A DNA stretch of 64,000 bases, from positions 9,908-73,907 of the forward strand of contig DWZH01000008.1 of assembly GCA_019118275.1 (NCBI GenBank), written 5' to 3'. Position numbers and translations under genes: made by a program. This DNA is from Candidatus Brachybacterium merdavium (lineage in GTDB: Bacteria; Actinomycetota; Actinomycetes; Actinomycetales; Dermabacteraceae). The notes under the pieces were generated by a model, which was given only the letters and a program-made list of their open reading frames with translations, was not told the DNA's origin and did not search any database. The number at the start of each line of letters is the position of its first letter. The first letter of the stretch is position 1. Shown here one piece after another: positions 1 to 64,000 of this stretch.

Positions 1-1509
1 GAGGACGCCGCCCGCACCCCGGTGACCGGCCGGCACCTGCTGACCCACCACTCGGGCCTGTCCGAACCGCTGCTGGTCCACCCCCAGGCGCCCGACTCCC
101 AGCTCGCCACGCTGAGGGACGTGCTGGAACAGAACCCGCCGGTGCTGGACCATCCCGCCGACATCGGCCTGCACTACTCGCCCCTGCACGGCCACACCCT
201 GCTCGGCGCCATGATCGAGGACGCCACCGGCATCAGCTTCGACGAGGCCGCAGCCCGGTGGGTGCTGGACCCCGTCGGGGCCGGGACCGCCGGATTCGAC
301 GGCCCCTCCACCGCTGCCGGGGACGTCACCCTGACCGGGCGCGACGGATCGGACCGGGTCGCCACACCCTGGCCGAATGTTCCCCAGCGGCCTGCGGCTA
401 CCCTGACCTGGTCCACCCACGATGCCGCCGCGCTGCTGGACGCTCTGATCACCCCCGACAGCCCGCTGCCCGCCCCGGTGGTCGAGGAGGCCACCACGAC
501 GACGGTGCGCCCGGCCCACGGAGGTGGCGGGCACACCCAGGTGTTCTTCGAGGGCCGCAGGGCCGAGGTGCCCGTCCTCGAGCATGCCGGGGCCAACGGA
601 CTGGCCTGGCTGGCCCTCGTCCCCGAGGCGGAGATCGGGGTGTTCGCGGCGGTGACCACCGAGGACTCGGAGGCCGCGGCTTTCACCGAGTCGGTGCTGG
701 AGACCGTCGCCGACTGGAGCGCGCGCAGCGGTCTGGCCGATCGCACCCCCGTGCCCGAGCATGGAGCCCCGACCATCACCCCGCCCTGGGCGCTGCCGCA
801 TGAGCCGGCCGACCCCACCGGGACCTACCAGCAGCGCCTGTTCGCCGGGCAGGGTCCTGAGCTCCTCCTGCGCACGGCCACCGGGCAGGTGACGATCACG
901 CGCGATGGTGACGACGTGCTGATGGGGCAGCGGCGCCTGGCGCCGTCGGGAACCCCCGGCCGCTGGTGCGATCAGCAGGGATGTGTGGCGGCGGTCCGCT
1001 CGGGCGATGGTGCGGTGACCATCCAGCGCAGCGACCGGGCGATGCTCGAACAGACGCTGGTGGCGGCGCCGTGGTGGACTGACCAGCGGTTCGTCCTCGC
1101 CGCCGTGGCAGGTGCAGCGCTGATATGGGTCCTTGCGCTCGGGGGCGCGGCCCGGGCCTGGTGGCGCCGGCGGCGCGGGGCAGACGTCTCCCCGGCGGTC
1201 TCCCGCCCTCTGGCTCTGGCCTGGGGGAGCGTGAGCTTGGCCGTGGTGGCAGCGACGGTGCTGCTGCTGGGTTCGGTGTTGACCGCACCGTCCATGAGGT
1301 GGATCCACGCCGAGGGCCCGGCCGTGTGGATGCTGCGGCTGCTGACCCTCGCCCAGCTGCTGCTCGGCGCGGCCTGGACGCTGCGCGCCGCGGCTCGCCG
1401 GCACCGGCTGGGCAGATGGTCTCGCGCCCTGGTGCCGCCGGCGCTGCTGATCGGTCTGGCGGTCTCGGTCGTGCTGATCAGCTGGGCGCTGCCCTCATCG
1501 GCCCTCTGA
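1..1509 (+). CDS. serine hydrolase, beta-lactamase family (5' end outside window) with C-terminal membrane-spanning region
   Basis: Frame 1 is open from base 1 (EDAARTPVTGRHLLTHHSGL...), so the GTG at 22 in the ORF track is probably internal. HLLTHxSGL is the conserved segment downstream of the SxxK nucleophile in class-C beta-lactamase/esterase-type serine hydrolases. The last ~130 aa contain four hydrophobic helices separated by Arg-rich loops. GC3 is high. Confidence 0.6.
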   Translation, partial: EDAARTPVTGRHLLTHHSGLSEPLLVHPQAPDSQLATLRDVLEQNPPVLDHPADIGLHYSPLHGHTLLGAMIEDATGISFDEAAARWVLDPVGAGTAGFDGPSTAAGDVTLTGRDGSDRVATPWPNVPQRPAATLTWSTHDAAALLDALITPDSPLPAPVVEEATTTTVRPAHGGGGHTQVFFEGRRAEVPVLEHAGANGLAWLALVPEAEIGVFAAVTTEDSEAAAFTESVLETVADWSARSGLADRTPVPEHGAPTITPPWALPHEPADPTGTYQQRLFAGQGPELLLRTATGQVTITRDGDDVLMGQRRLAPSGTPGRWCDQQGCVAAVRSGDGAVTIQRSDRAMLEQTLVAAPWWTDQRFVLAAVAGAALIWVLALGGAARAWWRRRRGADVSPAVSRPLALAWGSVSLAVVAATVLLLGSVLTAPSMRWIHAEGPAVWMLRLLTLAQLLLGAAWTLRAAARRHRLGRWSRALVPPALLIGLAVSVVLISWALPSSAL

Positions 1510-1607
1510 CCACCGGCTCCGGAATGCTCGACATGAACCCGGCTGCGGTGAGCCCGGACGCGGGGCCGATGCCGGCGCGATCCGATGGCATTGCTGTCCC
1601 TGACGGC

Positions 1608-4600
1608 TCAGCGGCGAGAGCGCCGGGTGAGGGCGAGGGCGCCGAGCCCCAGCCCGATCAGTGCCAGCGCCCCGGCGGCGAGCGGTAGGGTCTCCGCGCC
1701 GGTGCGGGCCATCTGCCCCGGCCCCTGCTGCGCCGAGTCCGCGCCGCCGCCACTCCCGTGTCCGTCGCTGCCGTGACCCGGACCGCCGGGAGCCTCGGGG
1801 CCGTCCGGCTCATCAGAGCCGCCGGGTAGTCCGGGCTCCTCGGAGTCGCCGGGGGTCTCGGGGGCATCCGGCTCCTCGGGCTTCCCGGGCTCCTCGGGGT
1901 CGCCGGGTTCCCCGGGTTTCTCGGGGTCGTCAGGGTCACCGGGCTCTTCGGGCTCTCCGGGTGCCTCGGGATCGCCGGGATCGTCCGGGTCACCGGGTTC
2001 CTCGGGGTCTTCCGGATCGGGTCCGGGGCCGTCGCCGGCCACCGTGACGGTCTGCTCCGCGGAGCGTCCGTTGACCGTCACCTGCACGGTCGCCGTGCCC
2101 GGCCGCAAGCCCGTGATCTCGCCCGTCAAGGGGTTCAGCCGCAGCACCGCCGAGGGATCGGCGTGCTCGCCGGGGCCATCCTGCTCCGCGAGGGGATCCT
2201 GCGCTCCGGGCTTACCCTGTGGGGCAGAGAGACCGGTGCCGGCATCGATCTGCACCCCGGCACCTCCCCACTGTGCGGTCATCGGCCACGCCACCGGTGC
2301 CTCAAGCCCGTCCTGGACGATGCTCGCCGAGACCTCGCCGACACCGCCCACCGGCAGCTGCTCACTGCCCTGGACGGAGATCTCGTCCACCCACGGCCGA
2401 GTCTCCGCCGCCAGCCAGTCCACCCGGTCGGCGGTCGTCGGGCTCTCGCCCACGGCCCCCGCACCCGGACTGATGCCCAGCATCGTCCACCCGGTGAACC
2501 CGCCCGTGGCCGGGGTCCCCGCCGGCGACTTCCCGGAATTGCCGTTGATCAGGTACGTCACGCCCTCCACCGCCGAACCGTGGAACGCGCCGACGTGACC
2601 GTTGACCACCGCGGCCGACTTGCCCGAGCTGCGGCGGAACTCGGCCAGCTGGGCCTCGATCGCCCGGGCCTCGCGCTGGTCGGTCAGCTGGCTGAGCTTG
2701 CTGGGCAGGGGATCCGTCGGCGGATGGTGGAAGAACACCACCGCCCCGGTCAGGATGTCGGACTCGGCGACTGCCTCCAGCTGCCGCTCCAGCTCCTCGA
2801 TCTGCTCCAGTCCACCTCCGGCCAGACTGCCGGAGGCGGTGTTCAGCGTGATCACCTGGGTCCGGCCCAGGGACTGCTCGGTGGTGGGGGCACCGAAGGC
2901 GTCCTCGAAGTTCGAGATCTCCCCGCCCATCACCTCGTGGTTGCCGGGCACATACACGTACGGGATGTCGGTGTCCCATTCCTCGTCGAGGATCTGCTGG
3001 GCCAGCTCGAAGTCCTCCGGCGCGGCCTCGTCGACGAAGTCGCCGTTGATGACCAGCAGATCCGGTGCGGCGTCCTGGATCTCGCGCAGGGTCCGACGGG
3101 CACCCTCGACGGCGTCGCTGTCGGGATCGGCCGCTACGAACTGCGCATCGCTCATCACCGCGATCCGCTGCGGCCTCTCGTCAACGCTGCCATGGGTCAG
3201 CAGCGCCGGATCGTGCACCGCCTGTTCCGCCGGGACATCGGTCTCCGGGGTGGTCTCGGCCCGCAGGTCCGCCACCGCGATGTCCCCGGTGTACTGGGCC
3301 TCGGGACGGGTCTCCATCATCCGGATCCGCTCGACCGTCAGTGGCTGCGCGAGCCCGTCGGGCACCGTGAACCGCACCGTCTGCCAGCCCTCGAAGTCCA
3401 GATGGTCCCCATCGAGATTGGTGACGGTGCCGTTGCCGTCGGTGACCTGCAGCCGCGGCCACGCGCCGGAGCCGTCGCCGCGCACATCCATCGTCAGCGA
3501 CAGGGTGGTCCCCTCGACCTCCACCGGCTCATCGGCCACCAGGTAGTAGCCGCGGGTGGCGCTCGAGGTGGAGAAGTCGTAGGTCATCCCGACGGCAGGG
3601 ACAGCGGAGCCGTCCTCGCCCTCGGGCCCCTCGGCCTCCTCGAAGGAGCCCTCGGCGCGGTCGCTCTCATCGGTGAACGCCGAGAGGTCGGAGAAGTCGA
3701 AGACCTGCTGCTCCTCCGTCCCATGTGTCAATGCCACCGTCGTCGACAGGTCGGCGGCGGTCAGGGTCAGCGAACCGCTCTCGGTCTCCCCGGTCGCGGT
3801 GACCGTCCACGTGCCCAGCCCATCGTCGGTGACCTCGAAACCGCCGTCGACGTCGACCTCGACGTCTGCAGTCTCCAGGCGGGCACGCTGCCCGTCGGCG
3901 TCGTAGCCGCTCAAGGTCAGCTGCTCACCCTCCTCCGTGCCCGGCAGGTTCACGGATCGCTCGCTGGCCTGCAGGCCGATCGGCGCGCCGAGCACTCGCA
4001 GCTCCTGGCTCGCCTGATGTGGAGGGGCCGCATAGGTGACGGTCCCGCTGCCCCGCTCGGTGCCGCGCACGACCGCGCCGGTCGCATCGGAGGATGCCAG
4101 CTCGAGAGCGCCGTCCGCGGCGAAGGAGCCGTCGGCCATCACCGGGTCCAGGTTTGCTCCCAGCCCGGTCGCGTCCAGGGTGCGGTGCAGGCCCGGGAAG
4201 ACCGCGTCCTCCTCGTCGAGGGCCAGGGAGGTCTGCACATCGCTCAGCTCCTCGGCTGGAGCATCGGAGTAGAACACCAGGGCATTGGGCACCTCGCGCA
4301 CCTCACCGTCGGAGGGGCTGTTCCAGATCGCCTCCGACTCGGCGCCCGCCGCTCGGGCCGCGAGGGCCGAGGAGCCGCCGCCATCGAGGTTGACGGCGCT
4401 GTGGGCACCCATATCCGCCAGGATCTGACCCAGCTCCGGCAGGCTCATCCCGGCTGATTCGACGCTGCGGCCATCCAGGACCAGCACGAACAGCTCGCTG
4501 CCGTCGCGGCTGATGCCCACGGCGGTACGAGGATGGATGTCGGTGACCAGGGATTCGTCGGGCAGGTCGGGGACCTCGCCGTCGGTGAGGATCTGATGGC

Positions 4601-5570
4601 TCCCGGCGATGCCGAGATCCACCTCCTGATCCGGGCCGATGGCAATGTCCGCCTCGTCCCCCACCTCGAGGTCCGCGAGCAGCTCCGCGCCCTCCTCACG
4701 GCCCAGCAACACCTGCCCGTCCTCGGGGATGTCGGGCTCGCCCGCGCTCTCCTGCACTTCGGTGACGTCGATGACCTCGCCATCGACCACGGTGGCCAGC
4801 GCGACCTGCTCGGCCGGCTCCTCCGGCGCGCCCACGGGACGGTCGAGGGTGTACTCGCCCCATGCGGGGGTGTACACGCCGATCGCGTCCTCGGGCAGGG
4901 TGGGATTGTTGATCCCCGCCAGGTCATGGACCTCGTCCTCGGCCAGCGTCAGGGTGCCCGAGGCCGACAGCGCCTGCACCGCAGCCTGCCCCTCGGCCAG
5001 CGTGACGGCAGGCATCGGTTCGGGAGAGCCCATCTGCACGCCCTCGCGGCCGACCGAGGTGTACCTGGGTGCATCGGAATGATTGATGTCGAAGAAGGTC
5101 CCGTTGACCGCGGCCACGGCGCGCTCGCCGTTCTCGCCGGAGCGCATCACGTCCGTCAACGGGGCACGGCCGGTGACCGAGCCGCCGTCGGCGACATCGA
5201 CTGACAGCGTCGACTCGTCCAGGTCAGCGGTCAGCACGCTGCCTTCGTTCCAGCCGCCTTCCTCGAGCCGCGAGAACGTGGTCAGGTCCAGGCCGGGAGC
5301 GACCCGGTAGTCCTGCAATTCACGCAGCACACCGCCGTGGGACAGCTGTTCATCGGTGACTTCGGCCGAGGCCGGCGGTGCCTGCCAGGCCTGCAGCGAC
5401 AGCAGCGAGGGGGTGAGCAGCGCGAGCGCCGCCACCAGCGCGAGCAGCCGAGTGGGTGTCCGCCGGGGTGGGACGGGAGAGAGGCCGGTGCGGCCGGGGC
5501 TCGGGTCTGGGGGAGAGGCAGCCGACTCGGTCACGGCGGAGGGCGGGCGATGGGACAGGTCAGACATCAC
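1608..5570 (-). CDS. secreted, probably wall-anchored multidomain protein: phosphodiester glycosidase (DUF2233/NAGPA-like) + calcineurin-like metallophosphoesterase + Ig-like domain
   Basis: 1320-aa ORF with an N-terminal signal/anchor (LLALVAALALLTPSLLSLQAWQAPPASA). DUF2233 motifs are present (AVNGTFFD; PRTAVGISRDG..VLVLDGR..AVNLDGGGSSAL). Metallophosphoesterase motifs are present (INGDFVDE, VPGNHE, FFHHPP, NGHVGAFH). There is a Big_2-like strand pattern (GTATVQVTVNGRSAEQTVTV) and an ~85-aa Pro/Glu/Asp linker. The C-terminus is QMARTG + hydrophobic helix + RRSRR, resembling a sortase sorting signal. Confidence 0.8.
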   Translation of the reverse strand: MMSDLSHRPPSAVTESAASPPDPSPGRTGLSPVPPRRTPTRLLALVAALALLTPSLLSLQAWQAPPASAEVTDEQLSHGGVLRELQDYRVAPGLDLTTFSRLEEGGWNEGSVLTADLDESTLSVDVADGGSVTGRAPLTDVMRSGENGERAVAAVNGTFFDINHSDAPRYTSVGREGVQMGSPEPMPAVTLAEGQAAVQALSASGTLTLAEDEVHDLAGINNPTLPEDAIGVYTPAWGEYTLDRPVGAPEEPAEQVALATVVDGEVIDVTEVQESAGEPDIPEDGQVLLGREEGAELLADLEVGDEADIAIGPDQEVDLGIAGSHQILTDGEVPDLPDESLVTDIHPRTAVGISRDGSELFVLVLDGRSVESAGMSLPELGQILADMGAHSAVNLDGGGSSALAARAAGAESEAIWNSPSDGEVREVPNALVFYSDAPAEELSDVQTSLALDEEDAVFPGLHRTLDATGLGANLDPVMADGSFAADGALELASSDATGAVVRGTERGSGTVTYAAPPHQASQELRVLGAPIGLQASERSVNLPGTEEGEQLTLSGYDADGQRARLETADVEVDVDGGFEVTDDGLGTWTVTATGETESGSLTLTAADLSTTVALTHGTEEQQVFDFSDLSAFTDESDRAEGSFEEAEGPEGEDGSAVPAVGMTYDFSTSSATRGYYLVADEPVEVEGTTLSLTMDVRGDGSGAWPRLQVTDGNGTVTNLDGDHLDFEGWQTVRFTVPDGLAQPLTVERIRMMETRPEAQYTGDIAVADLRAETTPETDVPAEQAVHDPALLTHGSVDERPQRIAVMSDAQFVAADPDSDAVEGARRTLREIQDAAPDLLVINGDFVDEAAPEDFELAQQILDEEWDTDIPYVYVPGNHEVMGGEISNFEDAFGAPTTEQSLGRTQVITLNTASGSLAGGGLEQIEELERQLEAVAESDILTGAVVFFHHPPTDPLPSKLSQLTDQREARAIEAQLAEFRRSSGKSAAVVNGHVGAFHGSAVEGVTYLINGNSGKSPAGTPATGGFTGWTMLGISPGAGAVGESPTTADRVDWLAAETRPWVDEISVQGSEQLPVGGVGEVSASIVQDGLEAPVAWPMTAQWGGAGVQIDAGTGLSAPQGKPGAQDPLAEQDGPGEHADPSAVLRLNPLTGEITGLRPGTATVQVTVNGRSAEQTVTVAGDGPGPDPEDPEEPGDPDDPGDPEAPGEPEEPGDPDDPEKPGEPGDPEEPGKPEEPDAPETPGDSEEPGLPGGSDEPDGPEAPGGPGHGSDGHGSGGGADSAQQGPGQMARTGAETLPLAAGALALIGLGLGALALTRRSRR

Positions 5571-5755
5571 GGGTTCCAGCTCGCAGTAGGGCAGACGACC
5601 GCATCGAACCTATGTGAAATGAGCAACAAGGGGAAGAGCAGGCGGTGAACTGGGGATGACCGACCGGGTACCTGGAGGCATGGCCCGTCTGGTGTCGACG
5701 ACGCGGTGCGCGACTGCCTCGCCGACCGTGACCGGCAGGAAGGCACCCGGACCGA

Positions 5756-7393
5756 TCAGCTGAAGGCCGCGAACGGAGCCGGGAGCAGATGCCCGTCGAA
5801 GTCGAACATGGCCTGGTTCTCCCAGGCATTTCCGGACGCGGGGTCCTCCGGATCCCATCCCGCACCGTCCACCGCGGTCCATGCCGGCTCCCAGTAGACG
5901 GCGCCACGGCCGCGACCGCCCGTGGACGGCGCGGACACCGTGACGTCCTGGACCGCGCGGAACGCCGCCGCCTGGCCTTCGGGGGACGCCGGATATCCCT
6001 CTGCCAGCTGCGACGGTTCGGCGACGATGTTCTCGAACGGGGAATCCGGATCGTCCTCGAGGGTGAAGGCGTAGGCGGTCTCGACCACGATCACGTCGCG
6101 CTCGTAGCGATCCGCGAGGGTGCTGATCGCCCTCTGCAGATCCATCAGCGTCCCGTGCCAGTACGAGTAGTAGGACAGCCCGATCACGTCGAACGGCACA
6201 TCGCGTCGCACGATCTCGTCGAACCATGAGGTGAGACCATCGACGCCATCGTGGATGTTGGTCAGATGCAGCATCACCTCGGCGGCGGGGAACACCTCGG
6301 TGACCGCGAGACTGCCCGCGGTGAGGAAGCGGGCCAGGTCGTCATAGCGCGCTCCGTCCACGCCGTCGTCGGGATCGACATCCCAGGTCTGCCCCCAGGG
6401 CCACAGCATCCCCGGGTTGATCTCGTTGCCCACCTGCACGGCAGCCACGTCGACCCCGGCATCACGGATCGCCAGCAGGGTCGAGCGGGTGTGCTCGGCG
6501 ACGGCGTCGGTCAGCCCTTCGGGGGCGTCCGGGAGCCAGGCGGACGGGACCCCCTGGGCCCCGGGATCGGTCCAGGTGTCGGAGTAGTGGAAGTCGATCA
6601 GCACCTCCATCCCGGCCTGCGAGATGCGTCGTGCCATCGCGACGGTGTGCTCGGGGGTGCAGAAGCCGTCGGCTGGGTCCACCCATACCCGCAGACGGCC
6701 CATGGTCGCTCCATGCTCGGCGAAGACCTCGACCGGGTCCACGCTGACGGAGCCGTCGGCGCTGAAGTACTCGGCGCCGTGGGCCTCGTTCTTCGGGATG
6801 CCGGAGAGGTCCGCGCCGCGCACGTCCCGCTGCACATGGCCTGACTCCAGGCGCAGGTCCGTGATCTCGGCCCAGGCGCCGTCGGCGCCCTCGGTGCGCA
6901 GCTCGATCTCGAGGAGCCCGGCGGGGAGCTGGGCGCTGAGGGCGATCTCCAGTCGGTCCTCGGACGACCCGGTCACCGGGATGTGCACCTGCTCCTGCGT
7001 CCGGCGTGACCGCAGCGTGAGTGTGCTCGCGGTTCCGGAGCCACCGGCCCGCACGCTCGTCCGCAGGGTCCACCACCGGGGTCGGCGGTTCTCCACCTCC
7101 TGCGAGACGGTCACGGAGCCGCCCTGGGTGGGCGCGCAGCGCAATGAGCACGTGCCGTCGTCGAGCTCGACGACGCTCGCTCCGTCTCCCACCACCTTCC
7201 ACCCATCGAGCCCGTTCTCGAAGCGCGGGTTCGCGATCTCGTCCCGGCGTGCGCTGGGCTCAGCGGCGGCGGGGGAGGTGCCGGCCGCGCCGAGACCGAT
7301 CACGGCCGCCGAGCCCGCCGCGACCACAGGCGGCAGGTGCCGACGGGCGATGTCGGACCGTACGGGATCGAAGGTGTTCGGGGTGTACGTCAT
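5756..7393 (-). CDS. arabinogalactan endo-beta-1,4-galactanase (GH53) with N-terminal CBM-like module
   Basis: GH53-type motifs FHYSDTWTDPGAQ, VQVGNEINPGMLWPWG and VVETAY. A twin-arginine-like leader (DIARRHLPPVVAAGSAAVIGLGAAG) is followed by a module beginning NPRFENGLDGW, typical of CBM4/9/22-like sugar-binding domains. It lies 30 nt upstream of the GH42 gene on the same strand. Confidence 0.9.
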   Translation of the reverse strand: MTYTPNTFDPVRSDIARRHLPPVVAAGSAAVIGLGAAGTSPAAAEPSARRDEIANPRFENGLDGWKVVGDGASVVELDDGTCSLRCAPTQGGSVTVSQEVENRRPRWWTLRTSVRAGGSGTASTLTLRSRRTQEQVHIPVTGSSEDRLEIALSAQLPAGLLEIELRTEGADGAWAEITDLRLESGHVQRDVRGADLSGIPKNEAHGAEYFSADGSVSVDPVEVFAEHGATMGRLRVWVDPADGFCTPEHTVAMARRISQAGMEVLIDFHYSDTWTDPGAQGVPSAWLPDAPEGLTDAVAEHTRSTLLAIRDAGVDVAAVQVGNEINPGMLWPWGQTWDVDPDDGVDGARYDDLARFLTAGSLAVTEVFPAAEVMLHLTNIHDGVDGLTSWFDEIVRRDVPFDVIGLSYYSYWHGTLMDLQRAISTLADRYERDVIVVETAYAFTLEDDPDSPFENIVAEPSQLAEGYPASPEGQAAAFRAVQDVTVSAPSTGGRGRGAVYWEPAWTAVDGAGWDPEDPASGNAWENQAMFDFDGHLLPAPFAAFS

Positions 7394-7423
7394 CGTGCGC
7401 CCTTTCGTGGTGTGGCTGGCCTG

Positions 7424-9487
7424 TCAGGAGGTCGTGACCGCCGCCTGTGCCGGAACGGTCGTGGTCGCGACGGCACCGGCCGCGACGTGGAGCGTGCGGC
7501 CCTCGAGGGTGAGCGTGTGCTCCTCTGCGGTGTGATTGATCGCGAACAGGTGCCGGGTGCCGTCCTCCGCTGTGCGCTCCACCAGCTCGACGTCGGCCGG
7601 CAGGTCGGAGTCCGTGATCCCGGCTCGGGTGTAGACCTCGGCGAACACGCCGCTCAGGCCGTCGATGGACAGGTCCGAGGCCAGGTACCAGGCGTGTCCC
7701 GAGCCGCGCGAGGCCCGCGTGATCGCCGCCCCACCGGGGACGGGGCCGTCGGCGTAGGTGGCCAGCACCTCGGCGTCGAGCACCGCCAGATCTTCGGTCC
7801 ACACCTGTACGTCGAGCACCTCTCCTGCGGTGGTGTCGATCCGGGTGGTCTCTTCGGCGCGCAGCGGGCAGAACTCCTCGACGGCCACGCCCAGAAGGTC
7901 GGCCAGGGCGGCGTTCAGGCCGCCGTCCCGGACCCCGTCGCATTCGTCGACCACGCCCGAGAACGGGCCCACCACCAGGTTCCCCCCGGTGACGACGTAC
8001 TCTTCGAGGTTCCGCGCGGCGGCATCGGTCAGCAGGTACGACGCCGGTGCCAGGACCATTCGGTACCCGCTCAGGTCGGCTTCGGGGTGGACGAAATCGA
8101 CAGCATGATGGTCCCGCCACAGGCGTTCGTACCAGGACTGGGTCTGCTGGCGATGGCCCAGGTCCACCGACGGTCGCCACGGCAGGTCCTGAGCCCACTG
8201 CGATTCCCAGTCGTACAGGATCGCGATATCCGCGCCGCCCCGTGATCCGCGCACGGGAGCGAGGTCCTGGAGTGTCGCTCCCAGCTCGCACACCTCACGG
8301 AAGACCCGGGAGTCGGGTCCGGCGTGGGGGACCATCGCCGAGTGGAACTTCTCGGCGCCCTTCTTCGAGGCCCGCCACTGGAAGAACATGACGCCGTCGG
8401 CCCCGCGTGCCAGGTGCGACAGCGAATTGCGGGCCATCTCCCCGGGGGCCTTGGCGACGTTGCGATCCTGCCAGTTCACTCCCGAGGTGGAGTGCTCCAT
8501 CAGGATCCACGGGTGCCCGCCGGCCAGGGACCGGGTCAGATCCGCATCGAAGGCCAGCTCGACGAAGTTCCGCGGGTCCGCCGCGGTCAGGTAGTGGTCG
8601 TTGGAGACGATGTCCACCTCGCGCGCCCACCGCCACAGATCCATGTTCGGGCAGGTGTGGGCCATGAAGTTCGTGGTGACCGGAATGCCCGGGGAGAGCT
8701 CGTGCAGGATGTCGCGCTCGGCGATGTAGCACTCGAGGATCGCCTGGTTGGAGAAGCGCCTCCAGTCCAGTTCACGGGAGGGGTTGGCAACGCTGGGTGT
8801 GGGCAGCGGCGGCAGGACCTCGTCCCAGGAGCCCAGGGTCTGCCCCCAGAAAGCGGTGCCCCAGGCGTCGTTGACAGCCTCCAGGGACCCGTAGCGATCC
8901 AGCACCCAGCGACGGAAGTGCTCCTGTGCAGCGGCTGAGAAGCTCTCGCCGACGGGGGCACCGTACTCATTGTGCACATGCCACATCGCGATGGCCGGAT
9001 GCGAGCCGTAGCGCTCGCCCAGCATCCGTGTGATCCGCTCGCACGCCTCCCGGTAGGCCGGTGAGCTGGGGCATGCCATGCCGCGGGACCCAGGGCCCAG
9101 TGCGCGCTGCTCGCGGTCGACCACCCGCGCTTCAGGGTAGGTGCGGAAGAACCATGCCGGAGGAGCGGCGGTCGGGGTCCCCAGATCCACCCGGATCCCC
9201 GCCTCATGCAGAAGATCCAGCAGGTCGTCGAGCCATCCGGTGTCGAACTCGCCCTCGCGGGGCTCGAGCTTCGACCAGGACCACATGCCGATCGTCACCA
9301 TGGTCACGCCGGCCTCGCGCATCAGGTGCACGTCCTCGTGCCACACCTCTCGTGGCCACTGCTCGGGGTTGTAGTCAGCCCCGAACGCCAGGCCGTCGAG
9401 GCCGGGAATCGGGGAGGAAGAGGTGTTCGCGCCTGGCCCACGCAGCGAAGGGGGCAGGGGCGTCGACAGAGATCGTTCACGGGTCAT
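7424..9487 (-). CDS. beta-galactosidase (GH42)
   Basis: GH42 motifs FGADYNPEQWP, MWHVHNEYG (acid/base Glu context) and ILMEHSTSGVNW (nucleophile Glu context). I place the start at ATG 9487 (MTRERSL..., 687 aa). The 179 upstream codons of the listed ORF overlap the divergent SBP gene and match nothing in GH42. Confidence 0.9.
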   Translation of the reverse strand: MTRERSLSTPLPPSLRGPGANTSSSPIPGLDGLAFGADYNPEQWPREVWHEDVHLMREAGVTMVTIGMWSWSKLEPREGEFDTGWLDDLLDLLHEAGIRVDLGTPTAAPPAWFFRTYPEARVVDREQRALGPGSRGMACPSSPAYREACERITRMLGERYGSHPAIAMWHVHNEYGAPVGESFSAAAQEHFRRWVLDRYGSLEAVNDAWGTAFWGQTLGSWDEVLPPLPTPSVANPSRELDWRRFSNQAILECYIAERDILHELSPGIPVTTNFMAHTCPNMDLWRWAREVDIVSNDHYLTAADPRNFVELAFDADLTRSLAGGHPWILMEHSTSGVNWQDRNVAKAPGEMARNSLSHLARGADGVMFFQWRASKKGAEKFHSAMVPHAGPDSRVFREVCELGATLQDLAPVRGSRGGADIAILYDWESQWAQDLPWRPSVDLGHRQQTQSWYERLWRDHHAVDFVHPEADLSGYRMVLAPASYLLTDAAARNLEEYVVTGGNLVVGPFSGVVDECDGVRDGGLNAALADLLGVAVEEFCPLRAEETTRIDTTAGEVLDVQVWTEDLAVLDAEVLATYADGPVPGGAAITRASRGSGHAWYLASDLSIDGLSGVFAEVYTRAGITDSDLPADVELVERTAEDGTRHLFAINHTAEEHTLTLEGRTLHVAAGAVATTTVPAQAAVTTS

Positions 9488-9611
9488 GACGCCATATCGT
9501 GGCAGTCCTGGGGGTGAACCGCAAGGCAGTTGACCGGGAACGATCACAGTCATACGATCCCTGCACCAGTGCTCGACCCACGAGCAGACGACGCATTGCA
9601 AGGAGGCGTGC

Positions 9612-10949
9612 ATGCCGCGAGCAAGCTCCCCACGCATGAGCCAGGGCCCCTCCCGCCGGCGGTTCCTGACCACCGGGGCGGCCCTGACCAGCGCAGCACT
9701 GGCCGGTCCGGCCCTGACCGGCTGCGGGGCAACGTCGGGCGGCACTCCGATCGAGCTGACCTTCTGGACCTGGGCCCCGGGCATCGAGGATGTCGTCGAC
9801 CTCTGGAACCAGCAGAACCCCGATGTGCAGGTGGTGGTCAGCCGGCAGGATGCCGGGGACGCCGCGGTCACCAAGCTGCTGACCGCGGTCCGTGCCGGGA
9901 ACGGAGCGCCCGACGTGGTGCAGGCCGAGTACCAGGCCATCACCTCCCTGGCGTCCGCCGATGCCATCGCCGACATCTCCGCCGACCTGACGCCGCAGAC
10001 CCGTGATCGTTTCGCCGAGGGCATCTGGTCGAACGTGAACCTGCAGGGGGAGTCGATCTACGCGATCCCGCAGGACACCGGCCCGCTCCAGTTCTACTAC
10101 CGGGCCGACGTCTTCGAGGAGCTGGGACTGTCCGCCCCGGAGACCTGGGACGACTACGCCGAGGCCGCGCGCACGATCAACGCCGCGGATCCCGAGATGT
10201 TCCTGGGCACCTTCTCCAATGCCGATCCCGGTCTGTTCGTCGGGCTGGCGCAGCAGGCGGGGGCCTCGTGGTGGCAGATCGACGGAGAGCACTGGTCCGT
10301 GGCGATCGACGAGGAGCCCACGCAGCGTGTGGCCCGGTTCTGGGGCGAGCTGGTCGAGGAGGGCGTGATCGACAACGAGCCGATGTACACACCGCAGTGG
10401 AACACCGCGCTGAACAACGGCACCCAGGTCGGGTGGGTCTCGGCCGTGTGGGCGCCGGGGGTCCTGTCCGGCAACGCCGGATCGACCGAGGGCAACTGGC
10501 AGATGGCCCCCCTCCCGCAGTGGGAGGCCGGGGAGGAGGCCACCGGGAATTGGGGCGGTTCCTCCACCGCGGTGACCACCCAGACCCGGCATCGTGACGC
10601 CGCGGTGCGCTTCGCCGAATGGCTCAACACCTCCACCGATGCGGTGCAGGCACTGGTCACCGAATCCGGTGTGTTCCCCGCCGACCAGGTCGAGTCCGAG
10701 CAGGCGCTGACCGAACCACCGGAGTTCTTCAGCCACCAGGAGGACTTCTACGAGCTGTCCACGTCCAACGCCGAGAGCGTGCGGCCCTTCACCTTCGGGC
10801 CCAACGTCAACGTCACCTATTCGCTGTTCAACGATGCCTTCGCCCAGGCGACGCAGTCGCGCTCGGCCGAGGCCTTCACCGACGCGATCACCACCCTCCA
10901 GGAGGGGACCGTCGCCGACCTCGAGAATCAGGGGTACGTCCTGTCATGA
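9612..10949 (+). CDS. ABC transporter sugar-binding lipoprotein (SBP family 1)
   Basis: Tat-type lipoprotein leader (SRRRFLTTGAALTSAALAGPALTGCG). The length and composition fit a family-1 extracellular solute-binding protein. Its stop overlaps the next permease start (ATGA at 10946-10949). Confidence 0.9.
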   Translation: MPRASSPRMSQGPSRRRFLTTGAALTSAALAGPALTGCGATSGGTPIELTFWTWAPGIEDVVDLWNQQNPDVQVVVSRQDAGDAAVTKLLTAVRAGNGAPDVVQAEYQAITSLASADAIADISADLTPQTRDRFAEGIWSNVNLQGESIYAIPQDTGPLQFYYRADVFEELGLSAPETWDDYAEAARTINAADPEMFLGTFSNADPGLFVGLAQQAGASWWQIDGEHWSVAIDEEPTQRVARFWGELVEEGVIDNEPMYTPQWNTALNNGTQVGWVSAVWAPGVLSGNAGSTEGNWQMAPLPQWEAGEEATGNWGGSSTAVTTQTRHRDAAVRFAEWLNTSTDAVQALVTESGVFPADQVESEQALTEPPEFFSHQEDFYELSTSNAESVRPFTFGPNVNVTYSLFNDAFAQATQSRSAEAFTDAITTLQEGTVADLENQGYVLS

Positions 10950-11872
10950 CCACCGCCACGACTTCCCTGACCCGGCGCAGCAACCGCTTCGCCTACGTCC
11001 TCATCGCTCCCGCGGCGCTGTGCTTCGCGCTGTTCCTGGCGATCCCGATCCTGTACGCGATCTTCATCAGCTTCCGGCGCGAGATCGTCGTGGGCCTCGG
11101 GCTCGGTGAGGGCGGCCGTACCGAGATCTGGGCCGGGCTGGGCAACTACACCGCCGTGCTGTCGGACCCCGAGTTCCTGGCCAGTGCCGGGCGCGTGCTG
11201 CTCTACGGGTGCGTGCTGGTGCCGGTGATGCTGGGCCTGGCGCTGCTGTTCGCGCTGCTGCTGGATTCCCGCCGTGCCCGCGTGCGCAGCTTCGCACGGA
11301 TCGCGATCTTCCTGCCATATGCGGTGCCGGCCGTCATCTCCTCGGTGCTGTGGGGCTTCCTCTACCTCCCCGGCACCAGTCCCTTCCACCACATCGCCGA
11401 CGCGCTGGGCGGTGGGCTGCCGGACGTGCTGTCCCCCTCGCTGGTGCTTCTGGCCATCGCCAACATCGGCATCTGGGGTGGCACCGGATTCAACATGGTG
11501 GTGCTGTACACCTCGCTGAAGTCCGTCCCCAGCGAGCTGTACGAGGCGGCCACGCTGGACGGATGCACTGAGATCCAGATCGCCACGCGCATCAAGGTGC
11601 CGATGATCCTGCCCTCGCTGATCATGACCGCCGTGTTCTCGATCATCGCCACCCTGCAGGTGTTCGCGGAGCCGATGCTGCTGCGCCCTCTGACGAACTC
11701 GATCTCGACCACGTGGTCCCCGCTGATGCGCATCTACCGCGATGCCTTCATCCAGAACGACATCTACATCGCCTCCGCCGGCTCGGTGCTGGTGGCGCTG
11801 GCGACCTTCGTGATCTCCTTCGGCTTCCTGCGCCTGGTGCGCGGGCAGGCTTTCGCCCAGGAAGAGCGGTGA
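10946..11872 (+). CDS. carbohydrate ABC transporter permease
   Basis: The start MTTATTSLTRRSNRFAYVLIAPA is coupled to the SBP stop. It has six hydrophobic segments and an EAA loop (LYEAATLDGCTEIQIATRIKVPMILP). Confidence 0.9.
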   Translation: MTTATTSLTRRSNRFAYVLIAPAALCFALFLAIPILYAIFISFRREIVVGLGLGEGGRTEIWAGLGNYTAVLSDPEFLASAGRVLLYGCVLVPVMLGLALLFALLLDSRRARVRSFARIAIFLPYAVPAVISSVLWGFLYLPGTSPFHHIADALGGGLPDVLSPSLVLLAIANIGIWGGTGFNMVVLYTSLKSVPSELYEAATLDGCTEIQIATRIKVPMILPSLIMTAVFSIIATLQVFAEPMLLRPLTNSISTTWSPLMRIYRDAFIQNDIYIASAGSVLVALATFVISFGFLRLVRGQAFAQEER

Positions 11873-11880
11873 CCGCTGCG

Positions 11881-12813
11881 ATGACCACCACCTCCGACAC
11901 TCTCGACCGCCCGAGCGCGGCGGCACCTGCTGTCCGCGATGGGGGCCGACCCTCCTCGGCCGGCCGCCCGACCAGGAGCGGTGTCGAGCGGCCCTCGCTC
12001 CTCGCCACCGGCATCCTGCTGCTCGGCGCCCTGTACTGCCTGCTGCCGGTGGTGTGGGTGTTGATCGCCGCCTCCAAGAGCCCCGACGAGCTGTTCTCCA
12101 CCTTCAGCCTGGCCCCCTCGACCCACCTCGTCGACAACATCCGTGACCTGTTCACCTACCGCGACGGGCTCTTCTTCCGATGGGCCGGCAACACCGTGCT
12201 GTACGCGGTCGGGGGCGCACTGGCCTCGACCGTGGTCTCGGCGGCCGCCGGCTACGGCCTGGCCAAGTTCGCCTTCCGCGGCAAGAAGCTGCTGTTCAAC
12301 CTGATCCTGGCCGGGGTGCTGCTGCCGGCCGTGATCCTGGCTGTCCCGCAGTACCTGCTGTTCGCGCAGATGGGGCTGGCCAACACCTACTGGGCGGTCT
12401 TCCTGCCGAGCATCCTGAACCCCTACGGCATCTACCTGGCCCGGATCTACGCCGGTGCTTCGATCCCCACCGAGATGATCGAGGCGGCCCGCACCGACGG
12501 GGCCGGTGAGCTGCGCATCTTCGGCCAGTTCGCCATCCCGATGATGCTGCCCGGGCTGGTGACGGTGTTCCTGTTCCAGTTCGTGGGGATCTGGAACAAC
12601 TACATGCTCCCGTACATCATGCTCGGCGACGATGAGCTGTTCCCCATCACCGTGGGCCTGTCGACGCTCATGAACCAGGGGGCATCCCAGCCCGCCATGT
12701 ACACCACCGTCATCACCGGTGCGCTGGTGTCGATCATCCCGCTGATCGCTCTGTTCCTGATTCTTCAGCGATACTGGCAGACGGATCTGACCGCGGGCGC
12801 GGTCAAGAGCTGA
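11881..12813 (+). CDS. carbohydrate ABC transporter permease
   Basis: The ATG at 11881 (MTTTSDTL...) lies 9 nt after the previous stop. It has an EAA loop (MIEAARTDGAGELRIFGQFAIPMMLPGL) and multiple TM helices. A GTG at 11869 is an alternative start. Confidence 0.9.
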   Translation: MTTTSDTLDRPSAAAPAVRDGGRPSSAGRPTRSGVERPSLLATGILLLGALYCLLPVVWVLIAASKSPDELFSTFSLAPSTHLVDNIRDLFTYRDGLFFRWAGNTVLYAVGGALASTVVSAAAGYGLAKFAFRGKKLLFNLILAGVLLPAVILAVPQYLLFAQMGLANTYWAVFLPSILNPYGIYLARIYAGASIPTEMIEAARTDGAGELRIFGQFAIPMMLPGLVTVFLFQFVGIWNNYMLPYIMLGDDELFPITVGLSTLMNQGASQPAMYTTVITGALVSIIPLIALFLILQRYWQTDLTAGAVKS

Positions 12814-12872
12814 CGGAGGGACGGGACGGCCCTGCCATCTGTCCTATCGGCATCCGAGACGAGGGAGAGGCC

Positions 12873-13883
12873 ATGGCCCGCAGCCGCCGCACCAAGGCGA
12901 CGATCGCCGATGTCGCTGAAGCCGCCGGGGTCTCCCGTGGCACGGTCTCCCGCTATCTCAACGGAGGCCACTGGGTCTCCGAATCCTCCACGGAGGCCGT
13001 CCGCACGGCGATCGAGAAGACGGGGTACGTCGCCAGCTCCACGGCGCGCCAGCTGCGCACCGGGCGCAGCGGAACCGTGGCCTTCTTGGTGGACGAGGAA
13101 CCGGCCGCCTTCTTCGGCGACCCGACCTTCGAGAGCCTGGTGGCTAGCGTCAGCGACGCCCTGGCCGCACGGGACATGTCGATGGTGGTGCTGCTGGCGG
13201 GCAATGCCGAGCAGGCTCGGCGGGCCGTCGAGTTCCTCAGCAGCGGCGCTGTGGCGGGTGTGGTCACCGCATCGATCCACCCCACGCACGGCACCCTGGA
13301 GAAGATCCTCGACCAGGAGATCCCCGTGGTGAACTGCGGTTACCCCCGCACGATGGCCGAGCGAGTGTCCTATGTCATGGGTGACGAGGCGATGGGAGGT
13401 CGGTTGATGGCCGAGCACCTGCGGGAGCGCGGTGCCCGCAGGATGGGCGTGATCGCCGGCCCGGCGGACTCTCCCGGCGGCACCCTGCGGCTGGACGCCT
13501 TCCGCCGAGCCGCGGGTGGCCTGCTGCCGGACCCCAATGTCCGCTTCGGTGATTACACCCGCGAGGCCGGGCAGCGGTTCGCTGCGGAGCTGCTCGAGGC
13601 TGATCCGGGCATCGATGCCATCTTCGCTGCGAGCGACGTGATGGCAGCTGGAGTTCTGGACACGGCGACCGAGCGTGACGCAGCCGTGCCCGGGCAGTTG
13701 CTCGTCGGCGGATTCGACGACTCCTTGGTGGCCACCTCCGTGGAGCCGGCACTGACCACCATCCGGCAGCCCTTCGACCGGATCTCCACGGAACTGGTCT
13801 CCGTGCTGCTGCGTGAGATCTCCGACGGCTATCGCTCCGCTGTGACGGTCCCGGTCGAACTGGTGACGAGGGAGAGCACGTAG
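12873..13883 (+). CDS. LacI family transcriptional regulator
   Basis: N-terminal HTH ATIADVAEAAGVSRGTVSRYLNG followed by a periplasmic-binding-protein-like sugar sensor domain. It sits at the end of the galactan transporter operon. Confidence 0.9.
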   Translation: MARSRRTKATIADVAEAAGVSRGTVSRYLNGGHWVSESSTEAVRTAIEKTGYVASSTARQLRTGRSGTVAFLVDEEPAAFFGDPTFESLVASVSDALAARDMSMVVLLAGNAEQARRAVEFLSSGAVAGVVTASIHPTHGTLEKILDQEIPVVNCGYPRTMAERVSYVMGDEAMGGRLMAEHLRERGARRMGVIAGPADSPGGTLRLDAFRRAAGGLLPDPNVRFGDYTREAGQRFAAELLEADPGIDAIFAASDVMAAGVLDTATERDAAVPGQLLVGGFDDSLVATSVEPALTTIRQPFDRISTELVSVLLREISDGYRSAVTVPVELVTREST

Positions 13884-13935
13884 AAGGATGCGCGGGCGCT
13901 CGCCACTGGTGCGGCCGAGCTCGTGACCGGGGACC

Positions 13936-14484
13936 TCAGATGAACTCGTAGGGGTCGAACTCGTCGATCTCGATGATCCGCACCCGGGGCAGGCTGCTGG
14001 TGAAGGCCGAGACGTCGTATTCGAGGTCGAACAGCTCGACGCCCTCGATGCCGCGCAGGTCGGCGGACATGAACTCCTGGAACCCGATGATGCCGGTGCG
14101 CCGCTGCGGATCGTCGGCCAGCGCGGTCATCTGCGGCACGAAATCACTGTCGTGGCTGACCAGCATCACATCGGCGTCACGCTCGGCCAGCGCCTCGGCG
14201 GTGCGCTGGATCGCGATGTCCACGACCTTGCCCTCGCCGCGCAGCGGGATGGTGCGGTACCCCAGTGCGATCAGGGCCTGCACGAACCCCAGCGGCAGGC
14301 TGTCGGACACCGCCAGGAAGAACAGTGCGGACACCGGCTGGTGCCAGGACGATTCGGCGTGGCTGAGCAGCTTGTTCCAGCGGGGCCGCTCGTCGGGCTG
14401 CGGGCGTCGGCCCAGGACCGATCCACCCAGGGTGGCGTCGATGTTCTCGCCATCCACGAGGAGGTACGTGGTGCGTTCTGTCAT
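13936..14484 (-). CDS. NYN/LabA-like (PIN-related) domain protein
   Basis: YLLVDGENID at the N-terminus, DIAIQRTA, and VMLVSHDSDF match the acidic-residue pattern of NYN/LabA nuclease-like domains. The protein is 182 aa and the gene is monocistronic. Confidence 0.65.
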   Translation of the reverse strand: MTERTTYLLVDGENIDATLGGSVLGRRPQPDERPRWNKLLSHAESSWHQPVSALFFLAVSDSLPLGFVQALIALGYRTIPLRGEGKVVDIAIQRTAEALAERDADVMLVSHDSDFVPQMTALADDPQRRTGIIGFQEFMSADLRGIEGVELFDLEYDVSAFTSSLPRVRIIEIDEFDPYEFI

Positions 14485-14579
14485 GCCCTGACCTTACGCC
14501 GCCCTCTCGCCCCTGGGTGCCCGGGGTGGATCCGCCTGGACGGCGTCGATCCTCTGGCAGCCGAAGGCTCCGGCGGGAG

Positions 14580-15389
14580 TCAGAAGGCGGCGAGGTACAT
14601 GTTGCCGTCGCTGCCCTTGGCGATCTGGGCCAGGGTGTCCTCCTCACCGGCGAGGTTCACCAGCACCACACGGTTCTCGGCATCCAGCTCGGCGGTGAAG
14701 TCATCAGGCGTCAGAGCGGAGGCCACGCCCTCCCACTCGTTCTCGTCGAGCTGCTCCTCGACGGACTTGATGCACTCGTCATAGAGGAAAGAGTCCTCGT
14801 TGATGCCTTCTCCGGTCACAGGGTCGAGCCGGGTGGCACAGGCCATGTCCGGATCACCGTCGGAGAGCCCATTGAGATGGTCCAGGAGCACCTCTGTGGC
14901 CGCATCGAGGTCATCCTCGTCCGGATCCTGCACGGGGGTGGCCCCGTAGGCGGGCAGATCGGGCAGTCCGGTCTCCTCCTCGTCCTCCGTCTCCTCCTCG
15001 GTCGGCTCCTCCGATTCGTCCTCGGTGGGCGTCTCGGTGGTGGGTTCCTCCGTCTCCTCCTCGGTGGTCTCCTCCTCGGTCGGCTCCTCCGTCTCGGTCG
15101 ACGTGCTCGCCCCCGGCCCGGCCGGATCGTCCTCGTCCTCGGAGAGGAGGAGCACAGCCGCTCCGATACCCGCAGCGAGCACCAGCAGCAGCACCAGGCA
15201 GCCGCAGACGCCCACGATCCACGGCCAGGCCTTCTTCCGTTCAGGTGGCGCGCCACCTTGCGGGGCCGACGAGGCGTCAGGAGGCGGGGGTCCGCCCCAT
15301 GACGAGCCGTCCTGGGGCGGACCGCCACCGGGCGCCGAGCCGCCGGGCTGTTCCGGCGGGCCCGGGGTGCCGGGGTAGGGGCTGCTCAT
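14580..15389 (-). CDS. hypothetical single-pass membrane protein with Pro-rich N-terminus and highly acidic Thr/Glu-rich linker
   Basis: Start chosen at ATG 15389 (MSSPYPGTPG...), preceded by GGAAAGG. It has one TM helix (WIVGVCGCLVLLLVLAAGIGAAVLLL) and then an EETEEPTEEETTEEETEEP low-complexity segment before a ~120-aa C-terminal domain. GC3 is high. I recognise no family motif. Confidence 0.55.
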   Translation of the reverse strand: MSSPYPGTPGPPEQPGGSAPGGGPPQDGSSWGGPPPPDASSAPQGGAPPERKKAWPWIVGVCGCLVLLLVLAAGIGAAVLLLSEDEDDPAGPGASTSTETEEPTEEETTEEETEEPTTETPTEDESEEPTEEETEDEEETGLPDLPAYGATPVQDPDEDDLDAATEVLLDHLNGLSDGDPDMACATRLDPVTGEGINEDSFLYDECIKSVEEQLDENEWEGVASALTPDDFTAELDAENRVVLVNLAGEEDTLAQIAKGSDGNMYLAAF

Positions 15390-15534
15390 GTCGTCGTGCC
15401 TTTCCGAGGTCGCGCAGGGATTCCGGCCCAGGATACCCACGACGGCAGGCACCGGCCGGGAGGGCCGGCCCCGGCCGCGCTCGGCCCGCTGCCCTCACCC
15501 GCGGTCGATGCGCTCCTGCCCCGCGGAGCGTCAG

Positions 15535-16596
15535 TCAGCCCAGCTGGACCTCGCGGCCGTCCTGGGCGGAGGCGTAGATCGCCTCGAGGATCTTCACGAT
15601 CTCCAGGCCATGCCCCACCGGAGCCACCGATTCCGCTCGACCCAGCCCCGCGTCGACGAAGTTGGCGATCTCGTTGGTGAAGGCCTTGCCCAGCTCGAAG
15701 CTGCCCGAGGAGATCTGTGGGGTGATGTTCACGACCGAATCGTGCATCTCGGTGGCGATGTGCAGATCCGGTTCCAGATCGGCCCCGCCCTTGTCCCCGT
15801 AGACGGAGACGCCGATCGAGTCCCGGGTGGCGTGCAGTGAGTAGGAGCTGTCCAGCATCAGCGAGGCCCCGCCCTCGAAGCGGATCACGGCGTTGGCCAT
15901 GTCCTCGACGCTGTTCTTGGTGGGGTCGTAGTCCGAGACCTGATACCGCGGCATCGTGGTGATGTTGGCGCGGTTGCCCAGCACGTCATAGGTGTTGCCG
16001 GAGACGGTCACCGCCTTCGGGGCGCCCATCAGGTACCAGGCCAGGTCCAGCACATGGATGCCGATGTCCAGCAGCGGTCCGCCGCCGGCGATGTCCTTCT
16101 GGGCGAACCAGCCGCCCGGATTGCCCACCCGTCGGATCAGGCTGGCCTTCGCGTAGTACATCTCCCCGAGCTCACCGGCGTCGATGAAGGACTTCAGCAC
16201 CTGGCAGTTGGGCGAGTGGCGACGCACGAAACCGACCTGGACCACCCGGTCGCTGGCCGCAGCGGCCTGCTCGACCGCCAGGGCCTCGGCGACGGTGCGG
16301 GACAGCGGCTTCTCCACCAGCACGTGCTTGCCGGCCTCGATCGCCGCGGTCGCCCAGACGGCGTGGGTGTCGTTCCAGGTGCAGATGCTGACGCCGTCGA
16401 TGTCATCGGCGGCCAGCAGGTCATGGGCGTCGTCGTACGCGCGGGCGGCGCCGTACCGGTCAGCCACCGCCCGAGCCCGGTCGAGGTTGATGTCGGCGAC
16501 CGCGATCAGTTCGACGTCGGGGTGGGCGGCGTAGGCGTCCAGGTGGGCGGCGGCGATGGAGCCGGCGCCGATGACGCCGATGCGGAGCTTGGTCAT
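15535..16596 (-). CDS. Gfo/Idh/MocA family oxidoreductase
   Basis: N-terminal Rossmann motif KLRIGVIGAGSIAAAHL, EKPL motif (VLVEKPLSRT), and typical length (353 aa). Confidence 0.9.
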   Translation of the reverse strand: MTKLRIGVIGAGSIAAAHLDAYAAHPDVELIAVADINLDRARAVADRYGAARAYDDAHDLLAADDIDGVSICTWNDTHAVWATAAIEAGKHVLVEKPLSRTVAEALAVEQAAAASDRVVQVGFVRRHSPNCQVLKSFIDAGELGEMYYAKASLIRRVGNPGGWFAQKDIAGGGPLLDIGIHVLDLAWYLMGAPKAVTVSGNTYDVLGNRANITTMPRYQVSDYDPTKNSVEDMANAVIRFEGGASLMLDSSYSLHATRDSIGVSVYGDKGGADLEPDLHIATEMHDSVVNITPQISSGSFELGKAFTNEIANFVDAGLGRAESVAPVGHGLEIVKILEAIYASAQDGREVQLG

Positions 16597-16656
16597 GATC
16601 AGGGCTCAGTCCTTCGGGTCAGGGGTGGTCAGGGGATGGAGCGGATGGAGGGCTGA

Positions 16657-17556
16657 TCAGGCCTGGTCGAGCAGCCGCTTGGCGTTGGCGATGCCCCGCT
16701 CGCAGCCGAGCAGGCAGTCCTCCCAGCCCTCGAACTCGATCGAGGCGTAGCCGGAGAAGTCGGAGGCCTTCAGGGCACGGGCGACCGCGGCCAGGTCGAT
16801 GTCGCCGTTGCCCACGACCGCGCCGCGCAGGTGCTTGCCGCCGCGGCTGCGGAACCAGCCCTCGCCAGGGGAGGCCTCGGCCGGACGGATGTAGAAGTCC
16901 TTGAAGTGGACGACCATCGCGTAGGGCAGGTTCTGGGCCACCGACACCTCCGGGGCCTCGTCGACGCACACGAAGTTGCCCACGTCCAAAGTGGTGCGGA
17001 AGTTCGGCTGGTCGACCGCGTGGATGATGCGGCGGATCCGGTCGGCGGCCTGCACGAAGAAGCCGTGGTTCTCGAGGCTGGTGGTGATGCCCCGGGCGGC
17101 CGCGTACCGGGCGATCTCCTGGGAGGCGGTGACGATGGACGGCAGCGCCCGCTCGAACAGGGGCGTGTCGTCGCCGGGATGGCCGGCGTGGGCGACCACG
17201 TCATGGCGCATCAGGCGGATGCCGAGGCGCTCGGCGAGGTCCACGCAGGACTTCACGCGCGCGACCTGCTGGGCGTGCTCGTCGGGCTCCTCGGTGAAGA
17301 AGTCTGCGCCGACGGCGAGGTTGGACAGGACCACCCCGGCCGACTCGGCCTTCGCGCGGACCTCGTCGACGAAGGCGGGGTCGGAGGCGATGTTGGGGAT
17401 GGGGCTGGAGGGGTCGTCGCTGAGGGAGGCGAGCTCGAGGTGCTCGCCCTCGCTGGCGGCGACCCAATCGATGACGTCGAACAGCGTCATCTCGCCGGTG
17501 GAGAGTTTGGAGTGGAAGCTGTAGGAGCTGAAACCGAAGCTGATGTCGGCGGTCAT
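16657..17556 (-). CDS. sugar phosphate isomerase/epimerase (xylose isomerase-like TIM barrel)
   Basis: 299 aa with the alternating beta-alpha pattern and the conserved segments LENHG, DVGN and IEFE typical of the AP_endonuc_2/TIM-barrel family. It lies directly upstream of the oxidoreductase on the same strand. Confidence 0.8.
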   Translation of the reverse strand: MTADISFGFSSYSFHSKLSTGEMTLFDVIDWVAASEGEHLELASLSDDPSSPIPNIASDPAFVDEVRAKAESAGVVLSNLAVGADFFTEEPDEHAQQVARVKSCVDLAERLGIRLMRHDVVAHAGHPGDDTPLFERALPSIVTASQEIARYAAARGITTSLENHGFFVQAADRIRRIIHAVDQPNFRTTLDVGNFVCVDEAPEVSVAQNLPYAMVVHFKDFYIRPAEASPGEGWFRSRGGKHLRGAVVGNGDIDLAAVARALKASDFSGYASIEFEGWEDCLLGCERGIANAKRLLDQA

Positions 17557-17580
17557 GGGGGCCCTTCGCGGGGTCGGGGA

Positions 17581-18705
17581 TCAGGACAGACCGGCATCGA
17601 GGCGATGCCAGGGAGCGGGGACGTCGGGGACGCCGGTGATGCGCGCGGAGCCGTGCGCGAAGCCCAGCCCGAGCGCGCCCACGAGCGCGCCGTCGGTGGT
17701 CAGCCGGGCCGGCACCACCTCGGGGACGTGCTCGGTCATCAGCAGCCGGCCGACAGCGCGGCGCAGGGGCTCCAGCAGGGTCTCGCCCGCCCGGGACAAG
17801 CCCCCGCCGACGACGACCCGTTCGGGATCGACGGTGAGCAGCACCGTGGCCAGGCGCGGGGCGATCTGCGCACAGAACTCCTCGATCTCCTGCACAGCGT
17901 CCAGGTCCCCGGCGGCGGCGCGCTCGAGGAGCTCCTGGGCGTCGTCGCCGGTGGACCAGGTGAGCCGGCCCCGCACCGAGCTGTCGGTCCAGCGCATGCC
18001 CCGCTGGCTGCCCAGCTCGCCGGCCAGGCGGTGGGCACCCTGCAGGATCGCGCCGTCGATGATCACAGCGACGGAGATGCGGTGCCCGAGCTGAAGCAGC
18101 ACGATGCCCTCGGCCCCCGGTCCGAGGTGATGCTCGGCGAGGGCCGCGAGCTTGATGTCGTTCTCGACCTCGACCGGGCAGCCGAGCCGCTCCGCGAGGG
18201 TGCCGGCGAGATCGATCCCCTCGAGGGCGGGTGCGGCCAGGCTGCGGCTGACGCGCCCGGCGGGGTCGAGGATGCCGGGCACCGCGACGCCGACGGCCGA
18301 CGGGGCCAGACCGGTCCCGCGCACGGCCTGGACAAGAGGCGCGATCGGATCCGGGCCCTGCATCGGCGCCTCGGCCCGGGCGAGCATCCGGCCGGCCGCG
18401 TCGGCGACGACGCAGCGCACGGTGCGGGTGCCGACGTCGAGCGCGGCGACGGACGCGGCGGTGGGGTCGAAGCGGAACCGGCGGGCGGGCCGGCCCGCGC
18501 TGCCCGAGGCTGCCACCGGGGCCGGGGCTGCGATACCGGTCGCGCGGAGCTCTTCGAGCACCGCATCGACCGTGGGCCGGGAGAGGCCGGTCGCCGAGGC
18601 GATCTCGGCGAGGGTCAGCGCGCCACCGGCCTCCCGCAGCACCACGGTGCAGTCCCGCGCGTTGGCGCGTCGGACCGCGGAGGGGTTCGGGGGTGGCATC
18701 GCCAT
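17581..18705 (-). CDS. ROK family transcriptional regulator (zinc motif apparently absent)
   Basis: wHTH LTLAEIASATGLSRPTVDAVLEEL followed by a ROK/sugar-kinase fold (AALDVGTRTVRCVV, GVAVPGILD, VENDIKLAALAE). The start is placed at ATG 18705 (MAMPPPN...). After AGELG the canonical H...CxCGxxGC zinc motif is not present. Confidence 0.8.
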   Translation of the reverse strand: MAMPPPNPSAVRRANARDCTVVLREAGGALTLAEIASATGLSRPTVDAVLEELRATGIAAPAPVAASGSAGRPARRFRFDPTAASVAALDVGTRTVRCVVADAAGRMLARAEAPMQGPDPIAPLVQAVRGTGLAPSAVGVAVPGILDPAGRVSRSLAAPALEGIDLAGTLAERLGCPVEVENDIKLAALAEHHLGPGAEGIVLLQLGHRISVAVIIDGAILQGAHRLAGELGSQRGMRWTDSSVRGRLTWSTGDDAQELLERAAAGDLDAVQEIEEFCAQIAPRLATVLLTVDPERVVVGGGLSRAGETLLEPLRRAVGRLLMTEHVPEVVPARLTTDGALVGALGLGFAHGSARITGVPDVPAPWHRLDAGLS

Positions 18706-18943
18706 CGGTCCCTCTCGCTCCGGACGTCCCCACCGCGAATACGTAAGGGGGTTGCACAATGTGCGCGGCCAGTTTCGCCCCTTGCGCCGCCGACGTCAAC
18801 CACCCCGGAGCGCCACAGCCGTGCGGGAGGGAGGGGCGGGGCCTGGCGCGCCAGCTGACTATGTGACATGGTACTTACCGAGACGTTTCTCGACGACAGA
18901 GGATGGCAACGTGGCCAGCGCTTATGCGAGCAGCTCCTATTCG

Positions 18944-20227
18944 ATGCCCGGCATGTGGGTGACCGAGCGGACCGTGCAGGTCCCGCTCGATTGGGCGGCG
19001 CCCGACGGAGAGAGGATCGATCTCTTCATCCGGGAGCTGGTGGATCCGGATCGGCGATCCGAGGATCTTCCTCTGCTCACCTACCTGCAGGGCGGTCCCG
19101 GAGGCGCGAGTCCCCGCCCCGTGAACGGCTCCGGGGGCTGGCTCGGGGAAGCCCTGAAGCACTACCGGGTGATCCTGGTCGACCAGCGCGGCACGGGCTC
19201 GAGCACTCCGATCGAGGCCGTGGACGTGCAGGGGAGAGGCGATGCGGACGCGGGAGCCGACTATCTGTCGATGTTCAGAGCCGATTCGATCGTGCGCGAT
19301 CTCGAACATGTGCGCACCACGGTGTACCAGGAGAAGAAGTGGGCGCTGATCGCCCAGAGCTTCGGAGGCTGGATCACCCTCACGTACCTCTCCTTCGCGC
19401 CCGGCGGGCTCACCGCCTGCTACATCCACGGCGGTGTCCCGGGAACGCCCCCTTCTGCGGCCGAGGTCTATCGGCGCACGTTCCGCCGCGTGCAGGAGAA
19501 GACGACGGAGTACTACCGCCGGTACCCGGGGGACGCCGAGCGGGTCGCGGAGATCGCGGACCTGCTGGCGAGCGAAGAGGTCCGGCTTCCCGATGGTGAC
19601 CGCCTCACTGTTCGCCGATTTCAGTCACTGGGCATCGACTTCGGCATGAAGCCAGGATTCGAGCGGATGCATTGGCTCCTCGAGGGGGCCCTTGCTCGCC
19701 CCGGACGCTTCTCCCACGGATTCCTGGAGCAGGTCCAGACCCGCACCTCCCAGGCCGGCAACCCTTTGTTCTGGACACTCCAGGAGAGCATCTACGGCAC
19801 GGCAGGGGGAGGCGCCACCGCGTGGGCGGCGCAGGCCGAGCGGGACCGACGCCCCGAGTTCTCGGAGGCGAATCGTCCCCTCCTGTTCACAGGAGAGATG
19901 GCGTTCCCCTGGATGTTCGAGGAGATTCGGCTCCTGCGCGGTTTCGCACCTGCCGTGCACCGGCTCGCGGAGCGCGAGGACTGGCCGGCGCTGTACGACG
20001 AGACCAGGTTGGCGGAGAACGAGGTCCCGGTCGCCGCAGCGGTCTTCTACGACGACATGTACGTGGACGCCCAGCTCCAGCTGGACACACTGTCCCGAGT
20101 GGGCAGCTCGACGTACTGGGTGACCAACGAGTTCGAACATGACGGCATCGGAGCCGACCGCACCTTCTCGCGCCTGCGAGAGCTCGTCCGTGACCGCGGT
20201 GGGGAACGAACAGGAGAAATGAAGTGA
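18944..20227 (+). CDS. prolyl aminopeptidase-type alpha/beta hydrolase (S33 family)
   Basis: YLQGGPGG (the HGGPG-type oxyanion motif of proline iminopeptidases) and nucleophile elbow AQSFGGW. Start at ATG 18944; a GTG at 18911 is an in-frame alternative. The upstream part of the listed 691-aa ORF is antisense to the ROK gene. Confidence 0.8.
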   Translation: MPGMWVTERTVQVPLDWAAPDGERIDLFIRELVDPDRRSEDLPLLTYLQGGPGGASPRPVNGSGGWLGEALKHYRVILVDQRGTGSSTPIEAVDVQGRGDADAGADYLSMFRADSIVRDLEHVRTTVYQEKKWALIAQSFGGWITLTYLSFAPGGLTACYIHGGVPGTPPSAAEVYRRTFRRVQEKTTEYYRRYPGDAERVAEIADLLASEEVRLPDGDRLTVRRFQSLGIDFGMKPGFERMHWLLEGALARPGRFSHGFLEQVQTRTSQAGNPLFWTLQESIYGTAGGGATAWAAQAERDRRPEFSEANRPLLFTGEMAFPWMFEEIRLLRGFAPAVHRLAEREDWPALYDETRLAENEVPVAAAVFYDDMYVDAQLQLDTLSRVGSSTYWVTNEFEHDGIGADRTFSRLRELVRDRGGERTGEMK

Positions 20228-21678
20228 CGACCGACAGCATCCACGATCAGCGACCGCCCTATGCGGGCACCCGCCCGCCCCGGCTGAGCGAGATCCCGGC
20301 ATTCGTCGACCACATCGCACGGGACTGGGGCCATCGGTCCGTCCCGGTCGCGCTGCCCGAGGGCACCGAAGCGGCCGCGGCCGAGCACCGGCGTCGACTG
20401 AGCCATGCGCTCCCCGGCCGGGCGATCGTCGCCGCCGCCGGCACCGCGCCGATCCGCAACGATGACAGCGCCTATGGCTTCCGGGCCGACAGCGACTTCG
20501 TCTGGCTGACCGGAGTGCAGGTCGAGGGCGCGGTGCTGGTGATGACCCCGACGGCGGGAGGGCACGACTCCACCGTGTACCTGCCGCCGCCGCTGCGTCC
20601 GGGCACGGAGGGATTCTTCTCCGATGCTCTCCACGGTGAGCTCTGGGTCGGATCCTCGCCGGGGATCGAGGAGTGGTCGCGAGCACTGGATCTCCCGGTC
20701 AGGGACATCGCAGAACTCGAGACGGCCACGATACGCAGCGCCGAGGGGCCGGCGTGGAGCACGCGTGTGGTCCCCGAAGCGCTCCGCGCTCAGCACGGGC
20801 TCGAGGTCTCCCAGGAACTGCGTCGCACCCTTTCCCAGCTGCGCATGATCAAGGACGAATGGGAGATCGAGCAGCTGCGCCACGCCGTGGACGCGACCGT
20901 GGGCGGTTTCGCTGCGGTGGCGACCGAGATCCCACGAGCTCTGGCTCAGGGCCTCGGCGAACGCTGGTTGCAGGGCACCTTCGAGCGGCACTCGCGGACG
21001 CACGGGAACGGACCGGGCTATTCCACCATCGTCGGCTCCGGGCCGAACGCCCCGATCCTGCACTGGACGCGCTGCGACGGGCCGATCCTGCCCGACAGTG
21101 CCCTTCTGCTGGACATGGGCGTGGAGGCCCGGAGCCTCTACACGGCGGATGTCACCCGTACGCTCCCGGTCTCGGGGACCTTCAGCACTGCCCAGCGACG
21201 GGTGCACGATCTCGTGGAACGCTCCCACCGCACGGCGATGAGCCACGTCCGCCCCGGGGTGAACTACCTGGAGTTCCATTTCGCCGCCATGGAGGTGCTG
21301 GCCCAGGGGCTGCACGACTGGGGGATCCTCCCCGTCTCCGTCGACGAGGCGCTGTCCCCCGCGGGCCAGCAGCATCGGCGCTACCTGGTCTGCGGGATCG
21401 GCCACCACCTGGGACTGGACGTGCACGACTGCTCACAGGCCCAGTGGGAGGACTACATGGGCGCTGACCTCGAGGCCGGCATGGTGATGACCGTCGAGCC
21501 CGGACTGTACTTCCACGAGAACGACCTGACCGTCCCCCCGGAGCTGCGGGGGATCGGCGTCCGTCTCGAGGACGACCTGCTGCTCACGGCCAGCGGGGCC
21601 GAGGTGCTCTCGGAGGCCCTGCCCATCGATGCCATCGGCATCGAGAACTGGACCCGCTCCCACGCGAGCTCTGCATGA
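20224..21678 (+). CDS. Xaa-Pro aminopeptidase (M24B, aminopeptidase P family)
   Basis: AMP_N segment FRADSDFVWLTG. M24 metal ligand contexts are LLDMGVEARSLYTADVTRT, GHHLGLDVHD, VMTVEPGLY and GIGVRLEDD. The GTG start overlaps the preceding stop (GTGA at 20224-20227). Confidence 0.9.
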   Translation: MTTDSIHDQRPPYAGTRPPRLSEIPAFVDHIARDWGHRSVPVALPEGTEAAAAEHRRRLSHALPGRAIVAAAGTAPIRNDDSAYGFRADSDFVWLTGVQVEGAVLVMTPTAGGHDSTVYLPPPLRPGTEGFFSDALHGELWVGSSPGIEEWSRALDLPVRDIAELETATIRSAEGPAWSTRVVPEALRAQHGLEVSQELRRTLSQLRMIKDEWEIEQLRHAVDATVGGFAAVATEIPRALAQGLGERWLQGTFERHSRTHGNGPGYSTIVGSGPNAPILHWTRCDGPILPDSALLLDMGVEARSLYTADVTRTLPVSGTFSTAQRRVHDLVERSHRTAMSHVRPGVNYLEFHFAAMEVLAQGLHDWGILPVSVDEALSPAGQQHRRYLVCGIGHHLGLDVHDCSQAQWEDYMGADLEAGMVMTVEPGLYFHENDLTVPPELRGIGVRLEDDLLLTASGAEVLSEALPIDAIGIENWTRSHASSA

Positions 21679-24494
21679 CCCACCGACCAGGAGAGACTGT
21701 GAACGCTCATATCGTGTCCCCGATCATCAGCCCTCGGGTGACGCCGTACCCCCTGTCCGCCGTCGACGTCGCCGACGACAGCGTCTTCGCTGCGGCGCGA
21801 GGACGCATGCTGGACCTGGCCAGGAACTACCCCGTCGACCGACTGCTGGCCGTCTTCCGGGCGAACGCTCAGCTGGATACGCGGGGAGCGCGGCCGCCAG
21901 GGAACTGGGAGGACCATGGGCACCCCAAGGAGGATGCCTGGAGCGAGCACGATTATCCGGGGCGGGAAGAGGCACAGACCGCCAACCTGCTCCGCGGGCA
22001 CTACGCCGGACACTTCCTCTCCATGCTCTCCCTGGCCCATGCGGCCACCGGGGAGGAGGCGCTCAAGGACAAGGTGACGGATTTCGTGGCGGGCCTGGGC
22101 CAGGTGCAGGATGCGTTGGCGGCGACGGGCCGGTACTCCCACCCCGGCTTCCTCGCCGCGTACGGGGAGTGGCAGTTCTCGCGATTGGAGGGTTTCGCCC
22201 CGTACGGCGAGATCTGGGCACCGTATTACACCACCCACAAGATCATGGCAGGCCTGCTGGACGCCTACGAGCTCACCGGCAACGAACAGGCCCTGCGGAT
22301 CGTGACGAAGATGGGCCAGTGGGTGCATGCACGCCTGTCCCGGTTGGATCCCGGACGGCGACAGAAGATGTGGTCGCTGTACATCGCCGGCGAGTACGGC
22401 GGGATGAACGAGACCCTCGCCCGCCTCGCCGCCGTGTCAGGGCAGGAGCAGTTCCTGACGACCGCCACCTACTTCGACCAGGAGAACCTCCTCGAGGCGG
22501 GGCGGACCGGGACCGACATCCTCGACGACATGCACGCCAATCAGCATGTGCCGCAGCTGATCGGTTACGTCCACGAGTACGAGCTCACGGGCGAGCAGCG
22601 CTACCTCGAGGCAGCCGTTGGGATCTTCGCGGCGATCGTCCCCGGCCGCATGTACGCGCACGGCGGCACCGGGGAGAGCGAGCTCTGGGGCCCGGCGAAC
22701 ACCGTCGCCGGGGACATCGGCAACCGCAACGCGGAAACCTGCGTGGCCTACAACCTGGTCAAGCTCGCGCGGCTGCTCTTCACCCACACCCTCGATCCCT
22801 CGTACCTGGACTACGTCGAGCGGGCCGAGCTCAACCAGATCCTGGGCTCGCGCAAGGCCTCGGAATCGGACGTCTCGCCCGAGGTCACGTACATGTTCCC
22901 GGTCCATGCAGGGGCGCGGCGCGAGTACGACAACATCGGCACCTGCTGCGGCGGCACCGGACTGGAGAACCACGTCAAGTATGGCGAGGGGATGTTCCAC
23001 CGCGCCCCGGGCGAGCTGTGGATCCACCATCTCTTCCCGGCCCGCCTGGACCGTGCCGCCGTCGACGGCCCCGGGGCCCTGAACATCGACCTGGTCGGTG
23101 ACTACCCGCTGGGTGACACCACCCGCATCCGCTTCACCGCCCCGCCGCACGCCGCGGGCGACGGGGAGAGGCTTCGAGTGCATCTGCGGATCCCTGCGCA
23201 TGCTGCCGGCGAGACCCGCATCCTCCTGAACGGGGAGCCTCTCGAGGCGGACGCCGCTCCCGGCGGCTACCTCTCCCTCGAACGGGAATGGTCGGACGGC
23301 GACGAGATCGTGCTGCAGGTGCCGCTGGCACTGCGATCGGTGCCCACCATCGATGATCCGGCCGTCCACAGCATGGAGCTCGGCCCCACCGTCCTGCTCG
23401 CACGGTCGGAGGAGACGACGCGGCAGGCGCTGCCGCTGGCCGGTAACCGCCTGCTGGACGGGACCCTGAGGACGTCCGAGCCGACACAGGCCCTGGTGAC
23501 CCGGCTGGCCGATGAGGGAGTGGTGCAGATCGCCGGGCTGACGTGGGAACCCGCCTATTCCGGCCAGGACACCCGCTATCACATGTACGTCCGCCAGGCC
23601 GACGCGACGATCGCGTTCGCGGGCGAGGACAGCGGTGTCCCCAATCGGCTGCGTCCGGCCGGGGTCACCGTCCTGGACTCGATCTGGCAGCGGGAGGCCT
23701 TCACCTCCCGGGACGAGTTCCTGGACCGGGTGGCGGACATCGTCGTGGAGGCACGCCAGGAGGGGGTGCTCGGGCGGTCCGAGGCGGAGCGGGTGCTGTG
23801 CGCCGCCGCTCGCGCCGATATCGACGGCGACGGCACCGCCCGAGAGGCGGAGGTCCGGCAGACGAGCACCGCAGGACCGGTCCGGCGCCAGGACGCGGAC
23901 GGGACGCGGACTGTGTGGGACCTGCCCGCCGACTGGGCAGATCAGGACGCCCCGCCGGTGGTGCACATCGGAGTGGCCCAGGAGCCCGCACCCTCCGGGT
24001 GGTACACCAGCACACCCACGGTGACGGTCCACGCCGCGCACCTCGACCAGCGGGGATCCGAGGGCTCGGCGGGACTGGAGATCGAGTACCGGGTCGATGG
24101 GACGGACTGGCAGCCCTATACGGAGCCCTTCGAACTGGGTGCGGAGGGCAGCCATCGAGTGGAGGCCAGAGTGCGTGATGCGCTCGGGCGCGCGAACCGC
24201 GACGAGCTGGAGCTCCATGTCGACACCTCGCCGCCGGAGACCACCGCGACGGTACGCGAACTGGGCAGCAGCGTCGAGGTGACCTTCTTCGCCACCGACT
24301 CCACCTCAGGGGTCGATCGGATCCAGTGGGAGGGGCCCGGCACGTTCTGGGGCACCTTCTCCGAGGCCTTCGTGAGGGCTCTGACGGACACTGAGCAGGT
24401 CCTCGAGTACGCGGCGACCGACCGTGCGGGGAACATCGAACCCCGCCGCCGGCTCGTCCTGCCTGCCCTGACCGATATCCCGGGCCAGGGATGA
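21675..24494 (+). CDS. GH127-family glycoside hydrolase (DUF1680, beta-L-arabinofuranosidase-like) with ~300-aa C-terminal extension
   Basis: DUF1680-type N-terminus with Zn/catalytic motifs NAETCVAYN (Glu-x-Cys) and IGTCCGGTGLENH (Cys-Cys). No signal peptide. The C-terminal extension contains LEIEYRVDGTDWQPYTEPF, resembling a chitobiase/hexosaminidase C-terminal-type Ig-like repeat. The start overlaps the PepP stop (ATGA at 21675-21678). Confidence 0.85.
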   Translation: MTHRPGETVNAHIVSPIISPRVTPYPLSAVDVADDSVFAAARGRMLDLARNYPVDRLLAVFRANAQLDTRGARPPGNWEDHGHPKEDAWSEHDYPGREEAQTANLLRGHYAGHFLSMLSLAHAATGEEALKDKVTDFVAGLGQVQDALAATGRYSHPGFLAAYGEWQFSRLEGFAPYGEIWAPYYTTHKIMAGLLDAYELTGNEQALRIVTKMGQWVHARLSRLDPGRRQKMWSLYIAGEYGGMNETLARLAAVSGQEQFLTTATYFDQENLLEAGRTGTDILDDMHANQHVPQLIGYVHEYELTGEQRYLEAAVGIFAAIVPGRMYAHGGTGESELWGPANTVAGDIGNRNAETCVAYNLVKLARLLFTHTLDPSYLDYVERAELNQILGSRKASESDVSPEVTYMFPVHAGARREYDNIGTCCGGTGLENHVKYGEGMFHRAPGELWIHHLFPARLDRAAVDGPGALNIDLVGDYPLGDTTRIRFTAPPHAAGDGERLRVHLRIPAHAAGETRILLNGEPLEADAAPGGYLSLEREWSDGDEIVLQVPLALRSVPTIDDPAVHSMELGPTVLLARSEETTRQALPLAGNRLLDGTLRTSEPTQALVTRLADEGVVQIAGLTWEPAYSGQDTRYHMYVRQADATIAFAGEDSGVPNRLRPAGVTVLDSIWQREAFTSRDEFLDRVADIVVEARQEGVLGRSEAERVLCAAARADIDGDGTAREAEVRQTSTAGPVRRQDADGTRTVWDLPADWADQDAPPVVHIGVAQEPAPSGWYTSTPTVTVHAAHLDQRGSEGSAGLEIEYRVDGTDWQPYTEPFELGAEGSHRVEARVRDALGRANRDELELHVDTSPPETTATVRELGSSVEVTFFATDSTSGVDRIQWEGPGTFWGTFSEAFVRALTDTEQVLEYAATDRAGNIEPRRRLVLPALTDIPGQG

Positions 24495-24534
24495 CGGCGA
24501 GGCCGTCGGCACAGCTGTGCCGACGGCCTCGCCG
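24495..24534. terminator. perfect 40-bp palindrome (20-bp stem) between convergent GH127 genes; candidate bidirectional terminator
   Basis: CGGCGAGGCCGTCGGCACAG|CTGTGCCGACGGCCTCGCCG is exactly self-complementary. It starts 1 nt after the stop of the + strand gene and is followed by a C6G6 palindrome (24535-24546). Confidence 0.7.
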
Positions 24535-24556
24535 CCCCCCGGGGGGCCCCTCTAGG

Positions 24557-26512
24557 TCACCGCGATCCGGAGATCTCCGGGAGCCACACTCGCATCGGAC
24601 CGGCACCGCGGTTCGCCCAGGCGAAGTACGGGATCGCGCGCCAGACGTGATCCGTGACGGGGGCGGGATCCGGGGTCCACGTCGAGTACGGCCAGCTCCG
24701 ATCGATGGCGGCAGCTGACGGAGCAGCCGCTGCCGCCCCGGTCAGATCCACCGCGACCACGCCGTCCAGGTCGTCGATCGGGCGCTCGACCACGGGGGCG
24801 CTCGGATCGACGAGGGCGTCGTCGACGACGGCGGGCCCCTCCTGATCGGCCTGCTCGATCGCGTAGACCAGGGGGCCGCGTTCCAGGGCGACGGCACCCC
24901 GAGAGGCGTCGACGCGGTGAGGGGCGGTCACGAAGCGCGGGGTCATGTCGATGTCGAGCACGATCTCCTCTCCGGCCCGGAACTGTCGATCGAGCTCCTG
25001 GACGCCGCTGCCGGCGACCTCCTGCGCCCCGTCGCCTGCGTCGAGCAGTGCGGATCCGGCCCAGGCCGGGATCCGCACGCTGAGCGAAGCAGCAACCTCG
25101 GGCGCCTCGACCACGCGCAGGGTGATTCGCCCATCGTGCGGGTAGTCGGTCGTGATCTCGACGCTGAGCCGCTCGGATCCCACCTCCGCGGTGTAGGTCC
25201 CGTTCGCGAACTGGTGGATCTGCAGGCCGTCGTCGGTCGACGTGGCGACGTACTGGTCCAGGCTCGACAGCGTGCGCATCACGTTCGGCGGGCAGCAGGC
25301 GCACTGGAACCAGCCGCGCCTCCCGTTCGCCGCGGAGGTGCCGCCCGTGACCTGGGCGTTCGAGCGCAGTTGGAGAGGGTTGACGTAGAAGAACTCGGTG
25401 CCGCCCAGGGACACCCCGGGCAGGACCGCGTTGAACAGGGCCCGTTCGATGAGATCGGCGTACTGCTCATCGCCGCTGGCCAGGAGCAGCCGCCATGCCC
25501 ATTGCACGGCAGCGATCCCGGCACAGGTCTCGGCATAGCCGTGATCGGTGCTCAACTCGTAAGGATCGCCGTAGGCCTCTCCCGCCCAGCGCGAACCCAT
25601 CCCCCCGGTGACATAGGTCTTGGTCGCCAGCATGGTCGCGAAGACACTCCGCAGATGGGCCAGCAGCTCGGTGTCAGCATCCTCGATCGCGAGGTCGGTG
25701 GCACCTGCTGCGAGGTAGAGGGCACGTACCGCGTGCCCCTCGACCGTCGACGCCTCCCGGACCGGGACACGGTCGGAGAAGTAGGTCGGTTCGTGCCCGA
25801 GCCCCGACAGATAGCCGTGGCCGCGCCTGTCGAGGAAGAAGCGTGCCAGCTCCAGCGCATCGTTCCTGCCGGTCTCGCGGTACAGCTCGACGAGGGCCAT
25901 CTCGATCTCGGGATGGCCGGGGACGCCCTCGTGGTGTCCGGGACCGAAGACGGCCACGAGATGGTCCAGCACGCGGAGGGAGACGTCGAGCAGCGTCGTC
26001 TCGCCCGTGCTGCGAGCCTGTGCGACGGCGGCCTGGAACAGGTGGCCATAGCAGTACAGCTCGTGGTTCCAGGCGAGATCGGTGTAGCGCTCCTCGGGGC
26101 CGTGGCGCAGTTGGTGGACGCTGTTGAGGTACCCGTCGGACTGCTGCGCGGCGGCCACGAGAGCTGTCACCTCCTGCTGCCGGCTGCGCAGCACCGGATC
26201 CTCGGCCCGACCGATCTCGTAGGCGACTGCTTCGAGCCATTTGTAGACGTCGGAGTCCTGGAAGATCATCCCTCTCGCATGCCCCGTGGAGGTGCCTGCG
26301 GCGATGCGGAAGTTATCGAGGGTGCCCGAGGTCTCCAGCTGCTCGTATCCGGCGGCGAGAGCGTCCACCCGGTTGCGGTCCTGGCGGGTCCGCCAGAACC
26401 CGCCGCTGATGTGCGCGTCGCCGGGGGCGAGCGGTCTCAGGGCGGTTCGTGCCCGTGTCCTGACGGGGGCCGCGAGCGTGGAGGGCTCGCGAGAAGCAGT
26501 CGACACTGCCAT
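24557..26512 (-). CDS. GH127 beta-L-arabinofuranosidase-like glycoside hydrolase (DUF1680)
   Basis: 651 aa, the length of HypBA1-type enzymes. Motifs are GFWRTRQDRN, YAETCAGIAAVQW (Glu-x-Cys) and FQCACCPPNVMRT (Cys-Cys). No signal peptide. Confidence 0.9.
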   Translation of the reverse strand: MAVSTASREPSTLAAPVRTRARTALRPLAPGDAHISGGFWRTRQDRNRVDALAAGYEQLETSGTLDNFRIAAGTSTGHARGMIFQDSDVYKWLEAVAYEIGRAEDPVLRSRQQEVTALVAAAQQSDGYLNSVHQLRHGPEERYTDLAWNHELYCYGHLFQAAVAQARSTGETTLLDVSLRVLDHLVAVFGPGHHEGVPGHPEIEMALVELYRETGRNDALELARFFLDRRGHGYLSGLGHEPTYFSDRVPVREASTVEGHAVRALYLAAGATDLAIEDADTELLAHLRSVFATMLATKTYVTGGMGSRWAGEAYGDPYELSTDHGYAETCAGIAAVQWAWRLLLASGDEQYADLIERALFNAVLPGVSLGGTEFFYVNPLQLRSNAQVTGGTSAANGRRGWFQCACCPPNVMRTLSSLDQYVATSTDDGLQIHQFANGTYTAEVGSERLSVEITTDYPHDGRITLRVVEAPEVAASLSVRIPAWAGSALLDAGDGAQEVAGSGVQELDRQFRAGEEIVLDIDMTPRFVTAPHRVDASRGAVALERGPLVYAIEQADQEGPAVVDDALVDPSAPVVERPIDDLDGVVAVDLTGAAAAAPSAAAIDRSWPYSTWTPDPAPVTDHVWRAIPYFAWANRGAGPMRVWLPEISGSR

Positions 26513-26819
26513 GGGTTCTCCTTGGTGATGCTGCAGTGGGGGGTGTGATGGGTAGAAGGTGTGTGCTCGCGGGCCGAGCCCAGCTTGCCCGCCGTGCCGT
26601 TATCTCGGCCAGTGATCCCGACCGCGTCCAGTGGTGGGGAGGGGTCCGTTCCCCTCTCGGCCACCAGCTCGATCCTGTCGGTGGGCTTCGGTCCAGGCGA
26701 CGGCCAGTGTCGGTTCTCGGACCAGTAGGCCCGGGAAGCGGTGCTGCATGTGAGTGATGCTCCTCAGCTCGTGGATTCCGCGGCCCTTCGCGGCAGCGGT
26801 GATCGGCGGGCGATGGCAC

Positions 26820-27716
26820 TCATAGTGCGGCGTCGTCGGCCGCGCCGCTCCTGAGCACCCGGTTCCGGCGTCGCGCGGCCTCCCATTCGGGATCGATCCG
26901 CGGCACTGCAGAGAGCAGGGTGCGGGTGTAATCGTGCTGCGGGTCTCCGAACACGTCATCCCGGGGACCGCTCTCCACGATCCTGCCAGCGCTCATGACC
27001 GCGACCCGGTCCGCGATCTGTCGCACCACGGCGAGATCGTGGGCGATGAACAGATAGCTGAAGCCCTCCTCCTCGCGCAGCCGGCGTAGCAGGTTGATCA
27101 CCTGTGCCTGCACCGAGACATCGAGCGCGGAGACGGCCTCGTCGCAGATCACGAGCTTGGCGTCGACGGCGAGCGCACGGGCGATACCGATGCGCTGCGC
27201 CTGGCCCCCGGAGAACTGCGAGGGGAGGCGGGACGAATGGTCCGGGTTCAACCCCACCCTCTCCATCAGCCCTCGGGTGAAGTCCCGCGCCCCTCCCGGG
27301 ATCTTCCGCTTCTGGTACACGAGCGGCGCAGTCACCAGCTTCTCCACCGTATGCCGAGGGTTGAGCGAGGAGTAGGGATCCTGGAAGACCACCTGGACAC
27401 TGCTACGGAACGGTCGCAGCGCCCTGGCCCCGAGCTGCCCCACCTCCTGGCCCTCGAAATGGATCTCGCCGCCATCGACGTCCATCAGACGCGCGAGCAT
27501 CCGAGCGGTCGTCGACTTCCCTGAACCCGACTCGCCGACCAGGGCCAGCGTCTCGCCGTATCCGATGGTGAGTGAGACGTCATCCACTGCGCGCACCGTG
27601 CGCCGACGTGCGCCGACACCGTCACCGGCGACCTTGAACTCCTTGACCAGGTTCGTGGCCTCCAACAGAGGAGTCGTCTCCTGTCCGGCGGGCGCCGGTC
27701 CTGCTGAGCCGTTCAT
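26820..27716 (-). CDS. peptide/oligopeptide-type ABC transporter ATP-binding protein (DppF/OppF-like)
   Basis: Walker A LALVGESGSGKST, signature FSGGQAQRIGIARAL, Walker B LVICDEAVSALD, and a C-terminal oligopeptide-ABC extension (HDYTRTLLSAVP). Confidence 0.9.
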   Translation of the reverse strand: MNGSAGPAPAGQETTPLLEATNLVKEFKVAGDGVGARRRTVRAVDDVSLTIGYGETLALVGESGSGKSTTARMLARLMDVDGGEIHFEGQEVGQLGARALRPFRSSVQVVFQDPYSSLNPRHTVEKLVTAPLVYQKRKIPGGARDFTRGLMERVGLNPDHSSRLPSQFSGGQAQRIGIARALAVDAKLVICDEAVSALDVSVQAQVINLLRRLREEEGFSYLFIAHDLAVVRQIADRVAVMSAGRIVESGPRDDVFGDPQHDYTRTLLSAVPRIDPEWEAARRRNRVLRSGAADDAAL

Positions 27717-28588
27717 GGCTGGGCTCCTTCCGCGTCGAGGGTGCGCAGGGCCCCGATCTCGTCATCGATCCGCGGCACCGCGTCCAGCAGGAGCTGCGTG
27801 TACTCGTGCTGGGGGTCGGAGAAGATCTGCTCGGCTGTGCCCTTCTCCATGACACAGCCCTCGCGCATCACGACGATGTGCTCGGTGACCTCGCTGACCA
27901 CGGCCAGGTCATGGGTGATCATGATCAGCCCGACTCCCGTCTCCTCGCGGAGCTCGGACATCAGGTCGAGGATCTGCGCCTGCACCGTGACGTCCAATGC
28001 CGTGGTCGGCTCGTCGGCGATGAGCAGCTCAGGCTCCATGCTCAGTGCCATCGCGATCATCACGCGCTGCCGCATCCCACCAGAGAACTGGTGAGGATAG
28101 TGGTCGACCCGGCGGGCTGCGTCGGAGATGCGCACCCGGTCCATGGCCTCAATCGCGACCTTCCGGGCCTCCTTCCTGCTCACGCCGCGTCGATGCGAGC
28201 GGTACGCCTCCTCGATCTGCAGTCCGACGGTGTAGTACGGGTTCAGCGACGAGAGCGGATCCTGGAAGATCATCGCAATCCGGTCGCCGCGCATCCGACG
28301 CATTGCGGCGTTCCCGAGCTCGCTGAGCTCGGTCCCGTCGAAACGGAGGGAGCCGCTGCGTTGCCCGCCCTTGGGAAGCAGGTCCATGATCGCCAGGCTG
28401 GTCATGGACTTGCCCGAGCCGGACTCCCCGACGATTCCGACAGCCCCGCCGCGGGGGACGTCCAGGTCGAGGGACTTCACCACCTCGGTCCGTCCCTCGG
28501 CGGTCGGGAAGCTCACGGTGAGGTCTCGGACCTCGAGGAGATTCCCCTCTTCGGAGTTCGGTGCGGTACTGCGCGCGGTCTCAGGCAC
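27713..28588 (-). CDS. peptide/oligopeptide-type ABC transporter ATP-binding protein (DppD/OppD-like)
   Basis: Walker A VGIVGESGSGKSM, signature FSGGMRQRVMIAMAL, Walker B LLIADEPTTALD. It has 4-nt and 8-nt overlaps with the flanking genes. Confidence 0.9.
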   Translation of the reverse strand: MPETARSTAPNSEEGNLLEVRDLTVSFPTAEGRTEVVKSLDLDVPRGGAVGIVGESGSGKSMTSLAIMDLLPKGGQRSGSLRFDGTELSELGNAAMRRMRGDRIAMIFQDPLSSLNPYYTVGLQIEEAYRSHRRGVSRKEARKVAIEAMDRVRISDAARRVDHYPHQFSGGMRQRVMIAMALSMEPELLIADEPTTALDVTVQAQILDLMSELREETGVGLIMITHDLAVVSEVTEHIVVMREGCVMEKGTAEQIFSDPQHEYTQLLLDAVPRIDDEIGALRTLDAEGAQP

Positions 28589-29573
28589 TGATCCTCACCC
28601 TCGGGTCGATCACGGAGTACAGAAGGTCGATCACCATGTTCCCGACGATCACGAAGAAGGCGGCCAACAGGGTGACCCCCATGATCACCGGCTGATCGTT
28701 CTTCGTGATCGAGTCAGCGGCGAGCTTGCCGATCCCGTTGAGACCGAAGACCGTCTCGGTGATCAGCGCGCCGCCGAGCAAGTTCGCGAAGTCCATCCCG
28801 AACATGGTGGCGATCGGTGTGAGGGCGGGACGCAATGCATGCCGTCTCCACACCAGGTCCTGGCGAAGGCCCTTCGCCCGGGCAGTGCGCACGTAGTTCT
28901 GCTGGAGGGTGTCGATGACGTTCGCGCGGGTCAATCGGGTGTACGTCGCGGCCGCGCCCACTGCCAGTACGACCCACGGCATCAGGAAGTTCAGGAACCA
29001 CTGCACCGGATCCTCGCCGATCGGCAGCGCCTGCGGGAAGGGCAACCAGCCGAGCACCACGACGAGCACGAACTGCAGCACGAGCGCGAGGACATAGTTC
29101 GGGATCGACATCCCGCCGAGCGTGAGGCCGGCGAGGAAGCGGTCCAGGAAGCGCCCCTCGTGGACAGCGCTCAGCACACCGGCGATGAGCCCGGCGAGCA
29201 GCCACAGGACGGCGGCACCGATGGCCAGGGTCGCCGAGACCGGGAGCCGCTGCATGAGCATCTCGGTCACCGGCTGACTGGTCTGGAAGGAGTAACCGAG
29301 GCAGGGAGCGGCGCACTGGACCGCCCCCTCCCCGACTCCGTAGGTACGGCCGACGAACAGGCCGGTCAGGAAGGTGGTGAACTGCTCGAGGAAGGGCCGG
29401 TCCAGCCCGAGATTGAGGCGGATCTGGTCGATGCGCTCCGGTGTGCAGTTCTTCCCGCAGACCTGGACCGCGGGATCCGGGGACAGCACGAAGAAGACCA
29501 CGAAGGTGAACAGGCACACGACGAAGAGCACGCCGAGCATGCCCGACGTCCGGCCGACGAGGAATCTGGTCAT
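28581..29573 (-). CDS. peptide-type ABC transporter permease (DppB/OppB-like)
   Basis: The N-terminus MTRFLVGRTSGMLGVLFVV...LGLDRPFLEQF is typical of OppB/DppB. It has six TM segments and a BPD_transp_1 core (YVRTARAKGL). Confidence 0.9.
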   Translation of the reverse strand: MTRFLVGRTSGMLGVLFVVCLFTFVVFFVLSPDPAVQVCGKNCTPERIDQIRLNLGLDRPFLEQFTTFLTGLFVGRTYGVGEGAVQCAAPCLGYSFQTSQPVTEMLMQRLPVSATLAIGAAVLWLLAGLIAGVLSAVHEGRFLDRFLAGLTLGGMSIPNYVLALVLQFVLVVVLGWLPFPQALPIGEDPVQWFLNFLMPWVVLAVGAAATYTRLTRANVIDTLQQNYVRTARAKGLRQDLVWRRHALRPALTPIATMFGMDFANLLGGALITETVFGLNGIGKLAADSITKNDQPVIMGVTLLAAFFVIVGNMVIDLLYSVIDPRVRISA

Positions 29574-30541
29574 GATCGGATCCCTCCAGACTCGCTGAGG
29601 ACCTTGACGCGGTCACCGAGCACGGTGAACGAGAACACCAACAGGAACAGGAAGGCGCTCGGGATCAGGAAGTAGACGGGATCGACCGCGTACCAGGTCA
29701 CCGAGTTGGCGATCATCTGCCCCCAGGACGGGGTGGGCGGGACGACGCCGACGCCCAGGAAGGACAGTCCGGCCTCGGTGCCCACATACCCCGGGATCGC
29801 CAAGGTCGTCATCACGATGATGGTGGGGGCGAGGTTGGGCAGGATCTCCCGGAATACGATCTGCAGGCCGGTCGCTCCGGAGGCCCGGGCGGATTCCACG
29901 AACTCATGCTCCTTGAGGGACAGAGTCTGCGCACGCACGATGCGGGCGAGATAGGGCCATCCGAAGATGGAGATCACCAGCACCAGCAGCACCTGGCGGT
30001 TCTCCGCAGGCAACGCCGACAGCACGGCGATCATGAAGATGAGCGCCGGGAAGGCCATGAGGAACTCCATCAGGCGGGAGATGATCGCGTCCACCATCCC
30101 GCCGAAGTATCCCGACAGCAGGCCGAAGACGACCCCCAGGGCGCTGGTGAGCAGCGTCGCCGAGAGCGCGATGGTCATCGAGATCCGGGCGCCGTAGACG
30201 ATGCGGGCGAAGATGTCGCGACCGTTGCCCGGTTCGACGCCGAACCAGTGCTCACCGCTGATGCCGCCGCCGGTTCCGAGGGGGAGACCGCCGAGGCTCG
30301 GATCGATCGCGGACTGATCGAACTCGTAGGGTCCCCACCCACTGAGCTTCACGATCAGCGGGGCGAAGATCGCCATGAGGATCACCAGGACGATGTAGGC
30401 CGCCGACAGCACGGTCGGCACGTCCCGACGCAGGGCAGCCAGGAAGCGCCTGACCCTGTGCGGACGAGGGCCGTCGGGGCCGAGGGCGGCGGAGTCCTCC
30501 GACCGGCCCTCGGCCTCGAGTGAAGTGGGAAGCGCAGCCAT
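29570..30541 (-). CDS. peptide-type ABC transporter permease (DppC/OppC-like)
   Basis: OppC-type segment HWFGVEPGNGRDIFARIVYGARISM and an EAA-like loop FVESARASGATGLQIVFREILPN. There is a 4-nt overlap with the next gene. Confidence 0.9.
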   Translation of the reverse strand: MAALPTSLEAEGRSEDSAALGPDGPRPHRVRRFLAALRRDVPTVLSAAYIVLVILMAIFAPLIVKLSGWGPYEFDQSAIDPSLGGLPLGTGGGISGEHWFGVEPGNGRDIFARIVYGARISMTIALSATLLTSALGVVFGLLSGYFGGMVDAIISRLMEFLMAFPALIFMIAVLSALPAENRQVLLVLVISIFGWPYLARIVRAQTLSLKEHEFVESARASGATGLQIVFREILPNLAPTIIVMTTLAIPGYVGTEAGLSFLGVGVVPPTPSWGQMIANSVTWYAVDPVYFLIPSAFLFLLVFSFTVLGDRVKVLSESGGIRS

Positions 30542-30544
30542 CCG

Positions 30545-32239
30545 TCAGCCCTGCGACGGGTCCTCGAGCCCGATGATCGTCAGATCGGTCATGCTGGTGC
30601 TCGGGTGGAAGCCGGCGATGTTCTCACCGGGCAGGAAGAGTCCCTTCTCGAGCGCCAGTGGGGCGATCGGCGCCTGCTCCATGATCTGCTCGTCGAGCTC
30701 GCCCCAAGCGACGTTGGCCTCCTCGAGATCCTCCATCGCCATGATCTCGTCGATGCGGGTGTTGATGGCCTCGTCGTCGATCTGCGCGAGGTTGCCGTTG
30801 CCCTTCTCGACGATGTTGCGCCCATCGAACAGCGGTGGGATGAACGTGCTCGCACTCGATGCCCAGTCTGGGCACCAGCCGCTGATCGCGGCGTCATTCT
30901 GCTGCGAGGGCGTGCCGATCGTCTCGTAGTAGGAGGAGGTGTCGATGACGTTGAGGTTCACCGTGACGTCCAGCGGTTCCAGCGCCTGCTGGATCGACTC
31001 GGCCTGAGCCTGCATCTTCGGCTGCGAGCGGATGTCCAGGGTGAACTCGAACCCGTCGTCCACTCCCGCCTCCTCGAGCAGCTCACGGGCCGCTTCGAGA
31101 TCTCCCTTGCCGTCGACACCGGGATAGAGGTCGAAGTCCTTGTGACCATTGACCGTCGGGGGGAGGATCGCGGTGGCAGGATCCGCGAGCTGGGTGCCGC
31201 CGGAGGCGTTGACGACGGCCGAACGGTCGATCGCGAAGTTGATCGCCTGGCGGACACGCACGTCGGAGAACACCTCGGACGTGGTGTTCATGCTCATGTA
31301 CGTGAGGCAGTACGCCGGGGCTTCGACGACACGCTCGGAGACCCTCGGATCCTGCAGGCGAGGCAGCGTGGAGGCCTGCAGGGTGCCGGAGATGGCGTTC
31401 GCGTCGGCTCCCTGGCCGGCGATCATCCGCTCATCGATGGTCGACTGGTCGAGGCCGACCTCGAACTCCCACGCATCCGGGTACGCCTTCCGCACATCAT
31501 CGGTGGCAGGATCCCAATTCTCGTTGCGCACCAGGGAGATGGAGCTGCCGGGCGTGTAGCTCTCCAGGTCGTAGGGACCGGAGGACACGATGTCGCTGAG
31601 GAACTCGTCCCCGTCGCCGGTTCCCTCCGGGAAGGGCACGGCATTGGCCTGTGCGAGCACAGCGTCGAACTCGGGGAACGGGGCCTTGAGGTGGAAGACG
31701 ATGGTCTTCTCATCCGGCGTCTCGATCGTGGGGATGTCTCCGGTCCGGTACGGACCCTCGTAGTCGTCGGGGGCGTCGATGACCTGCTTCACCCAGGGCG
31801 AGCCGATGCCGATCTCCGGGTCCCAGGCGCGGGAGATGCCGAACTTCATCTCCGCCGAGGTGATCGGGTCGCCGTTGTCGAACTTGATGCCGTCCTTGAG
31901 CGTGTAGGTCCATGTCAAGCCGTCGTCGGACACCTCGCCGAGGCCTGTCGCGAGATCGGGGACGATCTCGTTGGGATCATCCGCGTCACCGGCCGTCTGC
32001 ATGGTCAGGCCCCGATAGACGAGGCGGTAGAAGGCATTCACGCCTCCGTCGAAACCGCGGGCGGGATCGAGGTAGGAGAAGTCGGAGTTCTGGAGCATGT
32101 GCACGGTGCCACCGGTCGCCGGCTCATCGCTGGCACCCTGCTCGCCTCCAGGCCCTTCACCGGCTTTGCCTCCGCAGGCGGCCAGGAAGACCATCGAGGC
32201 GGCGCCCACGGCCACCAATCTCTTCATCGGGATTCTCAT
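30545..32239 (-). CDS. ABC transporter substrate-binding lipoprotein, family 5 (peptide/nickel/oligosaccharide type)
   Basis: Start placed at ATG 32239 (MRIPMKRLVAVGAASMVFLAACGG, a lipobox), preceded by GAGAGGA. The body (564 aa) has the SBP_bac_5 layout (FYRLVYRGLT.., TWTYTLKDGIKFDNGDPITS). The listed 693-aa ORF has an implausible Cys/Arg-rich 129-aa extension. Confidence 0.85.
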   Translation of the reverse strand: MRIPMKRLVAVGAASMVFLAACGGKAGEGPGGEQGASDEPATGGTVHMLQNSDFSYLDPARGFDGGVNAFYRLVYRGLTMQTAGDADDPNEIVPDLATGLGEVSDDGLTWTYTLKDGIKFDNGDPITSAEMKFGISRAWDPEIGIGSPWVKQVIDAPDDYEGPYRTGDIPTIETPDEKTIVFHLKAPFPEFDAVLAQANAVPFPEGTGDGDEFLSDIVSSGPYDLESYTPGSSISLVRNENWDPATDDVRKAYPDAWEFEVGLDQSTIDERMIAGQGADANAISGTLQASTLPRLQDPRVSERVVEAPAYCLTYMSMNTTSEVFSDVRVRQAINFAIDRSAVVNASGGTQLADPATAILPPTVNGHKDFDLYPGVDGKGDLEAARELLEEAGVDDGFEFTLDIRSQPKMQAQAESIQQALEPLDVTVNLNVIDTSSYYETIGTPSQQNDAAISGWCPDWASSASTFIPPLFDGRNIVEKGNGNLAQIDDEAINTRIDEIMAMEDLEEANVAWGELDEQIMEQAPIAPLALEKGLFLPGENIAGFHPSTSMTDLTIIGLEDPSQG

Positions 32240-32456
32240 TCTCGGTCCTCTCGCGGGACGGATAGAACAATTCGGTGACGGCCCTGGCGTGGACCCCACT
32301 CCGTCATGGGTCGCCCTCGCTCGGCCGAAGGTGCACTGCGTCACCTGGGTACGGTGTAACATGCCACATGACAGCCGCGTCGTAAAGTGGCAACCGCTCT
32401 GAGACCGAACTGTTACCTGATTCCGGTGCCGCCGACTCCGTAGGAACGTCGGGGTT

Positions 32457-32483
32457 CTTCGCGCGAAGCGCCGGGGCGCGAAG
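32457..32483. promoter_or_regulatory. 12-bp palindrome CTTCGCGCGAAG plus a direct repeat of GCGCGAAG in the divergent control region
   Basis: CTTCGCGCGAAG (32457-32468) is self-complementary and GCGCGAAG recurs at 32476-32483. It lies between the divergently transcribed SBP5 operon and the aldehyde dehydrogenase/DapA-like genes. Confidence 0.3.
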
Positions 32484-32491
32484 GACTGGCA

Positions 32492-32505
32492 AGTGCAATT
32501 GCACT
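32492..32505. promoter_or_regulatory. perfect 14-bp palindrome AGTGCAATTGCACT; candidate operator
   Basis: An exact inverted repeat sits in the lowest-GC patch of the 432-bp divergent intergenic region, immediately followed by GGTATATGGTAC. Which regulator binds it (the GntR at 38145-38879 or another) is not determinable from sequence. Confidence 0.35.
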
Positions 32506-32671
32506 GGTATATGGTACGAGCCACGGTGTTCGAGCAGAGAACGACCGGCTCCCTCCGGACGAAGCGGTCCGATCCGGTCCACCCCTGCCGATATCTCCGC
32601 GCTCGACGCGGTGCGCCGGGGCTCATTGGCCACCATGGGCTCGAAGTCGCTCACGACGAAGAGGTCTGCAC

Positions 32672-34147
32672 ATGACATCCCCCCTGCCCACCCCTGTCCG
32701 CACTCATGCCTTCATCAACGGCGAGTTCGTCCCCTCGGCCTCCGGGGCGACGTTCGAGTCGGTGAATCCTGCGACCGGGGAGGTGCTGACCGAGATCTCC
32801 TCATGCGATGCAGAGGACGTCGATCGCGCGGTCGCCGCAGCGGGCGCGTCCTTCGCGTCCGGCGTGTGGAGCCGTATGCACCCCTCCGATCGCCGAGAGG
32901 TGCTGATGCGCCTGGTGGCGCTGCTGGAAGAGAACCTCGAAGACCTCGCGCTGATGGAATCCATCGATGCGGGCAAACCGATCACCGATTGCCGTGAGTT
33001 CGATCTGCCGGACACGATCGGCTCCATCCGGTGGTACGCCGAAGCGGCCGACAAGGCCTTCGGCAAGACGACGGCTGCGGGTGACGACGCCCTCGGGCTG
33101 ATCGTCCACGAACCCATCGGTGTGGTCGGCGCCGTCCTGCCGTGGAACTTCCCGCTGGCGATGCTGGCGTGGAAGCTCGGCCCCGCCCTCGCCGCGGGGA
33201 ACTCGGTGGTCGTCAAGCCTCCGGAGCTGGCCACATTGACCACGTTGCGCTTCGCGGAGCTGGCAAGCGAGGCCGGGCTCCCCGACGGCGTGCTGAACGT
33301 GGTCCCGGGCCTGGGCCACGTGGCAGGGAAGGCACTGGGCCTGCACGCGGACGTCGACATCATCTCCTTCACGGGCTCGAACGAGGTGGGCCGGGAGTTC
33401 CTGCGCTATTCGGCGGATTCGAACCTCAAGAAGATCGTCCTGGAGCTCGGCGGGAAGGCGCCCCAGATCGTCACCGCGGACAATGCCGACCGACTCGCGG
33501 TCGTCGCGGAGGACCTCGCCGAAGCCGCTTTCGGCAACAACGGTCAGAACTGCACGGCGGGGTCCCGGATCCTGGTGCACTCATCCATCGCCGAGGACTT
33601 CATCGACGAGCTGGTCAAGGCGACGAACTCGTTCGTGGTCGGCGATCCGCTCGACCCTGCCACGACCATCGGCTCGCTCGTGGAGGAGTCCGCCCTGGCG
33701 CGCGTGACCGAGTACGTCGACGCCGCGGTGGCGGACGGCGCCACGGTCAGGGCCGGCGGGAAGCGAGTGCTCGAGGAGACCGGAGGCTGGTTCTATCCGC
33801 CGACGGTGGTCACCGACGTGCGCGAGGACATGGCGATCGCTCGGGATGAGATCTTCGGGCCGGTCGTGGTGGTGCTGCCGTTCGATGACGTGGCCGATGC
33901 GGTCCGGATGGCCAACGACACGCCCTTCGGGCTCGCGGCCAACGTCTGGTCCCGGGACATCGACGACGCACTGGGGACGGCGCGCGCCGTCCGGGCAGGG
34001 ACCGTCTCCGTGAACGGCTACTCGGAGGGCGACATCACGACGCCCTTCGGTGGATACAAGGAATCCGGCTTCGGGGGGCGTGACAACGGGATGGAAGCCT
34101 TCGAGCAGTACACCGAGACCAAGACCATCTGGGTCAACCTCCGATGA
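32672..34147 (+). CDS. NAD(P)-dependent aldehyde dehydrogenase (context: alpha-ketoglutarate semialdehyde dehydrogenase candidate)
   Basis: ALDH motifs LPWNFPL, LELGGKAPQIV (catalytic Glu) and FGNNGQNCTAGSRIL (catalytic Cys). 491 aa. Confidence 0.9.
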   Translation: MTSPLPTPVRTHAFINGEFVPSASGATFESVNPATGEVLTEISSCDAEDVDRAVAAAGASFASGVWSRMHPSDRREVLMRLVALLEENLEDLALMESIDAGKPITDCREFDLPDTIGSIRWYAEAADKAFGKTTAAGDDALGLIVHEPIGVVGAVLPWNFPLAMLAWKLGPALAAGNSVVVKPPELATLTTLRFAELASEAGLPDGVLNVVPGLGHVAGKALGLHADVDIISFTGSNEVGREFLRYSADSNLKKIVLELGGKAPQIVTADNADRLAVVAEDLAEAAFGNNGQNCTAGSRILVHSSIAEDFIDELVKATNSFVVGDPLDPATTIGSLVEESALARVTEYVDAAVADGATVRAGGKRVLEETGGWFYPPTVVTDVREDMAIARDEIFGPVVVVLPFDDVADAVRMANDTPFGLAANVWSRDIDDALGTARAVRAGTVSVNGYSEGDITTPFGGYKESGFGGRDNGMEAFEQYTETKTIWVNLR

Positions 34148-34187
34148 GCTCGCTGGAGCCACGAGGGATCACTGAAAGGACAGCTTC

Positions 34188-35081
34188 ATGACAGATTCGA
34201 CGATGCGCGGGGTCTTCGCGGTGTCGACCACACCTTTCCGGCGCGACGGCGAGCAGGACCTCGACGTCTATGCGGAGGGGGTCCAACGGGTGCTCGATGC
34301 CGGCGTCGACGGCATCCTCGCGCTGGGCGCCACGGGCGAGGCGCTGACCTTGGACCCGGGCGAACGGGAAGCACAGGTGCGCCGGCTCGTGGAGGTCGTG
34401 GACGGTCGCGTACCGGTCGTCGTCGGCTGCATGGGATACCGGCCCGAGGCGGTCTCGGCGATGATCGCCGATGCGCACCGATGGGGCGCATCCGGCGCCA
34501 TGGTGACCCCCTCCTTCTATGGCGGCCTGCAGCCCGAGGCCGCGGCCGCTGCGCTGGCGCCGGTCCTGGAGCGTGCCGAGACGCCGATCATGCTCTACAA
34601 CAACCCCGGTGCCACGGGCGTGGACCTGTTGCCTGCGCACATCGGGGAGCTGGCACGGCACGAGTCGCTCTGGAGCGTCAAGGAGACGTCCGGAGCGGCC
34701 ACGCGGGTGCGGGAGCTGCGCGAGGAGCTCGGGGATGGCGTCGAGGTCTTCGTCGGAGCCGACGGGCTCGCGTTGGAGGGCCTCACCCAGGGCGCGAGCG
34801 GGTGGGTCGCCGCATCGGCCTGGCTGACCCCCACTCGCTGCGTGGACCTGTGGCGGGCGGCCGACGAGGAGCGTTGGGGGGATGCCGTCCAGCTCTGGGA
34901 CGGCCTCGCCGGCCCGCTGGGTCGGATCGAGTCCGATCCCGCGTTCATCTCCTTGATCAAGCGGGCTCTGGACGAGCTCGGGCTGGAGCAGGGGCCCGTC
35001 CGGCCCCCGTTGCCCACGGCGACGGATGCAGCGGTCCAGTCGGTGCTCTCCGCCCTGCGTTCCCTCGGAGGCAAGCACTAG
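34188..35081 (+). CDS. dihydrodipicolinate synthase family protein (context: Delta1-pyrroline-4-hydroxy-2-carboxylate deaminase candidate)
   Basis: DapA/NAL-family motifs GILALGATGE and MLYNNPGATG. 297 aa. It lies 40 nt downstream of the aldehyde dehydrogenase. Confidence 0.85.
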   Translation: MTDSTMRGVFAVSTTPFRRDGEQDLDVYAEGVQRVLDAGVDGILALGATGEALTLDPGEREAQVRRLVEVVDGRVPVVVGCMGYRPEAVSAMIADAHRWGASGAMVTPSFYGGLQPEAAAAALAPVLERAETPIMLYNNPGATGVDLLPAHIGELARHESLWSVKETSGAATRVRELREELGDGVEVFVGADGLALEGLTQGASGWVAASAWLTPTRCVDLWRAADEERWGDAVQLWDGLAGPLGRIESDPAFISLIKRALDELGLEQGPVRPPLPTATDAAVQSVLSALRSLGGKH

Positions 35082-35089
35082 AGCTGCCC

Positions 35090-35138
35090 CCGCCCCTGCC
35101 CGACACCTGGAGTGCGCCGCTCGGAGAGGCAGGGGCGG
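35090..35138. terminator. GC-rich inverted repeat (11-bp arms, 27-nt spacer) between convergent genes
   Basis: CCGCCCCTGCC (35090-35100) pairs with GGCAGGGGCGG (35128-35138). The loop is long for an intrinsic terminator, so confidence is low. Confidence 0.25.
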
Positions 35139-35160
35139 CGGCCTCCGCGAGGTCGCATCC

Positions 35161-36654
35161 TCAGCGGGACGAGGCCGAGCCCGGCTGTTCCCCGTCGGTG
35201 TGCTCCGCTGCGAGGGCACCCAGGGACAGCGGCATGGCGAATGGGCGGTTGGAGACCTGGCGCGCCGCAGCGTGGTCGCCGTCCGAGCGGGCAGCGGACT
35301 GCGACGACAGGCACGCCATCGCGAAGCCGCAGATCCGTCCCTGACACATCCCCATGCCGGCACGCGTGCTCCCTTTCACGGAGCGCGGGTCCGCGAGAGC
35401 GAGGTCATCGCGTGCGGTGGTGACCTCTTCGTAGGTGACCTCCTCACAGCGGCACACCACGGTCTCGTCCCGCATCCAGTCTTCCCACCGTCGCGGCACC
35501 GGATGTGCGTGGTGCATGGCGCCGGCGAAGGTTCGGTGGCGTGCTCGGGCTGCGGCATCGCGGCGTCGTCCTGTGCCGGACTGGGCAGCGGCTCGGCCGG
35601 CGACCCGGCCCTCGGCCACGGCGCCAGCCGCGCCCGTGACGCCCGTGATCTCCCCGGCGAGGAACAGGCCGGGGATCGAGGATTCCTGGGAGCCGTCGAC
35701 TACGCCCACGAGGGAGCCGTCACCGTCCAGCCGTGTCTCAGCGCCGGTCTGCATCAGCAGCTCCGTCTGTGGGACGAACCCCCATCCGAGCCCGACGACA
35801 TCGATGTCGTCCAGGACGCGAGCGGAACCTGCGACCACGGCGCCGGCCGCGTCGACACGCGAGACCTCCACCGCGCGGACCCGGTCCTCCCCGCGGATCT
35901 CGGTCACCGCGTGGCGGCGGAGGAAGGGGACTCGATGGCGCGCCAGCAGGCTCGTGTACTGAGCGCCCTCGGTGATCTTCGAGGGGACCAGGGCGGCCGA
36001 GGCGCCGCCCGGGAGCCAGCCGGTCAGGTCGGTGGATTCGCAGATCGCAGCGACCCGCGCGCCCGTCTGGAGGACCGTGGCCGCAGCCGCCATCAGGAAG
36101 GGGCCGGTGCCGGCGAGCAGCACTCGCTGACCGGGTGAACGCCGCTGGGTCTTGATGAAGGCCTGCACGCTGCCCGCCGACATGACTCCGGGCAGGGTCC
36201 AGCCGGGAACGGGCAGCTGCCGGTCGTAGGCGCCCGGGCACAGCACGACCCTCTCCGCGGCGATCGTGCACAGATCCTGGGGGCCGACCGCTTCGGAGGT
36301 GGGGGCGACGTGGACGTCGAACCCTCCGGCATGCCCATGGTCCAGGGCCCAGACGTGAGTGGAGGGCAGGTGCGTGAGATGCCCCGCGTGTTCGGCGCCG
36401 AGGAGCGTGTCACGCAGCTCGCGGTAGGTCGACCAGCCGTGATGCCAGCGCGGTGACGGTGCCGACGGTGAGTCGTCAGCAGCGCCGTGGCGCCAGTACT
36501 GGCCTCCGAACCGGGGAGAGCCGTCCACCAGGGTGACGTGGGTGCCGGCACGCACCAGTTCTGCGGCGGCCGCCAGGCCCGCGGGGCCGGCACCGATGAC
36601 GACGGCGCCGATGGGGGCGGTCCCTGCGGTCATCGGCTCAGCCATGAGCAGCAT
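35161..36654 (-). CDS. FAD/NAD(P)-binding oxidoreductase with BFD-like [2Fe-2S] segment (large subunit of a three-subunit D-hydroxyproline dehydrogenase/opine-oxidase-type enzyme)
   Basis: Two dinucleotide-binding motifs (AVVIGAGPAGLAAAAEL and VLLAGTGPFLMAAA), a BFD-like Cys cluster (VVCRCEEVTYEEV ... GMGMCQGRICG). The start overlaps the small-subunit gene. Confidence 0.8.
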   Translation of the reverse strand: MLLMAEPMTAGTAPIGAVVIGAGPAGLAAAAELVRAGTHVTLVDGSPRFGGQYWRHGAADDSPSAPSPRWHHGWSTYRELRDTLLGAEHAGHLTHLPSTHVWALDHGHAGGFDVHVAPTSEAVGPQDLCTIAAERVVLCPGAYDRQLPVPGWTLPGVMSAGSVQAFIKTQRRSPGQRVLLAGTGPFLMAAAATVLQTGARVAAICESTDLTGWLPGGASAALVPSKITEGAQYTSLLARHRVPFLRRHAVTEIRGEDRVRAVEVSRVDAAGAVVAGSARVLDDIDVVGLGWGFVPQTELLMQTGAETRLDGDGSLVGVVDGSQESSIPGLFLAGEITGVTGAAGAVAEGRVAGRAAAQSGTGRRRDAAARARHRTFAGAMHHAHPVPRRWEDWMRDETVVCRCEEVTYEEVTTARDDLALADPRSVKGSTRAGMGMCQGRICGFAMACLSSQSAARSDGDHAAARQVSNRPFAMPLSLGALAAEHTDGEQPGSASSR

Positions 36655-36964
36655 CCCCCGGTCGGGCCGAAGGCTCCCCCGGCGCGTCCGTGGTCGACCC
36701 GGTCGACACCTCCATCCCGTCGGCCACCTCCACCAGACAGGTCCGCTGAGACGCCCTGCCGTTGATGGTGGCCAGGCAGTCGTAACAGACGCCTATGCCG
36801 CAGAAGAGGCCTCTGGCCGAGCCGGAGCGGCGAGTGCTGCGCCAGGCCATGCGTTCCTGATCGAGCAGGAGGGCGGCGGCGACCGTGCGCGTCACCGGGA
36901 CGCGGAGCGGAGCACCGTCGATGGTGATGGTCACCGACCGGCCGGTCGTGGAAGAGGAATTCAC
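36638..36964 (-). CDS. (2Fe-2S)-binding small subunit (HcnA/SoxA-N-like)
   Basis: 108 aa from GTG 36964, which overlaps the stop of the upstream gene (GTGA). It has the pattern TIDGAPLRVP...GLFCGIGVCYDCLATINGRASQRTCL typical of the small 2Fe-2S subunit. The listed 432-aa ORF upstream of this point is a shadow of the 36961-38148 gene. Confidence 0.7.
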   Translation of the reverse strand: MNSSSTTGRSVTITIDGAPLRVPVTRTVAAALLLDQERMAWRSTRRSGSARGLFCGIGVCYDCLATINGRASQRTCLVEVADGMEVSTGSTTDAPGEPSARPGDAAHG

Positions 36965-38148
36965 AGATCGTCTCCTTCGTCGATCGTCTGCGCGCCGCCT
37001 GTCGGCTCGCCGAACCGTTCCGGCGCGAACGGTGCGAGGTCCAGATCGGTGGGTGCGCCGCTCAGCGCCTGAGCCATGAGCTTCCCGGTGCCCACGCTCA
37101 GGCCGATGCCCGCCCCCTCGTGCCCGCCGGCATGCCAGAGGCCGTCCGCCCGCGGGTCCGGGCCGAGGACCGGCACGTGGTCGGGGGAGTAGGGACGGAA
37201 CCCGTGGTAGTGCCGGATGACCTTGACGTCCCGCAGGAAGGGGAACAGCGAGGTCGCGTTCGCCGCTATGCGCCGGAGTGCGTCGCGGTTCACCGCCTCG
37301 CTGAAGCCGACGCGTTCGCGCGAGGAGCCGATGAGGATCGAGCCGGCGGGAGTGCCCTCGACCACCGGTGAGCACTGCAGGGACGAGGCCGAGGAGCCCA
37401 CGTCGTCGATGTACTCCGCGGCGTACACCTTGTGGAAGACGCGAGGCGGCAGGGGTTCGGTGACCATGACGTAGCCGCGGCGGGGCGCGATCGGCAGGTG
37501 GACGCCTGCGAAGCGCGCTATCTCGGCGGCCCAGGGCCCTGCCGCGTTGACGACCGCATCGGCGTGGAGGTCCCCGGCGGGGGTGCGGACCCCGCTGATC
37601 CGACCGCCGCTGTGGAGCATGCCGGTGACTTCGCGGCCGCTGAGGACCTCGGCGCCGCGGGACCGAGCCATCGCCAGCAGGTGCGAGACGACCAGCATCG
37701 GCATCACCTGCGCGTCGTCGGGGTAGAGGGCTGCGCCGACGGCGTCGTCCCTGAGATGCGGCTCCAGATCCGCCAGTTCCGCGGAATCCACCTCGGTCAC
37801 GGAGATCGCATGCCGGCGCTGAGCCTCCAGGGCACGGCGCAGGGACCTCATGCTCTGCTCCTGAGAAGCGACGATGATCCCGCCCTTCTGCTCGAACTCC
37901 CAGGCAGCGCCGTGCTCCTCCAGGTCCTCCTGCCACACTCCCAGCGAGTACGCCGCGAGATCCAGCTCCGGGCCGTGCTCCTTGTCGGAGACCAGGATGT
38001 TCCCCTCACACCGTGATGAGGTCCCGCTGCCCGGCTCACCACGATCCACCACTTGCACCGTCAGGCCGGCTTCGCTGCAGAAGTAGGCGATCGCTGCACC
38101 GACGGCTCCGGCGCCGATGACGAGCACGTCGCTGCCCGTACGACTCAT
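36961..38148 (-). CDS. FAD-dependent oxidoreductase, DAO family (beta subunit of D-hydroxyproline dehydrogenase-type enzyme)
   Basis: N-terminal VLVIGAGAVGAAIAYF and C-terminal GGHEGAGIGLS typical of D-amino-acid-oxidase-family flavoproteins. The start overlaps the GntR stop (ATGA at 38145-38148). Confidence 0.85.
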   Translation of the reverse strand: MSRTGSDVLVIGAGAVGAAIAYFCSEAGLTVQVVDRGEPGSGTSSRCEGNILVSDKEHGPELDLAAYSLGVWQEDLEEHGAAWEFEQKGGIIVASQEQSMRSLRRALEAQRRHAISVTEVDSAELADLEPHLRDDAVGAALYPDDAQVMPMLVVSHLLAMARSRGAEVLSGREVTGMLHSGGRISGVRTPAGDLHADAVVNAAGPWAAEIARFAGVHLPIAPRRGYVMVTEPLPPRVFHKVYAAEYIDDVGSSASSLQCSPVVEGTPAGSILIGSSRERVGFSEAVNRDALRRIAANATSLFPFLRDVKVIRHYHGFRPYSPDHVPVLGPDPRADGLWHAGGHEGAGIGLSVGTGKLMAQALSGAPTDLDLAPFAPERFGEPTGGAQTIDEGDDL

Positions 38149-38879
38149 GGGGAGGTGTCCGCAGCGGGGGTGACGACGCTGAGCAGGGGGCGATCGGTCG
38201 AGGGGGCTTCATAGGAGCCTGTCGACCACAGCCGGGACGCGTGGCCGATGTGCCGGCGGATGAGCTCGTAGGCCCCATCGCCATCACTGTCCGCGAGCAG
38301 ATCGAGCAGCTGGTGGTGCTCCTGGGCCGACTCCACCAGACGGCCGCTGTCGGCCAGGGCACGGAGTGCGCGCAGGCGGGTCTGCCCGCGAAGCTGGGTG
38401 GTCGTCTCCACCAGGCGTCGGTTGCCCGTGTAGGTCACCAGGCGGGCGTGGAAGGTCCGGTCCTCGGAGAGGTAGGTGTGCAGATCGCCCTGCTCGGCGG
38501 CGGCGACGATGACGTCGGCGCTCTCTCTGAGCGGTGCGTAGTCCTCCTCGGGCACATGCCCGGCGATCGCGTGCATGGCCGGGCACTCGAGGAGCTGTCT
38601 GACCTGTGTCTGCTCCTCGAGGTCGACAGCGGTCATCTCGGTGATCAGGAAGCCCTTGTTCTTCGCCGTGGTCACCAGGCCTTCGCGGGCGAGGTCCATC
38701 ATCGCCTCACGCACCGGTGTGGCGGAGACTCCCAGCGGGGCCGCGAGGGCCGGGGCGGAGTACAGCTCGCCCTCGACCAGGTCGCCGAGGATGATCGCTG
38801 TCCGCAGGGCGTCCGTGACGGCGCTCCGGAGGCTTCTGAACTGTTGGACCGGTGCCAGCGGGATCTCGCTCGCGGACAT
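38145..38879 (-). CDS. GntR family transcriptional regulator (FadR/FCD subfamily)
   Basis: Start ATG 38879 (MSASEIPL...). wHTH LYSAPALAAPLGVSATPVREAMMDLAREGLV is followed by an all-helical FCD-type C-terminal domain (HHQLLDLLADSD). The rest of the listed 645-aa ORF overlaps the epimerase gene out of frame. Confidence 0.85.
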   Translation of the reverse strand: MSASEIPLAPVQQFRSLRSAVTDALRTAIILGDLVEGELYSAPALAAPLGVSATPVREAMMDLAREGLVTTAKNKGFLITEMTAVDLEEQTQVRQLLECPAMHAIAGHVPEEDYAPLRESADVIVAAAEQGDLHTYLSEDRTFHARLVTYTGNRRLVETTTQLRGQTRLRALRALADSGRLVESAQEHHQLLDLLADSDGDGAYELIRRHIGHASRLWSTGSYEAPSTDRPLLSVVTPAADTSP

Positions 38880-38902
38880 GTCGGCTCCTCTCGACGGGTG
38901 CT

Positions 38903-39904
38903 TCACAGCTCGAAACCCTCGGGATACGGGTCCGTCGGATCGAGCATGTACTGGGCGGTGCCGGTGACCCATGCCCGTCCGGTCACGCTGGGGACCACGG
39001 CCTCGCGGTCGCCGACACTGGTGGTGCCGACGATACGGCCGACGAAGCGCGAGCCGATGAAGGACTCGTTGACGAAGTCGGTCTCGACGGGGAGCTCGCC
39101 ACGGGCGTGGAGCTGCGCCATGCGGGCGCTGGTCCCGGTGCCGCAGGGGGAGCGGTCGAACCAGCCGGGGTGGATGGCCATCGCGTGGCGGGAGTGCCTC
39201 GCGTCCGAGCCGGGCGCGGCGAGGTAGACGTGGTGGACCCCGCGAATGTCCTCGCGCTCGGGGTGGACGGGCTCGTCGGCGGTGTTCAGCGCCTCCATGA
39301 TCGCCAGACCGGCGGCGAGCAGCCGGTCCTTCTGACGGCGGTCGAAGGGCAGGGCGAGGTCTTCGAGCTCGACGAAGGCGTAGAAGTTCCCGCCGAAGCC
39401 GAGGTCGTACGGGACGGTGCCGAGACCGGGCACCTCCACGTGCGCGTCGCGTCGCATCAGGAAGGAGGGCACGTTCGTGAGCGTCACCGATTCGGCGCGG
39501 CCGTCGCGGACGGCGACCTCGACGACGACGAGGCCGGCCGGGGTGTCCAGGCGGACCGTGGTGACCGGCTCGGTCACCTCCACCATCCCGGTCTCCACCA
39601 GCACTGTCGCGGCGCCGATGGTGCCGTGGCCGCACATGGGCAGCAGCCCGGAGACCTCGATGTAGAGCACACCCCAGTCGGCGTCCGGCCGGGTGGGAGG
39701 CTGCAGAATCACCCCGCTCATCGCGCTGTGCCCGCGCGGCTCGCGCATCAGCAGCTTCCGCAGTCCATCGCGATGCTCCATGAACCACAGCCGGCGGTCG
39801 GCCATGGTCTCCCCCGGGATCGGGGGCACGCCGCCGGTGATGACGCGGGTGGGCATGCCCTCGGTGTGCGAGTCGACGGCGTGGTAGATGTGCGTGGTGC
39901 GCAA
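38903..39904 (-). CDS. 4-hydroxyproline 2-epimerase (proline racemase family)
   Basis: Proline-racemase family over its whole length (HTEGMPTRVI, NVPSF). Both catalytic Cys are present (LPMCGHGTIG and DRSPCGTGTSA), which indicates an epimerase/racemase rather than the Cys/Thr dehydratase subtype. Confidence 0.9.
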   Translation of the reverse strand: MRTTHIYHAVDSHTEGMPTRVITGGVPPIPGETMADRRLWFMEHRDGLRKLLMREPRGHSAMSGVILQPPTRPDADWGVLYIEVSGLLPMCGHGTIGAATVLVETGMVEVTEPVTTVRLDTPAGLVVVEVAVRDGRAESVTLTNVPSFLMRRDAHVEVPGLGTVPYDLGFGGNFYAFVELEDLALPFDRRQKDRLLAAGLAIMEALNTADEPVHPEREDIRGVHHVYLAAPGSDARHSRHAMAIHPGWFDRSPCGTGTSARMAQLHARGELPVETDFVNESFIGSRFVGRIVGTTSVGDREAVVPSVTGRAWVTGTAQYMLDPTDPYPEGFEL

Positions 39905-40054
39905 GCGGGCTCCTCGGTCTCACATGCCCGGCTCGGGCACCATCACCCGGCAGGCGGCTGGGATGCTGGGCCCAGTGACTCGTCATCGTAGGCGCACCCC
40001 TGCGCAGTGTCAACGGTGACATGGCACAGCGTTCCCCGAGGAGGCGACACTTCG

Positions 40055-41668
40055 ATGACCCGCGACGCCATGACCGCCCCACCCCGCCAGCAGCTCCACC
40101 AGACCTACGCCGCCGCCGTCCCGGAGCTGTCGGTGCCCTGGCAGGCTGATCCTCCCGCCCGTCCCGAGCTGGCCTGGCTGAACGAACAGCTGGCCCGCGA
40201 GCTCGGCTACGAGCCGCAGTGGCTGCACAGCCCGGCCGGCCTGGCCTTGCTCACCGGTCAGCTCGATGCCACCGGCGTGCCCCTCGCCCCCGGGGCCGAG
40301 GCCCCCGCCGATGACGAGGCCTTCACCACCGCCCAGGTCTACGCCGGCCACCAGTTCGGCACCCCGAATCCGCAGCTGGGCGATGGTCGGGCCGTGCTGC
40401 TGGGCGATCTGATCGACACGTGCGGCGCACGGCGCGACCTGCACCTGAAGGGCTCCGGCCCCACCCCCGTCGCCCGCGCGGGCGACGGGAAGGCTCCGCT
40501 GGGTCCGATGCTGCGCGAGGCCGTGGTGGGCGAGTCGCTGCACGCCCTGGGCATCCCCACCACCCGGGCCCTGGCCGTGGTCGCCACCGGCGAGCAGATC
40601 CCTCCCCGCCAGGGTGTGACCCCCGAGCCCGGTGCGATCCTGGTCCGCGTCGCCGCCAGCCACCTGCGGGTGGGAACGGTCGAGTACGCCGCCTGGCACT
40701 TGGCCGAGCCGGTCCGGACAGCCGTGATCGATCACGCCATCGACCGCCATCACCCGGCCGCCCGCGAGGCCGAGAACCCGTACCTGGACCTGCTGCGGCG
40801 TGTGAGCGAGGCGCAGGCCGAGCTGGTCGCGCAGTGGATGCTGCTCGGCTTCGTGCACGGGGTGATGAACACCGACAACATGGCGCTCTCCGGCGAGGGC
40901 ATCGACTACGGGCCCTGTGCCTTCCTCGATGTCCATCGCGCCGCCGCCGTGTTCAGCTCGATCGACCGCGGGGGCCGCTACGCCTACGGCAATCAGCCCG
41001 GCATCGCCCTGTGGAATCTCTCCCGCTTCGCCGAGACGCTGCTGCCGCTGATCGACCCGGACGACCCCGATGCGTCCGTCGAGGCCGCCACCGCCACCCT
41101 CGAGGGCTATGAAGGCCACTACCTCGACGCCTGGGCGCGGGGCCTGGCCGCCAAGCTCGGCATCCCCGTGGACCCCGCGGCCCCGCCCGGCGAGCGCGCG
41201 GCCTCGCACATCGAACCCCGCTCCTCACCCGTGGCGCCCGCAGCCTCATCCGGCGATCCCGACCATCTTGCGGCCATCCGCGCCCTCGGCGAGGAGCTGC
41301 TGGAGCTGCTCGAATCCCAGGCCATCGACCACACCGGCTTCTTCCGGGCCCTGACCGAGGGGGCGGCGACCTCCCTGTTCACCGATCCCTCCCCTTTCCG
41401 GGCCTGGCACCAGCGCCTGCTGGATCTGCGCGGCTCCGGTCCGGCGGCCGATTCCGCGGTGGCGGCCATGGCCGGGGCGAATCCCCTCTACATCCCTCGC
41501 AATGTGCACCTCGATGCCGCGCTGCGGTCCGCTCATCTCGGGGACCTGGAACCCGTGCATCGCCTGCTGGAGGCGGTGGCCCGGCCCTTCGAGCGCCGCC
41601 CGGGCCTCGCGGACCTCGAGGGGCCGGGGGACGGCGGCGAGGATTTCCTGACCTTCTGCGGGACCTGA
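40055..41668 (+). CDS. selO: protein adenylyltransferase SelO (UPF0061/YdiU)
   Basis: SelO motifs YAGHQFG, LGDGRAVLLG, HLKGSGPTP and HGVMNTDNMALSGEGIDYGP. Start at ATG 40055, 10 nt after GAGGAGG; a GTG at 40007 is an alternative. Confidence 0.85.
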   Translation: MTRDAMTAPPRQQLHQTYAAAVPELSVPWQADPPARPELAWLNEQLARELGYEPQWLHSPAGLALLTGQLDATGVPLAPGAEAPADDEAFTTAQVYAGHQFGTPNPQLGDGRAVLLGDLIDTCGARRDLHLKGSGPTPVARAGDGKAPLGPMLREAVVGESLHALGIPTTRALAVVATGEQIPPRQGVTPEPGAILVRVAASHLRVGTVEYAAWHLAEPVRTAVIDHAIDRHHPAAREAENPYLDLLRRVSEAQAELVAQWMLLGFVHGVMNTDNMALSGEGIDYGPCAFLDVHRAAAVFSSIDRGGRYAYGNQPGIALWNLSRFAETLLPLIDPDDPDASVEAATATLEGYEGHYLDAWARGLAAKLGIPVDPAAPPGERAASHIEPRSSPVAPAASSGDPDHLAAIRALGEELLELLESQAIDHTGFFRALTEGAATSLFTDPSPFRAWHQRLLDLRGSGPAADSAVAAMAGANPLYIPRNVHLDAALRSAHLGDLEPVHRLLEAVARPFERRPGLADLEGPGDGGEDFLTFCGT

Positions 41669-41676
41669 GCGGCCAG

Positions 41677-41805
41677 GGGCGCCTCGTCCGAAAGGCGGCC
41701 GGGCGCCTTGCCCGAGAGACGGGAGCGCCGCGTCCGAGGGACCGGGGCAGGGGAGCGCCTCGCCCGAGAGACGGCAACAGGGGAGCGTCTCGTCCCAGAG
41801 CAGAC
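41677..41805. repeat. array of five degenerate copies of a ~20-bp motif (GGRGCGYCKYGYCCSAGRG)
   Basis: Copies start at 41677, 41701, 41722, 41752 and 41782 (for example GGAGCGCCTCGCCCGAGAGAC), with spacing of 21-30 bp. The array lies in the non-coding gap between selO and the next gene. Confidence 0.6.
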
Positions 41806-41921
41806 GACTGCCGCCGCAGCTTGTGAAGAAAGCGTGAAGATTTTTCACCGTGCGCTCTCGGAATCGGGCGGTGGTCGACGGTGAGGAGACCAGTCAGTAT
41901 CCCCGATCTCGGAGGTCTCCT

Positions 41922-43304
41922 GTGGATTTCCTGTCATCCGTCAACTGGGCGGAGCTCGGACTCAAGGTCCTGGCGGCTCTCGCCATCCTCGTTGTCACGG
42001 CGATCTTGGCCACTGTGCTCAAGAGCGCCGTCGCCAAGGTGAGCGTGAAGATCCCCGTCCTGCAGAGGCCGGGGGTGGACGGTGCCGCGCTCGGCAACTC
42101 GCTGGGCACCATCGTCTCGATGGCGATCTGGTTGCTGGGCCTCATCGTGATCCTGGGGATCTTCCAGCTCTCCCAGGTCCTGTCCCCGGTCACGCTCATG
42201 CTCGAGCAGGCACTGGGATACGTCCCGAACATCGTCGGCGCCGTCTTCGTGTTCATCATCGGCCTGACGATCGCGAAGATCGCGCGTGCCCTGATCGTGA
42301 CCGCACTGAACGCCGTGGACTTCGGCAAGCTGATGGGCACCGCCCAATCCGGCTTCCAGAAGGCCACCGGGGGTGTGACCTCCGTGCCTGGTCAGACGGC
42401 GCCCCAGGGCGCCCAGGCTCAGACCGCACCGCAGGGCCAGCCCGGTCAGCAGGGCCAGGCGGGCCAGCCGGGTCAGCCCGGTCAGCAGGGTCGGCCCTCC
42501 CAGGGCCGCACCGGGGCCAACGTGCCCGAGATGCTCGCCTCCGTGGTGTACGCGCTGATCATGATCGTCGTGTCGATCGCGGCGCTGCAGATCCTGGGGA
42601 TCGCCTCGATCTCCGAGCCGGCCTCGCAGATGCTGACCGCGGTGTTCACCGCGATCCCGAACATCATCGCCGCCGTCGTGCTGGTGGGGATCGGTGTGCT
42701 GATCGCCCGCTTCGTCTCCGGGCTGTTCCGTCCGATCCTCGAGGGGTCCAGCATCGATGGCTGGCTGATCAAGCAGGAGATCCTCCCCGAGGGCTCCTCC
42801 ATCACCCCGACCGTGCTGCGCATCGTCGAGATCGCCGTGGTGCTGTTCTTCGCCGTGATGGGCGCCCAGGTGCTGGGCTTCCCGCAGGTCACCGCGATCC
42901 TCAGCGCGATCCTGGAGCTGGGCGGCAGCGTGCTGTTCGGCGGCGCGATCATCGTGGCCGGCTTCTTCATCGCCATGATCATCGGCCGGATCCTGTCCGG
43001 GACCGTGTCGACCGTGGTGCGCTGGGCGGTCATCATCCTGTTCACCGCCATGGGCCTGCAGTCCATGGGCGTGGCCGACTCGATCATCGAGATGGCCTTC
43101 GGTGCCCTGGTGATCGGCGGCGCCGCAGCCGCCGTCCTCGCCTTCGGCCTGGGTGGCCGGGAGGCCGCCGCCCGCCAGCTCGCCAAGCTCGAGAAGGCCC
43201 AGCCCGCCGACCCCGCCCCCGCAGCGGGATCCGCCACCTCCGGGGCCCCCGGCGGTGCGCCGTCGGACTCCGCCGGATCATCGCGCTCGGACCAGGAGGG
43301 CTGA
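41922..43304 (+). CDS. multi-pass membrane protein with repeated conserved-TM-helix segments and a Gln/Gly/Pro-rich linker
   Basis: GTG 41922 lies 6 nt after GGAGG; ATG 41850 is the alternative. Several similar hydrophobic helices follow a repeating pattern (for example AALAILVVTAILATVL, IWLLGLIVILGIF, GAVFVFIIGLTIAKIA, AAVVLVGIGVLIARFV). They are interrupted by APQGAQAQTAPQGQPGQQGQAGQPGQPGQQG. This resembles the TM_helix repeat family seen at the N-termini of MscS-like proteins. Confidence 0.6.
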   Translation: MDFLSSVNWAELGLKVLAALAILVVTAILATVLKSAVAKVSVKIPVLQRPGVDGAALGNSLGTIVSMAIWLLGLIVILGIFQLSQVLSPVTLMLEQALGYVPNIVGAVFVFIIGLTIAKIARALIVTALNAVDFGKLMGTAQSGFQKATGGVTSVPGQTAPQGAQAQTAPQGQPGQQGQAGQPGQPGQQGRPSQGRTGANVPEMLASVVYALIMIVVSIAALQILGIASISEPASQMLTAVFTAIPNIIAAVVLVGIGVLIARFVSGLFRPILEGSSIDGWLIKQEILPEGSSITPTVLRIVEIAVVLFFAVMGAQVLGFPQVTAILSAILELGGSVLFGGAIIVAGFFIAMIIGRILSGTVSTVVRWAVIILFTAMGLQSMGVADSIIEMAFGALVIGGAAAAVLAFGLGGREAAARQLAKLEKAQPADPAPAAGSATSGAPGGAPSDSAGSSRSDQEG

Positions 43305-43362
43305 CCCCACCCGGCGGCCGGCCCAGCTCCCGTCCATCGGAGCCCGGGCCGCCGTCACGGTC

Positions 43363-43397
43363 TGCGAGGCCGCCGTGGCGCGTCCACGGCGGCCTCG
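43363..43397 (+). terminator. GC-rich hairpin (15-bp perfect stem, 5-nt loop) downstream of the membrane protein gene
   Basis: GCGAGGCCGCCGTGG-CGCGT-CCACGGCGGCCTCGC, 59 nt after the stop at 43304. It has no clear U tract, as is common in high-GC actinobacteria. Confidence 0.6.
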
Positions 43398-43536
43398 CTG
43401 TGTCCGCGGGACGCTTCCCGGTCGGTCGGGGGCGCTCGGAGCCCTGGTGCTACGGTCGACGACGAGGCGAGTCCGGTAGGGCACGACCTGTCTGCCGGGT
43501 CGCTCGCCGTCGAGGAACACGACGGAAAGGACAGCC

Positions 43537-44091
43537 ATGACCACCCCTCTGAACGGGCGCAAGATCCTGATCCTGAGCTCCAACTTCGGTACCGAGACCT
43601 CCGAGATCCAGCGTCCCCTGGCGGCCTTGGACGAGGCCGGAGCGGCCGTGACCGTCGCCGCCACCGAGGCAGGCGTGGTGAAGACCCTCGAGCTGGACCG
43701 TGAGCTGGGAGCCGAGGTCCCCGTGGACGTCACCTACGACTCGGTCGATGCCTCGGACTTCGACGTCGTGGTGCTGCCCGGCGGCACCCTGAACGGGGAC
43801 AACCTGCGCACCGACGAGACCGTCCAGGGCCTGCTGCGCTCCTTCTCCGCCGCCGGCAAGCCGGTGGCCGCGATCTGCCACGCCCCCTGGACGCTGATCG
43901 AGGCCGGCCTGGTCGACGGCCAGAAGCTGACCTCCGTGCCCACGATCCGCACCGACCTGGTCAACGCCGGCGGCAACTGGTCCGACGAGGAGGTGGTGGT
44001 CGACGACGCCAAGGGCTTCCCCCTGATCACCTCCCGCGGCCCCGACGACCTGGACGCCTTCAACGGCGCGATCATCGAGGCTCTCAGCTGA
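43537..44091 (+). CDS. DJ-1/PfpI family protein (type 1 glutamine amidotransferase-like)
   Basis: Nucleophile elbow AAICHAPW, VVLPGG, and length 184 aa. Confidence 0.85.
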   Translation: MTTPLNGRKILILSSNFGTETSEIQRPLAALDEAGAAVTVAATEAGVVKTLELDRELGAEVPVDVTYDSVDASDFDVVVLPGGTLNGDNLRTDETVQGLLRSFSAAGKPVAAICHAPWTLIEAGLVDGQKLTSVPTIRTDLVNAGGNWSDEEVVVDDAKGFPLITSRGPDDLDAFNGAIIEALS

Positions 44092-44137
44092 GGACCCCGC
44101 AGTCAGCGCCGCACCGCACCGTCCCCAGGAGGCAGCC

Positions 44138-44704
44138 ATGACCCAGCCCGACGACTACGAGGTCGACCCCACCCAGGAGCCCGCCCGCACCCCGCACCCC
44201 GATCCTGCCGTGGATCCGGAGCAGGACCCCGCACTGGGCCCTGCGCGCGAGGGCGCGGTCGACCCGGCGCAGGACCCTGCCGAGGAGCAGTCTGTGGCCG
44301 AGCACGATCCGGTGCAGGACCAGGATCTGGCCGAGGCCGCCGAGACCAGCGAGGACGAGTACGCCCGTCCCGCCGACGACGCGCCCGGCGAGCAGAGCAT
44401 CGACGATGCGCTGGAGACCGACCGGGTCGCCGCCGAGGGCGCCGATTCCCGCAATACCGACGGCTTCCGCTTCGACACGACGGTCGGCCGCGGGCTCGAC
44501 GACGTCACAGCCGCCGACCAGGGCAACCGCGACGAGGATCGGATGGTCGGCGAGGGGGACGACGTCGACGAGGTCAGCCAGCTGGCCGGATCCGATGCCG
44601 ACGCCGCCGGCACCGACCGCGACCTGGCCGACCCGGACTCCGTCGGGGCCGGGGAGAGCGGCCAGCTCAGCGAGCCCGAGCCCGGACCCCGCGACGTGAT
44701 CTGA
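44138..44704 (+). CDS. hypothetical highly acidic, probably disordered protein
   Basis: The ATG lies 6 nt after AGGAGG and GC3 is high. About 30 percent of residues are Asp/Glu, with repeated DPxQDP-like segments. I recognise no family motif. Confidence 0.5.
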   Translation: MTQPDDYEVDPTQEPARTPHPDPAVDPEQDPALGPAREGAVDPAQDPAEEQSVAEHDPVQDQDLAEAAETSEDEYARPADDAPGEQSIDDALETDRVAAEGADSRNTDGFRFDTTVGRGLDDVTAADQGNRDEDRMVGEGDDVDEVSQLAGSDADAAGTDRDLADPDSVGAGESGQLSEPEPGPRDVI

Positions 44705-44737
44705 TCCGGCCGCGTCCGGTGGGGCCTGCCCTGGGGA

Positions 44738-46534
44738 TCAGCGCGCGGCCAGCGCCGCCAGGATCCGCTCATCGACCGCCCGGCGTGAGGCCAGGTGCTG
44801 GCCCACGTCGTAGGAGAACGAGGAGTAGGTCAGTGTGCCGCCCTCATCGATCAGCGCCTTCGCGCTCGCCGGATCGGTCAGCTCCGCCAGCCAGGTCAGC
44901 GCCCGATGATCGGCCATGGCCTGGGCGAACACCCGGTGGCGGATCGACAGCCAGGCCGAGCCGTCCGGACCGGGGTAGACCGCGAAGGCGTCCCCGCCGA
45001 AGAAACCGCCGCCCGCACAGGTCTCCTCGAACGGGTCGATGGGCCGCAGCGAGAACTGCGACCACCAGAAGTTGTATCCCCAGTGCAGGAACCCGGGCGC
45101 GTCGAAGGCGAACAGCTGCCGGCCCAGCACCCGGTTGCGCACCGAGGGCAGGGCGATGAACCGGTTGGCCACGTCCCGGTTCTGCGAGACGCAGTAATAC
45201 ACCCACGGCCGCTGCCCGGCCTCCAGGAAGGGGCCGACGTGGTTGGTCGCCACGATCGGGGTGTCGACCACGCCGCGCCGGGCGAACTCGTAGGAGCTGA
45301 GGGCATCGACCACCCGGGCCCCCTCCAGCAGATCCGCCACCTGCTCCTTGGCGGCCTGGTACGGCTCGAGCTGATCCTCGCGCGGCTCATCGCTGATGTG
45401 CCACAGCACCTCGCCCTCCCAGGCATCGTCCAGGTGTTCGCGCAGCGCCGGGATCAGCGCCTCCAGCAGCCGGCGGTAGGCGGGCGAGGTCGCCGGGACG
45501 TGCCAGCCGAAACGGTCCTCCACACCCTCGGTGGTCCGCACCTGGATCGCCGGGGTGAACCGGGCGCCCCACTGCGTGAACAGGTGCGCGATCTCCAGGG
45601 AGCGCATCCCAAGGTCACGGCAGATCCCCAGCCAGCGGTCCAGCCGGGAGAAGTCGAAGGTGTACCCGGCGCCGGTGTCGGTGATCCCCACCAGCTGCAC
45701 CACCGGGCGCGTGTGCCCCTCGGCGGTGTCCAGCGGCGGGGTCCAGGTGGGGGTGAGCACGGAGTTGACGTCCATCTCGCGGGCCGAGGCCAGATGCGTT
45801 CGGATCAGCTCCCAGTGCCGTTCGGAGAACACCTCGACGTCGTAGTAGGTCGACAGCGAATCCGCATGGAACCAGTGGGTGTTGGTGATCGTCAGCTCCG
45901 GCAGGCGATGCGGGTGGATCTGCACCTGCGCCGTGTGCTCGGCCAGCACCTGCGCGCCGTCCCCATCCGAGACGGTGATCGTCACCTCGTGCTCGCCCGC
46001 ATCGGCTTCGGACTCGGCGATCACGTCGATCCACAGCGCCTCCCAGCGGCCCGGGGTCAGCTCCACGGTGCCCTCGGTGACCGGCTCGAGCAGGTCGGGG
46101 TAGTCACCGGGTTCGGTGACCAGGTAGTGCTCGTCCGCGTTCTCCGGTGCCGGGGACGAGACCGGCACCCGTCGGACGGTGCTCAGCCGCACGAGCTCGG
46201 CAGCCGAGCCGCTGACCTGCACCTCGATGGCCGCGGTGGGGTCCTCCAGGGGCCGGGCGTGGGCGACGCGGTCCGCTGGGGCGGTATCCGGGGCGCTGTC
46301 GGAATCCAGATGCAGCGCGAGCTGCAGCGAGAGCACCTCCCCGAGGAACCCGGAGGCGTGGAATCCGCCGACGAGCTCGGCCGGTCGCGGCTCGGTCTCG
46401 CCGAACACCTTCTCCAGGGAATCGGTCAGAACAGAGAACACCGGGGAATACTCCTGGGCTACGTCGTCGGATCGTGGATAGAACGAGCTCGATACGGGAA
46501 CCAGGCCCGGGGGATGGGGCAGAAGCGCTCGCAT
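44738..46534 (-). CDS. DUF4091-type glycoside-hydrolase-like protein
   Basis: Recognition is by overall pattern only (SLEKVF near the N-terminus, a central TIM-like region with WTPPLDT..., HWGYNFW). GTG 46441 (VFSVLTDSLEKVF) is a plausible alternative start. It is divergent from a sugar ABC operon. Confidence 0.6.
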   Translation of the reverse strand: MRALLPHPPGLVPVSSSFYPRSDDVAQEYSPVFSVLTDSLEKVFGETEPRPAELVGGFHASGFLGEVLSLQLALHLDSDSAPDTAPADRVAHARPLEDPTAAIEVQVSGSAAELVRLSTVRRVPVSSPAPENADEHYLVTEPGDYPDLLEPVTEGTVELTPGRWEALWIDVIAESEADAGEHEVTITVSDGDGAQVLAEHTAQVQIHPHRLPELTITNTHWFHADSLSTYYDVEVFSERHWELIRTHLASAREMDVNSVLTPTWTPPLDTAEGHTRPVVQLVGITDTGAGYTFDFSRLDRWLGICRDLGMRSLEIAHLFTQWGARFTPAIQVRTTEGVEDRFGWHVPATSPAYRRLLEALIPALREHLDDAWEGEVLWHISDEPREDQLEPYQAAKEQVADLLEGARVVDALSSYEFARRGVVDTPIVATNHVGPFLEAGQRPWVYYCVSQNRDVANRFIALPSVRNRVLGRQLFAFDAPGFLHWGYNFWWSQFSLRPIDPFEETCAGGGFFGGDAFAVYPGPDGSAWLSIRHRVFAQAMADHRALTWLAELTDPASAKALIDEGGTLTYSSFSYDVGQHLASRRAVDERILAALAAR

Positions 46535-46822
46535 CGACGTGCCGGACCGGCAGCCATGAGCGATTCAGCGCCCGAGACAGCAGACGGTTCCCGCGCGGCC
46601 CGAGGGAGTGCCCCCGACAGCGGCACACCTTCGCACCGAACATGCGTTCCAATGATTGTACGGCGTGGTTTCGATCACATGCAATCATGTAGGATCGATC
46701 GGTGGCGCGTCGTTGGATACGACGGACGGTGGAACTGCGAGAGAGTTCTTCGTCCCGGGCCAGCCTGGCACGAAAGCACTTCACCGTGCAGTGGCGTCCG
46801 AGCACTCGATGAGGAGAACAGG

Positions 46823-48088
46823 ATGACGGCAACCCCTCTACGACGACGGACCGTGCTGGCAGGAGCGGGGCTCTCCGCCCTCGCGGTGGCGTCGGGGTGT
46901 GGCGGCGAGCAGGCGGGATCGGGCAGAGAGATCGAATTGTGGCTGCCCGGTCCGCAAGGCACCGTCGGCATCCAGCACGAGCTGGAGTTCTACCAGAACC
47001 TGTTGGAGCCCTTCATGGAGGAGCACGGGATCCAGGTCGCCCTCAGCCTGACCCCCTGGGAGAGCTACGAGGAGAAGTACCTGACGGGCGTCTCCAGCGG
47101 CACGGGGCCCGACGTCGGCTACATGTACACCGAGATGATGGGGGACTACGTCCAGGCAGAGGCGATCGTTCCCGTCGATGAGTACCTATCCCCCAGTGCC
47201 CGTGAACGCATGCTCTACCTGGACGAGGGCACGTTCGACGGGCACCAGTACGGCGTGCCCTACGTGGTCGGCAATGCACGCGGCATCTGGGCCAACACAG
47301 CGTTGCTCGACCGGGCTGGTATTGATGACCTGCCCGCCACGTGGGAGGAGTTCACGGACGCGGCGGCGAAGGTCCAGCGCGATCTGGATGTCGCGGGCGT
47401 GGTGATGGCCTGGGGGAACCAGGCCCGCGGAATGATGAACGAGTCCTTCTTCCCCTTCCTCTGGCAGGCGGGTGGCGAGATCTTCACCGAGGATGGGTCG
47501 AGCACCGCCTTCAACAGTCCGGCCGGGGCCGAGGCCGCGATCTTTCTGCGTGAGCTGCTCGATGTCGGCGCCATGCCCGGATACAGCTCGGGGCTCGACG
47601 GCGACGACACCGAGGCGATGTTCCTCGAGGGTCGAGCTGCTTTCGCCCCCGGTGCCACCGGTCAACTGGGGTTGTTCGGTGAGGAGCTCGCCGAGTTCGA
47701 GTTCATCGACTCGCTCGCCCGGGAGACCCGGGCGACGTTCGTGGCCAACGATGCCCTCATCCTCACCGAGAAGTGCCCGGACAAGGAGCTCGGCACGGCC
47801 CTGATCGAGTTCCTGACCGCCGGTGAGAACATGGAGCGCTTCCATACCGAGGTCAGGGCCTCGCCGCCCATCGCCACGGATGAGGAGCCCGATCCCGATG
47901 ACCCTTTCAAGGACACCTATGCGGAGACGGACATGCTTCGTGGCCTTCCGATCATGCCGCAGGGCAACGCCACCTATAACGCGCTGTACGAGAACCTCCA
48001 GCAACTGGTCATGGGCCGCAAGACCCCTGAGCAGGCGCTGTCGCACGCCGCGGCCGCCGGTGACGCGGCACTGGCAGCAGGAGCGTGA
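46823..48088 (+). CDS. ABC transporter sugar-binding lipoprotein (SBP family 1)
   Basis: The ATG lies 7 nt after GAGGAG. It has a Tat-type lipoprotein leader (LRRRTVLAGAGLSALAVASGCGG). The upstream 676 codons of the listed 1097-aa ORF are antisense to the DUF4091 gene. Confidence 0.85.
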   Translation: MTATPLRRRTVLAGAGLSALAVASGCGGEQAGSGREIELWLPGPQGTVGIQHELEFYQNLLEPFMEEHGIQVALSLTPWESYEEKYLTGVSSGTGPDVGYMYTEMMGDYVQAEAIVPVDEYLSPSARERMLYLDEGTFDGHQYGVPYVVGNARGIWANTALLDRAGIDDLPATWEEFTDAAAKVQRDLDVAGVVMAWGNQARGMMNESFFPFLWQAGGEIFTEDGSSTAFNSPAGAEAAIFLRELLDVGAMPGYSSGLDGDDTEAMFLEGRAAFAPGATGQLGLFGEELAEFEFIDSLARETRATFVANDALILTEKCPDKELGTALIEFLTAGENMERFHTEVRASPPIATDEEPDPDDPFKDTYAETDMLRGLPIMPQGNATYNALYENLQQLVMGRKTPEQALSHAAAAGDAALAAGA

Positions 48089-48091
48089 GCG

Positions 48092-49018
48092 ATGACGTCC
48101 GAAACCCTTGCACCGGCCCCGGCCGCGTCGACCACGTCGGCTCCTCACCCCACCGGCCGTCGCCGGCGCACCTTCGCCGGCGTGAAATACGTGCTGCCGA
48201 GCTTCGCGATCCTGCTGGTCGTCATGATCATCCCGATCCTGGCGTCCCTGTACTACAGCTTCACCGCATACTCCGTGCTCGGATCGCCCACGTGGATCGG
48301 CGCGGACAACTACCTCCTGTTGTTCCAGGATCCGTCCTTCATCGACGCACTGGTCGTCACGGCGATCTATACCCTTGGCGCAGTCCCACTGCAGACGATC
48401 CTGTCCCTCGTCATCGCTGAAGCCGTCGTGCGGCGTTTCCGCAATCTCTTCGGCCGCATCGTCCGCTCCATGCTGTTCATCCCCGTCGTCTCCTCGCTCG
48501 TGGTCGCCGCCGTCGTGTGGCGTGCGGTGCTTGGCACGGACCGGGGGCTGGTCAACAACCTCCTGGAATTCCTCGGGGCCTCCGGCGTCAACTTCCTCGG
48601 TGACCCGAACCTGGCCCTGGTGGCGATCATCCTGGTGACGGTGTGGAAGAACATCGGCTACTTCCTGGTCATCTACTACGCGGGCATACAGGCGATCCCC
48701 GCGGAGCTGTACGAGGCCTCAGCCGTTGACGGCGCCTCGCGCATTCAGCAGCTGTTCGGGATCACCATTCCCTCGCTGCGGCCGATCACGCTGCTGGTGA
48801 TCATCCTGGGGACGATCTGGTCCTTCCAGGTGTTCGACCTGGTCTACGTGATGACCGGAGGTGGCCCCGGAGGCGCCACCTCCACCATCGTGATGCGCCT
48901 CTACCAGGCCGGTTTCGAGAACTTCCAGATGGGCTATGCCAGCGCCATGGCGATGATCCTGTTCCTCATCGTGGCAGCCGTCGCGATCATCCAGAGGAAG
49001 GTGCTCTCCGATGACTGA
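48092..49018 (+). CDS. carbohydrate ABC transporter permease
   Basis: EAA loop LYEASAVDGASRIQQLFGITIPSLRP and six TM segments. It starts 4 nt after the SBP stop. Confidence 0.9.
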   Translation: MTSETLAPAPAASTTSAPHPTGRRRRTFAGVKYVLPSFAILLVVMIIPILASLYYSFTAYSVLGSPTWIGADNYLLLFQDPSFIDALVVTAIYTLGAVPLQTILSLVIAEAVVRRFRNLFGRIVRSMLFIPVVSSLVVAAVVWRAVLGTDRGLVNNLLEFLGASGVNFLGDPNLALVAIILVTVWKNIGYFLVIYYAGIQAIPAELYEASAVDGASRIQQLFGITIPSLRPITLLVIILGTIWSFQVFDLVYVMTGGGPGGATSTIVMRLYQAGFENFQMGYASAMAMILFLIVAAVAIIQRKVLSDD

Positions 49019-49895
49019 GCTGACCACGCCCCACCGATCGCGCGCCTCGAACTCGCCTCCCGCCGATGGCCACAGGACCGGGATCAAACGCTCCCGAACC
49101 GGGAACGCGGTCTGGGCGATCCTGCTGAGCGGTCTGGTGCTGCTGGCCCTGCTGCCGTTCGTGTTCATGGCCGTCACCTCGGTCCAGGAGACCGCGAGGA
49201 TGACCGCACTTCTCAACCCTGCCGACTTCTCCCTGGACAACTATGTGCGCCTGTTCGGTGAGAACCGTTTCGCCAGGGCCCTGCTGAACAGCTCCATCGT
49301 GGTGGTGATCGGGTGCGCGCTGAACATCGTGGTGTGCTCGATGGCCGCCTTCGCCTTCGAGAAGAAGACGTTCCCCGGCTCGGAGGTGGTCTTCTGGATC
49401 TACGTGGCCACGATGATGGTCCCAGGGCAGGTCACGCTGATCCCGCTGTACGGCATCATGCGCGATCTGGGATTGCTCAATACTCACATCGCGCTCGCCC
49501 TCCCGGTGGTCAATGCTTTCGGGGTGTTCCTGATCCGTCAGTTCATGAAGGGCATCCCGGACGATCTGCTCGACGCCGCTCGGATCGATGGCGCCTCCGA
49601 CTTCCGGATCTTCGTGCGGATCATCCTCCCGCTGGTGAAGCCGGTGATCATCGCGCTCACCGTGTTCACGTTCCTGACCACCTGGAACGACTTCCTGTGG
49701 CCGCTGGTCTCGATCACGGAGGCAGAGATGGAGACCGTCACGCTGGCGGCGGCGAACCTCCAGGGGCGATTCACCACCGACTACGGCCTGGTGATGGCCG
49801 GGGCGACCGTGACCTTCCTGGTGCCTTTGATCCTGTACGTCGTCCTCCAGAAGCAGTTCGTCGAAGGCGTCGTCTCCTCCGGTGTGAAGGGCTGA
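49011..49895 (+). CDS. carbohydrate ABC transporter permease
   Basis: EAA loop LLDAARIDGASDFRIFVRIILPLVKP. It overlaps the preceding permease by 8 nt. Confidence 0.9.
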   Translation: MTELTTPHRSRASNSPPADGHRTGIKRSRTGNAVWAILLSGLVLLALLPFVFMAVTSVQETARMTALLNPADFSLDNYVRLFGENRFARALLNSSIVVVIGCALNIVVCSMAAFAFEKKTFPGSEVVFWIYVATMMVPGQVTLIPLYGIMRDLGLLNTHIALALPVVNAFGVFLIRQFMKGIPDDLLDAARIDGASDFRIFVRIILPLVKPVIIALTVFTFLTTWNDFLWPLVSITEAEMETVTLAAANLQGRFTTDYGLVMAGATVTFLVPLILYVVLQKQFVEGVVSSGVKG

Positions 49896-50396
49896 CGGCC
49901 CGTCCGACGCGGCACTGATGACACCAGCAGAGCACGCCACCCGGGAAAGCTCTGACCTCAGTTGCCATCAGGCTGCACCACCCACCTGCCGTGGTGTTGA
50001 GCGCTCTTCTTCGCGCCCGGAATAATCCGTTGCGCCGCTCACCCGCCCGGTCCTACGGTGGAGGCACACAGGAAGGGAGGTGGTCCAAAGAATGAATTCG
50101 TCTTGGACTTGTGAGGTGGCTCGCCGCTGAGGCGACCCTCGACCTGACCCGCCATCGGCGGACCATCAGATCGACGGACGTGCAGCGAATCCCACCGAGC
50201 TGCCCGGACCCGCAGGGGTCGGACCTCGTCCATCCGACCGGCGCCCAGCGCAACCTGCGGGTCTGCCCCTGCCCGATTCCGGGACGAGCCCGCGCCGTCG
50301 CCGGCCTGTCGATGGGGAGTACTGCCCATCGACCCCGCCGTCGGCCCCCTCTACGGTCGGGAAGCGCGATCCGACGGACCGAAGGGGCACACGGCG

Positions 50397-51251
50397 ATGC
50401 GTTCGACCGAGCTCGATGAGCACCCACGACTCACCACCCTGGCCGGGGCCGACCGCCTCGTGCGCCTCGGTGTCGAGACCTACGATTGGATGCGGGAGAG
50501 CGCCCTCGGGCGTGCCACGACCCCGCCCCCCGCGACCGCCGTCCAGCAGCTGCGCGACGCCGCGCTGCTCGATCCGCACAGCCCGGATCGTCCGCAGCTG
50601 GAGACCCACTGGCTGCAGCTGCTGCGCCGCGCCCTGAACTCCCCGGTCCGCCTCGACCTGGTCAGCATCGACGGGGCGCGCGCCTGGACCACCACCATCC
50701 ACGTCGCCGGCCAGATGCTGCTGGCCCTGGACCAGGTCCGCGAGGTCTTCCGCGACGACGGCGCTCTCGAGCTGGGCCGCCGCAGCTCCGCGCTGACCCT
50801 GGCCGTCGGTCGCGTCCAGCGTTTCAGCGAGTTCGTCATCGGACTGGTCCCCCAGCGGCCCGCCTTCGGCGCCGAGGCGTCGGGCCCGGCCCCCGAGGCC
50901 CTGATCGACGCGCCGGCTGTGGCGCAGGTCCAGATCATGGTCAGCTCGACCCCCGGCGCCGACGGGCGGGGCGTGCGGGAGCGCTCCTGGTACGCCCTGG
51001 GTGAGGAGGGCACGCAGCTCGCCGCGCTGGTGGGCGAGGACGACCAGCGCCGCCTCGATCCCGTCCCCACCGGCCGCTTCGCCGAGTTCCTGCGCGCCGA
51101 TCTGGTCGCCGCCATCCAGCAGGCCTCCGACGGCGCCGCTCGCCCCGACGCCTCCGGGGCTGACGCTGCCGGGCCCGACGCCGCCGGGTCCGACGCTGCC
51201 GGGTCCGACGCCGCGGGGCCTGACGCCTCGGGCGAGGAGGCCGCCCGATGA
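50397..51251 (+). CDS. hypothetical protein, translationally coupled to the WXG-lipase gene (candidate chaperone/immunity partner)
   Basis: 284 aa. The ATG lies ~10 nt after GAAGGGG, and the frame is closed upstream at 50145 with no earlier start codon. The stop overlaps the next start (ATGA at 51248-51251). The C-terminus has six DA(A/S)G(P/S/A/E) pentapeptide repeats. No family motif is recognisable by eye. Confidence 0.55.
   Translation: MRSTELDEHPRLTTLAGADRLVRLGVETYDWMRESALGRATTPPPATAVQQLRDAALLDPHSPDRPQLETHWLQLLRRALNSPVRLDLVSIDGARAWTTTIHVAGQMLLALDQVREVFRDDGALELGRRSSALTLAVGRVQRFSEFVIGLVPQRPAFGAEASGPAPEALIDAPAVAQVQIMVSSTPGADGRGVRERSWYALGEEGTQLAALVGEDDQRRLDPVPTGRFAEFLRADLVAAIQQASDGAARPDASGADAAGPDAAGSDAAGSDAAGPDASGEEAAR
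51147..51236 (+). repeat. six tandem 15-bp repeats (GACGCNGCCGGGNCC) encoding DA(A/S)G(A/P/S/E) pentapeptides
   Basis: Units start at 51147, 51162, 51177, 51192, 51207 and 51222, in frame, within the 3' end of the 50397-51251 CDS. Confidence 0.8.
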
Positions 51252-52648
51252 GCTTCTGGGGGATGGACACCGAGCAGGTGCTCAGCAGCGCCGACGCCGT
51301 CGAACTCGCCGCCGGCCGGCTGGAGGAGATCCTCGATCAGCTCCAGCAGGCGACCACCTCGGCCGCCTGGGAGGGAGCCGATGCCGATGCCTTCCGGGAC
51401 CGCTGGCAGCAGGTCCGCACCCGGGGCGAGGCGCTCGTGCTGCCCGAGCTGCGGGACCGCTCCCGGGTGCTGGCACAGCACGTCGAGGAACAGGACCGCG
51501 CCTCCGACGAGGCTGGCGGCGAGGGGTTCTGGGACGGGGTCAGCGACTTCTTCGGGGACCTTCGTGACGGTGCCGCGACACTGATCGACACGGTCGGGGA
51601 GGGAGTTCAGTGGCTGAGCGACCGGGTCGGAGAGGGCTTCGATGCCCTGGTCGGCACCGGCCAGGCCCGCTGGCAGGGGGTGACCGACTACGTCACCACT
51701 CTGGGCGGCAACATCGCCGAGGTCCTGAAGACTCCCTCCGGGATGGTCGAGAACCTGCTGTCCACCGGGCGGTTGCCCACGCTGACAGAGCTGGTCGTCG
51801 GAGGCATCGACCTCGGCCTGGATACTGTGAACATGCTGGGGCACGCCTTGACCGGGAACGACATCGGTCTGGCCGATGACGGCAACGGCTACGCCGATGC
51901 TCCCCAGCAGATCGTCCCGGGCCAGGACGGCGCGCCCGATCTGCGCGACCCCACCTCGGTGGCCGACATCGTGCACAACACCAATGCCAGCTACGGCGAC
52001 GCCGAGACCGGGGAGGTCGCGATGACCGTGGTGCGCGATGACAGCGGCGAGGTCACCGGTGTGGTCGCGAACGTCCCCGGCACGGAGCACTGGGGGCCCG
52101 TCGCCGGTGACAACCCGATGGACCTGACCGGGAACGCCGCCCAGGCCGGACCCGCCGGCCACTCGGCGGGCGCTGAGGCCACTGCCGATGCCATCGACCA
52201 GCTCTACCGCGAGCACGGCATCCCGCCGGACACACCGCTGATGATCTCCGGCCATTCGCAGGGAGGCATGATCGCCAGCTCCCTCGCGGCCGATCAGGAC
52301 TTCGCCTCCCGTTACAACCTTGCGAGCGTGATGTCCTACGGGTCCCCGGTCGACAACTACACCGTCAACCCCGACGTGGACTACCTGCACTTCCAGCACG
52401 AGGGGGACCCGGTCCCGATGATCGACGCCGGCGGCTACCCCTACTCGGACACCGACCATCCCAACGTGGAGACCGTCACCTTGCCCGGACCCCACGACGG
52501 GCTGAACTTCGACAACCATGGCAGCTCGGCGTACTACGACTCCATCGACGCGACCGGTGACGCCCACCGCAACGGCATGGAGCAGTTCCTGGTCGGTCCC
52601 GGCGGCAGCGCCGACCACTACACCTCGGGTGTCCACCGTGACAATTGA
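51248..52648 (+). CDS. WXG100-like N-terminal domain fused to an alpha/beta-hydrolase (lipase/esterase-like) domain; candidate T7SS polymorphic toxin
   Basis: The N-terminal ~90 aa are MSFWGMDTEQVLSSADAVELAAGRLEEILDQLQQATTSAAWEGADADAFRDRW..., two predicted helices with W41-E-G43 at the turn. The C-terminal ~230 aa carry the nucleophile elbow ISGHSQGGMIA (Ser337 codon at 52256-52258), GDPVP and downstream His candidates. No signal peptide. Confidence 0.65.
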   Translation: MSFWGMDTEQVLSSADAVELAAGRLEEILDQLQQATTSAAWEGADADAFRDRWQQVRTRGEALVLPELRDRSRVLAQHVEEQDRASDEAGGEGFWDGVSDFFGDLRDGAATLIDTVGEGVQWLSDRVGEGFDALVGTGQARWQGVTDYVTTLGGNIAEVLKTPSGMVENLLSTGRLPTLTELVVGGIDLGLDTVNMLGHALTGNDIGLADDGNGYADAPQQIVPGQDGAPDLRDPTSVADIVHNTNASYGDAETGEVAMTVVRDDSGEVTGVVANVPGTEHWGPVAGDNPMDLTGNAAQAGPAGHSAGAEATADAIDQLYREHGIPPDTPLMISGHSQGGMIASSLAADQDFASRYNLASVMSYGSPVDNYTVNPDVDYLHFQHEGDPVPMIDAGGYPYSDTDHPNVETVTLPGPHDGLNFDNHGSSAYYDSIDATGDAHRNGMEQFLVGPGGSADHYTSGVHRDN

Positions 52649-52699
52649 GGAATCACCGTCCTGCCAGGGGTCCCAGCGTTGGGGACGTAGCCTCGGAGC

Positions 52700-53359
52700 A
52701 TGACCATGCCGCCGCAGAATCCACCTGTCGCACTGATCTCCGAGACCATCGACGATGCTGCCGTCGTCCGCTCCCGCCCCACGGAGGACCCCGCCCCGAT
52801 GGTGCTGCTGCTGCACGGCCTGGGCAGCGACGAGCGCGACCTGGCCGGACTGGTCCCGCACCTGCCGCCGGACTTCTCCTACGTGTCCCTGCGCGGCATC
52901 CACCGCTACGTGCAGGGCTACGCCTGGTTGGACTCCACGATCGATCCCGCCCGCCCGGAGGCCCTGCAGACCTCGGCCGCCGCCGTCGAATCCTGGATCG
53001 ACGAGCAGCCCGCCCTGGTGGTCGGCGCGATCGGCTTCTCCCAGGGCGGGATGCTGGCCCTGCAGCTGCTGCGCCGCGATGCCCGCGCGCTGGACTGGGT
53101 CGTCCAGCTGTCCGGTGCGCCGTTCCCGGCTCCGATGCCGGGCGACGCCGCGCTCGCGCGCCGACGGCCCCGCGCACTGTGGGGCCACGGCGGGCTGGAC
53201 CCCCTCTTCGACGAGGAGCGCGAAGAACTGGTGCGCGAGTTCATGACCGCGCACACGCGCCTGGAGGAGGAACGACGGCCCGAGCTGGGACACGCCGTCG
53301 ATGAGATCGAGCTGCGCGCCGTCGCAGCCTTCCTGCAGCGCCGGGCCGACGAGGCCTGA
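52700..53359 (+). CDS. phospholipase/carboxylesterase family alpha/beta hydrolase
   Basis: VLLLHGLGSDERDL, nucleophile elbow GFSQGG, acid HGGLDPLF and His ELGHAV. 219 aa, typical of this family. Confidence 0.8.
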   Translation: MTMPPQNPPVALISETIDDAAVVRSRPTEDPAPMVLLLHGLGSDERDLAGLVPHLPPDFSYVSLRGIHRYVQGYAWLDSTIDPARPEALQTSAAAVESWIDEQPALVVGAIGFSQGGMLALQLLRRDARALDWVVQLSGAPFPAPMPGDAALARRRPRALWGHGGLDPLFDEEREELVREFMTAHTRLEEERRPELGHAVDEIELRAVAAFLQRRADEA

Positions 53360-53775
53360 GCCAGCCCGTCCTGCCCGCGTCGAGTTCTACCCCCACCGAG
53401 CTCTGCGAAGCTGCTGTTCAGCGCCCTCTTAGCAACAACTTTGCAGAACTCGATGCTGCATACATCGCGATCGCGGACGGGCCGTGCACGCGCTCCTGGT
53501 GGTCGGGATCTCAAGCCGGGCGCGGTCCGCGAGGGGAAGGGCCCGGACACGGCGCCTCTCTCCGATCCGGTCGGCTCCTGAGGGGCATCCGGACGTGACT
53601 CTCCCGATGCTCCCGCACCCAGCGTTCCGGCTGTAGCATTCCTTCATTCCCCGCCGAGAGACGGCGGTGATTATGAGGAGCACCAGGAGATCATGAGCGC
53701 CGCCAGCGACGCCCCTAGTGACAGTCCCGGGCCTTCGGGCCTGAGAACACGTGCACATCCCGGACGGGCGGGCCG

Positions 53776-55332
53776 ATGGATCTGATCGGCATCATCGTCT
53801 CCCTCGGCGTCAGCCTGCTGCTGATCGTCGCCTGCGGCGCCTTCGTCGCCGCTGAATTCTCCCTGATCACCACCAACCGCAACGACGTCGAAGCCGCGGT
53901 CGAGAGCGGGGACAAGCGGGCCAGGGGCGTCCTGCAGGGCATGAAGACCCTGTCCACGCAGCTGTCGGGCTCCCAGCTCGGCATCACCGTGACGAACCTG
54001 GGGATCGGCTTCCTGGCCGAACCGGCGATCGCCGCGATCATCGCCCCGCCCTTGATGGACGCGGGGCTGACCGCCGTCATGGCCCGCACCGTGTCGGTCG
54101 CGATCGCCCTGATCCTGGCCACCGGCATGACCATGATCTTCGGGGAGCTGGTCCCCAAGAACATGGCGATCGCCCAGCCGTTGCGCACCGCCAAGCTGGT
54201 GGTCGGCTTCCAGCGGGTCTTCACCACTGTGCTGAGGTTGCCCATCCGACTGTTCAACGGCAACGCCAACGCCGTGGTGCGGGCCCTGGGCGTCGAGCCC
54301 CAGGAGGAGCTGGGCTCGGCCCGCAGCGCCGATGAGCTGTATGTCCTGGTGCGCCGCTCGGCCGCCGAGGGGGCCATGGCCGCCGAGACCGCCCACCTGG
54401 TCCAGCGCACCCTGGCCTTCGGCGATCGCCGCGCCCACGACGCGATGGTCCCGCGCGGACGCATGGAGGTCCTCGAGAGCGGTGACAGCGTCGAGCAGCT
54501 GCTGGACACCTCCCGCACCACCGGGCACTCCCGCTTCCCCGTCCTGACCGACGACGGGGACGTCGCCGGCATCGCCCACATCCGCCACGGCCTGGCCGTG
54601 CCGTTCACCGAGCGGCCGGGAACCGCCGTGGACGCGGTGATGGGCACCGCCACCTTCGTGCCCGACACCGTCCCGCTGGACGACCTGATGGACACACTGC
54701 GCGCCGGCGGGCTCCAGATGGCCGTGGTGGTCGACGAGTTCGGCGACACCGCCGGGCTGATCACCCTGGAGGACCTGGTGGAGGAGATCGTCGGCGAGGT
54801 CCGCGACGAGCACGACGAGGAGACCGACGACGAGCCCGAGCCCGACGGGTCCTGGGACCTCGATGCCCGCCTGCGCCCCGATGAGGCCACGGAACGACTG
54901 GGCGTGACCGTTCCCGAGCACGAGGACTACGACACCCTGGGCGGGCTGGTCACGCTCGAGCTGGGCCGTCTGGCCGAGGTCGGCGACGAGATCGTGGTCG
55001 ACACCGACCCCGCTCCGGGCGAGGACCCGGCCCAGCTGCGCATCGAGGTCACCGAGGTCGACGGGCTGCGGATCGAGACCGTCCACGTGATGGTCGAGGC
55101 CGCAGCCTCGCAGGAGGATGCCGACAGCGGTGACCACAACGGCCATGACAGCCGTGCGGGCCGCGAAAGCAGCGAGCCCCGTGGCGACTCCCGGGAGGAG
55201 CCCCGCAGCGACGGCGAGGCGGCGGAGCCCGAGACATCCTGGGGCCAGCGCCGACCGCGGACCGAGCACGAGGTCGACCCCGATGACGGCGGGCTCAGCG
55301 CCCGCAGTCTGCGTCGGGAGGGTCGGCGATGA
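53776..55332 (+). CDS. DUF21-CBS-CorC_HlyC (CNNM/hemolysin-family) membrane protein with acidic C-terminal tail
   Basis: DUF21 N-terminus (VAAEFSLI, GELVPKNMA), a CBS pair, and a CorC_HlyC-like segment (WDLDARLRPDE...) followed by an ~80-aa disordered tail. The stop overlaps the next start (ATGA). Confidence 0.85.
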   Translation: MDLIGIIVSLGVSLLLIVACGAFVAAEFSLITTNRNDVEAAVESGDKRARGVLQGMKTLSTQLSGSQLGITVTNLGIGFLAEPAIAAIIAPPLMDAGLTAVMARTVSVAIALILATGMTMIFGELVPKNMAIAQPLRTAKLVVGFQRVFTTVLRLPIRLFNGNANAVVRALGVEPQEELGSARSADELYVLVRRSAAEGAMAAETAHLVQRTLAFGDRRAHDAMVPRGRMEVLESGDSVEQLLDTSRTTGHSRFPVLTDDGDVAGIAHIRHGLAVPFTERPGTAVDAVMGTATFVPDTVPLDDLMDTLRAGGLQMAVVVDEFGDTAGLITLEDLVEEIVGEVRDEHDEETDDEPEPDGSWDLDARLRPDEATERLGVTVPEHEDYDTLGGLVTLELGRLAEVGDEIVVDTDPAPGEDPAQLRIEVTEVDGLRIETVHVMVEAAASQEDADSGDHNGHDSRAGRESSEPRGDSREEPRSDGEAAEPETSWGQRRPRTEHEVDPDDGGLSARSLRREGRR

Positions 55333-56369
55333 GCACCGCGACCGGACTGATCCTGACCCTCGTGCTGCTGATCGCCAACGCGTTCTTCGTCGGCGCCGAG
55401 TTCGCCCTGATCTCCGCCCGCCGCTCCGTGATCGAACCCAAGGCGCTCGAGGAGAACTGGGCCGCCAAAGTCACCATCCGGGCGATGGAGCAGGTCTCGC
55501 TCATGATGGCCGGCGCCCAGCTGGGCATCACCGTGTGCTCGCTGGCATTGGGCGCCATCAGCGAACCCGCCATCGCCCGCCTGCTGATGGTGCCGTTTGA
55601 GGCGATCGGGATGCCCGCCTCGATGCTCCACCCGGTCTCCTTCGCGATCGCGCTGGCGATGGTGACCTACCTCCACGTGGTGTTCGGGGAGATGGTCCCC
55701 AAGAACATCGCCCTGGCCGGCCCCGAGCGGATGGCACTGGTCCTGGCGCCGATGCTGATGGGCGTGGTCACCGTGCTGCGGCCGGTGCTGTGGACGTTCA
55801 ACGGAATCGGCAACCTGGTCCTGCGCACGATGGGCATCACCCCGAAGGCAGAGGTGAACAGCGTGTTCACCCGCAACGAGGTGGCGGCAATGGTCAGCGA
55901 GTCCCGTGAGGGCGGCCTGTTGGAGGACAACGACGAGGCGCTGCTGCTGGGGGCGCTGACCTTCGAGGCCCGCAGCGTCGCCAACCTGATCATCCCGCCC
56001 GAACGCGTGGCCACCCTGCCCCAGGGCGTCACCGCCGCCCAGGCCGAGACCGCAGCCGTGGAGGGCTTCTCCCGCTTCCCGGTCACGGCGGCCGACGGCA
56101 CCCTGGTGGGTTACGTCCACATCAAGGACCTGCTCGAGGCCGCGGCCGACGCTCGGGACGAGCCGATCCCCAGCGCCCGGATCCGCGAGCTTCCCCGGAT
56201 CGGCTCCGAGCAGCCGCTGCGGGAGGCGCTCAAGAGCATGCAGGCCTCCGGCGCCCACCTCGGCGCCGCCACCGACGCGAACGGCACCGTGATCGGCATC
56301 GTCACTCTCGAGGACATGCTCGAGGAGCTGGTGGGCCAGATCCGCGACGACTCCCGCCTGGTCGCCTGA
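55329..56369 (+). CDS. DUF21-CBS (CNNM/hemolysin-family) membrane protein
   Basis: A paralogue of the preceding gene (VGAEFALISAR, GEMVPKNIA, and a CBS pair ending IGIVTLEDMLEELVG). Confidence 0.85.
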   Translation: MSTATGLILTLVLLIANAFFVGAEFALISARRSVIEPKALEENWAAKVTIRAMEQVSLMMAGAQLGITVCSLALGAISEPAIARLLMVPFEAIGMPASMLHPVSFAIALAMVTYLHVVFGEMVPKNIALAGPERMALVLAPMLMGVVTVLRPVLWTFNGIGNLVLRTMGITPKAEVNSVFTRNEVAAMVSESREGGLLEDNDEALLLGALTFEARSVANLIIPPERVATLPQGVTAAQAETAAVEGFSRFPVTAADGTLVGYVHIKDLLEAAADARDEPIPSARIRELPRIGSEQPLREALKSMQASGAHLGAATDANGTVIGIVTLEDMLEELVGQIRDDSRLVA

Positions 56370-56509
56370 TCGGGGCTCTGGCCGGCCTGCGGCGCCGGTC
56401 GAACCCCTGGTCGGCCTGCGGCGCCGGCCGGGTGGGGAGAGCGGGCGGCGGGTCCGTGGCGGGCCGGTCGGGCCCGCCACGGACGCACGCGAGGGTGCAC
56501 CATGAAGGG

Positions 56510-57379
56510 ATGACACAGATCCCCTTCGAAGCACAGCCGGCTCAGCCTGGACCCGAGGGTCCAGGAACGCCTGCCGCGGCCCCGGGGCCCGAGGGCGGCC
56601 GCGCCCCGGAAGGGCCCCAGGAGAACGTGTGGGTCGCCGCCGTGCGCCGCAATCCGGAGCACGCCCGCGGGTACGCAGAGCGCTGGCGCCGCATCGAGGC
56701 CTCCGGGCAGGACATCTACGGTGAGGCCCGGCTGATCGACGCGATGGCCCCGCGCGGTGCCCGCATCCTCGATGCCGGATGCGGCAGCGGGCGTCTGGGC
56801 GGGTACCTGGCCCGCGCCGGACACCACGTCACCGGGGTGGACCTGGACCCGCATCTGATCGAGGTGGCCCGGGAAGATCACCCCGAGGCGCACTGGTACG
56901 TCGGCGACCTCGCCCAGCTCGACCTCCGCGATCAGCACGTCCCGGCTCCGGCGCCGGACAGCCCGGTCGCCCCGTTGGGCGAGGAGATGGCCGTCGAGCA
57001 TGATCAGGACCGGCCGAGCGCCGGCGCCGACGAGCGCGATCAGGACGGGACGCGGCTCGATGCCGACCTCGGCGAGCCGAGCGAGCAAGGTCCCAGGGAC
57101 GAGTGCGCCCGCTTCGATCTGGCGCTGTGCGCGGGGAACGTGCTGACCTTCCTGTCGGTCGTGGAGCGTCGGCCGGCGCTGACCCATCTGGCGGAGCATC
57201 TGAGCCCCACCGGTCGCCTCGTGGCCGGTTTCGGGCTGGGGCGCGGCTACCTGCTGGAGGACTTCGAGGCCGACGTCGACGCCTCCGGCCTGGTCATCCA
57301 GCAGCGCTTCTCGAGCTGGGACCTGCGGCCGCCCGAGGCGGACCCGGGCTTCCTGGTCGCGGTGCTGACCTGCGCCTGA
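56510..57379 (+). CDS. class I SAM-dependent methyltransferase with an acidic internal insertion
   Basis: Motif I ILDAGCGSGRLGGYL, post-I VTGVDLD, motif II WYVGDLAQLDL, then an ~59-aa acidic insert before FDLALCAGNVLTFL. Start at ATG 56510 (MTQIPFE). Confidence 0.8.
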   Translation: MTQIPFEAQPAQPGPEGPGTPAAAPGPEGGRAPEGPQENVWVAAVRRNPEHARGYAERWRRIEASGQDIYGEARLIDAMAPRGARILDAGCGSGRLGGYLARAGHHVTGVDLDPHLIEVAREDHPEAHWYVGDLAQLDLRDQHVPAPAPDSPVAPLGEEMAVEHDQDRPSAGADERDQDGTRLDADLGEPSEQGPRDECARFDLALCAGNVLTFLSVVERRPALTHLAEHLSPTGRLVAGFGLGRGYLLEDFEADVDASGLVIQQRFSSWDLRPPEADPGFLVAVLTCA

Positions 57380-57391
57380 GGGCGCCGCCCC

Positions 57392-57799
57392 TCACCGCTG
57401 CTCGGCGCGGGAGCCCGCTACCTGCTCGATCTCGCTGAGCGCCGGCATCTCCCCGGTCCGGGTGCCGTGGCTCTCCTTGCCGGGCACGCTGGTGACCGTG
57501 GTCAGCAGGAACACGGTGTCCTCGATCGCCTCGACGGCGTGCCGGAAGTGGGTCAGCGCCTCGATCTCGCCGCCCTCGATGACCGTAGGCTCTTCACCGG
57601 TGATGCGCAGGGCCCCATGGATGACATGGATCGATGCCGCAGGTGGCGAGTTGTGTTCGGCCAGCTCGGTGCCGGTCGTCAGGGCGATCACGGTCTGGCG
57701 CAGGGGACCGTCATTGATGATCAGCTCGGCGTGACGCCCGTTGTCTGCGGCGCGGGCCGTGTCGATGGCCTTCTGGATCGCGGCGGTCAGGGCAACCAT
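57392..57799 (-). CDS. cupin-like small protein
   Basis: 135 aa from ATG 57799, 6 nt after AGGAGG. The beta-rich core (ELAEHNSPPAASIHVIHGALRITGEE) resembles a cupin barrel. Family assignment is tentative. Confidence 0.55.
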   Translation of the reverse strand: MVALTAAIQKAIDTARAADNGRHAELIINDGPLRQTVIALTTGTELAEHNSPPAASIHVIHGALRITGEEPTVIEGGEIEALTHFRHAVEAIEDTVFLLTTVTSVPGKESHGTRTGEMPALSEIEQVAGSRAEQR

Positions 57800-57866
57800 G
57801 TATTCCTCCTGGGAGCTACGGGTGTCCTTGCCCAGTATCCGGCACGAAGCGCGATCCGTCAGCCGA

Positions 57867-59624
57867 TCACACTGACTCGCCGGCTGCGGCCCGGGCCAGA
57901 TCCAGCGTCTCGCGTTCACTGATGCCCAGGGTGAGGGCGGCGGCGACGACGTCGCGGAATTCGGGCTCGCGGCGCACGACGATGCCGTCGGCATCCCGGG
58001 CGATCTTCACCGAGATCTCCTGGCCGCGCACCTGGATCTGTTCGAACTCGCGGGTGCGGATGATCCGCTCGACCGGATGCATGCGCACCCCCAGGCTGCC
58101 GGTGCGATCCATCAGCAGCGCGGCGATCTCTCCCGCGGACTCGTGCCTGACCAGCGCGGAGACCGTGACGGCGGGTCGCCCGTGCTTCATCACGACCGGG
58201 GTCAGCCAGGCATCGAGCGCTCCGTGCTGGAACAGCGCATCGATCACCCCGGGCCACAGCCGCGGATCCAGGTCGTCCACATTGGCCTCCAGTTGCAGGG
58301 CCGAGGTCGGGGTGTCGTGGGCATCGCCGCCGATCCCGGTCCCACCGGCCTGTCGCGCCGGGGACGAACGACCGGTGGTGCGGGGGTCCGCGGCGGCCCC
58401 GGGTGCTCCCACCTCGGCCGGCAGCGATGTCGGCCGATCTGACCGGCCGGTCGAGGGGGAGGGGCGACCGATCAGCACGCGCACGACGTTGGGGCGGCCG
58501 GGGGTGTCCTTGGTGCCCGCACCGACGCCCAGTGCCGCGGTGGTCAGCGCCGGCTGTGGGCCCGCCTGCGACGCGAGGCCGCGCATCAGCGCCACCCCGG
58601 TGGGGGTCGCGAGCTCCCCGATGCCGGGGGCGACCCCGCTGGGGACCCTGCGGCCCCCGTGCTCATGAGGCCCGCCTGCTACGTGCTCCGGGGCGTGTTC
58701 CGCCGCCGGGTCCGGGGCGTGTCCCGCTGCGGGGTCCGGGGCGTGGTCGGGGCCGCCCGCCGCGCCGTGTCCGTGGCCGTCCGACTCACCCCGCGCGTGG
58801 TGATGGGTGTGGCCGGGGTCGTGCTGATGGCGATCGCCGGGCCCGTGGGAGTGAGCGTGTCCGCGCGAGGGGAGGATCTCCCCGGCGACCGTCGGCCAGC
58901 CCATCGCCAGGCGCGCCACCGCTGGGACCGGCACCGGGATGTCCCCGTGCGCGGCCCGGATCCGTCCGCTGCCCACGGCGATCACGCTGCCCGCGCCCTC
59001 CGAGATGCCCAGCTGCCGCCAGGCCTCGCAGGCCCCGATCACATCGGCCAGGGAGTCCAGCGCCCCCACCTCATGGAAGTGGACCTGGTCGGCGGGCACC
59101 CCATGGGTCGCGCCCTCCGCCTCGGCCAACCACCTGAACACGGCCAGGGACAGATCGATGGTCCGCTGCGGCACGGAAGCGTTCCCGCGGGAACGTTCCA
59201 GCAGCTCTCGGATCGATGACCAGGTGCGATGGGGCGGGTCCGCGACCAGCACCTCTACATCGATCTTTATCGCCCGTTGCCCGCCGCGATCGACCGTGCT
59301 CTGCGAGAACCGCACCGAGCCGGGCACCAGTGCATCGAGCACCTGCTGCACCCCTGCGAGGTCTGCTCCGGCATCGACCAGCGCGGCCAGCAGCATGTCC
59401 CCGGCGATCCCGGCGGTGGCGTCGATGTAGGCGAGCCGCCCGCCGTTATCGGAGGTCGCCGAGGGGGCATGGGATGCCGAGGGCGCATCGGAGGATGCGG
59501 GAGCCGAGCTGCGGGACTCCGGCGATCCAGACTCTGCCGCACCCTCGTGGGGGGACCTCGACCTCCCTGCGTCGTGGCCCTGTGGCGTCGCGGGGGAGGG
59601 GGGCGTGGAGAAGCTCGGCTGCAT
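57867..59624 (-). CDS. larC: nickel-pincer cofactor nickel insertion protein LarC (DUF111) with Ser/Pro-rich N-terminal extension
   Basis: LAYIDATAGIAGDMLLAALVDAGAD is the LarC/DUF111 N-terminal signature. A His-rich tract follows (HAHSHGPGDRHQHDPGHTHHHARGESDGHGHG), and the C-terminal domain is conserved. ATG 59624 is the only in-frame ATG/GTG/TTG between position 59624 and the conserved core, which gives an ~60-aa low-complexity extension. Confidence 0.85.
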   Translation of the reverse strand: MQPSFSTPPSPATPQGHDAGRSRSPHEGAAESGSPESRSSAPASSDAPSASHAPSATSDNGGRLAYIDATAGIAGDMLLAALVDAGADLAGVQQVLDALVPGSVRFSQSTVDRGGQRAIKIDVEVLVADPPHRTWSSIRELLERSRGNASVPQRTIDLSLAVFRWLAEAEGATHGVPADQVHFHEVGALDSLADVIGACEAWRQLGISEGAGSVIAVGSGRIRAAHGDIPVPVPAVARLAMGWPTVAGEILPSRGHAHSHGPGDRHQHDPGHTHHHARGESDGHGHGAAGGPDHAPDPAAGHAPDPAAEHAPEHVAGGPHEHGGRRVPSGVAPGIGELATPTGVALMRGLASQAGPQPALTTAALGVGAGTKDTPGRPNVVRVLIGRPSPSTGRSDRPTSLPAEVGAPGAAADPRTTGRSSPARQAGGTGIGGDAHDTPTSALQLEANVDDLDPRLWPGVIDALFQHGALDAWLTPVVMKHGRPAVTVSALVRHESAGEIAALLMDRTGSLGVRMHPVERIIRTREFEQIQVRGQEISVKIARDADGIVVRREPEFRDVVAAALTLGISERETLDLARAAAGESV

Positions 59625-59694
59625 ACCCCGAGATGCTAGTCGACCAGCGGCTTCGCAGGCAGGGCAGCGCTCATACGTGCCCGAGCTGCGCGGG

Positions 59695-60699
59695 TCAGCC
59701 CGGTGTGCTGGTTCGTCGGGCGCCCAGGGCGTGGTCTGCTCCGGCCGGTCCAGCAGGGTCGTCGAGCTCGGGAAGCGGGTCGCCGATGCCGGGGTAGCTG
59801 GGCTGGGCACCGGGTCCGGTGGCCGCGAAGGCCCCGACCCGTGAGGCGAGCCGGGCGGCCGCGAGCAGTGCGTCGCCCCGTGCCAGGCCCATGGCCAGAG
59901 CGCCGATGAAGGCATCTCCGGCCCCGGTGGTGTCCACTGCGTCGATGTGTGCTGCGGGAACGCGGTGCACCCCGTCCTCGTCGGCGACCAGGGAGCCCTG
60001 TGCTCCCAGGGTCAGGACCACCGAGGCGATCCCCGCCCCACGAAGGGCGCGGATGATCTCGTCGGGAGCGTCGGGCATGCTGGCACCCGACCCGGCGCCT
60101 GGCCGCAGCTGTGCCAGCACCAGCGCGGCCTCGTGCTCGTTGACCACCAAAGGGTCGGAGGCGCGCAGCACCGCCGGGTCCAGCTCCATCACGGGGGCGG
60201 GATTGTGCAGGAAGCGGCCGGTGATCAGGCTCGGCAACGCCTCGATGCCCGAGCGGGGGATCTCGCCCTGGCACACCACGATCGCGGCGCGGCTGATCAT
60301 CTCGCCGGCGGCGCTCACCCGACCCGCGTCCATCGAGGAGTTCGCGCCGGGGATCACCACGATCGAGTTCTCACCGTCCTGGGCGACCGTCACGATCGCC
60401 AGGCCCGTCGGCCCCTCGACCTCCCTGACCTGCGAGAGGTCCACCCCGGCCGCCTGGAGGCCGGACAGCCCCACCGAGGCGTGGGCGTCGGTGCCGATCG
60501 CCCCGACCATCGCGACCGTCCCGCCCAGCCGGGCGGCGGCCACCGCTTGATTGGCTCCCTTCCCGCCGGGCAGCGTCTGCCCGCCGCTGCCGTGAAGGGT
60601 CTCGCCGGGACGGGGATGCCGGCGGACATGGGCGATGAGGTCGACGTTGATGGACCCCACCACCGCGATGGATCCGGCCTGCGCCTGTGAAGTGAGCAC
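59695..60699 (-). CDS. rbsK: ribokinase
   Basis: PfkB signatures GGKGANQAVAAARLG and DTTGAGDAFIGALA. GTG 60699 (VLTSQAQAGSIAVVGSINVDL) is chosen as the start. Confidence 0.85.
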   Translation of the reverse strand: MLTSQAQAGSIAVVGSINVDLIAHVRRHPRPGETLHGSGGQTLPGGKGANQAVAAARLGGTVAMVGAIGTDAHASVGLSGLQAAGVDLSQVREVEGPTGLAIVTVAQDGENSIVVIPGANSSMDAGRVSAAGEMISRAAIVVCQGEIPRSGIEALPSLITGRFLHNPAPVMELDPAVLRASDPLVVNEHEAALVLAQLRPGAGSGASMPDAPDEIIRALRGAGIASVVLTLGAQGSLVADEDGVHRVPAAHIDAVDTTGAGDAFIGALAMGLARGDALLAAARLASRVGAFAATGPGAQPSYPGIGDPLPELDDPAGPAGADHALGARRTSTPG

Positions 60700-60834
60700 G
60701 CCTCGATGATACGGGCCGGCGTTCGCGCTGTAGGAGGCCGGGACACCGCTGCAACATATATAACAGTAAGTAACAGCTCGGCATGTATAACGCGTCGTAA
60801 CCAACAGCGGCGGTAGCGTTGGTGGCCCCAAGAA

Positions 60835-60884
60835 GGTCAGCCAGGATCAGCCAGGATCAGCCCGGATCAGCCACGATCAGCCAG
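60835..60884 (+). repeat. five tandem 10-bp repeats (GGTCAGCCAG GATCAGCCAG GATCAGCCCG GATCAGCCAC GATCAGCCAG) in the 5' leader of the ATPase gene
   Basis: The period is exactly 10 bp, with four GATC sites in phase. The last copy runs into AGGAGG, and the ATG is at 60893. Confidence 0.85.
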
Positions 60885-60892
60885 GAGGCGCC

Positions 60893-62083
60893 ATGGACAG
60901 CAACCCGTTCACCCCGGGCTTCGGACTCACGCCCCGGGTGCTGGCGATGCAGGGCACCCCGGTCGAGGACTTCGCGGAGGCGCTCGCCGGGCGGCGCTCG
61001 GTGGGGGAACGCTCGGTGCTGATCTCCGGTGCCCGGGGTGTGGGCAAGACGGTGCTGCTGGCCCAGATGCACGACGTCGCCGAACTGGCCGGCTGGCACG
61101 CCATCACCCTGCACACCTCCTCGACCTCCATGGTCGAGGAGCTGCGAGGAGCGGTGGTGGATCTGCTGCGCACCGTGGACCCCGATGCGACCGCTCGCCG
61201 CCTCACCCGTGCCGAGGCCGGGGCGGTCGGCGTCCGGGCCGGGGTGGGGCTCGACCTGGTCGACCGCTACGGCGGGGAACCGACCCCGCTGGGACGGCTC
61301 CTGGACCGGCTCGCGCAGCTGCTCACCGAGCGGGAGGGCGGTCTGCTGGTGGGTCTGGACGAAGTGCAGTCGGCCGACCGCGATCAGCTCCATGAGGTCG
61401 CCCAGCACATGCAGGACCTCACCGGCCGAGGCCATGCGGTGGGCTTCGTGGCCGCCGGGATACGCTCCGGGGTCGACGAGCTGCTGTCCCACCCGCGCAC
61501 CACCTTCCTGCGCCGCGCCCACAAGGTCGAGGTCGGAGGCGTCGACGTGGGCACGGCAGCGGAGGTCATCCGCATGACCGTCGCCGACACCGGCAAGACC
61601 ATCACCCCGGAGGCCGCCGTGCGAGCGGGGGAGATCTCACAGGGCTACCCCTACCTGATGCAGGTGATCGGGGCGCAGGCCTGGCAGCGCAGCGGGACCG
61701 CCGAGGCGATCGAGATCGAGGACGTCGAGGGCGCCGCCGAGGCCACGATCGACGCGATGATCCACAATGTCCACGGTCCGGCGCTGCGAGACCTCAGCGG
61801 ACGCAAGTCCGACTACCTGTACGCGATGCTCGAGGACGAGGGGCCCTCCCGGGTCAGCGAGATCGCCCGCCGGATGGATCTGAACGTCAACAACCAGAAC
61901 GTCCATCGCAGCCGCCTGATCCATGACGAGCTGATCCGCTCGGCCGGCCGCGGCCTGGTCGAATTCGCGATGCCCTACCTCCGCGAAGCCCTCGTGCGGC
62001 GCCGCGAGACGGGCTCCCTGAACCTCGCCTACGGGCCCGCACGCGTCGCACGACCGGTCAAGCGTGCCCCGAGGCCGCGCTGA
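60893..62083 (+). CDS. AAA-type ATP-binding protein with C-terminal winged-helix domain (archaeal-ATPase/ORC-like family)
   Basis: NPFTPGFGLTP at the N-terminus, Walker A ISGARGVGKTVLL, Walker B LLVGLDEVQ. The C-terminal wHTH-like segment is YLYAMLEDEGPSRVSEIARRMDLNVNNQNVHRSRLIHDELI. Confidence 0.65.
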   Translation: MDSNPFTPGFGLTPRVLAMQGTPVEDFAEALAGRRSVGERSVLISGARGVGKTVLLAQMHDVAELAGWHAITLHTSSTSMVEELRGAVVDLLRTVDPDATARRLTRAEAGAVGVRAGVGLDLVDRYGGEPTPLGRLLDRLAQLLTEREGGLLVGLDEVQSADRDQLHEVAQHMQDLTGRGHAVGFVAAGIRSGVDELLSHPRTTFLRRAHKVEVGGVDVGTAAEVIRMTVADTGKTITPEAAVRAGEISQGYPYLMQVIGAQAWQRSGTAEAIEIEDVEGAAEATIDAMIHNVHGPALRDLSGRKSDYLYAMLEDEGPSRVSEIARRMDLNVNNQNVHRSRLIHDELIRSAGRGLVEFAMPYLREALVRRRETGSLNLAYGPARVARPVKRAPRPR

Positions 62084-62108
62084 TCAGACCTCGGACGGCG
62101 CAGGGGGC

Positions 62109-63065
62109 TCACCGTGCGGGACGAGCCGCCAGGGCGGGCTGCCTGCGGAACTGGCCGGTCAGGGCAAGCAGCACGATCACCACGCCGAGCACGATCCATC
62201 CGGCAACGCCCATGGGGTTCACCAGGGCGAGGGAGGGCTCCGTCCCGGCTGCGAAGAACCAGAACACCATGCCCCCCGAGGCGTTCAACGCACCGTGCGC
62301 GACGACAGCAGGCCACACGGACGCGGTACGCAGCCGCGTCCATCCCAGCAGCACACCCCAGGCCACGCCGCCCACGGTCATGAGCGCCACTCCCCGCCAG
62401 TCGGTGAGACCGAAATTGTGGCCGAGCAGTGTGACCGGCATGTGCCAGAGCCCCCAGATGGTCCCCGAGAGGACCAGCGCGGGCCAGGTGCCAAGCGGCG
62501 TGAGCGCCGGCAGCAGCCAGCCCCGCCAGCCGATCTCCTCACCGAAGGCGAAGATCGAGTTGGGGATGATCGCCATGATGGGGATGAGCACCAGCTGCAC
62601 CGCGATGAGCACTGCGGGCGGTACCGGATCGGTGCCCTGAGGCAGGGCGGCGGCGTTCATCTCGGCGAAGCCGGAGAAGTGCGCGAGGTCGAGCTTCACC
62701 CAGCCCAGTGCGGCGGAGACGGCGACCGTCAGCGCCACCAGGACCACGGGAGCGAAGAGCCCGGCGACGAGGAACCACACGATGCGCTTGGCGGGCCGCA
62801 GCGGCCAGATGCCCAGAGACCGCCGTCGCCGGCGACCGGGCGTCCGCATCCCGAAGACGACAGCGAGCGTGGCGAGCGCCGGAGCGAGCATCATGAGCGC
62901 GGCCGTGCTGACACCGGGTGCGAGCCACATCGGTAAGGCGATCAGCCAGGCCAGACCGAAGGCCAGGACCACGAAGACGACCACGGCCCGCCATGGGACC
63001 GCGTGCGGACGGTCGGCGCGTTCCTGCTGCGCTGTCTCGAGAGGGTCTCCTGTTGAGGCCGTCAT
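62109..63065 (-). CDS. CPBP family intramembrane glutamic endopeptidase (CAAX protease/Abi family)
   Basis: Motifs FGEEIGWRGW (EExxxR), GLWHMP (FxxxH-like) and VVAHGALNA (HxxxN), with multiple TM helices. Start placed at ATG 63065 (MTASTGDPLE). Confidence 0.8.
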   Translation of the reverse strand: MTASTGDPLETAQQERADRPHAVPWRAVVVFVVLAFGLAWLIALPMWLAPGVSTAALMMLAPALATLAVVFGMRTPGRRRRRSLGIWPLRPAKRIVWFLVAGLFAPVVLVALTVAVSAALGWVKLDLAHFSGFAEMNAAALPQGTDPVPPAVLIAVQLVLIPIMAIIPNSIFAFGEEIGWRGWLLPALTPLGTWPALVLSGTIWGLWHMPVTLLGHNFGLTDWRGVALMTVGGVAWGVLLGWTRLRTASVWPAVVAHGALNASGGMVFWFFAAGTEPSLALVNPMGVAGWIVLGVVIVLLALTGQFRRQPALAARPAR

Positions 63066-63319
63066 GACGCTCCACCTTCTCGAGCTCCTCCGGTGCGGGC
63101 TCCCCGCAGATCCGACAACACTGTACTGACATCGAACCGCGCACCTGATCCGAGCCGGTATTCGCCGCAGGCGTCCGATCCCCGCGGGCCCGGCCCGCTC
63201 CTTCGGTCCCGGTGTCATCGAAGGGGTTCCTGACGCCTCTGCGGGCAAGTGACGCTCGCTGGAGCGGAGGGGATACAAATCAGTTGAACCGGGACGGTCC
63301 GGATGCCGATACTCGGACG

Positions 63320-64000
63320 ATGCTCACTGCAGAGCTCGATCCGACCCCGGGCCCCGCACGGCATCGACCCGGCGAGCTGGTCCGGCCTGCCGCGACGCCC
63401 GCCACCGTGATGGAGGTGTTCACACGCGCTGCTCGCCAGGTGCGCCGGCTCGTGCACTACGACGCCGGCGCCTGGATGATGGCGGATCCGGTCAGCGGGC
63501 TGCCGGGCGCCCCCAGCCTGCTGGAGAACCTCAGCGCACCGGTGCCCTGCTGCGCCGAGCACTGGCGGGCCGGCTTCGTCGACGCCGACGCGGTGCGCTT
63601 CCCGCCGCTCGCGCGGTCAGCCAGCCCCGCCACCACGCTCCGCGCCTGTACTCGGAGCGGGAATGCGGCCGACCCGCACTGGGGCGCCCGCTTCCGCTGG
63701 TGCGCCCACCCCCTCGGGTTCCTGGACGAGCTGCGGCTGGTGCTGCGAGTGGATACGACTCCGTGGGCGATGCTCACCCTGTGGCGTCACGAGGAGAGCG
63801 ATCCCTTCACCACCGCAGAGACCGAGTTGATGGGCAGCCTCTCCCAGCCACTGGGCGCGTCCGTGCGCCGCGCAGTGCGCGAGAGCCTGGCTGCATCCGT
63901 GGGCGGCGGTGAGCCGCCCGGCGTGCTCACCTTCGACCAGGACGGCTGTCTGCTCTCGCTCAACGCTCACGCCGGCGCGTGGCTCGAACAGCTGCCGCGG
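63320..64000 (+). CDS. probable transcriptional regulator, N-terminal sensor (GAF-like) part; 3' end outside window
   Basis: This frame is open from ATG 63320 to the window end (227 codons, no stop). It is absent from the ORF track, probably because it is unterminated. GC3 is high. The segment LRLVLRVDTTPWAMLTLWRHEESDPFTTAETELMGSL resembles the N-terminal domain of actinobacterial LuxR-type regulators. The C-terminal HTH would lie beyond the window. Confidence 0.4.
   Translation, partial: MLTAELDPTPGPARHRPGELVRPAATPATVMEVFTRAARQVRRLVHYDAGAWMMADPVSGLPGAPSLLENLSAPVPCCAEHWRAGFVDADAVRFPPLARSASPATTLRACTRSGNAADPHWGARFRWCAHPLGFLDELRLVLRVDTTPWAMLTLWRHEESDPFTTAETELMGSLSQPLGASVRRAVRESLAASVGGGEPPGVLTFDQDGCLLSLNAHAGAWLEQLPR

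Follow-up and report, generated by a model that had tools for sequence, protein, structure and literature searches.

Why would an actinobacterium keep genes for Pro-specific peptidases, putative arabinofuranosidases, a peptide importer and the breakdown of hydroxyproline (Hyp) side by side? This question is raised by a 64,000-nucleotide stretch of DNA from Candidatus Brachybacterium merdavium (DWZH01000008.1; hereafter the window), in which a first-pass annotation had proposed a coupled unit for glycopeptide salvage. Searches of the families in Pfam and NCBIfam recovered all listed genes at positions 18944-39904 (Table 1); nearly all of the calls stand, and two were corrected. We consider it probable that the locus serves the HypR-controlled salvage of what we predict to be arabinosylated Hyp-rich peptides from plant (or algal) Hyp-rich glycoproteins.

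Table 1. Genes and operator sites of the locus, with the separate galactan genes, in window coordinates
Feature	Position	Strand	Domains or remarks
GH53	5756-7393		
GH42	7424-10024		
HypR-type operator 1, GTGACATGGTAC	18863-18874		37 nt upstream of GTG 18911; 12-mer match
S33 prolyl aminopeptidase, DM3/PAP2-like	18911-20227 (alternative start ATG 18944)	+	Abhydrolase_1
M24B Xaa-Pro aminopeptidase (aminopeptidase P)	20224-21678	+	AMP_N + Peptidase_M24
GH146-like beta-L-arabinofuranosidase candidate	21675-24494	+	PF07944 + PF20736; C-terminal Ig-like domains
GH127 (HypBA1-like), predicted beta-L-arabinofuranosidase	24557-26512	-	PF07944 + PF20736 + PF20737
Two Opp/Dpp-type ABC ATPases	27713-28588 and 26820-27716	-	ABC_tran + oligo_HPY
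OppB-like permease (Opp/Dpp-type)	28581-29573	-	BPD_transp_1 with OppC_N or BPD_transp_1_N (both permeases)
OppC-like permease (Opp/Dpp-type)	29570-30541	-	see OppB-like permease
Family-5 substrate-binding lipoprotein (SBP)	30545-32239	-	SBP_bac_5; lipobox LAAC
HypR-type operator 2, GTAACATGCCAC	32356-32367		divergent SBP-operon/ALDH promoter region; 12-mer match
Aldehyde dehydrogenase (ALDH), candidate alpha-ketoglutarate semialdehyde dehydrogenase	32672-34147	+	Aldedh, 546 bits
DHDPS-like protein, candidate deaminase	34188-35081	+	DHDPS, 148 bits
D-hydroxyproline dehydrogenase, alpha subunit	35161-36654	-	Pyr_redox_2/Fer2_BFD
D-hydroxyproline dehydrogenase, gamma subunit	36638-36964	-	small, 2Fe-2S
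D-hydroxyproline dehydrogenase, beta subunit	36961-38148	-	DAO
HypR-like GntR/FCD (FadR-subfamily) regulator	38145-38879	-	GntR + FCD
4-Hydroxyproline 2-epimerase (Cys/Cys proline-racemase superfamily)	38903-39904	-	Pro_racemase, 437 bits
HypR-type operator 3, CTGTGCCATGTCAC	40016-40029	-	~112 nt upstream of epimerase start; perfect consensus match

The locus spans ~21 kb, with its parts on both strands in four units. It is bounded by an ATG at 18944, which lies in frame in the first gene and is the alternative to its GTG start at 18911, and by the epimerase start at 39904 on the minus strand; a 438-aa gene call in L007/L008 agrees with the prolyl aminopeptidase gene. Start/stop overlaps of 4 nt join the prolyl aminopeptidase gene to that of aminopeptidase P, and the latter to the GH146-like gene, and thereby couple both peptidase genes and the GH146-like gene translationally.

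With the GH146-like gene as anchor, we compared 10-kb neighbourhoods in 80 species from ~16 actinobacterial genera. Within this distance, an ortholog of the M24B aminopeptidase P is found in 76 of the 80 loci, the prolyl aminopeptidase in 70, a family-5 binding protein in 68, a homolog of the GntR regulator in 59 and a 4-hydroxyproline epimerase in 42, the orthologs being 60-80% identical. Likewise, the ATPases are conserved in 68-69 of 80 loci (63-79% identity), the permeases are 60-83% and the epimerases 69-77% identical (the latter in 42/80), and D-Hyp dehydrogenase orthologs adjoin the GH146-like operon in 37. The usual form is a single co-directional operon of SBP, two permeases, two ATPases, prolyl aminopeptidase, aminopeptidase P and, as its last gene, the GH146-like gene; Microbacterium foliorum and Glycomyces paridis have 15 to 18 genes in one direction, beginning with the SBP and ending with an aldehyde dehydrogenase gene, which closes the Hyp cluster. 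The linkage of glycosidase, SBP and Hyp genes, whose conservation the first-pass annotation had left to a comparison of related genomes, is thus supported by synteny across genera.

A second line of evidence comes from regulation. The GntR regulator that had been noted indeed combines GntR and FCD domains; its gene starts with ATG 38879 behind a GGAGG ribosome-binding site. The HypR consensus of Streptomyces coelicolor, CTNTGC(A/C)ATGTCAC (PMC6608401), is matched perfectly at a single site of the window, which lies upstream of the epimerase-hypR operon, and in none of 100 shuffles. A relaxed 12-mer, GT[GA]ACAT[ATG][TCG][TC]A[CT], has three matches in the 64 kb, where 0.07 would be expected, and all three fall into promoter regions of the locus; its degenerate positions were chosen after the window sites had been seen, so that only the perfect match to the HypR consensus counts as a fully independent test. 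At the related loci, 40 of 50 sites lie at most 450 nt upstream of the SBP, hypR or beta-subunit gene, and in 17 loci, sites occur not only at the SBP operon but also at hypR or the Hyp genes. The strict pattern places an operator upstream of the SBP in 24/69 loci, and a Microbacterium/Leifsonia variant does so in more than 20; this variant precedes the first Hyp gene in eight. In many genera, a HypR-like operator is therefore found upstream of the transporter operon and of the Hyp genes, and it would tie the two together through presumed binding and repression by HypR.

Could the adjacency nevertheless be a chance or lineage-specific accident? The distribution of the window's parts over four units and two strands would fit such a view, as would the lack of linkage to Hyp genes that its GH127 lineage shows elsewhere. 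It is contradicted, however, by the synteny and operator data: the arrangement is kept across several actinobacterial orders, the operator is shared and the other neighbours in the window lack conserved counterparts at related loci, so that we give this reading hardly any credence. Because of the cross-genus synteny and the shared HypR-type operator, we read the locus as a functional unit, and the data strongly support that it couples deglycosylation, peptide trimming, peptide import and Hyp catabolism. The earlier proposal of a coupled unit thus holds for the functional linkage, but not for the identity of one glycosidase, the role of GH127 or the inclusion of galactan genes.

Both glycosidases had been described as signal-less GH127 enzymes. 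Their motifs are present, inspection by eye reveals no signal peptide on them or on the two peptidases, and the product of 24557-26512 is a GH127 member, whereas the 939-aa enzyme is GH146-like. A PDB sequence search puts the GH146 enzymes BT0349 (E 3.6e-48) and Bll3HypBA1 first among its solved relatives, while the best GH127 reaches E 1e-10, and a fold search with its AlphaFold model (pLDDT 76.5, with active-site loops of low confidence) ranks the relatives as sequence does, with GH146 enzymes as the top Foldseek matches. In 13 homologs, its motifs E346-x-C348 and C416-C417 do not vary. The GH127 aligns its acid/base Glu (E312), E328-x-C330 and C404-A-C406-C407 with Geobacillus Ara127N (E 3e-118) and Bifidobacterium longum HypBA1 (E 7e-98). 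These features suggest that both are cytoplasmic, candidate beta-L-arabinofuranosidases.

The conserved glycosidase of the unit is the GH146-like enzyme, while the GH127 is accessory. A GH127 gene stands next to the operon in 20/80 loci, and these genes fall into at least four lineages, at most 45% identical to one another, in different genera; judged by their divergence, non-orthologous GH127 genes have been recruited to the operon repeatedly. Elsewhere, orthologs of the window GH127 are normally part of arabinose/sugar-ABC operons with family-1 SBP transporters, and in Brachybacterium phenoliresistens and Curtobacterium they adjoin araB, araD and araA.

Among characterized relatives, HypBA1 (GH127) cleaves Ara-Hyp, Ara2-Hyp, Ara3-Hyp and beta-Ara2 (PMC6085000), and Araf-beta1-Hyp is a substrate of the GH146 enzymes XeHypBA1 and Bll4HypBA1 (PMC10850190, PMC6085000). 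Alternatively, the enzymes might remove another sugar, such as a furanoside or L-Ara-like residue on Hyp, Ser or Thr, or aceric acid or 3,6-anhydro-D-galactose, two non-arabinose targets known from this clan, given that the GH146-like protein shares only 20-24% identity with the solved and characterized GH146 enzymes, that specificity differs within GH127/GH146 (PMC10850190) and that the NCBIfam model nearest to the GH127 is the aceric acid hydrolase, although at 409 bits, far under its 950-bit cut-off. By contrast, the characterized GH146 enzymes are all beta-L-arabinofuranosidases (PMC10850190), as are the closest solved relatives of the GH127, whose orthologs adjoin araBDA, and beta-L-Araf is the only well-known furanoside linked to Hyp (PMC6085000); we therefore regard another sugar as unlikely. 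Family precedent and context point to Hyp-linked beta-L-arabinofuranosides on peptides as the probable substrate.

The first gene had been called a prolyl aminopeptidase, which NCBIfam does not support, the score being far under cut-off; yet the protein matches Arabidopsis DM3/PAP2 (AT3G61540; 8JGM/8JGN) over its full length (E 2.4e-94) and keeps GGPGG, the QSFGG Ser and NEF-H, and Pro-AMC aminopeptidase activity has been measured for DM3. The Xaa-Pro aminopeptidase is borne out by E. coli aminopeptidase P and relatives (E 1e-51 to 1e-53) and by the metal-ligand motifs DMG, TADVTRT, HHLGLDVHD, VEPGLY and RLEDD, and the five-gene peptide-type importer by its SBP, two permeases and two ATPases. 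The SBP has a signal peptide ahead of its lipobox, with OppA2 of Streptomyces clavuligerus (2WOK, E 1.3e-86) as closest solved relative. By sequence, SBP, DM3-like hydrolase and M24B enzyme are thus closest to the peptide-type proteins OppA2, DM3/PAP2 and aminopeptidase P. In the window and its 88%-identical relative, the same slot holds two different Opp-type transporters.

Some bacteria have family-5 binding proteins that bind oligosaccharides. The transporter might accordingly import free beta-arabino-oligosaccharides, much as B. longum takes up beta-Ara2 for its cytoplasmic GH127 (PMC6085000), with the peptidases and Hyp genes as loosely linked neighbours. We find this quite improbable, for two Pro-specific exopeptidases stand between transporter and glycosidase in ~70/80 loci, the HypR operator is common to the operon and the Hyp genes, and GH127 orthologs in arabinose contexts use family-1 SBP transporters instead.

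Conversely, the unit might salvage unglycosylated Pro/Hyp-rich peptides, for instance from collagen or gelatin (Gly-Pro-Hyp), and the glycosidases serve some other, co-located sugar: transporter, exopeptidases and Hyp pathway would suffice for collagen peptides, the closest solved relative of the SBP binds plain peptides, and an M9 collagenase belongs to the HypR regulon of S. coelicolor (PMC6608401). This sits poorly with a GH146-like gene that is translationally coupled as the last of its operon and has M24B within 10 kb in 76/80 loci, and with the repeated recruitment of non-orthologous GH127 genes. Moreover, collagen Hyp to our knowledge carries no glycan, and most carrier genera are, we take it, associated with soil, litter or plants. 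We hold a collagen-type substrate to be improbable.

For Hyp itself, the complete catabolic gene set that had been listed was recovered in the family searches. Among NCBIfam models, the epimerase, with its Cys pair C91/C254, scores best with 4-hydroxyproline epimerase (364 bits; cut-off 376), and the beta-gamma-alpha order and domains of the dehydrogenase match SCO6289-6291 of S. coelicolor (PMC6608401). The DHDPS-like protein, with Lys165 in WSVKETSG as the likely Schiff-base Lys, and the ALDH match no NCBIfam equivalog model at cut-off and are only 30-33% and ~30% identical, respectively, to their counterparts at other loci; they are the presumptive deaminase and, from context, the presumptive alpha-ketoglutarate semialdehyde dehydrogenase.

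The GH53 and GH42 genes described as flanking do exist, but ~9 kb away, beyond a sugar ABC transporter of their own, a LacI regulator and five other genes, and in none of the related loci; they form a separate locus, unrelated to the Hyp unit. The window contains no secreted protease, GH121 or GH43 for glycopeptide release and no arabinose catabolic genes.

How does this unit compare with known systems? The Lactobacillus casei alf-2 operon for fucosyl-GlcNAc-Asn likewise imports a glycosylated amino acid or peptide, splits it in the cytoplasm and uses both halves, but with unrelated proteins, an animal N-glycan substrate and another transporter class. The B. longum hypBA cluster (HypBA1 GH127, HypBA2 GH121, HypAA GH43, sugar ABC transporter, LacI) shares the proposed target, the beta-L-arabinofuranosides on Hyp of extensin-type glycoproteins, and likewise has a cytoplasmic GH127 that lacks a signal peptide and carries a Glu/Cys/Zn site. 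Unlike the window, it employs surface GH121 and GH43 enzymes, takes up beta-Ara2 through a sugar-type transporter, uses only the arabinose, has another regulator type and lacks peptidases, a peptide transporter and Hyp catabolism. XeHypBA1 (Xanthomonas euvesicatoria XCV2724) and Bll4HypBA1 (B. longum BLLJ_0089), likened here by family (PF07944 clan, and the GH146 branch to which the 939-aa enzyme is closest), are specific for the last sugar, Araf-beta1-Hyp, the reaction that the locus needs. XeHypBA1, however, is a secreted enzyme that attacks the glycoprotein extracellularly, whereas the window enzyme shows no signal peptide, is extended at its C-terminus by ~350 residues with Ig-like domains and is translationally coupled to peptidases.

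The S. coelicolor HypR regulon (SCO6289-SCO6294) shares the three dehydrogenase subunits, the DHDPS-like deaminase, a 333-aa epimerase and the GntR/FadR-type repressor with its operator, but its operon has another gene order and no adjoining transporter, exopeptidase or glycosidase (PMC6608401). It also includes a 2-oxoglutarate dehydrogenase and a collagenase (PMC6608401), and because of the latter, Hyp regulons can serve animal collagen. Other Hyp-catabolic units follow the same logic of epimerase, D-Hyp dehydrogenase, Pyr4H2C deaminase and alpha-KGSA dehydrogenase (PMC6608401, PMC4113996), but take up free Hyp through amino-acid transporters, without glycosidases or Pro-specific exopeptidases in the unit.

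In the salvage route that we favour, the steps would run as follows. Extensin-type proteins would be fragmented outside the cell by enzymes encoded elsewhere, and the lipoprotein and its Opp/Dpp-type transporter would take up short Pro/Hyp-rich (glyco)peptides. In the cytoplasm, the GH146-like enzyme, aided here by the recruited GH127, would strip beta-L-arabinofuranose from Hyp, whereupon aminopeptidase P (cleaving before Pro/Hyp) and the DM3-type prolyl aminopeptidase (cleaving after it) would alternate to yield free amino acids. Epimerase, alpha-beta-gamma D-Hyp dehydrogenase, deaminase and aldehyde dehydrogenase would then convert trans-4-Hyp to alpha-ketoglutarate, with the HypR homolog repressing all four transcription units via the shared operator. 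In agreement with the novelty claimed for the coupled locus, we found no paper describing such a route or linkage in the full-text literature that was searched. If this reading is correct, the route would join glycan removal, peptide cleavage and the use of Hyp in a single cluster.

Because the window contains about 70% G+C, its genes were called from third-position GC content and frame plots and then scanned against Pfam and NCBIfam. The resulting map places the genes of the candidate hydroxyproline (Hyp) glycopeptide salvage locus in four transcription units (table). All the elements from which the first-pass annotation had proposed an integrated locus for extensin-type glycopeptides are present, and the limits assigned to it are true gene boundaries, 18944 being an in-frame ATG of the first gene and 39904 the minus-strand start of the epimerase gene. 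Within unit 1, start and stop codons overlap by 4 nt at each junction. A terminator and promoter scan of the interval between the ABC operon and the GH127 gene was uninformative on their co-transcription, and Rfam and tRNA scans returned no match within the locus.

Features of the window and their coordinates
Feature	Coordinates	Strand	Content or position
1320-aa protein	1608-5570	-	NAGPA phosphodiester-glycosidase and calcineurin-like metallophosphoesterase domains
Type-I galactan utilization unit, complete	5756-13883		GH53, GH42, family-1 SBP, two permeases, LacI
Operator, relaxed 12-mer	18863		37 nt before unit 1
Unit 1, alpha/beta hydrolase	18911-20227	+	
Unit 1, M24B aminopeptidase	20224-21678	+	
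Unit 1, GH146-like enzyme	21675-24494	+	939-aa PF07944 glycosidase
Unit 2, GH127	26512-24557	-	651 aa; beyond a 307-bp gap
Unit 2, importer	32239-26820	-	Family-5 lipoprotein SBP, two permeases, two ATPases
Operator, relaxed 12-mer	32356		Between divergent units 2 and 3
Unit 3	32672-35081	+	Aldehyde dehydrogenase, DHDPS-like gene
Unit 4	39904-35161	-	Epimerase, GntR/FCD regulator, DAO-type beta, 2Fe-2S gamma, Pyr_redox_2/BFD alpha
Regulator (in unit 4)	38145-38879	-	GntR and FCD domains, FadR subfamily; between epimerase and beta subunit
SelO-like gene, longest ORF	40007-41668	+	
Operator, perfect 14-nt consensus	40016-40029		About 112 nt upstream of the epimerase-regulator operon
GH123 region	44738-49895		GH123 glycosidase divergent from family-1 SBP and two permeases
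sRNA Ms_IGR-5	50066-50271	+	Rfam match to an actinobacterial sRNA, 71 bits, E 8e-14
Unannotated gene	50397-51251		Just downstream of the Ms_IGR-5 match
Lipase-like gene	51248-52648		WXG100-like N-terminus, lipase/PGAP1-like domain

Both glycosidases had been assigned to GH127, which holds for the 651-aa protein but not for the 939-aa protein. In the former, the catalytic (PF07944), middle (PF20736) and C-terminal (PF20737) domains all score above cut-offs, and its E-values are 3e-118 for Geobacillus Ara127N and 7e-98 for B. longum HypBA1. Aligned against 3WKW, its segments wagEay, aEtC and CaCC lie opposite vGEsf, gETC and CACC of HypBA1, with the acid/base Glu, Glu-x-Cys and Cys-x-Cys-Cys motifs all matching those of solved relatives; we take E322, E338, C340, C417 and C418 of HypBA1 to be the acid/base Glu, Cys nucleophile and zinc-ligand positions. 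For the 939-aa enzyme, GH127 membership was ruled out, since the founders of GH146 are closer in both sequence and fold. Its phmmer E-values are 3.6e-48 for BT0349 and 1.9e-36 for Bll3HypBA1, both of GH146, versus 9.5e-11 for the best GH127 member, and a Foldseek search with its AlphaFold model, which has a mean pLDDT of 76.5 and poorly resolved loops at the active site, gave E 1e-28 to 1e-22 for GH146 versus about 1e-17 for GH127. Residues E346, C348, C416 and C417 do not vary across 13 homologs, and their counterparts in BT0349 are the ETC and CC motifs. Because its identity to solved GH146 structures is only 20-24%, this GH146-like enzyme possibly represents a separate subfamily. As originally described, Glu-x-Cys and Cys-Cys motifs are kept in both glycosidases, and both, judged by eye, are devoid of a signal peptide.

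In the GH146-like proteins, the last 350 or so residues (about 580-939) are conserved as well. This region contains two or three beta-sandwich domains of Ig/FN3-like type, for which CHB_HEX_C and OmpL47-type matches are weak. Such domains are typical of surface enzymes, and here they occur on a signal-less protein; peptide or polyproline binding is one possibility for their role.

The two remaining genes of unit 1 encode putative exopeptidases. The alpha/beta hydrolase is a full-length homolog of Arabidopsis DM3/PAP2 (E 2.4e-94, residues 10-414), for which Pro-AMC aminopeptidase activity has been measured, and the QSFGG Ser, the DD...Y region and NEF-H of the Ser-Asp-His triad are aligned between them. 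The original label of prolyl aminopeptidase is thus backed by this homology, but the protein falls below the NCBIfam prolyl aminopeptidase models, and for this reason we place it by sequence in the DM3 subfamily rather than with the TIGR01249 type. The M24B protein has AMP_N and M24 domains, matches aminopeptidase P and keeps five residues that we take to be metal ligands from motif inspection against the E. coli PepP pattern. No signal peptide was seen by eye on either peptidase. The five-gene peptide-type importer was likewise borne out: it consists of a family-5 binding lipoprotein (SBP) with a lipobox, two permeases and two ATPases with an oligo_HPY C-terminal region. The closest solved relative of the SBP is the peptide binder OppA2 of S. 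clavuligerus (2WOK). This Opp/Dpp-type system is a candidate importer of peptides or glycopeptides.

Among the Hyp catabolic genes, the epimerase scores 437 bits against PF05544 and carries the cysteine pair C91 (MCGH) and C254 (SPCGTG), its second catalytic residue being Cys, unlike the Thr of dehydratases. It reaches 364 bits against the NCBIfam 4-Hyp epimerase model, slightly below the 376-bit cut-off, and may alternatively act as a proline racemase. The heteromeric D-Hyp dehydrogenase matches SCO6289-6291 in its beta-gamma-alpha gene order and domains. The candidates for the Pyr4H2C deaminase and the alpha-KGSA dehydrogenase are a DHDPS-family protein, in which Lys165 may form the Schiff base, and an Aldedh-family protein. 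Both are assigned at family level only; they lie below the NCBIfam equivalog cut-offs and share only about 30% identity with their counterparts in other loci. In the Microbacterium foliorum locus L091, an ornithine-cyclodeaminase/mu-crystallin gene (14922-15917) lies between the epimerase and a second GntR gene. Its presence at this place in Microbacterium Hyp clusters hints at an added 3-hydroxyproline branch (pyrroline-2-carboxylate reductase); the window contains no such branch.

The first-pass annotation proposed to test whether GH127, the transporter and the Hyp genes co-occur more often than chance. Anchored on GH127, the comparison returned orthologs in B. kimchii, B. phenoliresistens, B. 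sacelli and Curtobacterium that form LacI/GH127/sugar-ABC units, two of which adjoin araB, araD and araA, and none of these orthologs lies beside Hyp genes. These neighborhoods support a candidate arabinose-releasing role for GH127 and ruled it out as the conserved core. The ROK, sugar-isomerase and GFO genes upstream, considered as common to the B. kimchii GH127 neighborhood, were dropped when no orthology was found. As GH127 orthologs occur apart from Hyp genes, we re-anchored the comparison on the GH146-like gene, with which the SBP, peptidases and Hyp genes do recur.

A scan of one genome per species with this anchor yielded 80 loci, from Glycomyces, Microbacterium, Promicromonospora, Streptomyces, Actinoplanes, Catenuloplanes, Micromonospora, Kineosporia, Leifsonia, Pseudoclavibacter, Nesterenkonia, Sanguibacter, Arachnia and others. 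With the window's proteins as tblastn queries, matches within 10 kb of the anchor were obtained for the M24B aminopeptidase in 76 of the 80 loci, the prolyl aminopeptidase in 70, the SBP in 68, the GntR regulator in 59, the epimerase in 42, the beta subunit in 37 and GH127 in 20, typically at 60-80% identity. We infer that chance alone would bring two single-copy genes this close in far fewer than 1% of multi-megabase genomes. The window's other neighbors do not recur in the related loci. The usual layout is a co-directional eight-gene operon (SBP, two permeases, two ATPases, prolyl aminopeptidase, aminopeptidase P and GH146-like enzyme), with the regulator and Hyp genes immediately 5' or 3' of it; in Microbacterium foliorum and Glycomyces paridis, the SBP gene opens a series of 15-18 co-directional genes that ends with the aldehyde dehydrogenase. 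The window derives from an uncultured relative of Brachybacterium; the closest proteins from named species are 68% identical to its own, and identical contigs occur in several metagenomes.

GH127 genes of at least four lineages, with mutual identity of at most 45%, adjoin this operon, and in an 88%-identical relative of the window as well as in Sanguibacter and Pseudactinotalea, a different Opp-type transporter with fused ATPases and a DUF885 protein lies between the Hyp genes and GH127, in the very slot of the window's canonical transporter. This replacement resembles the exchange of one cassette for another at a constant position, and together with the repeated GH127 lineages it argues for selection on the combination. 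In loci of the window's closest relatives (L003-L006, 2075-9872; L089; L093), the permeases of the swapped transporter are 24-33% identical to those of the window, and the transporter is preceded by the DUF885 protein, whose solved relatives are only uncharacterized structural-genomics proteins. In L027, a locus of Brachybacterium phenoliresistens (region 5061-8261), an aminopeptidase P/GH146-like pair adjoins the Hyp genes and is divergent from three minus-strand ORFs of 302, 308 and 448 aa; the peptide transporter and prolyl aminopeptidase gave no tblastn match within 10 kb there.

The GntR/FCD regulator, correctly recognized at the outset, offers a further link between these units. In S. 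coelicolor, the repressor of the Hyp operon SCO6289-6293 is HypR (SCO6294, GntR/FadR type), with CTNTGC(A/C)ATGTCAC as its operator (PMC6608401). This 14-nt consensus has exactly one perfect match in the window, at the epimerase-regulator operon, and none in 100 shuffled sequences. A relaxed 12-mer occurs three times in 64 kb versus 0.07 expected, at this site and ahead of the other units, but the pattern, although drawn from related loci, was picked after the window sites had been seen, so that the perfect match is the sole fully independent test. The related loci, 1.69 Mb in all, contain 50 matches, of which 40 are at most 450 nt upstream of the SBP, regulator or beta subunit; in 17 loci, the transporter operon and the Hyp/regulator genes each have a site. 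In Microbacterium and Leifsonia, an operator variant with the core ACATTGCA precedes the SBP by about 100 nt in more than 20 loci, and in eight loci it precedes the first Hyp gene. The 7-mer ACATTGC occurs 35 times in 558 kb, 30 of them in these two kinds of promoter. The signal appeared only with the full consensus and such lineage-specific variants: the S. coelicolor 11-mer was not enriched over the whole window at up to two mismatches (5 found versus 9 expected) and gave only 30 sites in the related loci at up to one. Since operators occur at both the transporter operon and the Hyp genes, we predict that in several orders the transporter-peptidase-glycosidase operon is part of the Hyp regulon.

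The galactan genes GH53 and GH42, initially counted as flanking parts of the locus, are real, but form a unit of their own, separated from the Hyp locus by five unrelated genes; as they are absent from all related loci, we rejected them as part of the salvage unit. GH53 is an endo-galactanase with a long N-terminal extension and GH42 a beta-galactosidase. Elsewhere in the window, the 1320-aa protein shows an unusual domain pairing, the GH123 region looks like a small glycan-utilization unit, and the lipase-like gene lies downstream of the Ms_IGR-5 match. The longest ORF of the SelO-like gene would overlap the HypR-type operator; its true start probably lies further downstream, because the Pfam match begins only at residue 47.

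What the conserved operon acts on can be approached through family precedent and context. The GH146 enzymes XeHypBA1 and Bll4HypBA1 act on Araf-beta1-Hyp, in which the sugar is the last to remain on the backbone (PMC10850190, PMC6085000), and GH127 HypBA1 hydrolyzes Ara-Hyp, Ara2-Hyp, Ara3-Hyp and beta-Ara2 (PMC6085000). The GH146-like enzyme, only distantly similar to characterized GH146 members, would act in the cytoplasm, coupled to the importer and to two exopeptidases that could jointly digest Pro/Hyp runs, all under the control of the Hyp pathway. The most economical reading of this arrangement is the salvage of arabinosylated Hyp-rich peptides from extensin-type glycoproteins. For the non-glycosidase parts, a role in the use of collagen peptides may also be considered, as the S. 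coelicolor HypR regulon includes a collagenase (PMC6608401). It also weighs against the salvage reading that among the scanned window genes there is no secreted protease, GH121, GH43 or arabinose catabolic gene. A quite different proposal is that the operon imports and destroys plant signaling peptides and is not mainly nutritional. Peptides of the CLE/CLV3, PSY and HypSys types bear Hyp-Ara3, and their small size would suit an Opp-type transporter. If true, the operon would be a peptide-hormone quenching system of plant-associated actinobacteria that feeds the released Hyp into catabolism, which we consider very improbable.

Read as glycopeptide salvage, the locus resembles the final intracellular part of the hypBA-type system. 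The clusters of that type in B. longum and Xanthomonas, however, include an extracellular GH121 beta-L-arabinobiosidase and a GH43 alpha-L-arabinofuranosidase, and as neither domain was found among the scanned window genes, the locus is not a member of this cluster type. In the freely searchable full-text literature, we found no paper that connects GH127, GH146 or DUF1680 to these peptidases, to Hyp epimerase or to Hyp catabolism, and a genome-neighborhood study of the proline racemase superfamily mentions no such glycosidase (PMC4113996). Each module is known by itself. What appears to be undescribed is the joining of these modules under common regulation, along with the cytoplasmic GH146-like subfamily.

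Hydroxyproline-rich glycoproteins are a nitrogen-rich, protease-resistant fraction of the plant cell wall, of which, to our knowledge, the characterized bacterial systems (Bifidobacterium, Xanthomonas) use only the arabinose. The GH146-like proteins are candidates for a cytoplasmic, glycopeptide-acting subfamily of beta-L-arabinofuranosidases, and the predicted operator would extend the experimentally defined HypR regulon. Cultivable carriers exist in Microbacterium, Glycomyces, Promicromonospora and some Streptomyces. If the operon works in this way, it would provide a missing route by which soil and litter actinobacteria mineralize the glycoprotein backbone.

Follow-up and report, generated by a model that had tools for sequence, protein, structure and literature searches.

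[quoted passage not shown] As judged from sequence and structural models, the substrate, a protein of 466 aa, would be an alpha/beta-hydrolase with a catalytic serine, either an esterase or a lipase, and its WXG100 hairpin and helical linker would form the export domain. The translationally coupled partner, for which an EspG fold is predicted, would most likely bind this helical region, maintain the solubility of the substrate, and hand it over to an EccC/EssC-type ATPase whose gene would lie in another part of the genome. In most relatives, the exported enzyme would be neutralised by a lipoprotein that is encoded directly downstream and would be placed on the outer side of the membrane; hydrolase plus lipoprotein would thus be organised like an antibacterial effector directed at the envelope. 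The lineage of the window appears to have lost the lipoprotein gene while the enzyme and the chaperone were kept under selection. The description of T7SS effector biology in non-mycobacterial Actinomycetota has just begun, with work dating from 2024 to 2026.

The gene pair and its surroundings

The gene pair and the adjacent features of the window are as follows.

50066-50271, plus strand: Ms_IGR-5 sRNA (Rfam RF02471, full-length match, 71.4 bits versus a gathering score of 45)
50397..51251, plus strand: partner gene (ORF, 284 aa), predicted EspG-fold chaperone, cytoplasmic
51234..51251, plus strand: coupling signals, comprising GAGGAGG (51234-51240), the hydrolase ATG (51248-51250), and the partner TGA stop (51249-51251)
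51248..52648, plus strand: hydrolase gene (ORF, 466 aa)
52649..52699, no strand: intergenic spacer of 51 bp, the site of the ~140-aa lipoprotein gene of relatives (blastn)

The ORF list and the sequence confirmed the gene coordinates given in the original prediction, as well as the four bases (ATGA) shared by the end of the partner gene and the start of the hydrolase gene. Sequence inspection also revealed that GAGGAGG forms a Shine-Dalgarno-like motif just ahead of the hydrolase ATG. Both genes are genuine, because GC3 (0.87/0.89) exceeds GC2 (0.60/0.47), database homologues exist for both (100 and 20), and dN/dS across the two genes is 0.24-0.39. The dN/dS of the partner was 0.37 in the comparison with a related locus (L081), and the domains of the hydrolase protein gave values of 0.19-0.30 versus 0.17-0.21 for the control. 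Purifying selection acts on both genes in this lineage, which is without the lipoprotein.

The 501-bp region ahead of the module (49896-50396) had been described as an unassigned gap and regarded as fitting for an accessory cassette. This description has to be given up, since the region contains the conserved Ms_IGR-5 sRNA. This sRNA is unlikely to serve the module as a cis-regulatory leader because the two are linked in one Brachybacterium sub-lineage only, and elsewhere Ms_IGR-5 is a stand-alone, expressed sRNA. An Abhydrolase_2 esterase encoded downstream was likewise considered as a part of the module and rejected, because its synteny is confined to this sub-lineage. The reported absence of T7SS machinery was confirmed and extended: no FtsK/SpoIIIE, EccB/D, or mycosin gene was found in the 64-kb window or in the ~10 kb past either end (~84 kb). 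The window also contains no small helical partner genes of the Lap/Tap type, and its sole WXG-like ORF is the hydrolase itself.

Domain architecture of the hydrolase protein

The following features were assigned within the 466-aa protein.

51248..51517, plus strand: WXG100-like helical hairpin, residues 1-90, with W41-E42-G43 at nt 51368-51376 (AF2, profiles)
51518..51883, plus strand: helical linker, residues ~91-212, three predicted helices (family alignment, AF2)
51884..52648, plus strand: alpha/beta-hydrolase domain, residues ~213-466 (AF2, profiles, conserved triad)
52250-52264, plus strand: nucleophile elbow G335-H-S337-Q-G339 (GHSQG)
52406-52408, plus strand: Asp387, triad residue
52517-52519, plus strand: His424, triad residue

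The positions originally read for W41-E42-G43, G335-H-S337-Q-G339, and G386-D387-P-V-P390 were correct, and inspection of the N-terminus revealed no hydrophobic stretch, in agreement with the claimed absence of a signal peptide. In the AF2 model, two helices (residues 8-38 and 44-86) enclose W41-E42-G43 at the turn. G43 is invariant among 56 family members, and the Trp position is replaced in some distant ones. The end of helix 2 carries a conserved stretch, V79-xx-Q82-D83-xx-S86, in which Q82 and S86 are at least 90% conserved. The WXG100 C-terminal pattern, hydrophobic-xxx-D/E-xx-h-xxx-hydrophobic (PMC3935865), is represented by its first half only (V79-xxx-D83); in place of the second half lies an acidic, Gly-rich junction with the linker.

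By itself, the 466-aa protein scored 23.5 bits against PF06013 and 24.2 bits against TIGR03930, below the curated cut-offs of 27.3 and 44.85, respectively, and gave no Pfam match to LXG (PF04740) at E<=1. The hydrolase family profile matched EsxA of S. aureus (2vs0) over the full length (E=1.1e-5), followed by ~10 further Esx structures, among them MAB_3112, EsxB, SAG1039, and gbs1074, with the WxG kept in register. PF06013 matched 23 of the 56 family members at E<=0.01, and a few members matched PF21725 (T7SS_signal; weakly, in 4/56), EspA/EspE, or EspC. The proposed WXG100-like nature of the N-terminus is thus borne out at the profile level. The linker consists of degenerate repeats of the DWxGD type, whose copy number varies within the family, and its dN/dS (0.30-0.67) ranks above those of the hairpin and the hydrolase domain. 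Its AF2 helices span residues 96-129 (pLDDT <50), 140-173, and 179-202. The turn motif G-x-(W/L)-P177-x-x-T-E (nt ~51761-51790) is conserved, with P177 at 90% or more, and is a candidate for the chaperone-binding tip.

The C-terminal domain was modelled with pLDDT >90 and canonical topology, in which GHSQG follows strand 331-336, D387 follows strand 378-384, and H424 follows strand 407-412. H336, S337, Q338, G339, H384, P390, and H424 are invariant in the 56 members, D387 is at least 90% conserved, and the dN/dS of the domain is 0.19. The scores of the 466-aa protein fell just short of the cut-offs for PGAP1 (PF07819; 22.6 bits versus 24.3) and Lipase_3 (PF01764; 21.7 versus 22). PGAP1 was matched by 53/56 family members, and PF06259 (Abhydrolase_8) was weakly matched by 12/56; the 466-aa protein itself matches neither PF06259 nor PF21725. 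A Foldseek search with the full-length hydrolase model returned only generic alpha/beta-hydrolases (lipases, cutinases, TesA) at E>=1.2e-3. The conserved residues and the profile and model matches identify the C-terminus as a predicted alpha/beta-hydrolase of the PGAP1/Lipase_3/cutinase kind, as had been proposed; the narrower label of lipase is not supported, given the Pfam scores just under the curated cut-offs and the generic structural matches.

The partner protein and related loci

The partner had been suggested to be either an EspG-like chaperone or an immunity protein. At the sequence level, no Pfam (to E<=1) or NCBIfam match was found for it, and PF14011, the EspG profile, gave no match with the window protein, with any of 42 partner-family members, or with any of 10 distant representatives, so that assignment to EspG by profile failed. 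Two partner family profiles found no EspG chain among the PDB sequences. A broad partner profile in a large homology search yielded 19 matches, all of them "hypothetical", and an exhaustive representative search yielded 54 clusters with no bridge to annotated EspG. The Brachybacterium-type partner family and that of other genera are homologous (hhalign 98.3%, E=2e-14). The sequence has no signal peptide or transmembrane segment and ends in a disordered low-complexity tail of Ala, Asp, Gly, Ser, and Pro (residues 254-284, nt 51156-51248).

The AF2 model of the partner, built on 17 sequences, reached a pLDDT of 82.8 and a pTM of 0.79. Foldseek analysis of this model revealed EspG3 as each of the 11 best matches (E=3.9e-8 to 2.1e-5, probability 1.0), including 4rcl, 5sxl, 4l4w, 6uuj, 4w4j, 4w4i, 6vhr, 5xkl, and 5dlb, of which 6uuj is a PE5-PPE4-EspG3 complex. 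These matches extend over ~270 aligned columns with a TM score of 0.40-0.50 and an rmsd of ~8 A, and the first match other than EspG3 was about 1000-fold worse (E=1.4e-2). The likeness to EspG is one of fold, seen with a predicted model rather than a solved structure. These results favour the chaperone half of the original suggestion, and the immunity half is unlikely. The family has been invisible to sequence annotation, and all named copies are entered as "hypothetical protein".

Related loci were compared in a set of 80 from Micrococcales and Propionibacteriales (81 where the window is included in the counts); across the GTDB species representatives of these two orders, there are at least 387 hydrolase loci. 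The partner gene is adjacent to and co-oriented with the hydrolase gene in 72/81 loci (71 of the 80 related ones) and usually overlaps the hydrolase start. The order is changed in L047 and L052, where the partner gene lies downstream of the lipoprotein gene, yet it is still linked. A gene for a lipoprotein of ~140 aa, with a lipobox, follows the hydrolase gene in 58-65 of the 80 related loci and is tandemly triplicated in L040 and L049; this lipoprotein is the likely immunity protein of these relatives. The comparison thereby defines a widespread three-gene cassette of predicted EspG-fold chaperone, WXG100-hydrolase, and lipoprotein.

In the window, the lipoprotein gene is missing. According to the blastn boundaries, 36 bp (52651-52686) stand in place of 550 bp in L082, which, like L001-L007, carries the gene, and a search of the window in six frames with two lipoprotein HMMs and filters off yielded noise (best E=0.42). 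L081 and L084 share this layout, and the gene is cleanly absent from the closest relatives of the window (70-88% identity).

In only three of the 80 related loci (L047, L052, and L080), a family member adjoins an FtsK/SpoIIIE ATPase that bears an FHA domain. A Ser/Thr kinase gene was confirmed in L047, and a homologue from the same cluster is present in L052. For the small WXG100 gene, Pfam confirmed the copies of L047 and L080; an 88-aa gene of L052 falls into one cluster with the L047 copy. These neighbourhoods match the published actinobacterial T7SSd (PMC11217815) and appear to be T7SSd-like clusters. The neighbours of two paralogous Brachybacterium WXG-hydrolases (P0092 and P0094) are housekeeping genes only. 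A literature search on T7SS in Brachybacterium or Micrococcales found nothing relevant.

Possible function of the putatively exported enzyme and comparison with known systems

The original classification as a candidate type VII polymorphic toxin held in part. The WXG100-like export domain and the EspG-fold partner agree with it, and the term polymorphic is not supported, as every detectable relative has the same hydrolase cargo. All homologues with partial coverage retain the WXG and hydrolase segments in a search that was biased towards the hydrolase domain, and the sole hint of another cargo is a 304-aa protein (L052:8063-8977) with a WXG-like N-terminus and no Pfam match in the rest. Of the features that mark polymorphic toxins, an adjacent immunity gene and Lap/Tap partners are absent from the window, and varied C-terminal cargo was not seen among the relatives beyond this hint. 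Antibacterial toxicity, which we infer from the relatives rather than from the window locus, is plausible and is weakened in the window because the immunity gene is missing; the absence of an immunity-like lipoprotein is odd for a self-toxic effector.

This absence gives weight to a different use of the same export and chaperone system, in which the enzyme of this lineage would be no antibacterial toxin but an exo-enzyme for scavenging, for remodelling of its own envelope, or for a eukaryotic or other foreign substrate. Such an enzyme would be analogous to the ESX-5-exported PE-lipase LipY, and the lipoprotein of relatives would be a regulator, anchor, or inhibitor that could later be dispensed with. 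The clean loss of the lipoprotein in the window, L081, and L084 alongside a selected hydrolase and partner and an intact triad is consistent with such an exo-enzyme, as are the genes for carbohydrate and peptide uptake and degradation that flank the module, the 18/81 loci with a partner and no detectable lipoprotein, and the uniform cargo. However, the order of hydrolase followed by lipoprotein dominates the family and at times includes tandem arrays, a signature of toxin and immunity, and the window lineage could have its immunity gene at another place in the genome or in a form too divergent for detection. We judge the exo-enzyme explanation unlikely.

A second alternative, in which the partner is a cytoplasmic inhibitor of the hydrolase and no chaperone, so that the pair forms a toxin-immunity cassette, is very doubtful. 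Tight translational coupling, near-universal co-occurrence, and the fast evolution and narrow detectability of the partner (54 representative clusters), which are common among immunity proteins, would fit it. It is opposed by the fold, which specifically matches EspG chaperones, by the persistence of the linkage under altered gene order, and by position, because T7SS immunity genes normally adjoin the toxin-domain end (PMC10730906), where relatives carry the lipoprotein. Equally doubtful is a cytoplasmic hydrolase whose coiled-coil N-terminus converged on WXG100 and whose partner is an unrelated regulatory subunit: the sub-threshold Pfam scores, the lack of T7SS genes within ~84 kb, and the ease with which helical hairpins find matches would allow it, but three independent signals (the Esx profile match, the EspG-fold partner, and the adjacency of T7SS-type ATPase and WXG100 genes in three loci) concur against it, and the extracytoplasmic lipoprotein of relatives likewise implies export of the enzyme from the cytoplasm.

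If the preferred reading, a T7SS substrate with an EspG-fold chaperone, is confirmed, the EspG chaperone mechanism would be tied neither to PE/PPE substrates nor to mycolate-containing bacteria, and a link to T7SS-mediated competition would exist for common actinobacteria of soil, skin, and food (such as Brachybacterium and Arthrobacter). The lineage without immunity would offer a direct handle on the determinants of enzyme self-toxicity, and the partner and lipoprotein families could be converted into profile models for annotation. As a tentative extension, the partners might be an unannotated family of EspG-fold chaperones outside the mycolate actinobacteria that serves single-chain WXG100-fused enzymes instead of PE/PPE pairs, with export by a T7SSd-like or non-ESX machine encoded far away. 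The window lineage might then have shed immunity as a self-dangerous weapon became an enzyme harmless to its producer, through a changed target or a change in its own envelope. In that case, the EspG chaperone mechanism would be older than PE/PPE, and the loci with and without immunity would form a natural toxin pair for study.

Among known systems, architectures of PF21725 or PF06013 with PF06259 in Actinobacteria likewise fuse a T7SS-type helical N-terminus to an alpha/beta-hydrolase; a literature search found no published functional work on those with PF21725 or PF06259. The phospholipase A TslA of the S. aureus T7SSb (with TilA and TlaA1-TlaA2) is a parallel as a lipolytic T7SS enzyme with a lipoprotein encoded beside the toxin domain. 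TslA is neutralised by this lipoprotein, whose genes form tandem series that differ in copy number (PMC10730906), comparable to the arrays of L040 and L049. In TslA, the domain order is reversed, with the helical domain C-terminal, small Lap-like partners take the place of an EspG-fold chaperone, and no sequence relationship to the module protein is detectable. The nuclease, chaperone, and immunity protein EsaD-EsaE-EsaG of the S. aureus T7SSb resemble the module in the N-terminal helical export domain of the WXG/LXG type and the adjacent dedicated chaperone. For EsaE, an EspG fold is predicted although sequence identity is negligible (PMC11217815), a precedent for such a chaperone with helical-domain toxins. 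In contrast to EsaD, the cargo in the window is a serine hydrolase with a proposed extracytoplasmic action, the immunity candidate of relatives is an extracytoplasmic lipoprotein rather than a cytoplasmic inhibitor of the EsaG type, and the high-GC actinobacterial host has no small Lap-like partner genes.

The EatA/TapA1-TapA2/EatI system of Mycobacterium abscessus and the "Eat-like" loci are also actinobacterial and share the N-terminal helical domain. EatA has an extracellular target and a downstream lipoprotein immunity gene, EatI, and alpha/beta-hydrolases are reported to be the commonest payload class of "Eat-like" loci in Actinomycetota (PMC13444075). The upstream genes of Eat loci encode one or two Tap proteins, which are small (~80-120 aa) and helical, whereas the window has a predicted EspG-fold protein of ~280 aa in this place and no lipoprotein. 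The main text of that study deals with Mycobacteriales; Micrococcales and EspG-like partners are not mentioned there (PMC13444075).

The PE/PPE-EspG systems are represented by PE5-PPE4-EspG3 (PDB 6uuj), whose chaperone is of the EspG3 type matched by the partner model, and by LipY. In LipY, a lipase is joined to a helical export domain. EspG is strictly cytoplasmic, where it binds a helical tip of the substrate and directs that substrate to the T7SS it belongs to (PMC6109436). The module differs in its substrate, a single polypeptide that carries a WXG100 hairpin, whereas PE-PPE is a heterodimer, and in that the partner falls outside PF14011 by sequence. Moreover, espG, pe, and ppe have been modelled as acquired within mycolate lineages (PMC4791881), whereas the module is found in the non-mycolate Micrococcales and Propionibacteriales.

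The coupled gene pair and its products

Analysis of the window, which has a G+C content of about 70% and is of actinobacterial character, recovered both open reading frames (ORFs) of the original prediction exactly.

50397 to 51251 (+): partner ORF, 284 aa
51248 to 52648 (+): hydrolase ORF, 466 aa

The ORFs overlap by ATGA, and a GAGGAGG motif is positioned 7 nt 5' of the hydrolase start; this is a classic arrangement for translational coupling. Codon-position G+C (GC3 of 0.87 and 0.89) indicates that both ORFs are real genes, and database homologues exist for both.

The motifs predicted for the hydrolase (W41-E42-G43, G335-H-S337-Q-G339, and G386-D387-P-V-P390) were all found. An alignment of 56 family members shows no variation at G43, H336, S337, Q338, G339, H384, P390, or H424 and at least 90% conservation at D387. 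The WXG100 signal is clear at the family level; the single window hydrolase remains just under the curated cut-offs of PF06013 (WXG100; 23.5 bits, cut-off 27.3) and TIGR03930 (24.2 bits, cut-off 44.85), as it does for PF07819 (PGAP1; 22.6 bits, cut-off 24.3) and PF01764 (Lipase_3; 21.7 bits, cut-off 22). A profile of the 56 relatives matched Staphylococcus aureus EsxA (2vs0) over residues 1 to 84 (E = 1.1e-5), and about 10 other solved WXG100 proteins ranked after it. When the 56 members were scanned singly, PF06013 was matched by 23 and PGAP1 by 53; a few matched PF21725 (T7SS_signal), EspA/EspE, or EspC. The AlphaFold model of the hydrolase (pLDDT 79) revealed three parts.

Residues 8-38 and 44-86: hairpin helices, with WEG at the turn
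Residues 96-129 (low confidence), 140-173, and 179-202: linker helices
From about residue 213: alpha/beta-hydrolase domain, very confident

In the model, Ser337, Asp387, and His424 are each placed after a canonical strand. The first half alone of the published WXG100 C-terminal pattern is kept (V79-xxx-D83). Alignment revealed that the linker consists of degenerate DWxGD repeats, widely variable in number across the family, and that its C-terminal end carries a conserved turn, G-x-W/L-P177-x-x-T-E. A Foldseek search with the full-length model gave the catalytic domain only generic matches to lipases, cutinases/PETases, and thioesterases, at E values of 1e-3 or worse. Because these matches are generic, the predicted lipase/esterase domain is retained as a serine esterase/lipase-like hydrolase, and the label "lipase" is unwarranted.

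Searches of Pfam, NCBIfam, and PDB sequences gave no match to the partner, either as a single sequence or as a profile. Its AlphaFold model was confident (pLDDT 82.8, pTM 0.79) except for the tail. A Foldseek comparison of this model with the PDB revealed EspG3 of Mycobacterium tuberculosis, M. smegmatis, and M. marinum as all of the top 11 matches, the PE5-PPE4-EspG3 complex among them (E = 3.9e-8 to 2.1e-5, probability 1.0, 255 to 302 aligned columns, TM 0.40 to 0.50); after these, E jumped to 1.4e-2 with unrelated folds. These results support, only at the level of the predicted fold, the earlier guess that the partner could be EspG-like. Neither the 42 partner family members scanned nor 10 distant representatives gave a PF14011 match. 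EspG proteins have similar structures despite very low sequence conservation (PMC6109436), and EspG-fold proteins of other type VII secretion system (T7SS) types (EsaE, TscG, and TshG) were recognized by structure prediction alone (PMC11217815). A fold match without a PF14011 match fits this known divergence. Residues 254 to 284 of the partner (window 51156-51248, +) form a low-complexity tail, PDASGADAAGPDAAGSDAAGSDAAGPDASGEEAAR, which is disordered in the model. This tail varies in length and sequence among the closest relatives, is a much longer D/R/T/A repeat in the homologue P0109, and is missing from more distant partners.

The three-gene cassette and its variants

The hydrolase family comprises at least 387 confirmed loci among GTDB species representatives, with Brachybacterium, Arthrobacter, Paenarthrobacter, Janibacter, Promicromonospora, Cellulosimicrobium, Nocardioides, and Propionibacteriaceae represented; the closest named relatives of the window hydrolase are from Brachybacterium species (about 50% identity). 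Flanking ORFs were clustered for 80 loci, and an HMM census covered 81 loci, window included. The partner gene was adjacent to and co-oriented with the hydrolase gene in 72 of the 81 loci (68 upstream, 4 downstream), a lipoprotein gene lay directly 3' of the hydrolase gene in 58, and both were present in 54. By hhalign, Brachybacterium-type partners proved homologous to those from other genera (98.3%, E = 2e-14, 223 columns). The lipoproteins, of about 140 aa, carry a signal peptide and lipobox (LLAAC, LAGC, or ITAC) or a membrane anchor, and their HMM detected them at E ≤ 1e-3 in 65 of the 80 loci, including all seven Brachybacterium genomes. On the basis of these recurrent neighbours, the canonical cassette is chaperone-like partner, WXG-hydrolase, and lipoprotein, in this order.

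Several loci depart from this order. Three tandem lipoprotein genes follow the hydrolase gene in Specibacter (L040:11262-12730) and Cellulosimicrobium (L049:1061-2565), similar to the variable arrays of immunity genes found with staphylococcal T7SS toxins. In Brachybacterium epidermidis (L001:11825-13396, +), a 523-aa ORF with a weak HNH endonuclease match (E = 4.5e-4; 20.7 bits, Pfam cut-off 21.4) sits between the hydrolase and lipoprotein genes and may be a selfish-element insertion splitting a toxin-immunity pair. In the Nocardioides-type loci L042, L051, L060, and L062 to L065 (e.g., L063:11378-11725), the hydrolase is followed by a protein of about 115 aa with weak similarity to the lipoprotein family (E of about 1e-5 to 1e-4). 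Its called sequence lacks both signal peptide and lipobox, so that either the variant is cytoplasmic or the start codon was miscalled.

Searching the window for the lipoprotein gene with two HMMs, filters off, returned noise only. The 36 bp at 52651-52686 replace, with clean boundaries, 550 bp of the related locus L082 that include the lipoprotein gene.

Identity to the window hydrolase and lipoprotein gene in four related loci
L084: 88% identity, lipoprotein absent
L081: 70% identity, lipoprotein absent
L082: 51% identity, lipoprotein present
L001 (B. epidermidis): 50% identity, lipoprotein present

Purifying selection was found on both proteins. The dN/dS of the hydrolase against L084 was 0.24 overall (WXG domain, 0.23; linker, 0.30; catalytic domain, 0.19), that of the partner against L081 was 0.37, and the neighbouring esterase, used as a control, gave 0.17 to 0.21. 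Hydrolase and partner are thus maintained in the lipoprotein-less lineage. Retention of a toxin after loss of its immunity runs opposite to what is usually seen and is the most puzzling feature of the locus. It could be accounted for by an immunity gene at another place in the genome, by a target absent from the producer, or by a nontoxic role of the enzyme.

In 3 of the 81 loci, a T7SS-type ATPase gene was found within 10 kb of the hydrolase gene. At these loci (L047, Micropruina; L052, Propionicimonas; L080, Aeromicrobium), an FtsK/SpoIIIE ATPase of 980 to 1690 aa adjoins the hydrolase relative, and this adjacency is the sole direct genomic tie of the hydrolase family to T7SS machinery. The ATPases of L052 and L080 have an FHA/YscD-type domain at the N-terminus; in the L047 call (982 aa), ATPase domains alone were detected. 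The gene order in L047 is FHA protein, Ser/Thr kinase, ATPase, WXG100 (30.1 bits, over the cut-off), hydrolase, membrane-anchored small protein, partner, and FHA protein. This gene set matches the Actinomycetota-specific T7SSd, which includes a WXG100 protein (TsdA), an FHA-bearing ATPase (TsdC), and a kinase (TsdD) (PMC11217815). The earlier statement that the window holds no T7SS machinery was confirmed, and none of these T7SSd-type genes was found in the window or about 10 kb beyond either end. A literature search found nothing on T7SS in Brachybacterium. Beside the ATPase in L052 (8063-8977, +), a 304-aa protein has an N-terminus resembling the WXG domain of the hydrolase family and no Pfam match beyond it. 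This protein, which may be another substrate and carry a different cargo, is the sole hint of cargo variability seen.

Neighbouring elements in the window

In the gap upstream of the partner gene, previously described as unassigned, Rfam RF02471 was matched over its full length. This family, Ms_IGR-5, is a conserved sRNA of actinobacteria whose function is unknown. The following elements were located around the module.

49997-50026 (+): sigma-70-like promoter, TTGAGC-18-AATAAT
50066-50271 (+): Ms_IGR-5 (71.4 bits, gathering score 45, E = 8e-14)
52700-53359 (+): Abhydrolase_2 esterase gene (phospholipase/carboxylesterase; PF02230, E = 4e-14), cytoplasmic
53776-55332 and 55329-56369 (+): two adjacent CNNM/CorC-type (CBS-domain) transporter genes, 4-base overlap
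44795-48088 (+): 1097-aa GTG ORF of the mechanical list; real gene only the C-terminal ~440 aa, from ~46766

Ms_IGR-5 ends 126 nt 5' of the partner gene and also occurs at L082:277-485 and L001:8852-9060. Its stretch is near-invariant across the window, L081, and L082, where the flanking proteins are merely 50 to 70% identical. It is probably an independent neighbour, since it is found with the module in one Brachybacterium sub-lineage only; less probably, it serves the operon as a leader. From Ms_IGR-5 to the end of the esterase gene, no intrinsic terminator-like site was detected. The promoter is the sole match in 49800-53500 (0.1 expected by chance) and precedes the 5' end of Ms_IGR-5 by about 40 nt; from this location, its more probable target is the sRNA rather than the module.

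The Abhydrolase_2 gene starts 51 bp after the hydrolase gene. Its synteny with the module is shared by the window, L081, L084, L001, and probably L082, but does not extend to other Brachybacterium species. Any connection with the secreted hydrolase, e.g., clearing of lyso-lipid products, is pure speculation. The CNNM/CorC-type genes are an ordinary pair, conserved as such in the related contigs L083 and L088. The real gene from ~46766 encodes a sugar ABC substrate-binding lipoprotein (SBP_bac_1), and the upstream part of the 1097-aa ORF overlaps an opposite-strand GH123 gene (44738-46534).

Proposed mechanism and comparison with known systems

The analysis established the domain architecture, the translational coupling, the fold similarities, the three-gene linkage conserved in relatives, the T7SS adjacency in three loci, and the purifying selection; the steps that follow are inferred from these. 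The partner would bind the helical N-terminal region of the hydrolase, with the conserved P177 turn as a candidate site, much as EspG binds the PPE tip and EsaE binds EsaD. The complex would then be delivered to a remotely encoded EccC/EssC-type ATPase, and the hydrolase, once exported, would attack an ester substrate of the envelope; the lipoprotein of relatives would neutralize the enzyme at the producer's surface. We consider this reading of export, chaperone, and lipoprotein neutralization, taken as a whole, somewhat more probable than its converse. Within the export/chaperone reading, an antibacterial function of the window copy is evenly balanced.

The original designation as a candidate polymorphic toxin was not upheld: an adjacent immunity gene is lacking in the window, and no cargo variability was seen. 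Because these two features and PF14011 membership fail, the module is classed as working like a T7SS effector-chaperone pair and not as a member of the EspG Pfam family or of the polymorphic LXG toxins.

Closest in logic is EsaD-EsaE-EsaG, which pairs a helical-domain toxin with an EspG-fold chaperone. The mycobacterial Eat loci are closest in phylum and immunity type (their immunity proteins are lipoproteins, and their payload is most often an alpha/beta-hydrolase), and TslA/TilA is closest in enzyme/immunity pairing. Four features set the module apart from these three systems: an EspG-fold chaperone is paired with a single-chain WXG100 enzyme, small Lap/Tap partner genes are lacking, the hosts are non-mycolate Micrococcales and Propionibacteriales, and the copy in the window is without an immunity gene. 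For Actinomycetota, the general concept of hydrolase effectors that are exported by T7SS and countered by lipoprotein immunity has already been published (2026), and EspG-fold chaperones outside mycobacteria have already been proposed (2023-2024). New are the lineage retaining effector and chaperone without the lipoprotein, the possible tie of the hydrolase family to T7SSd-like clusters, and a widespread, wholly unannotated EspG-fold partner family that is tightly coupled to WXG100-hydrolases.
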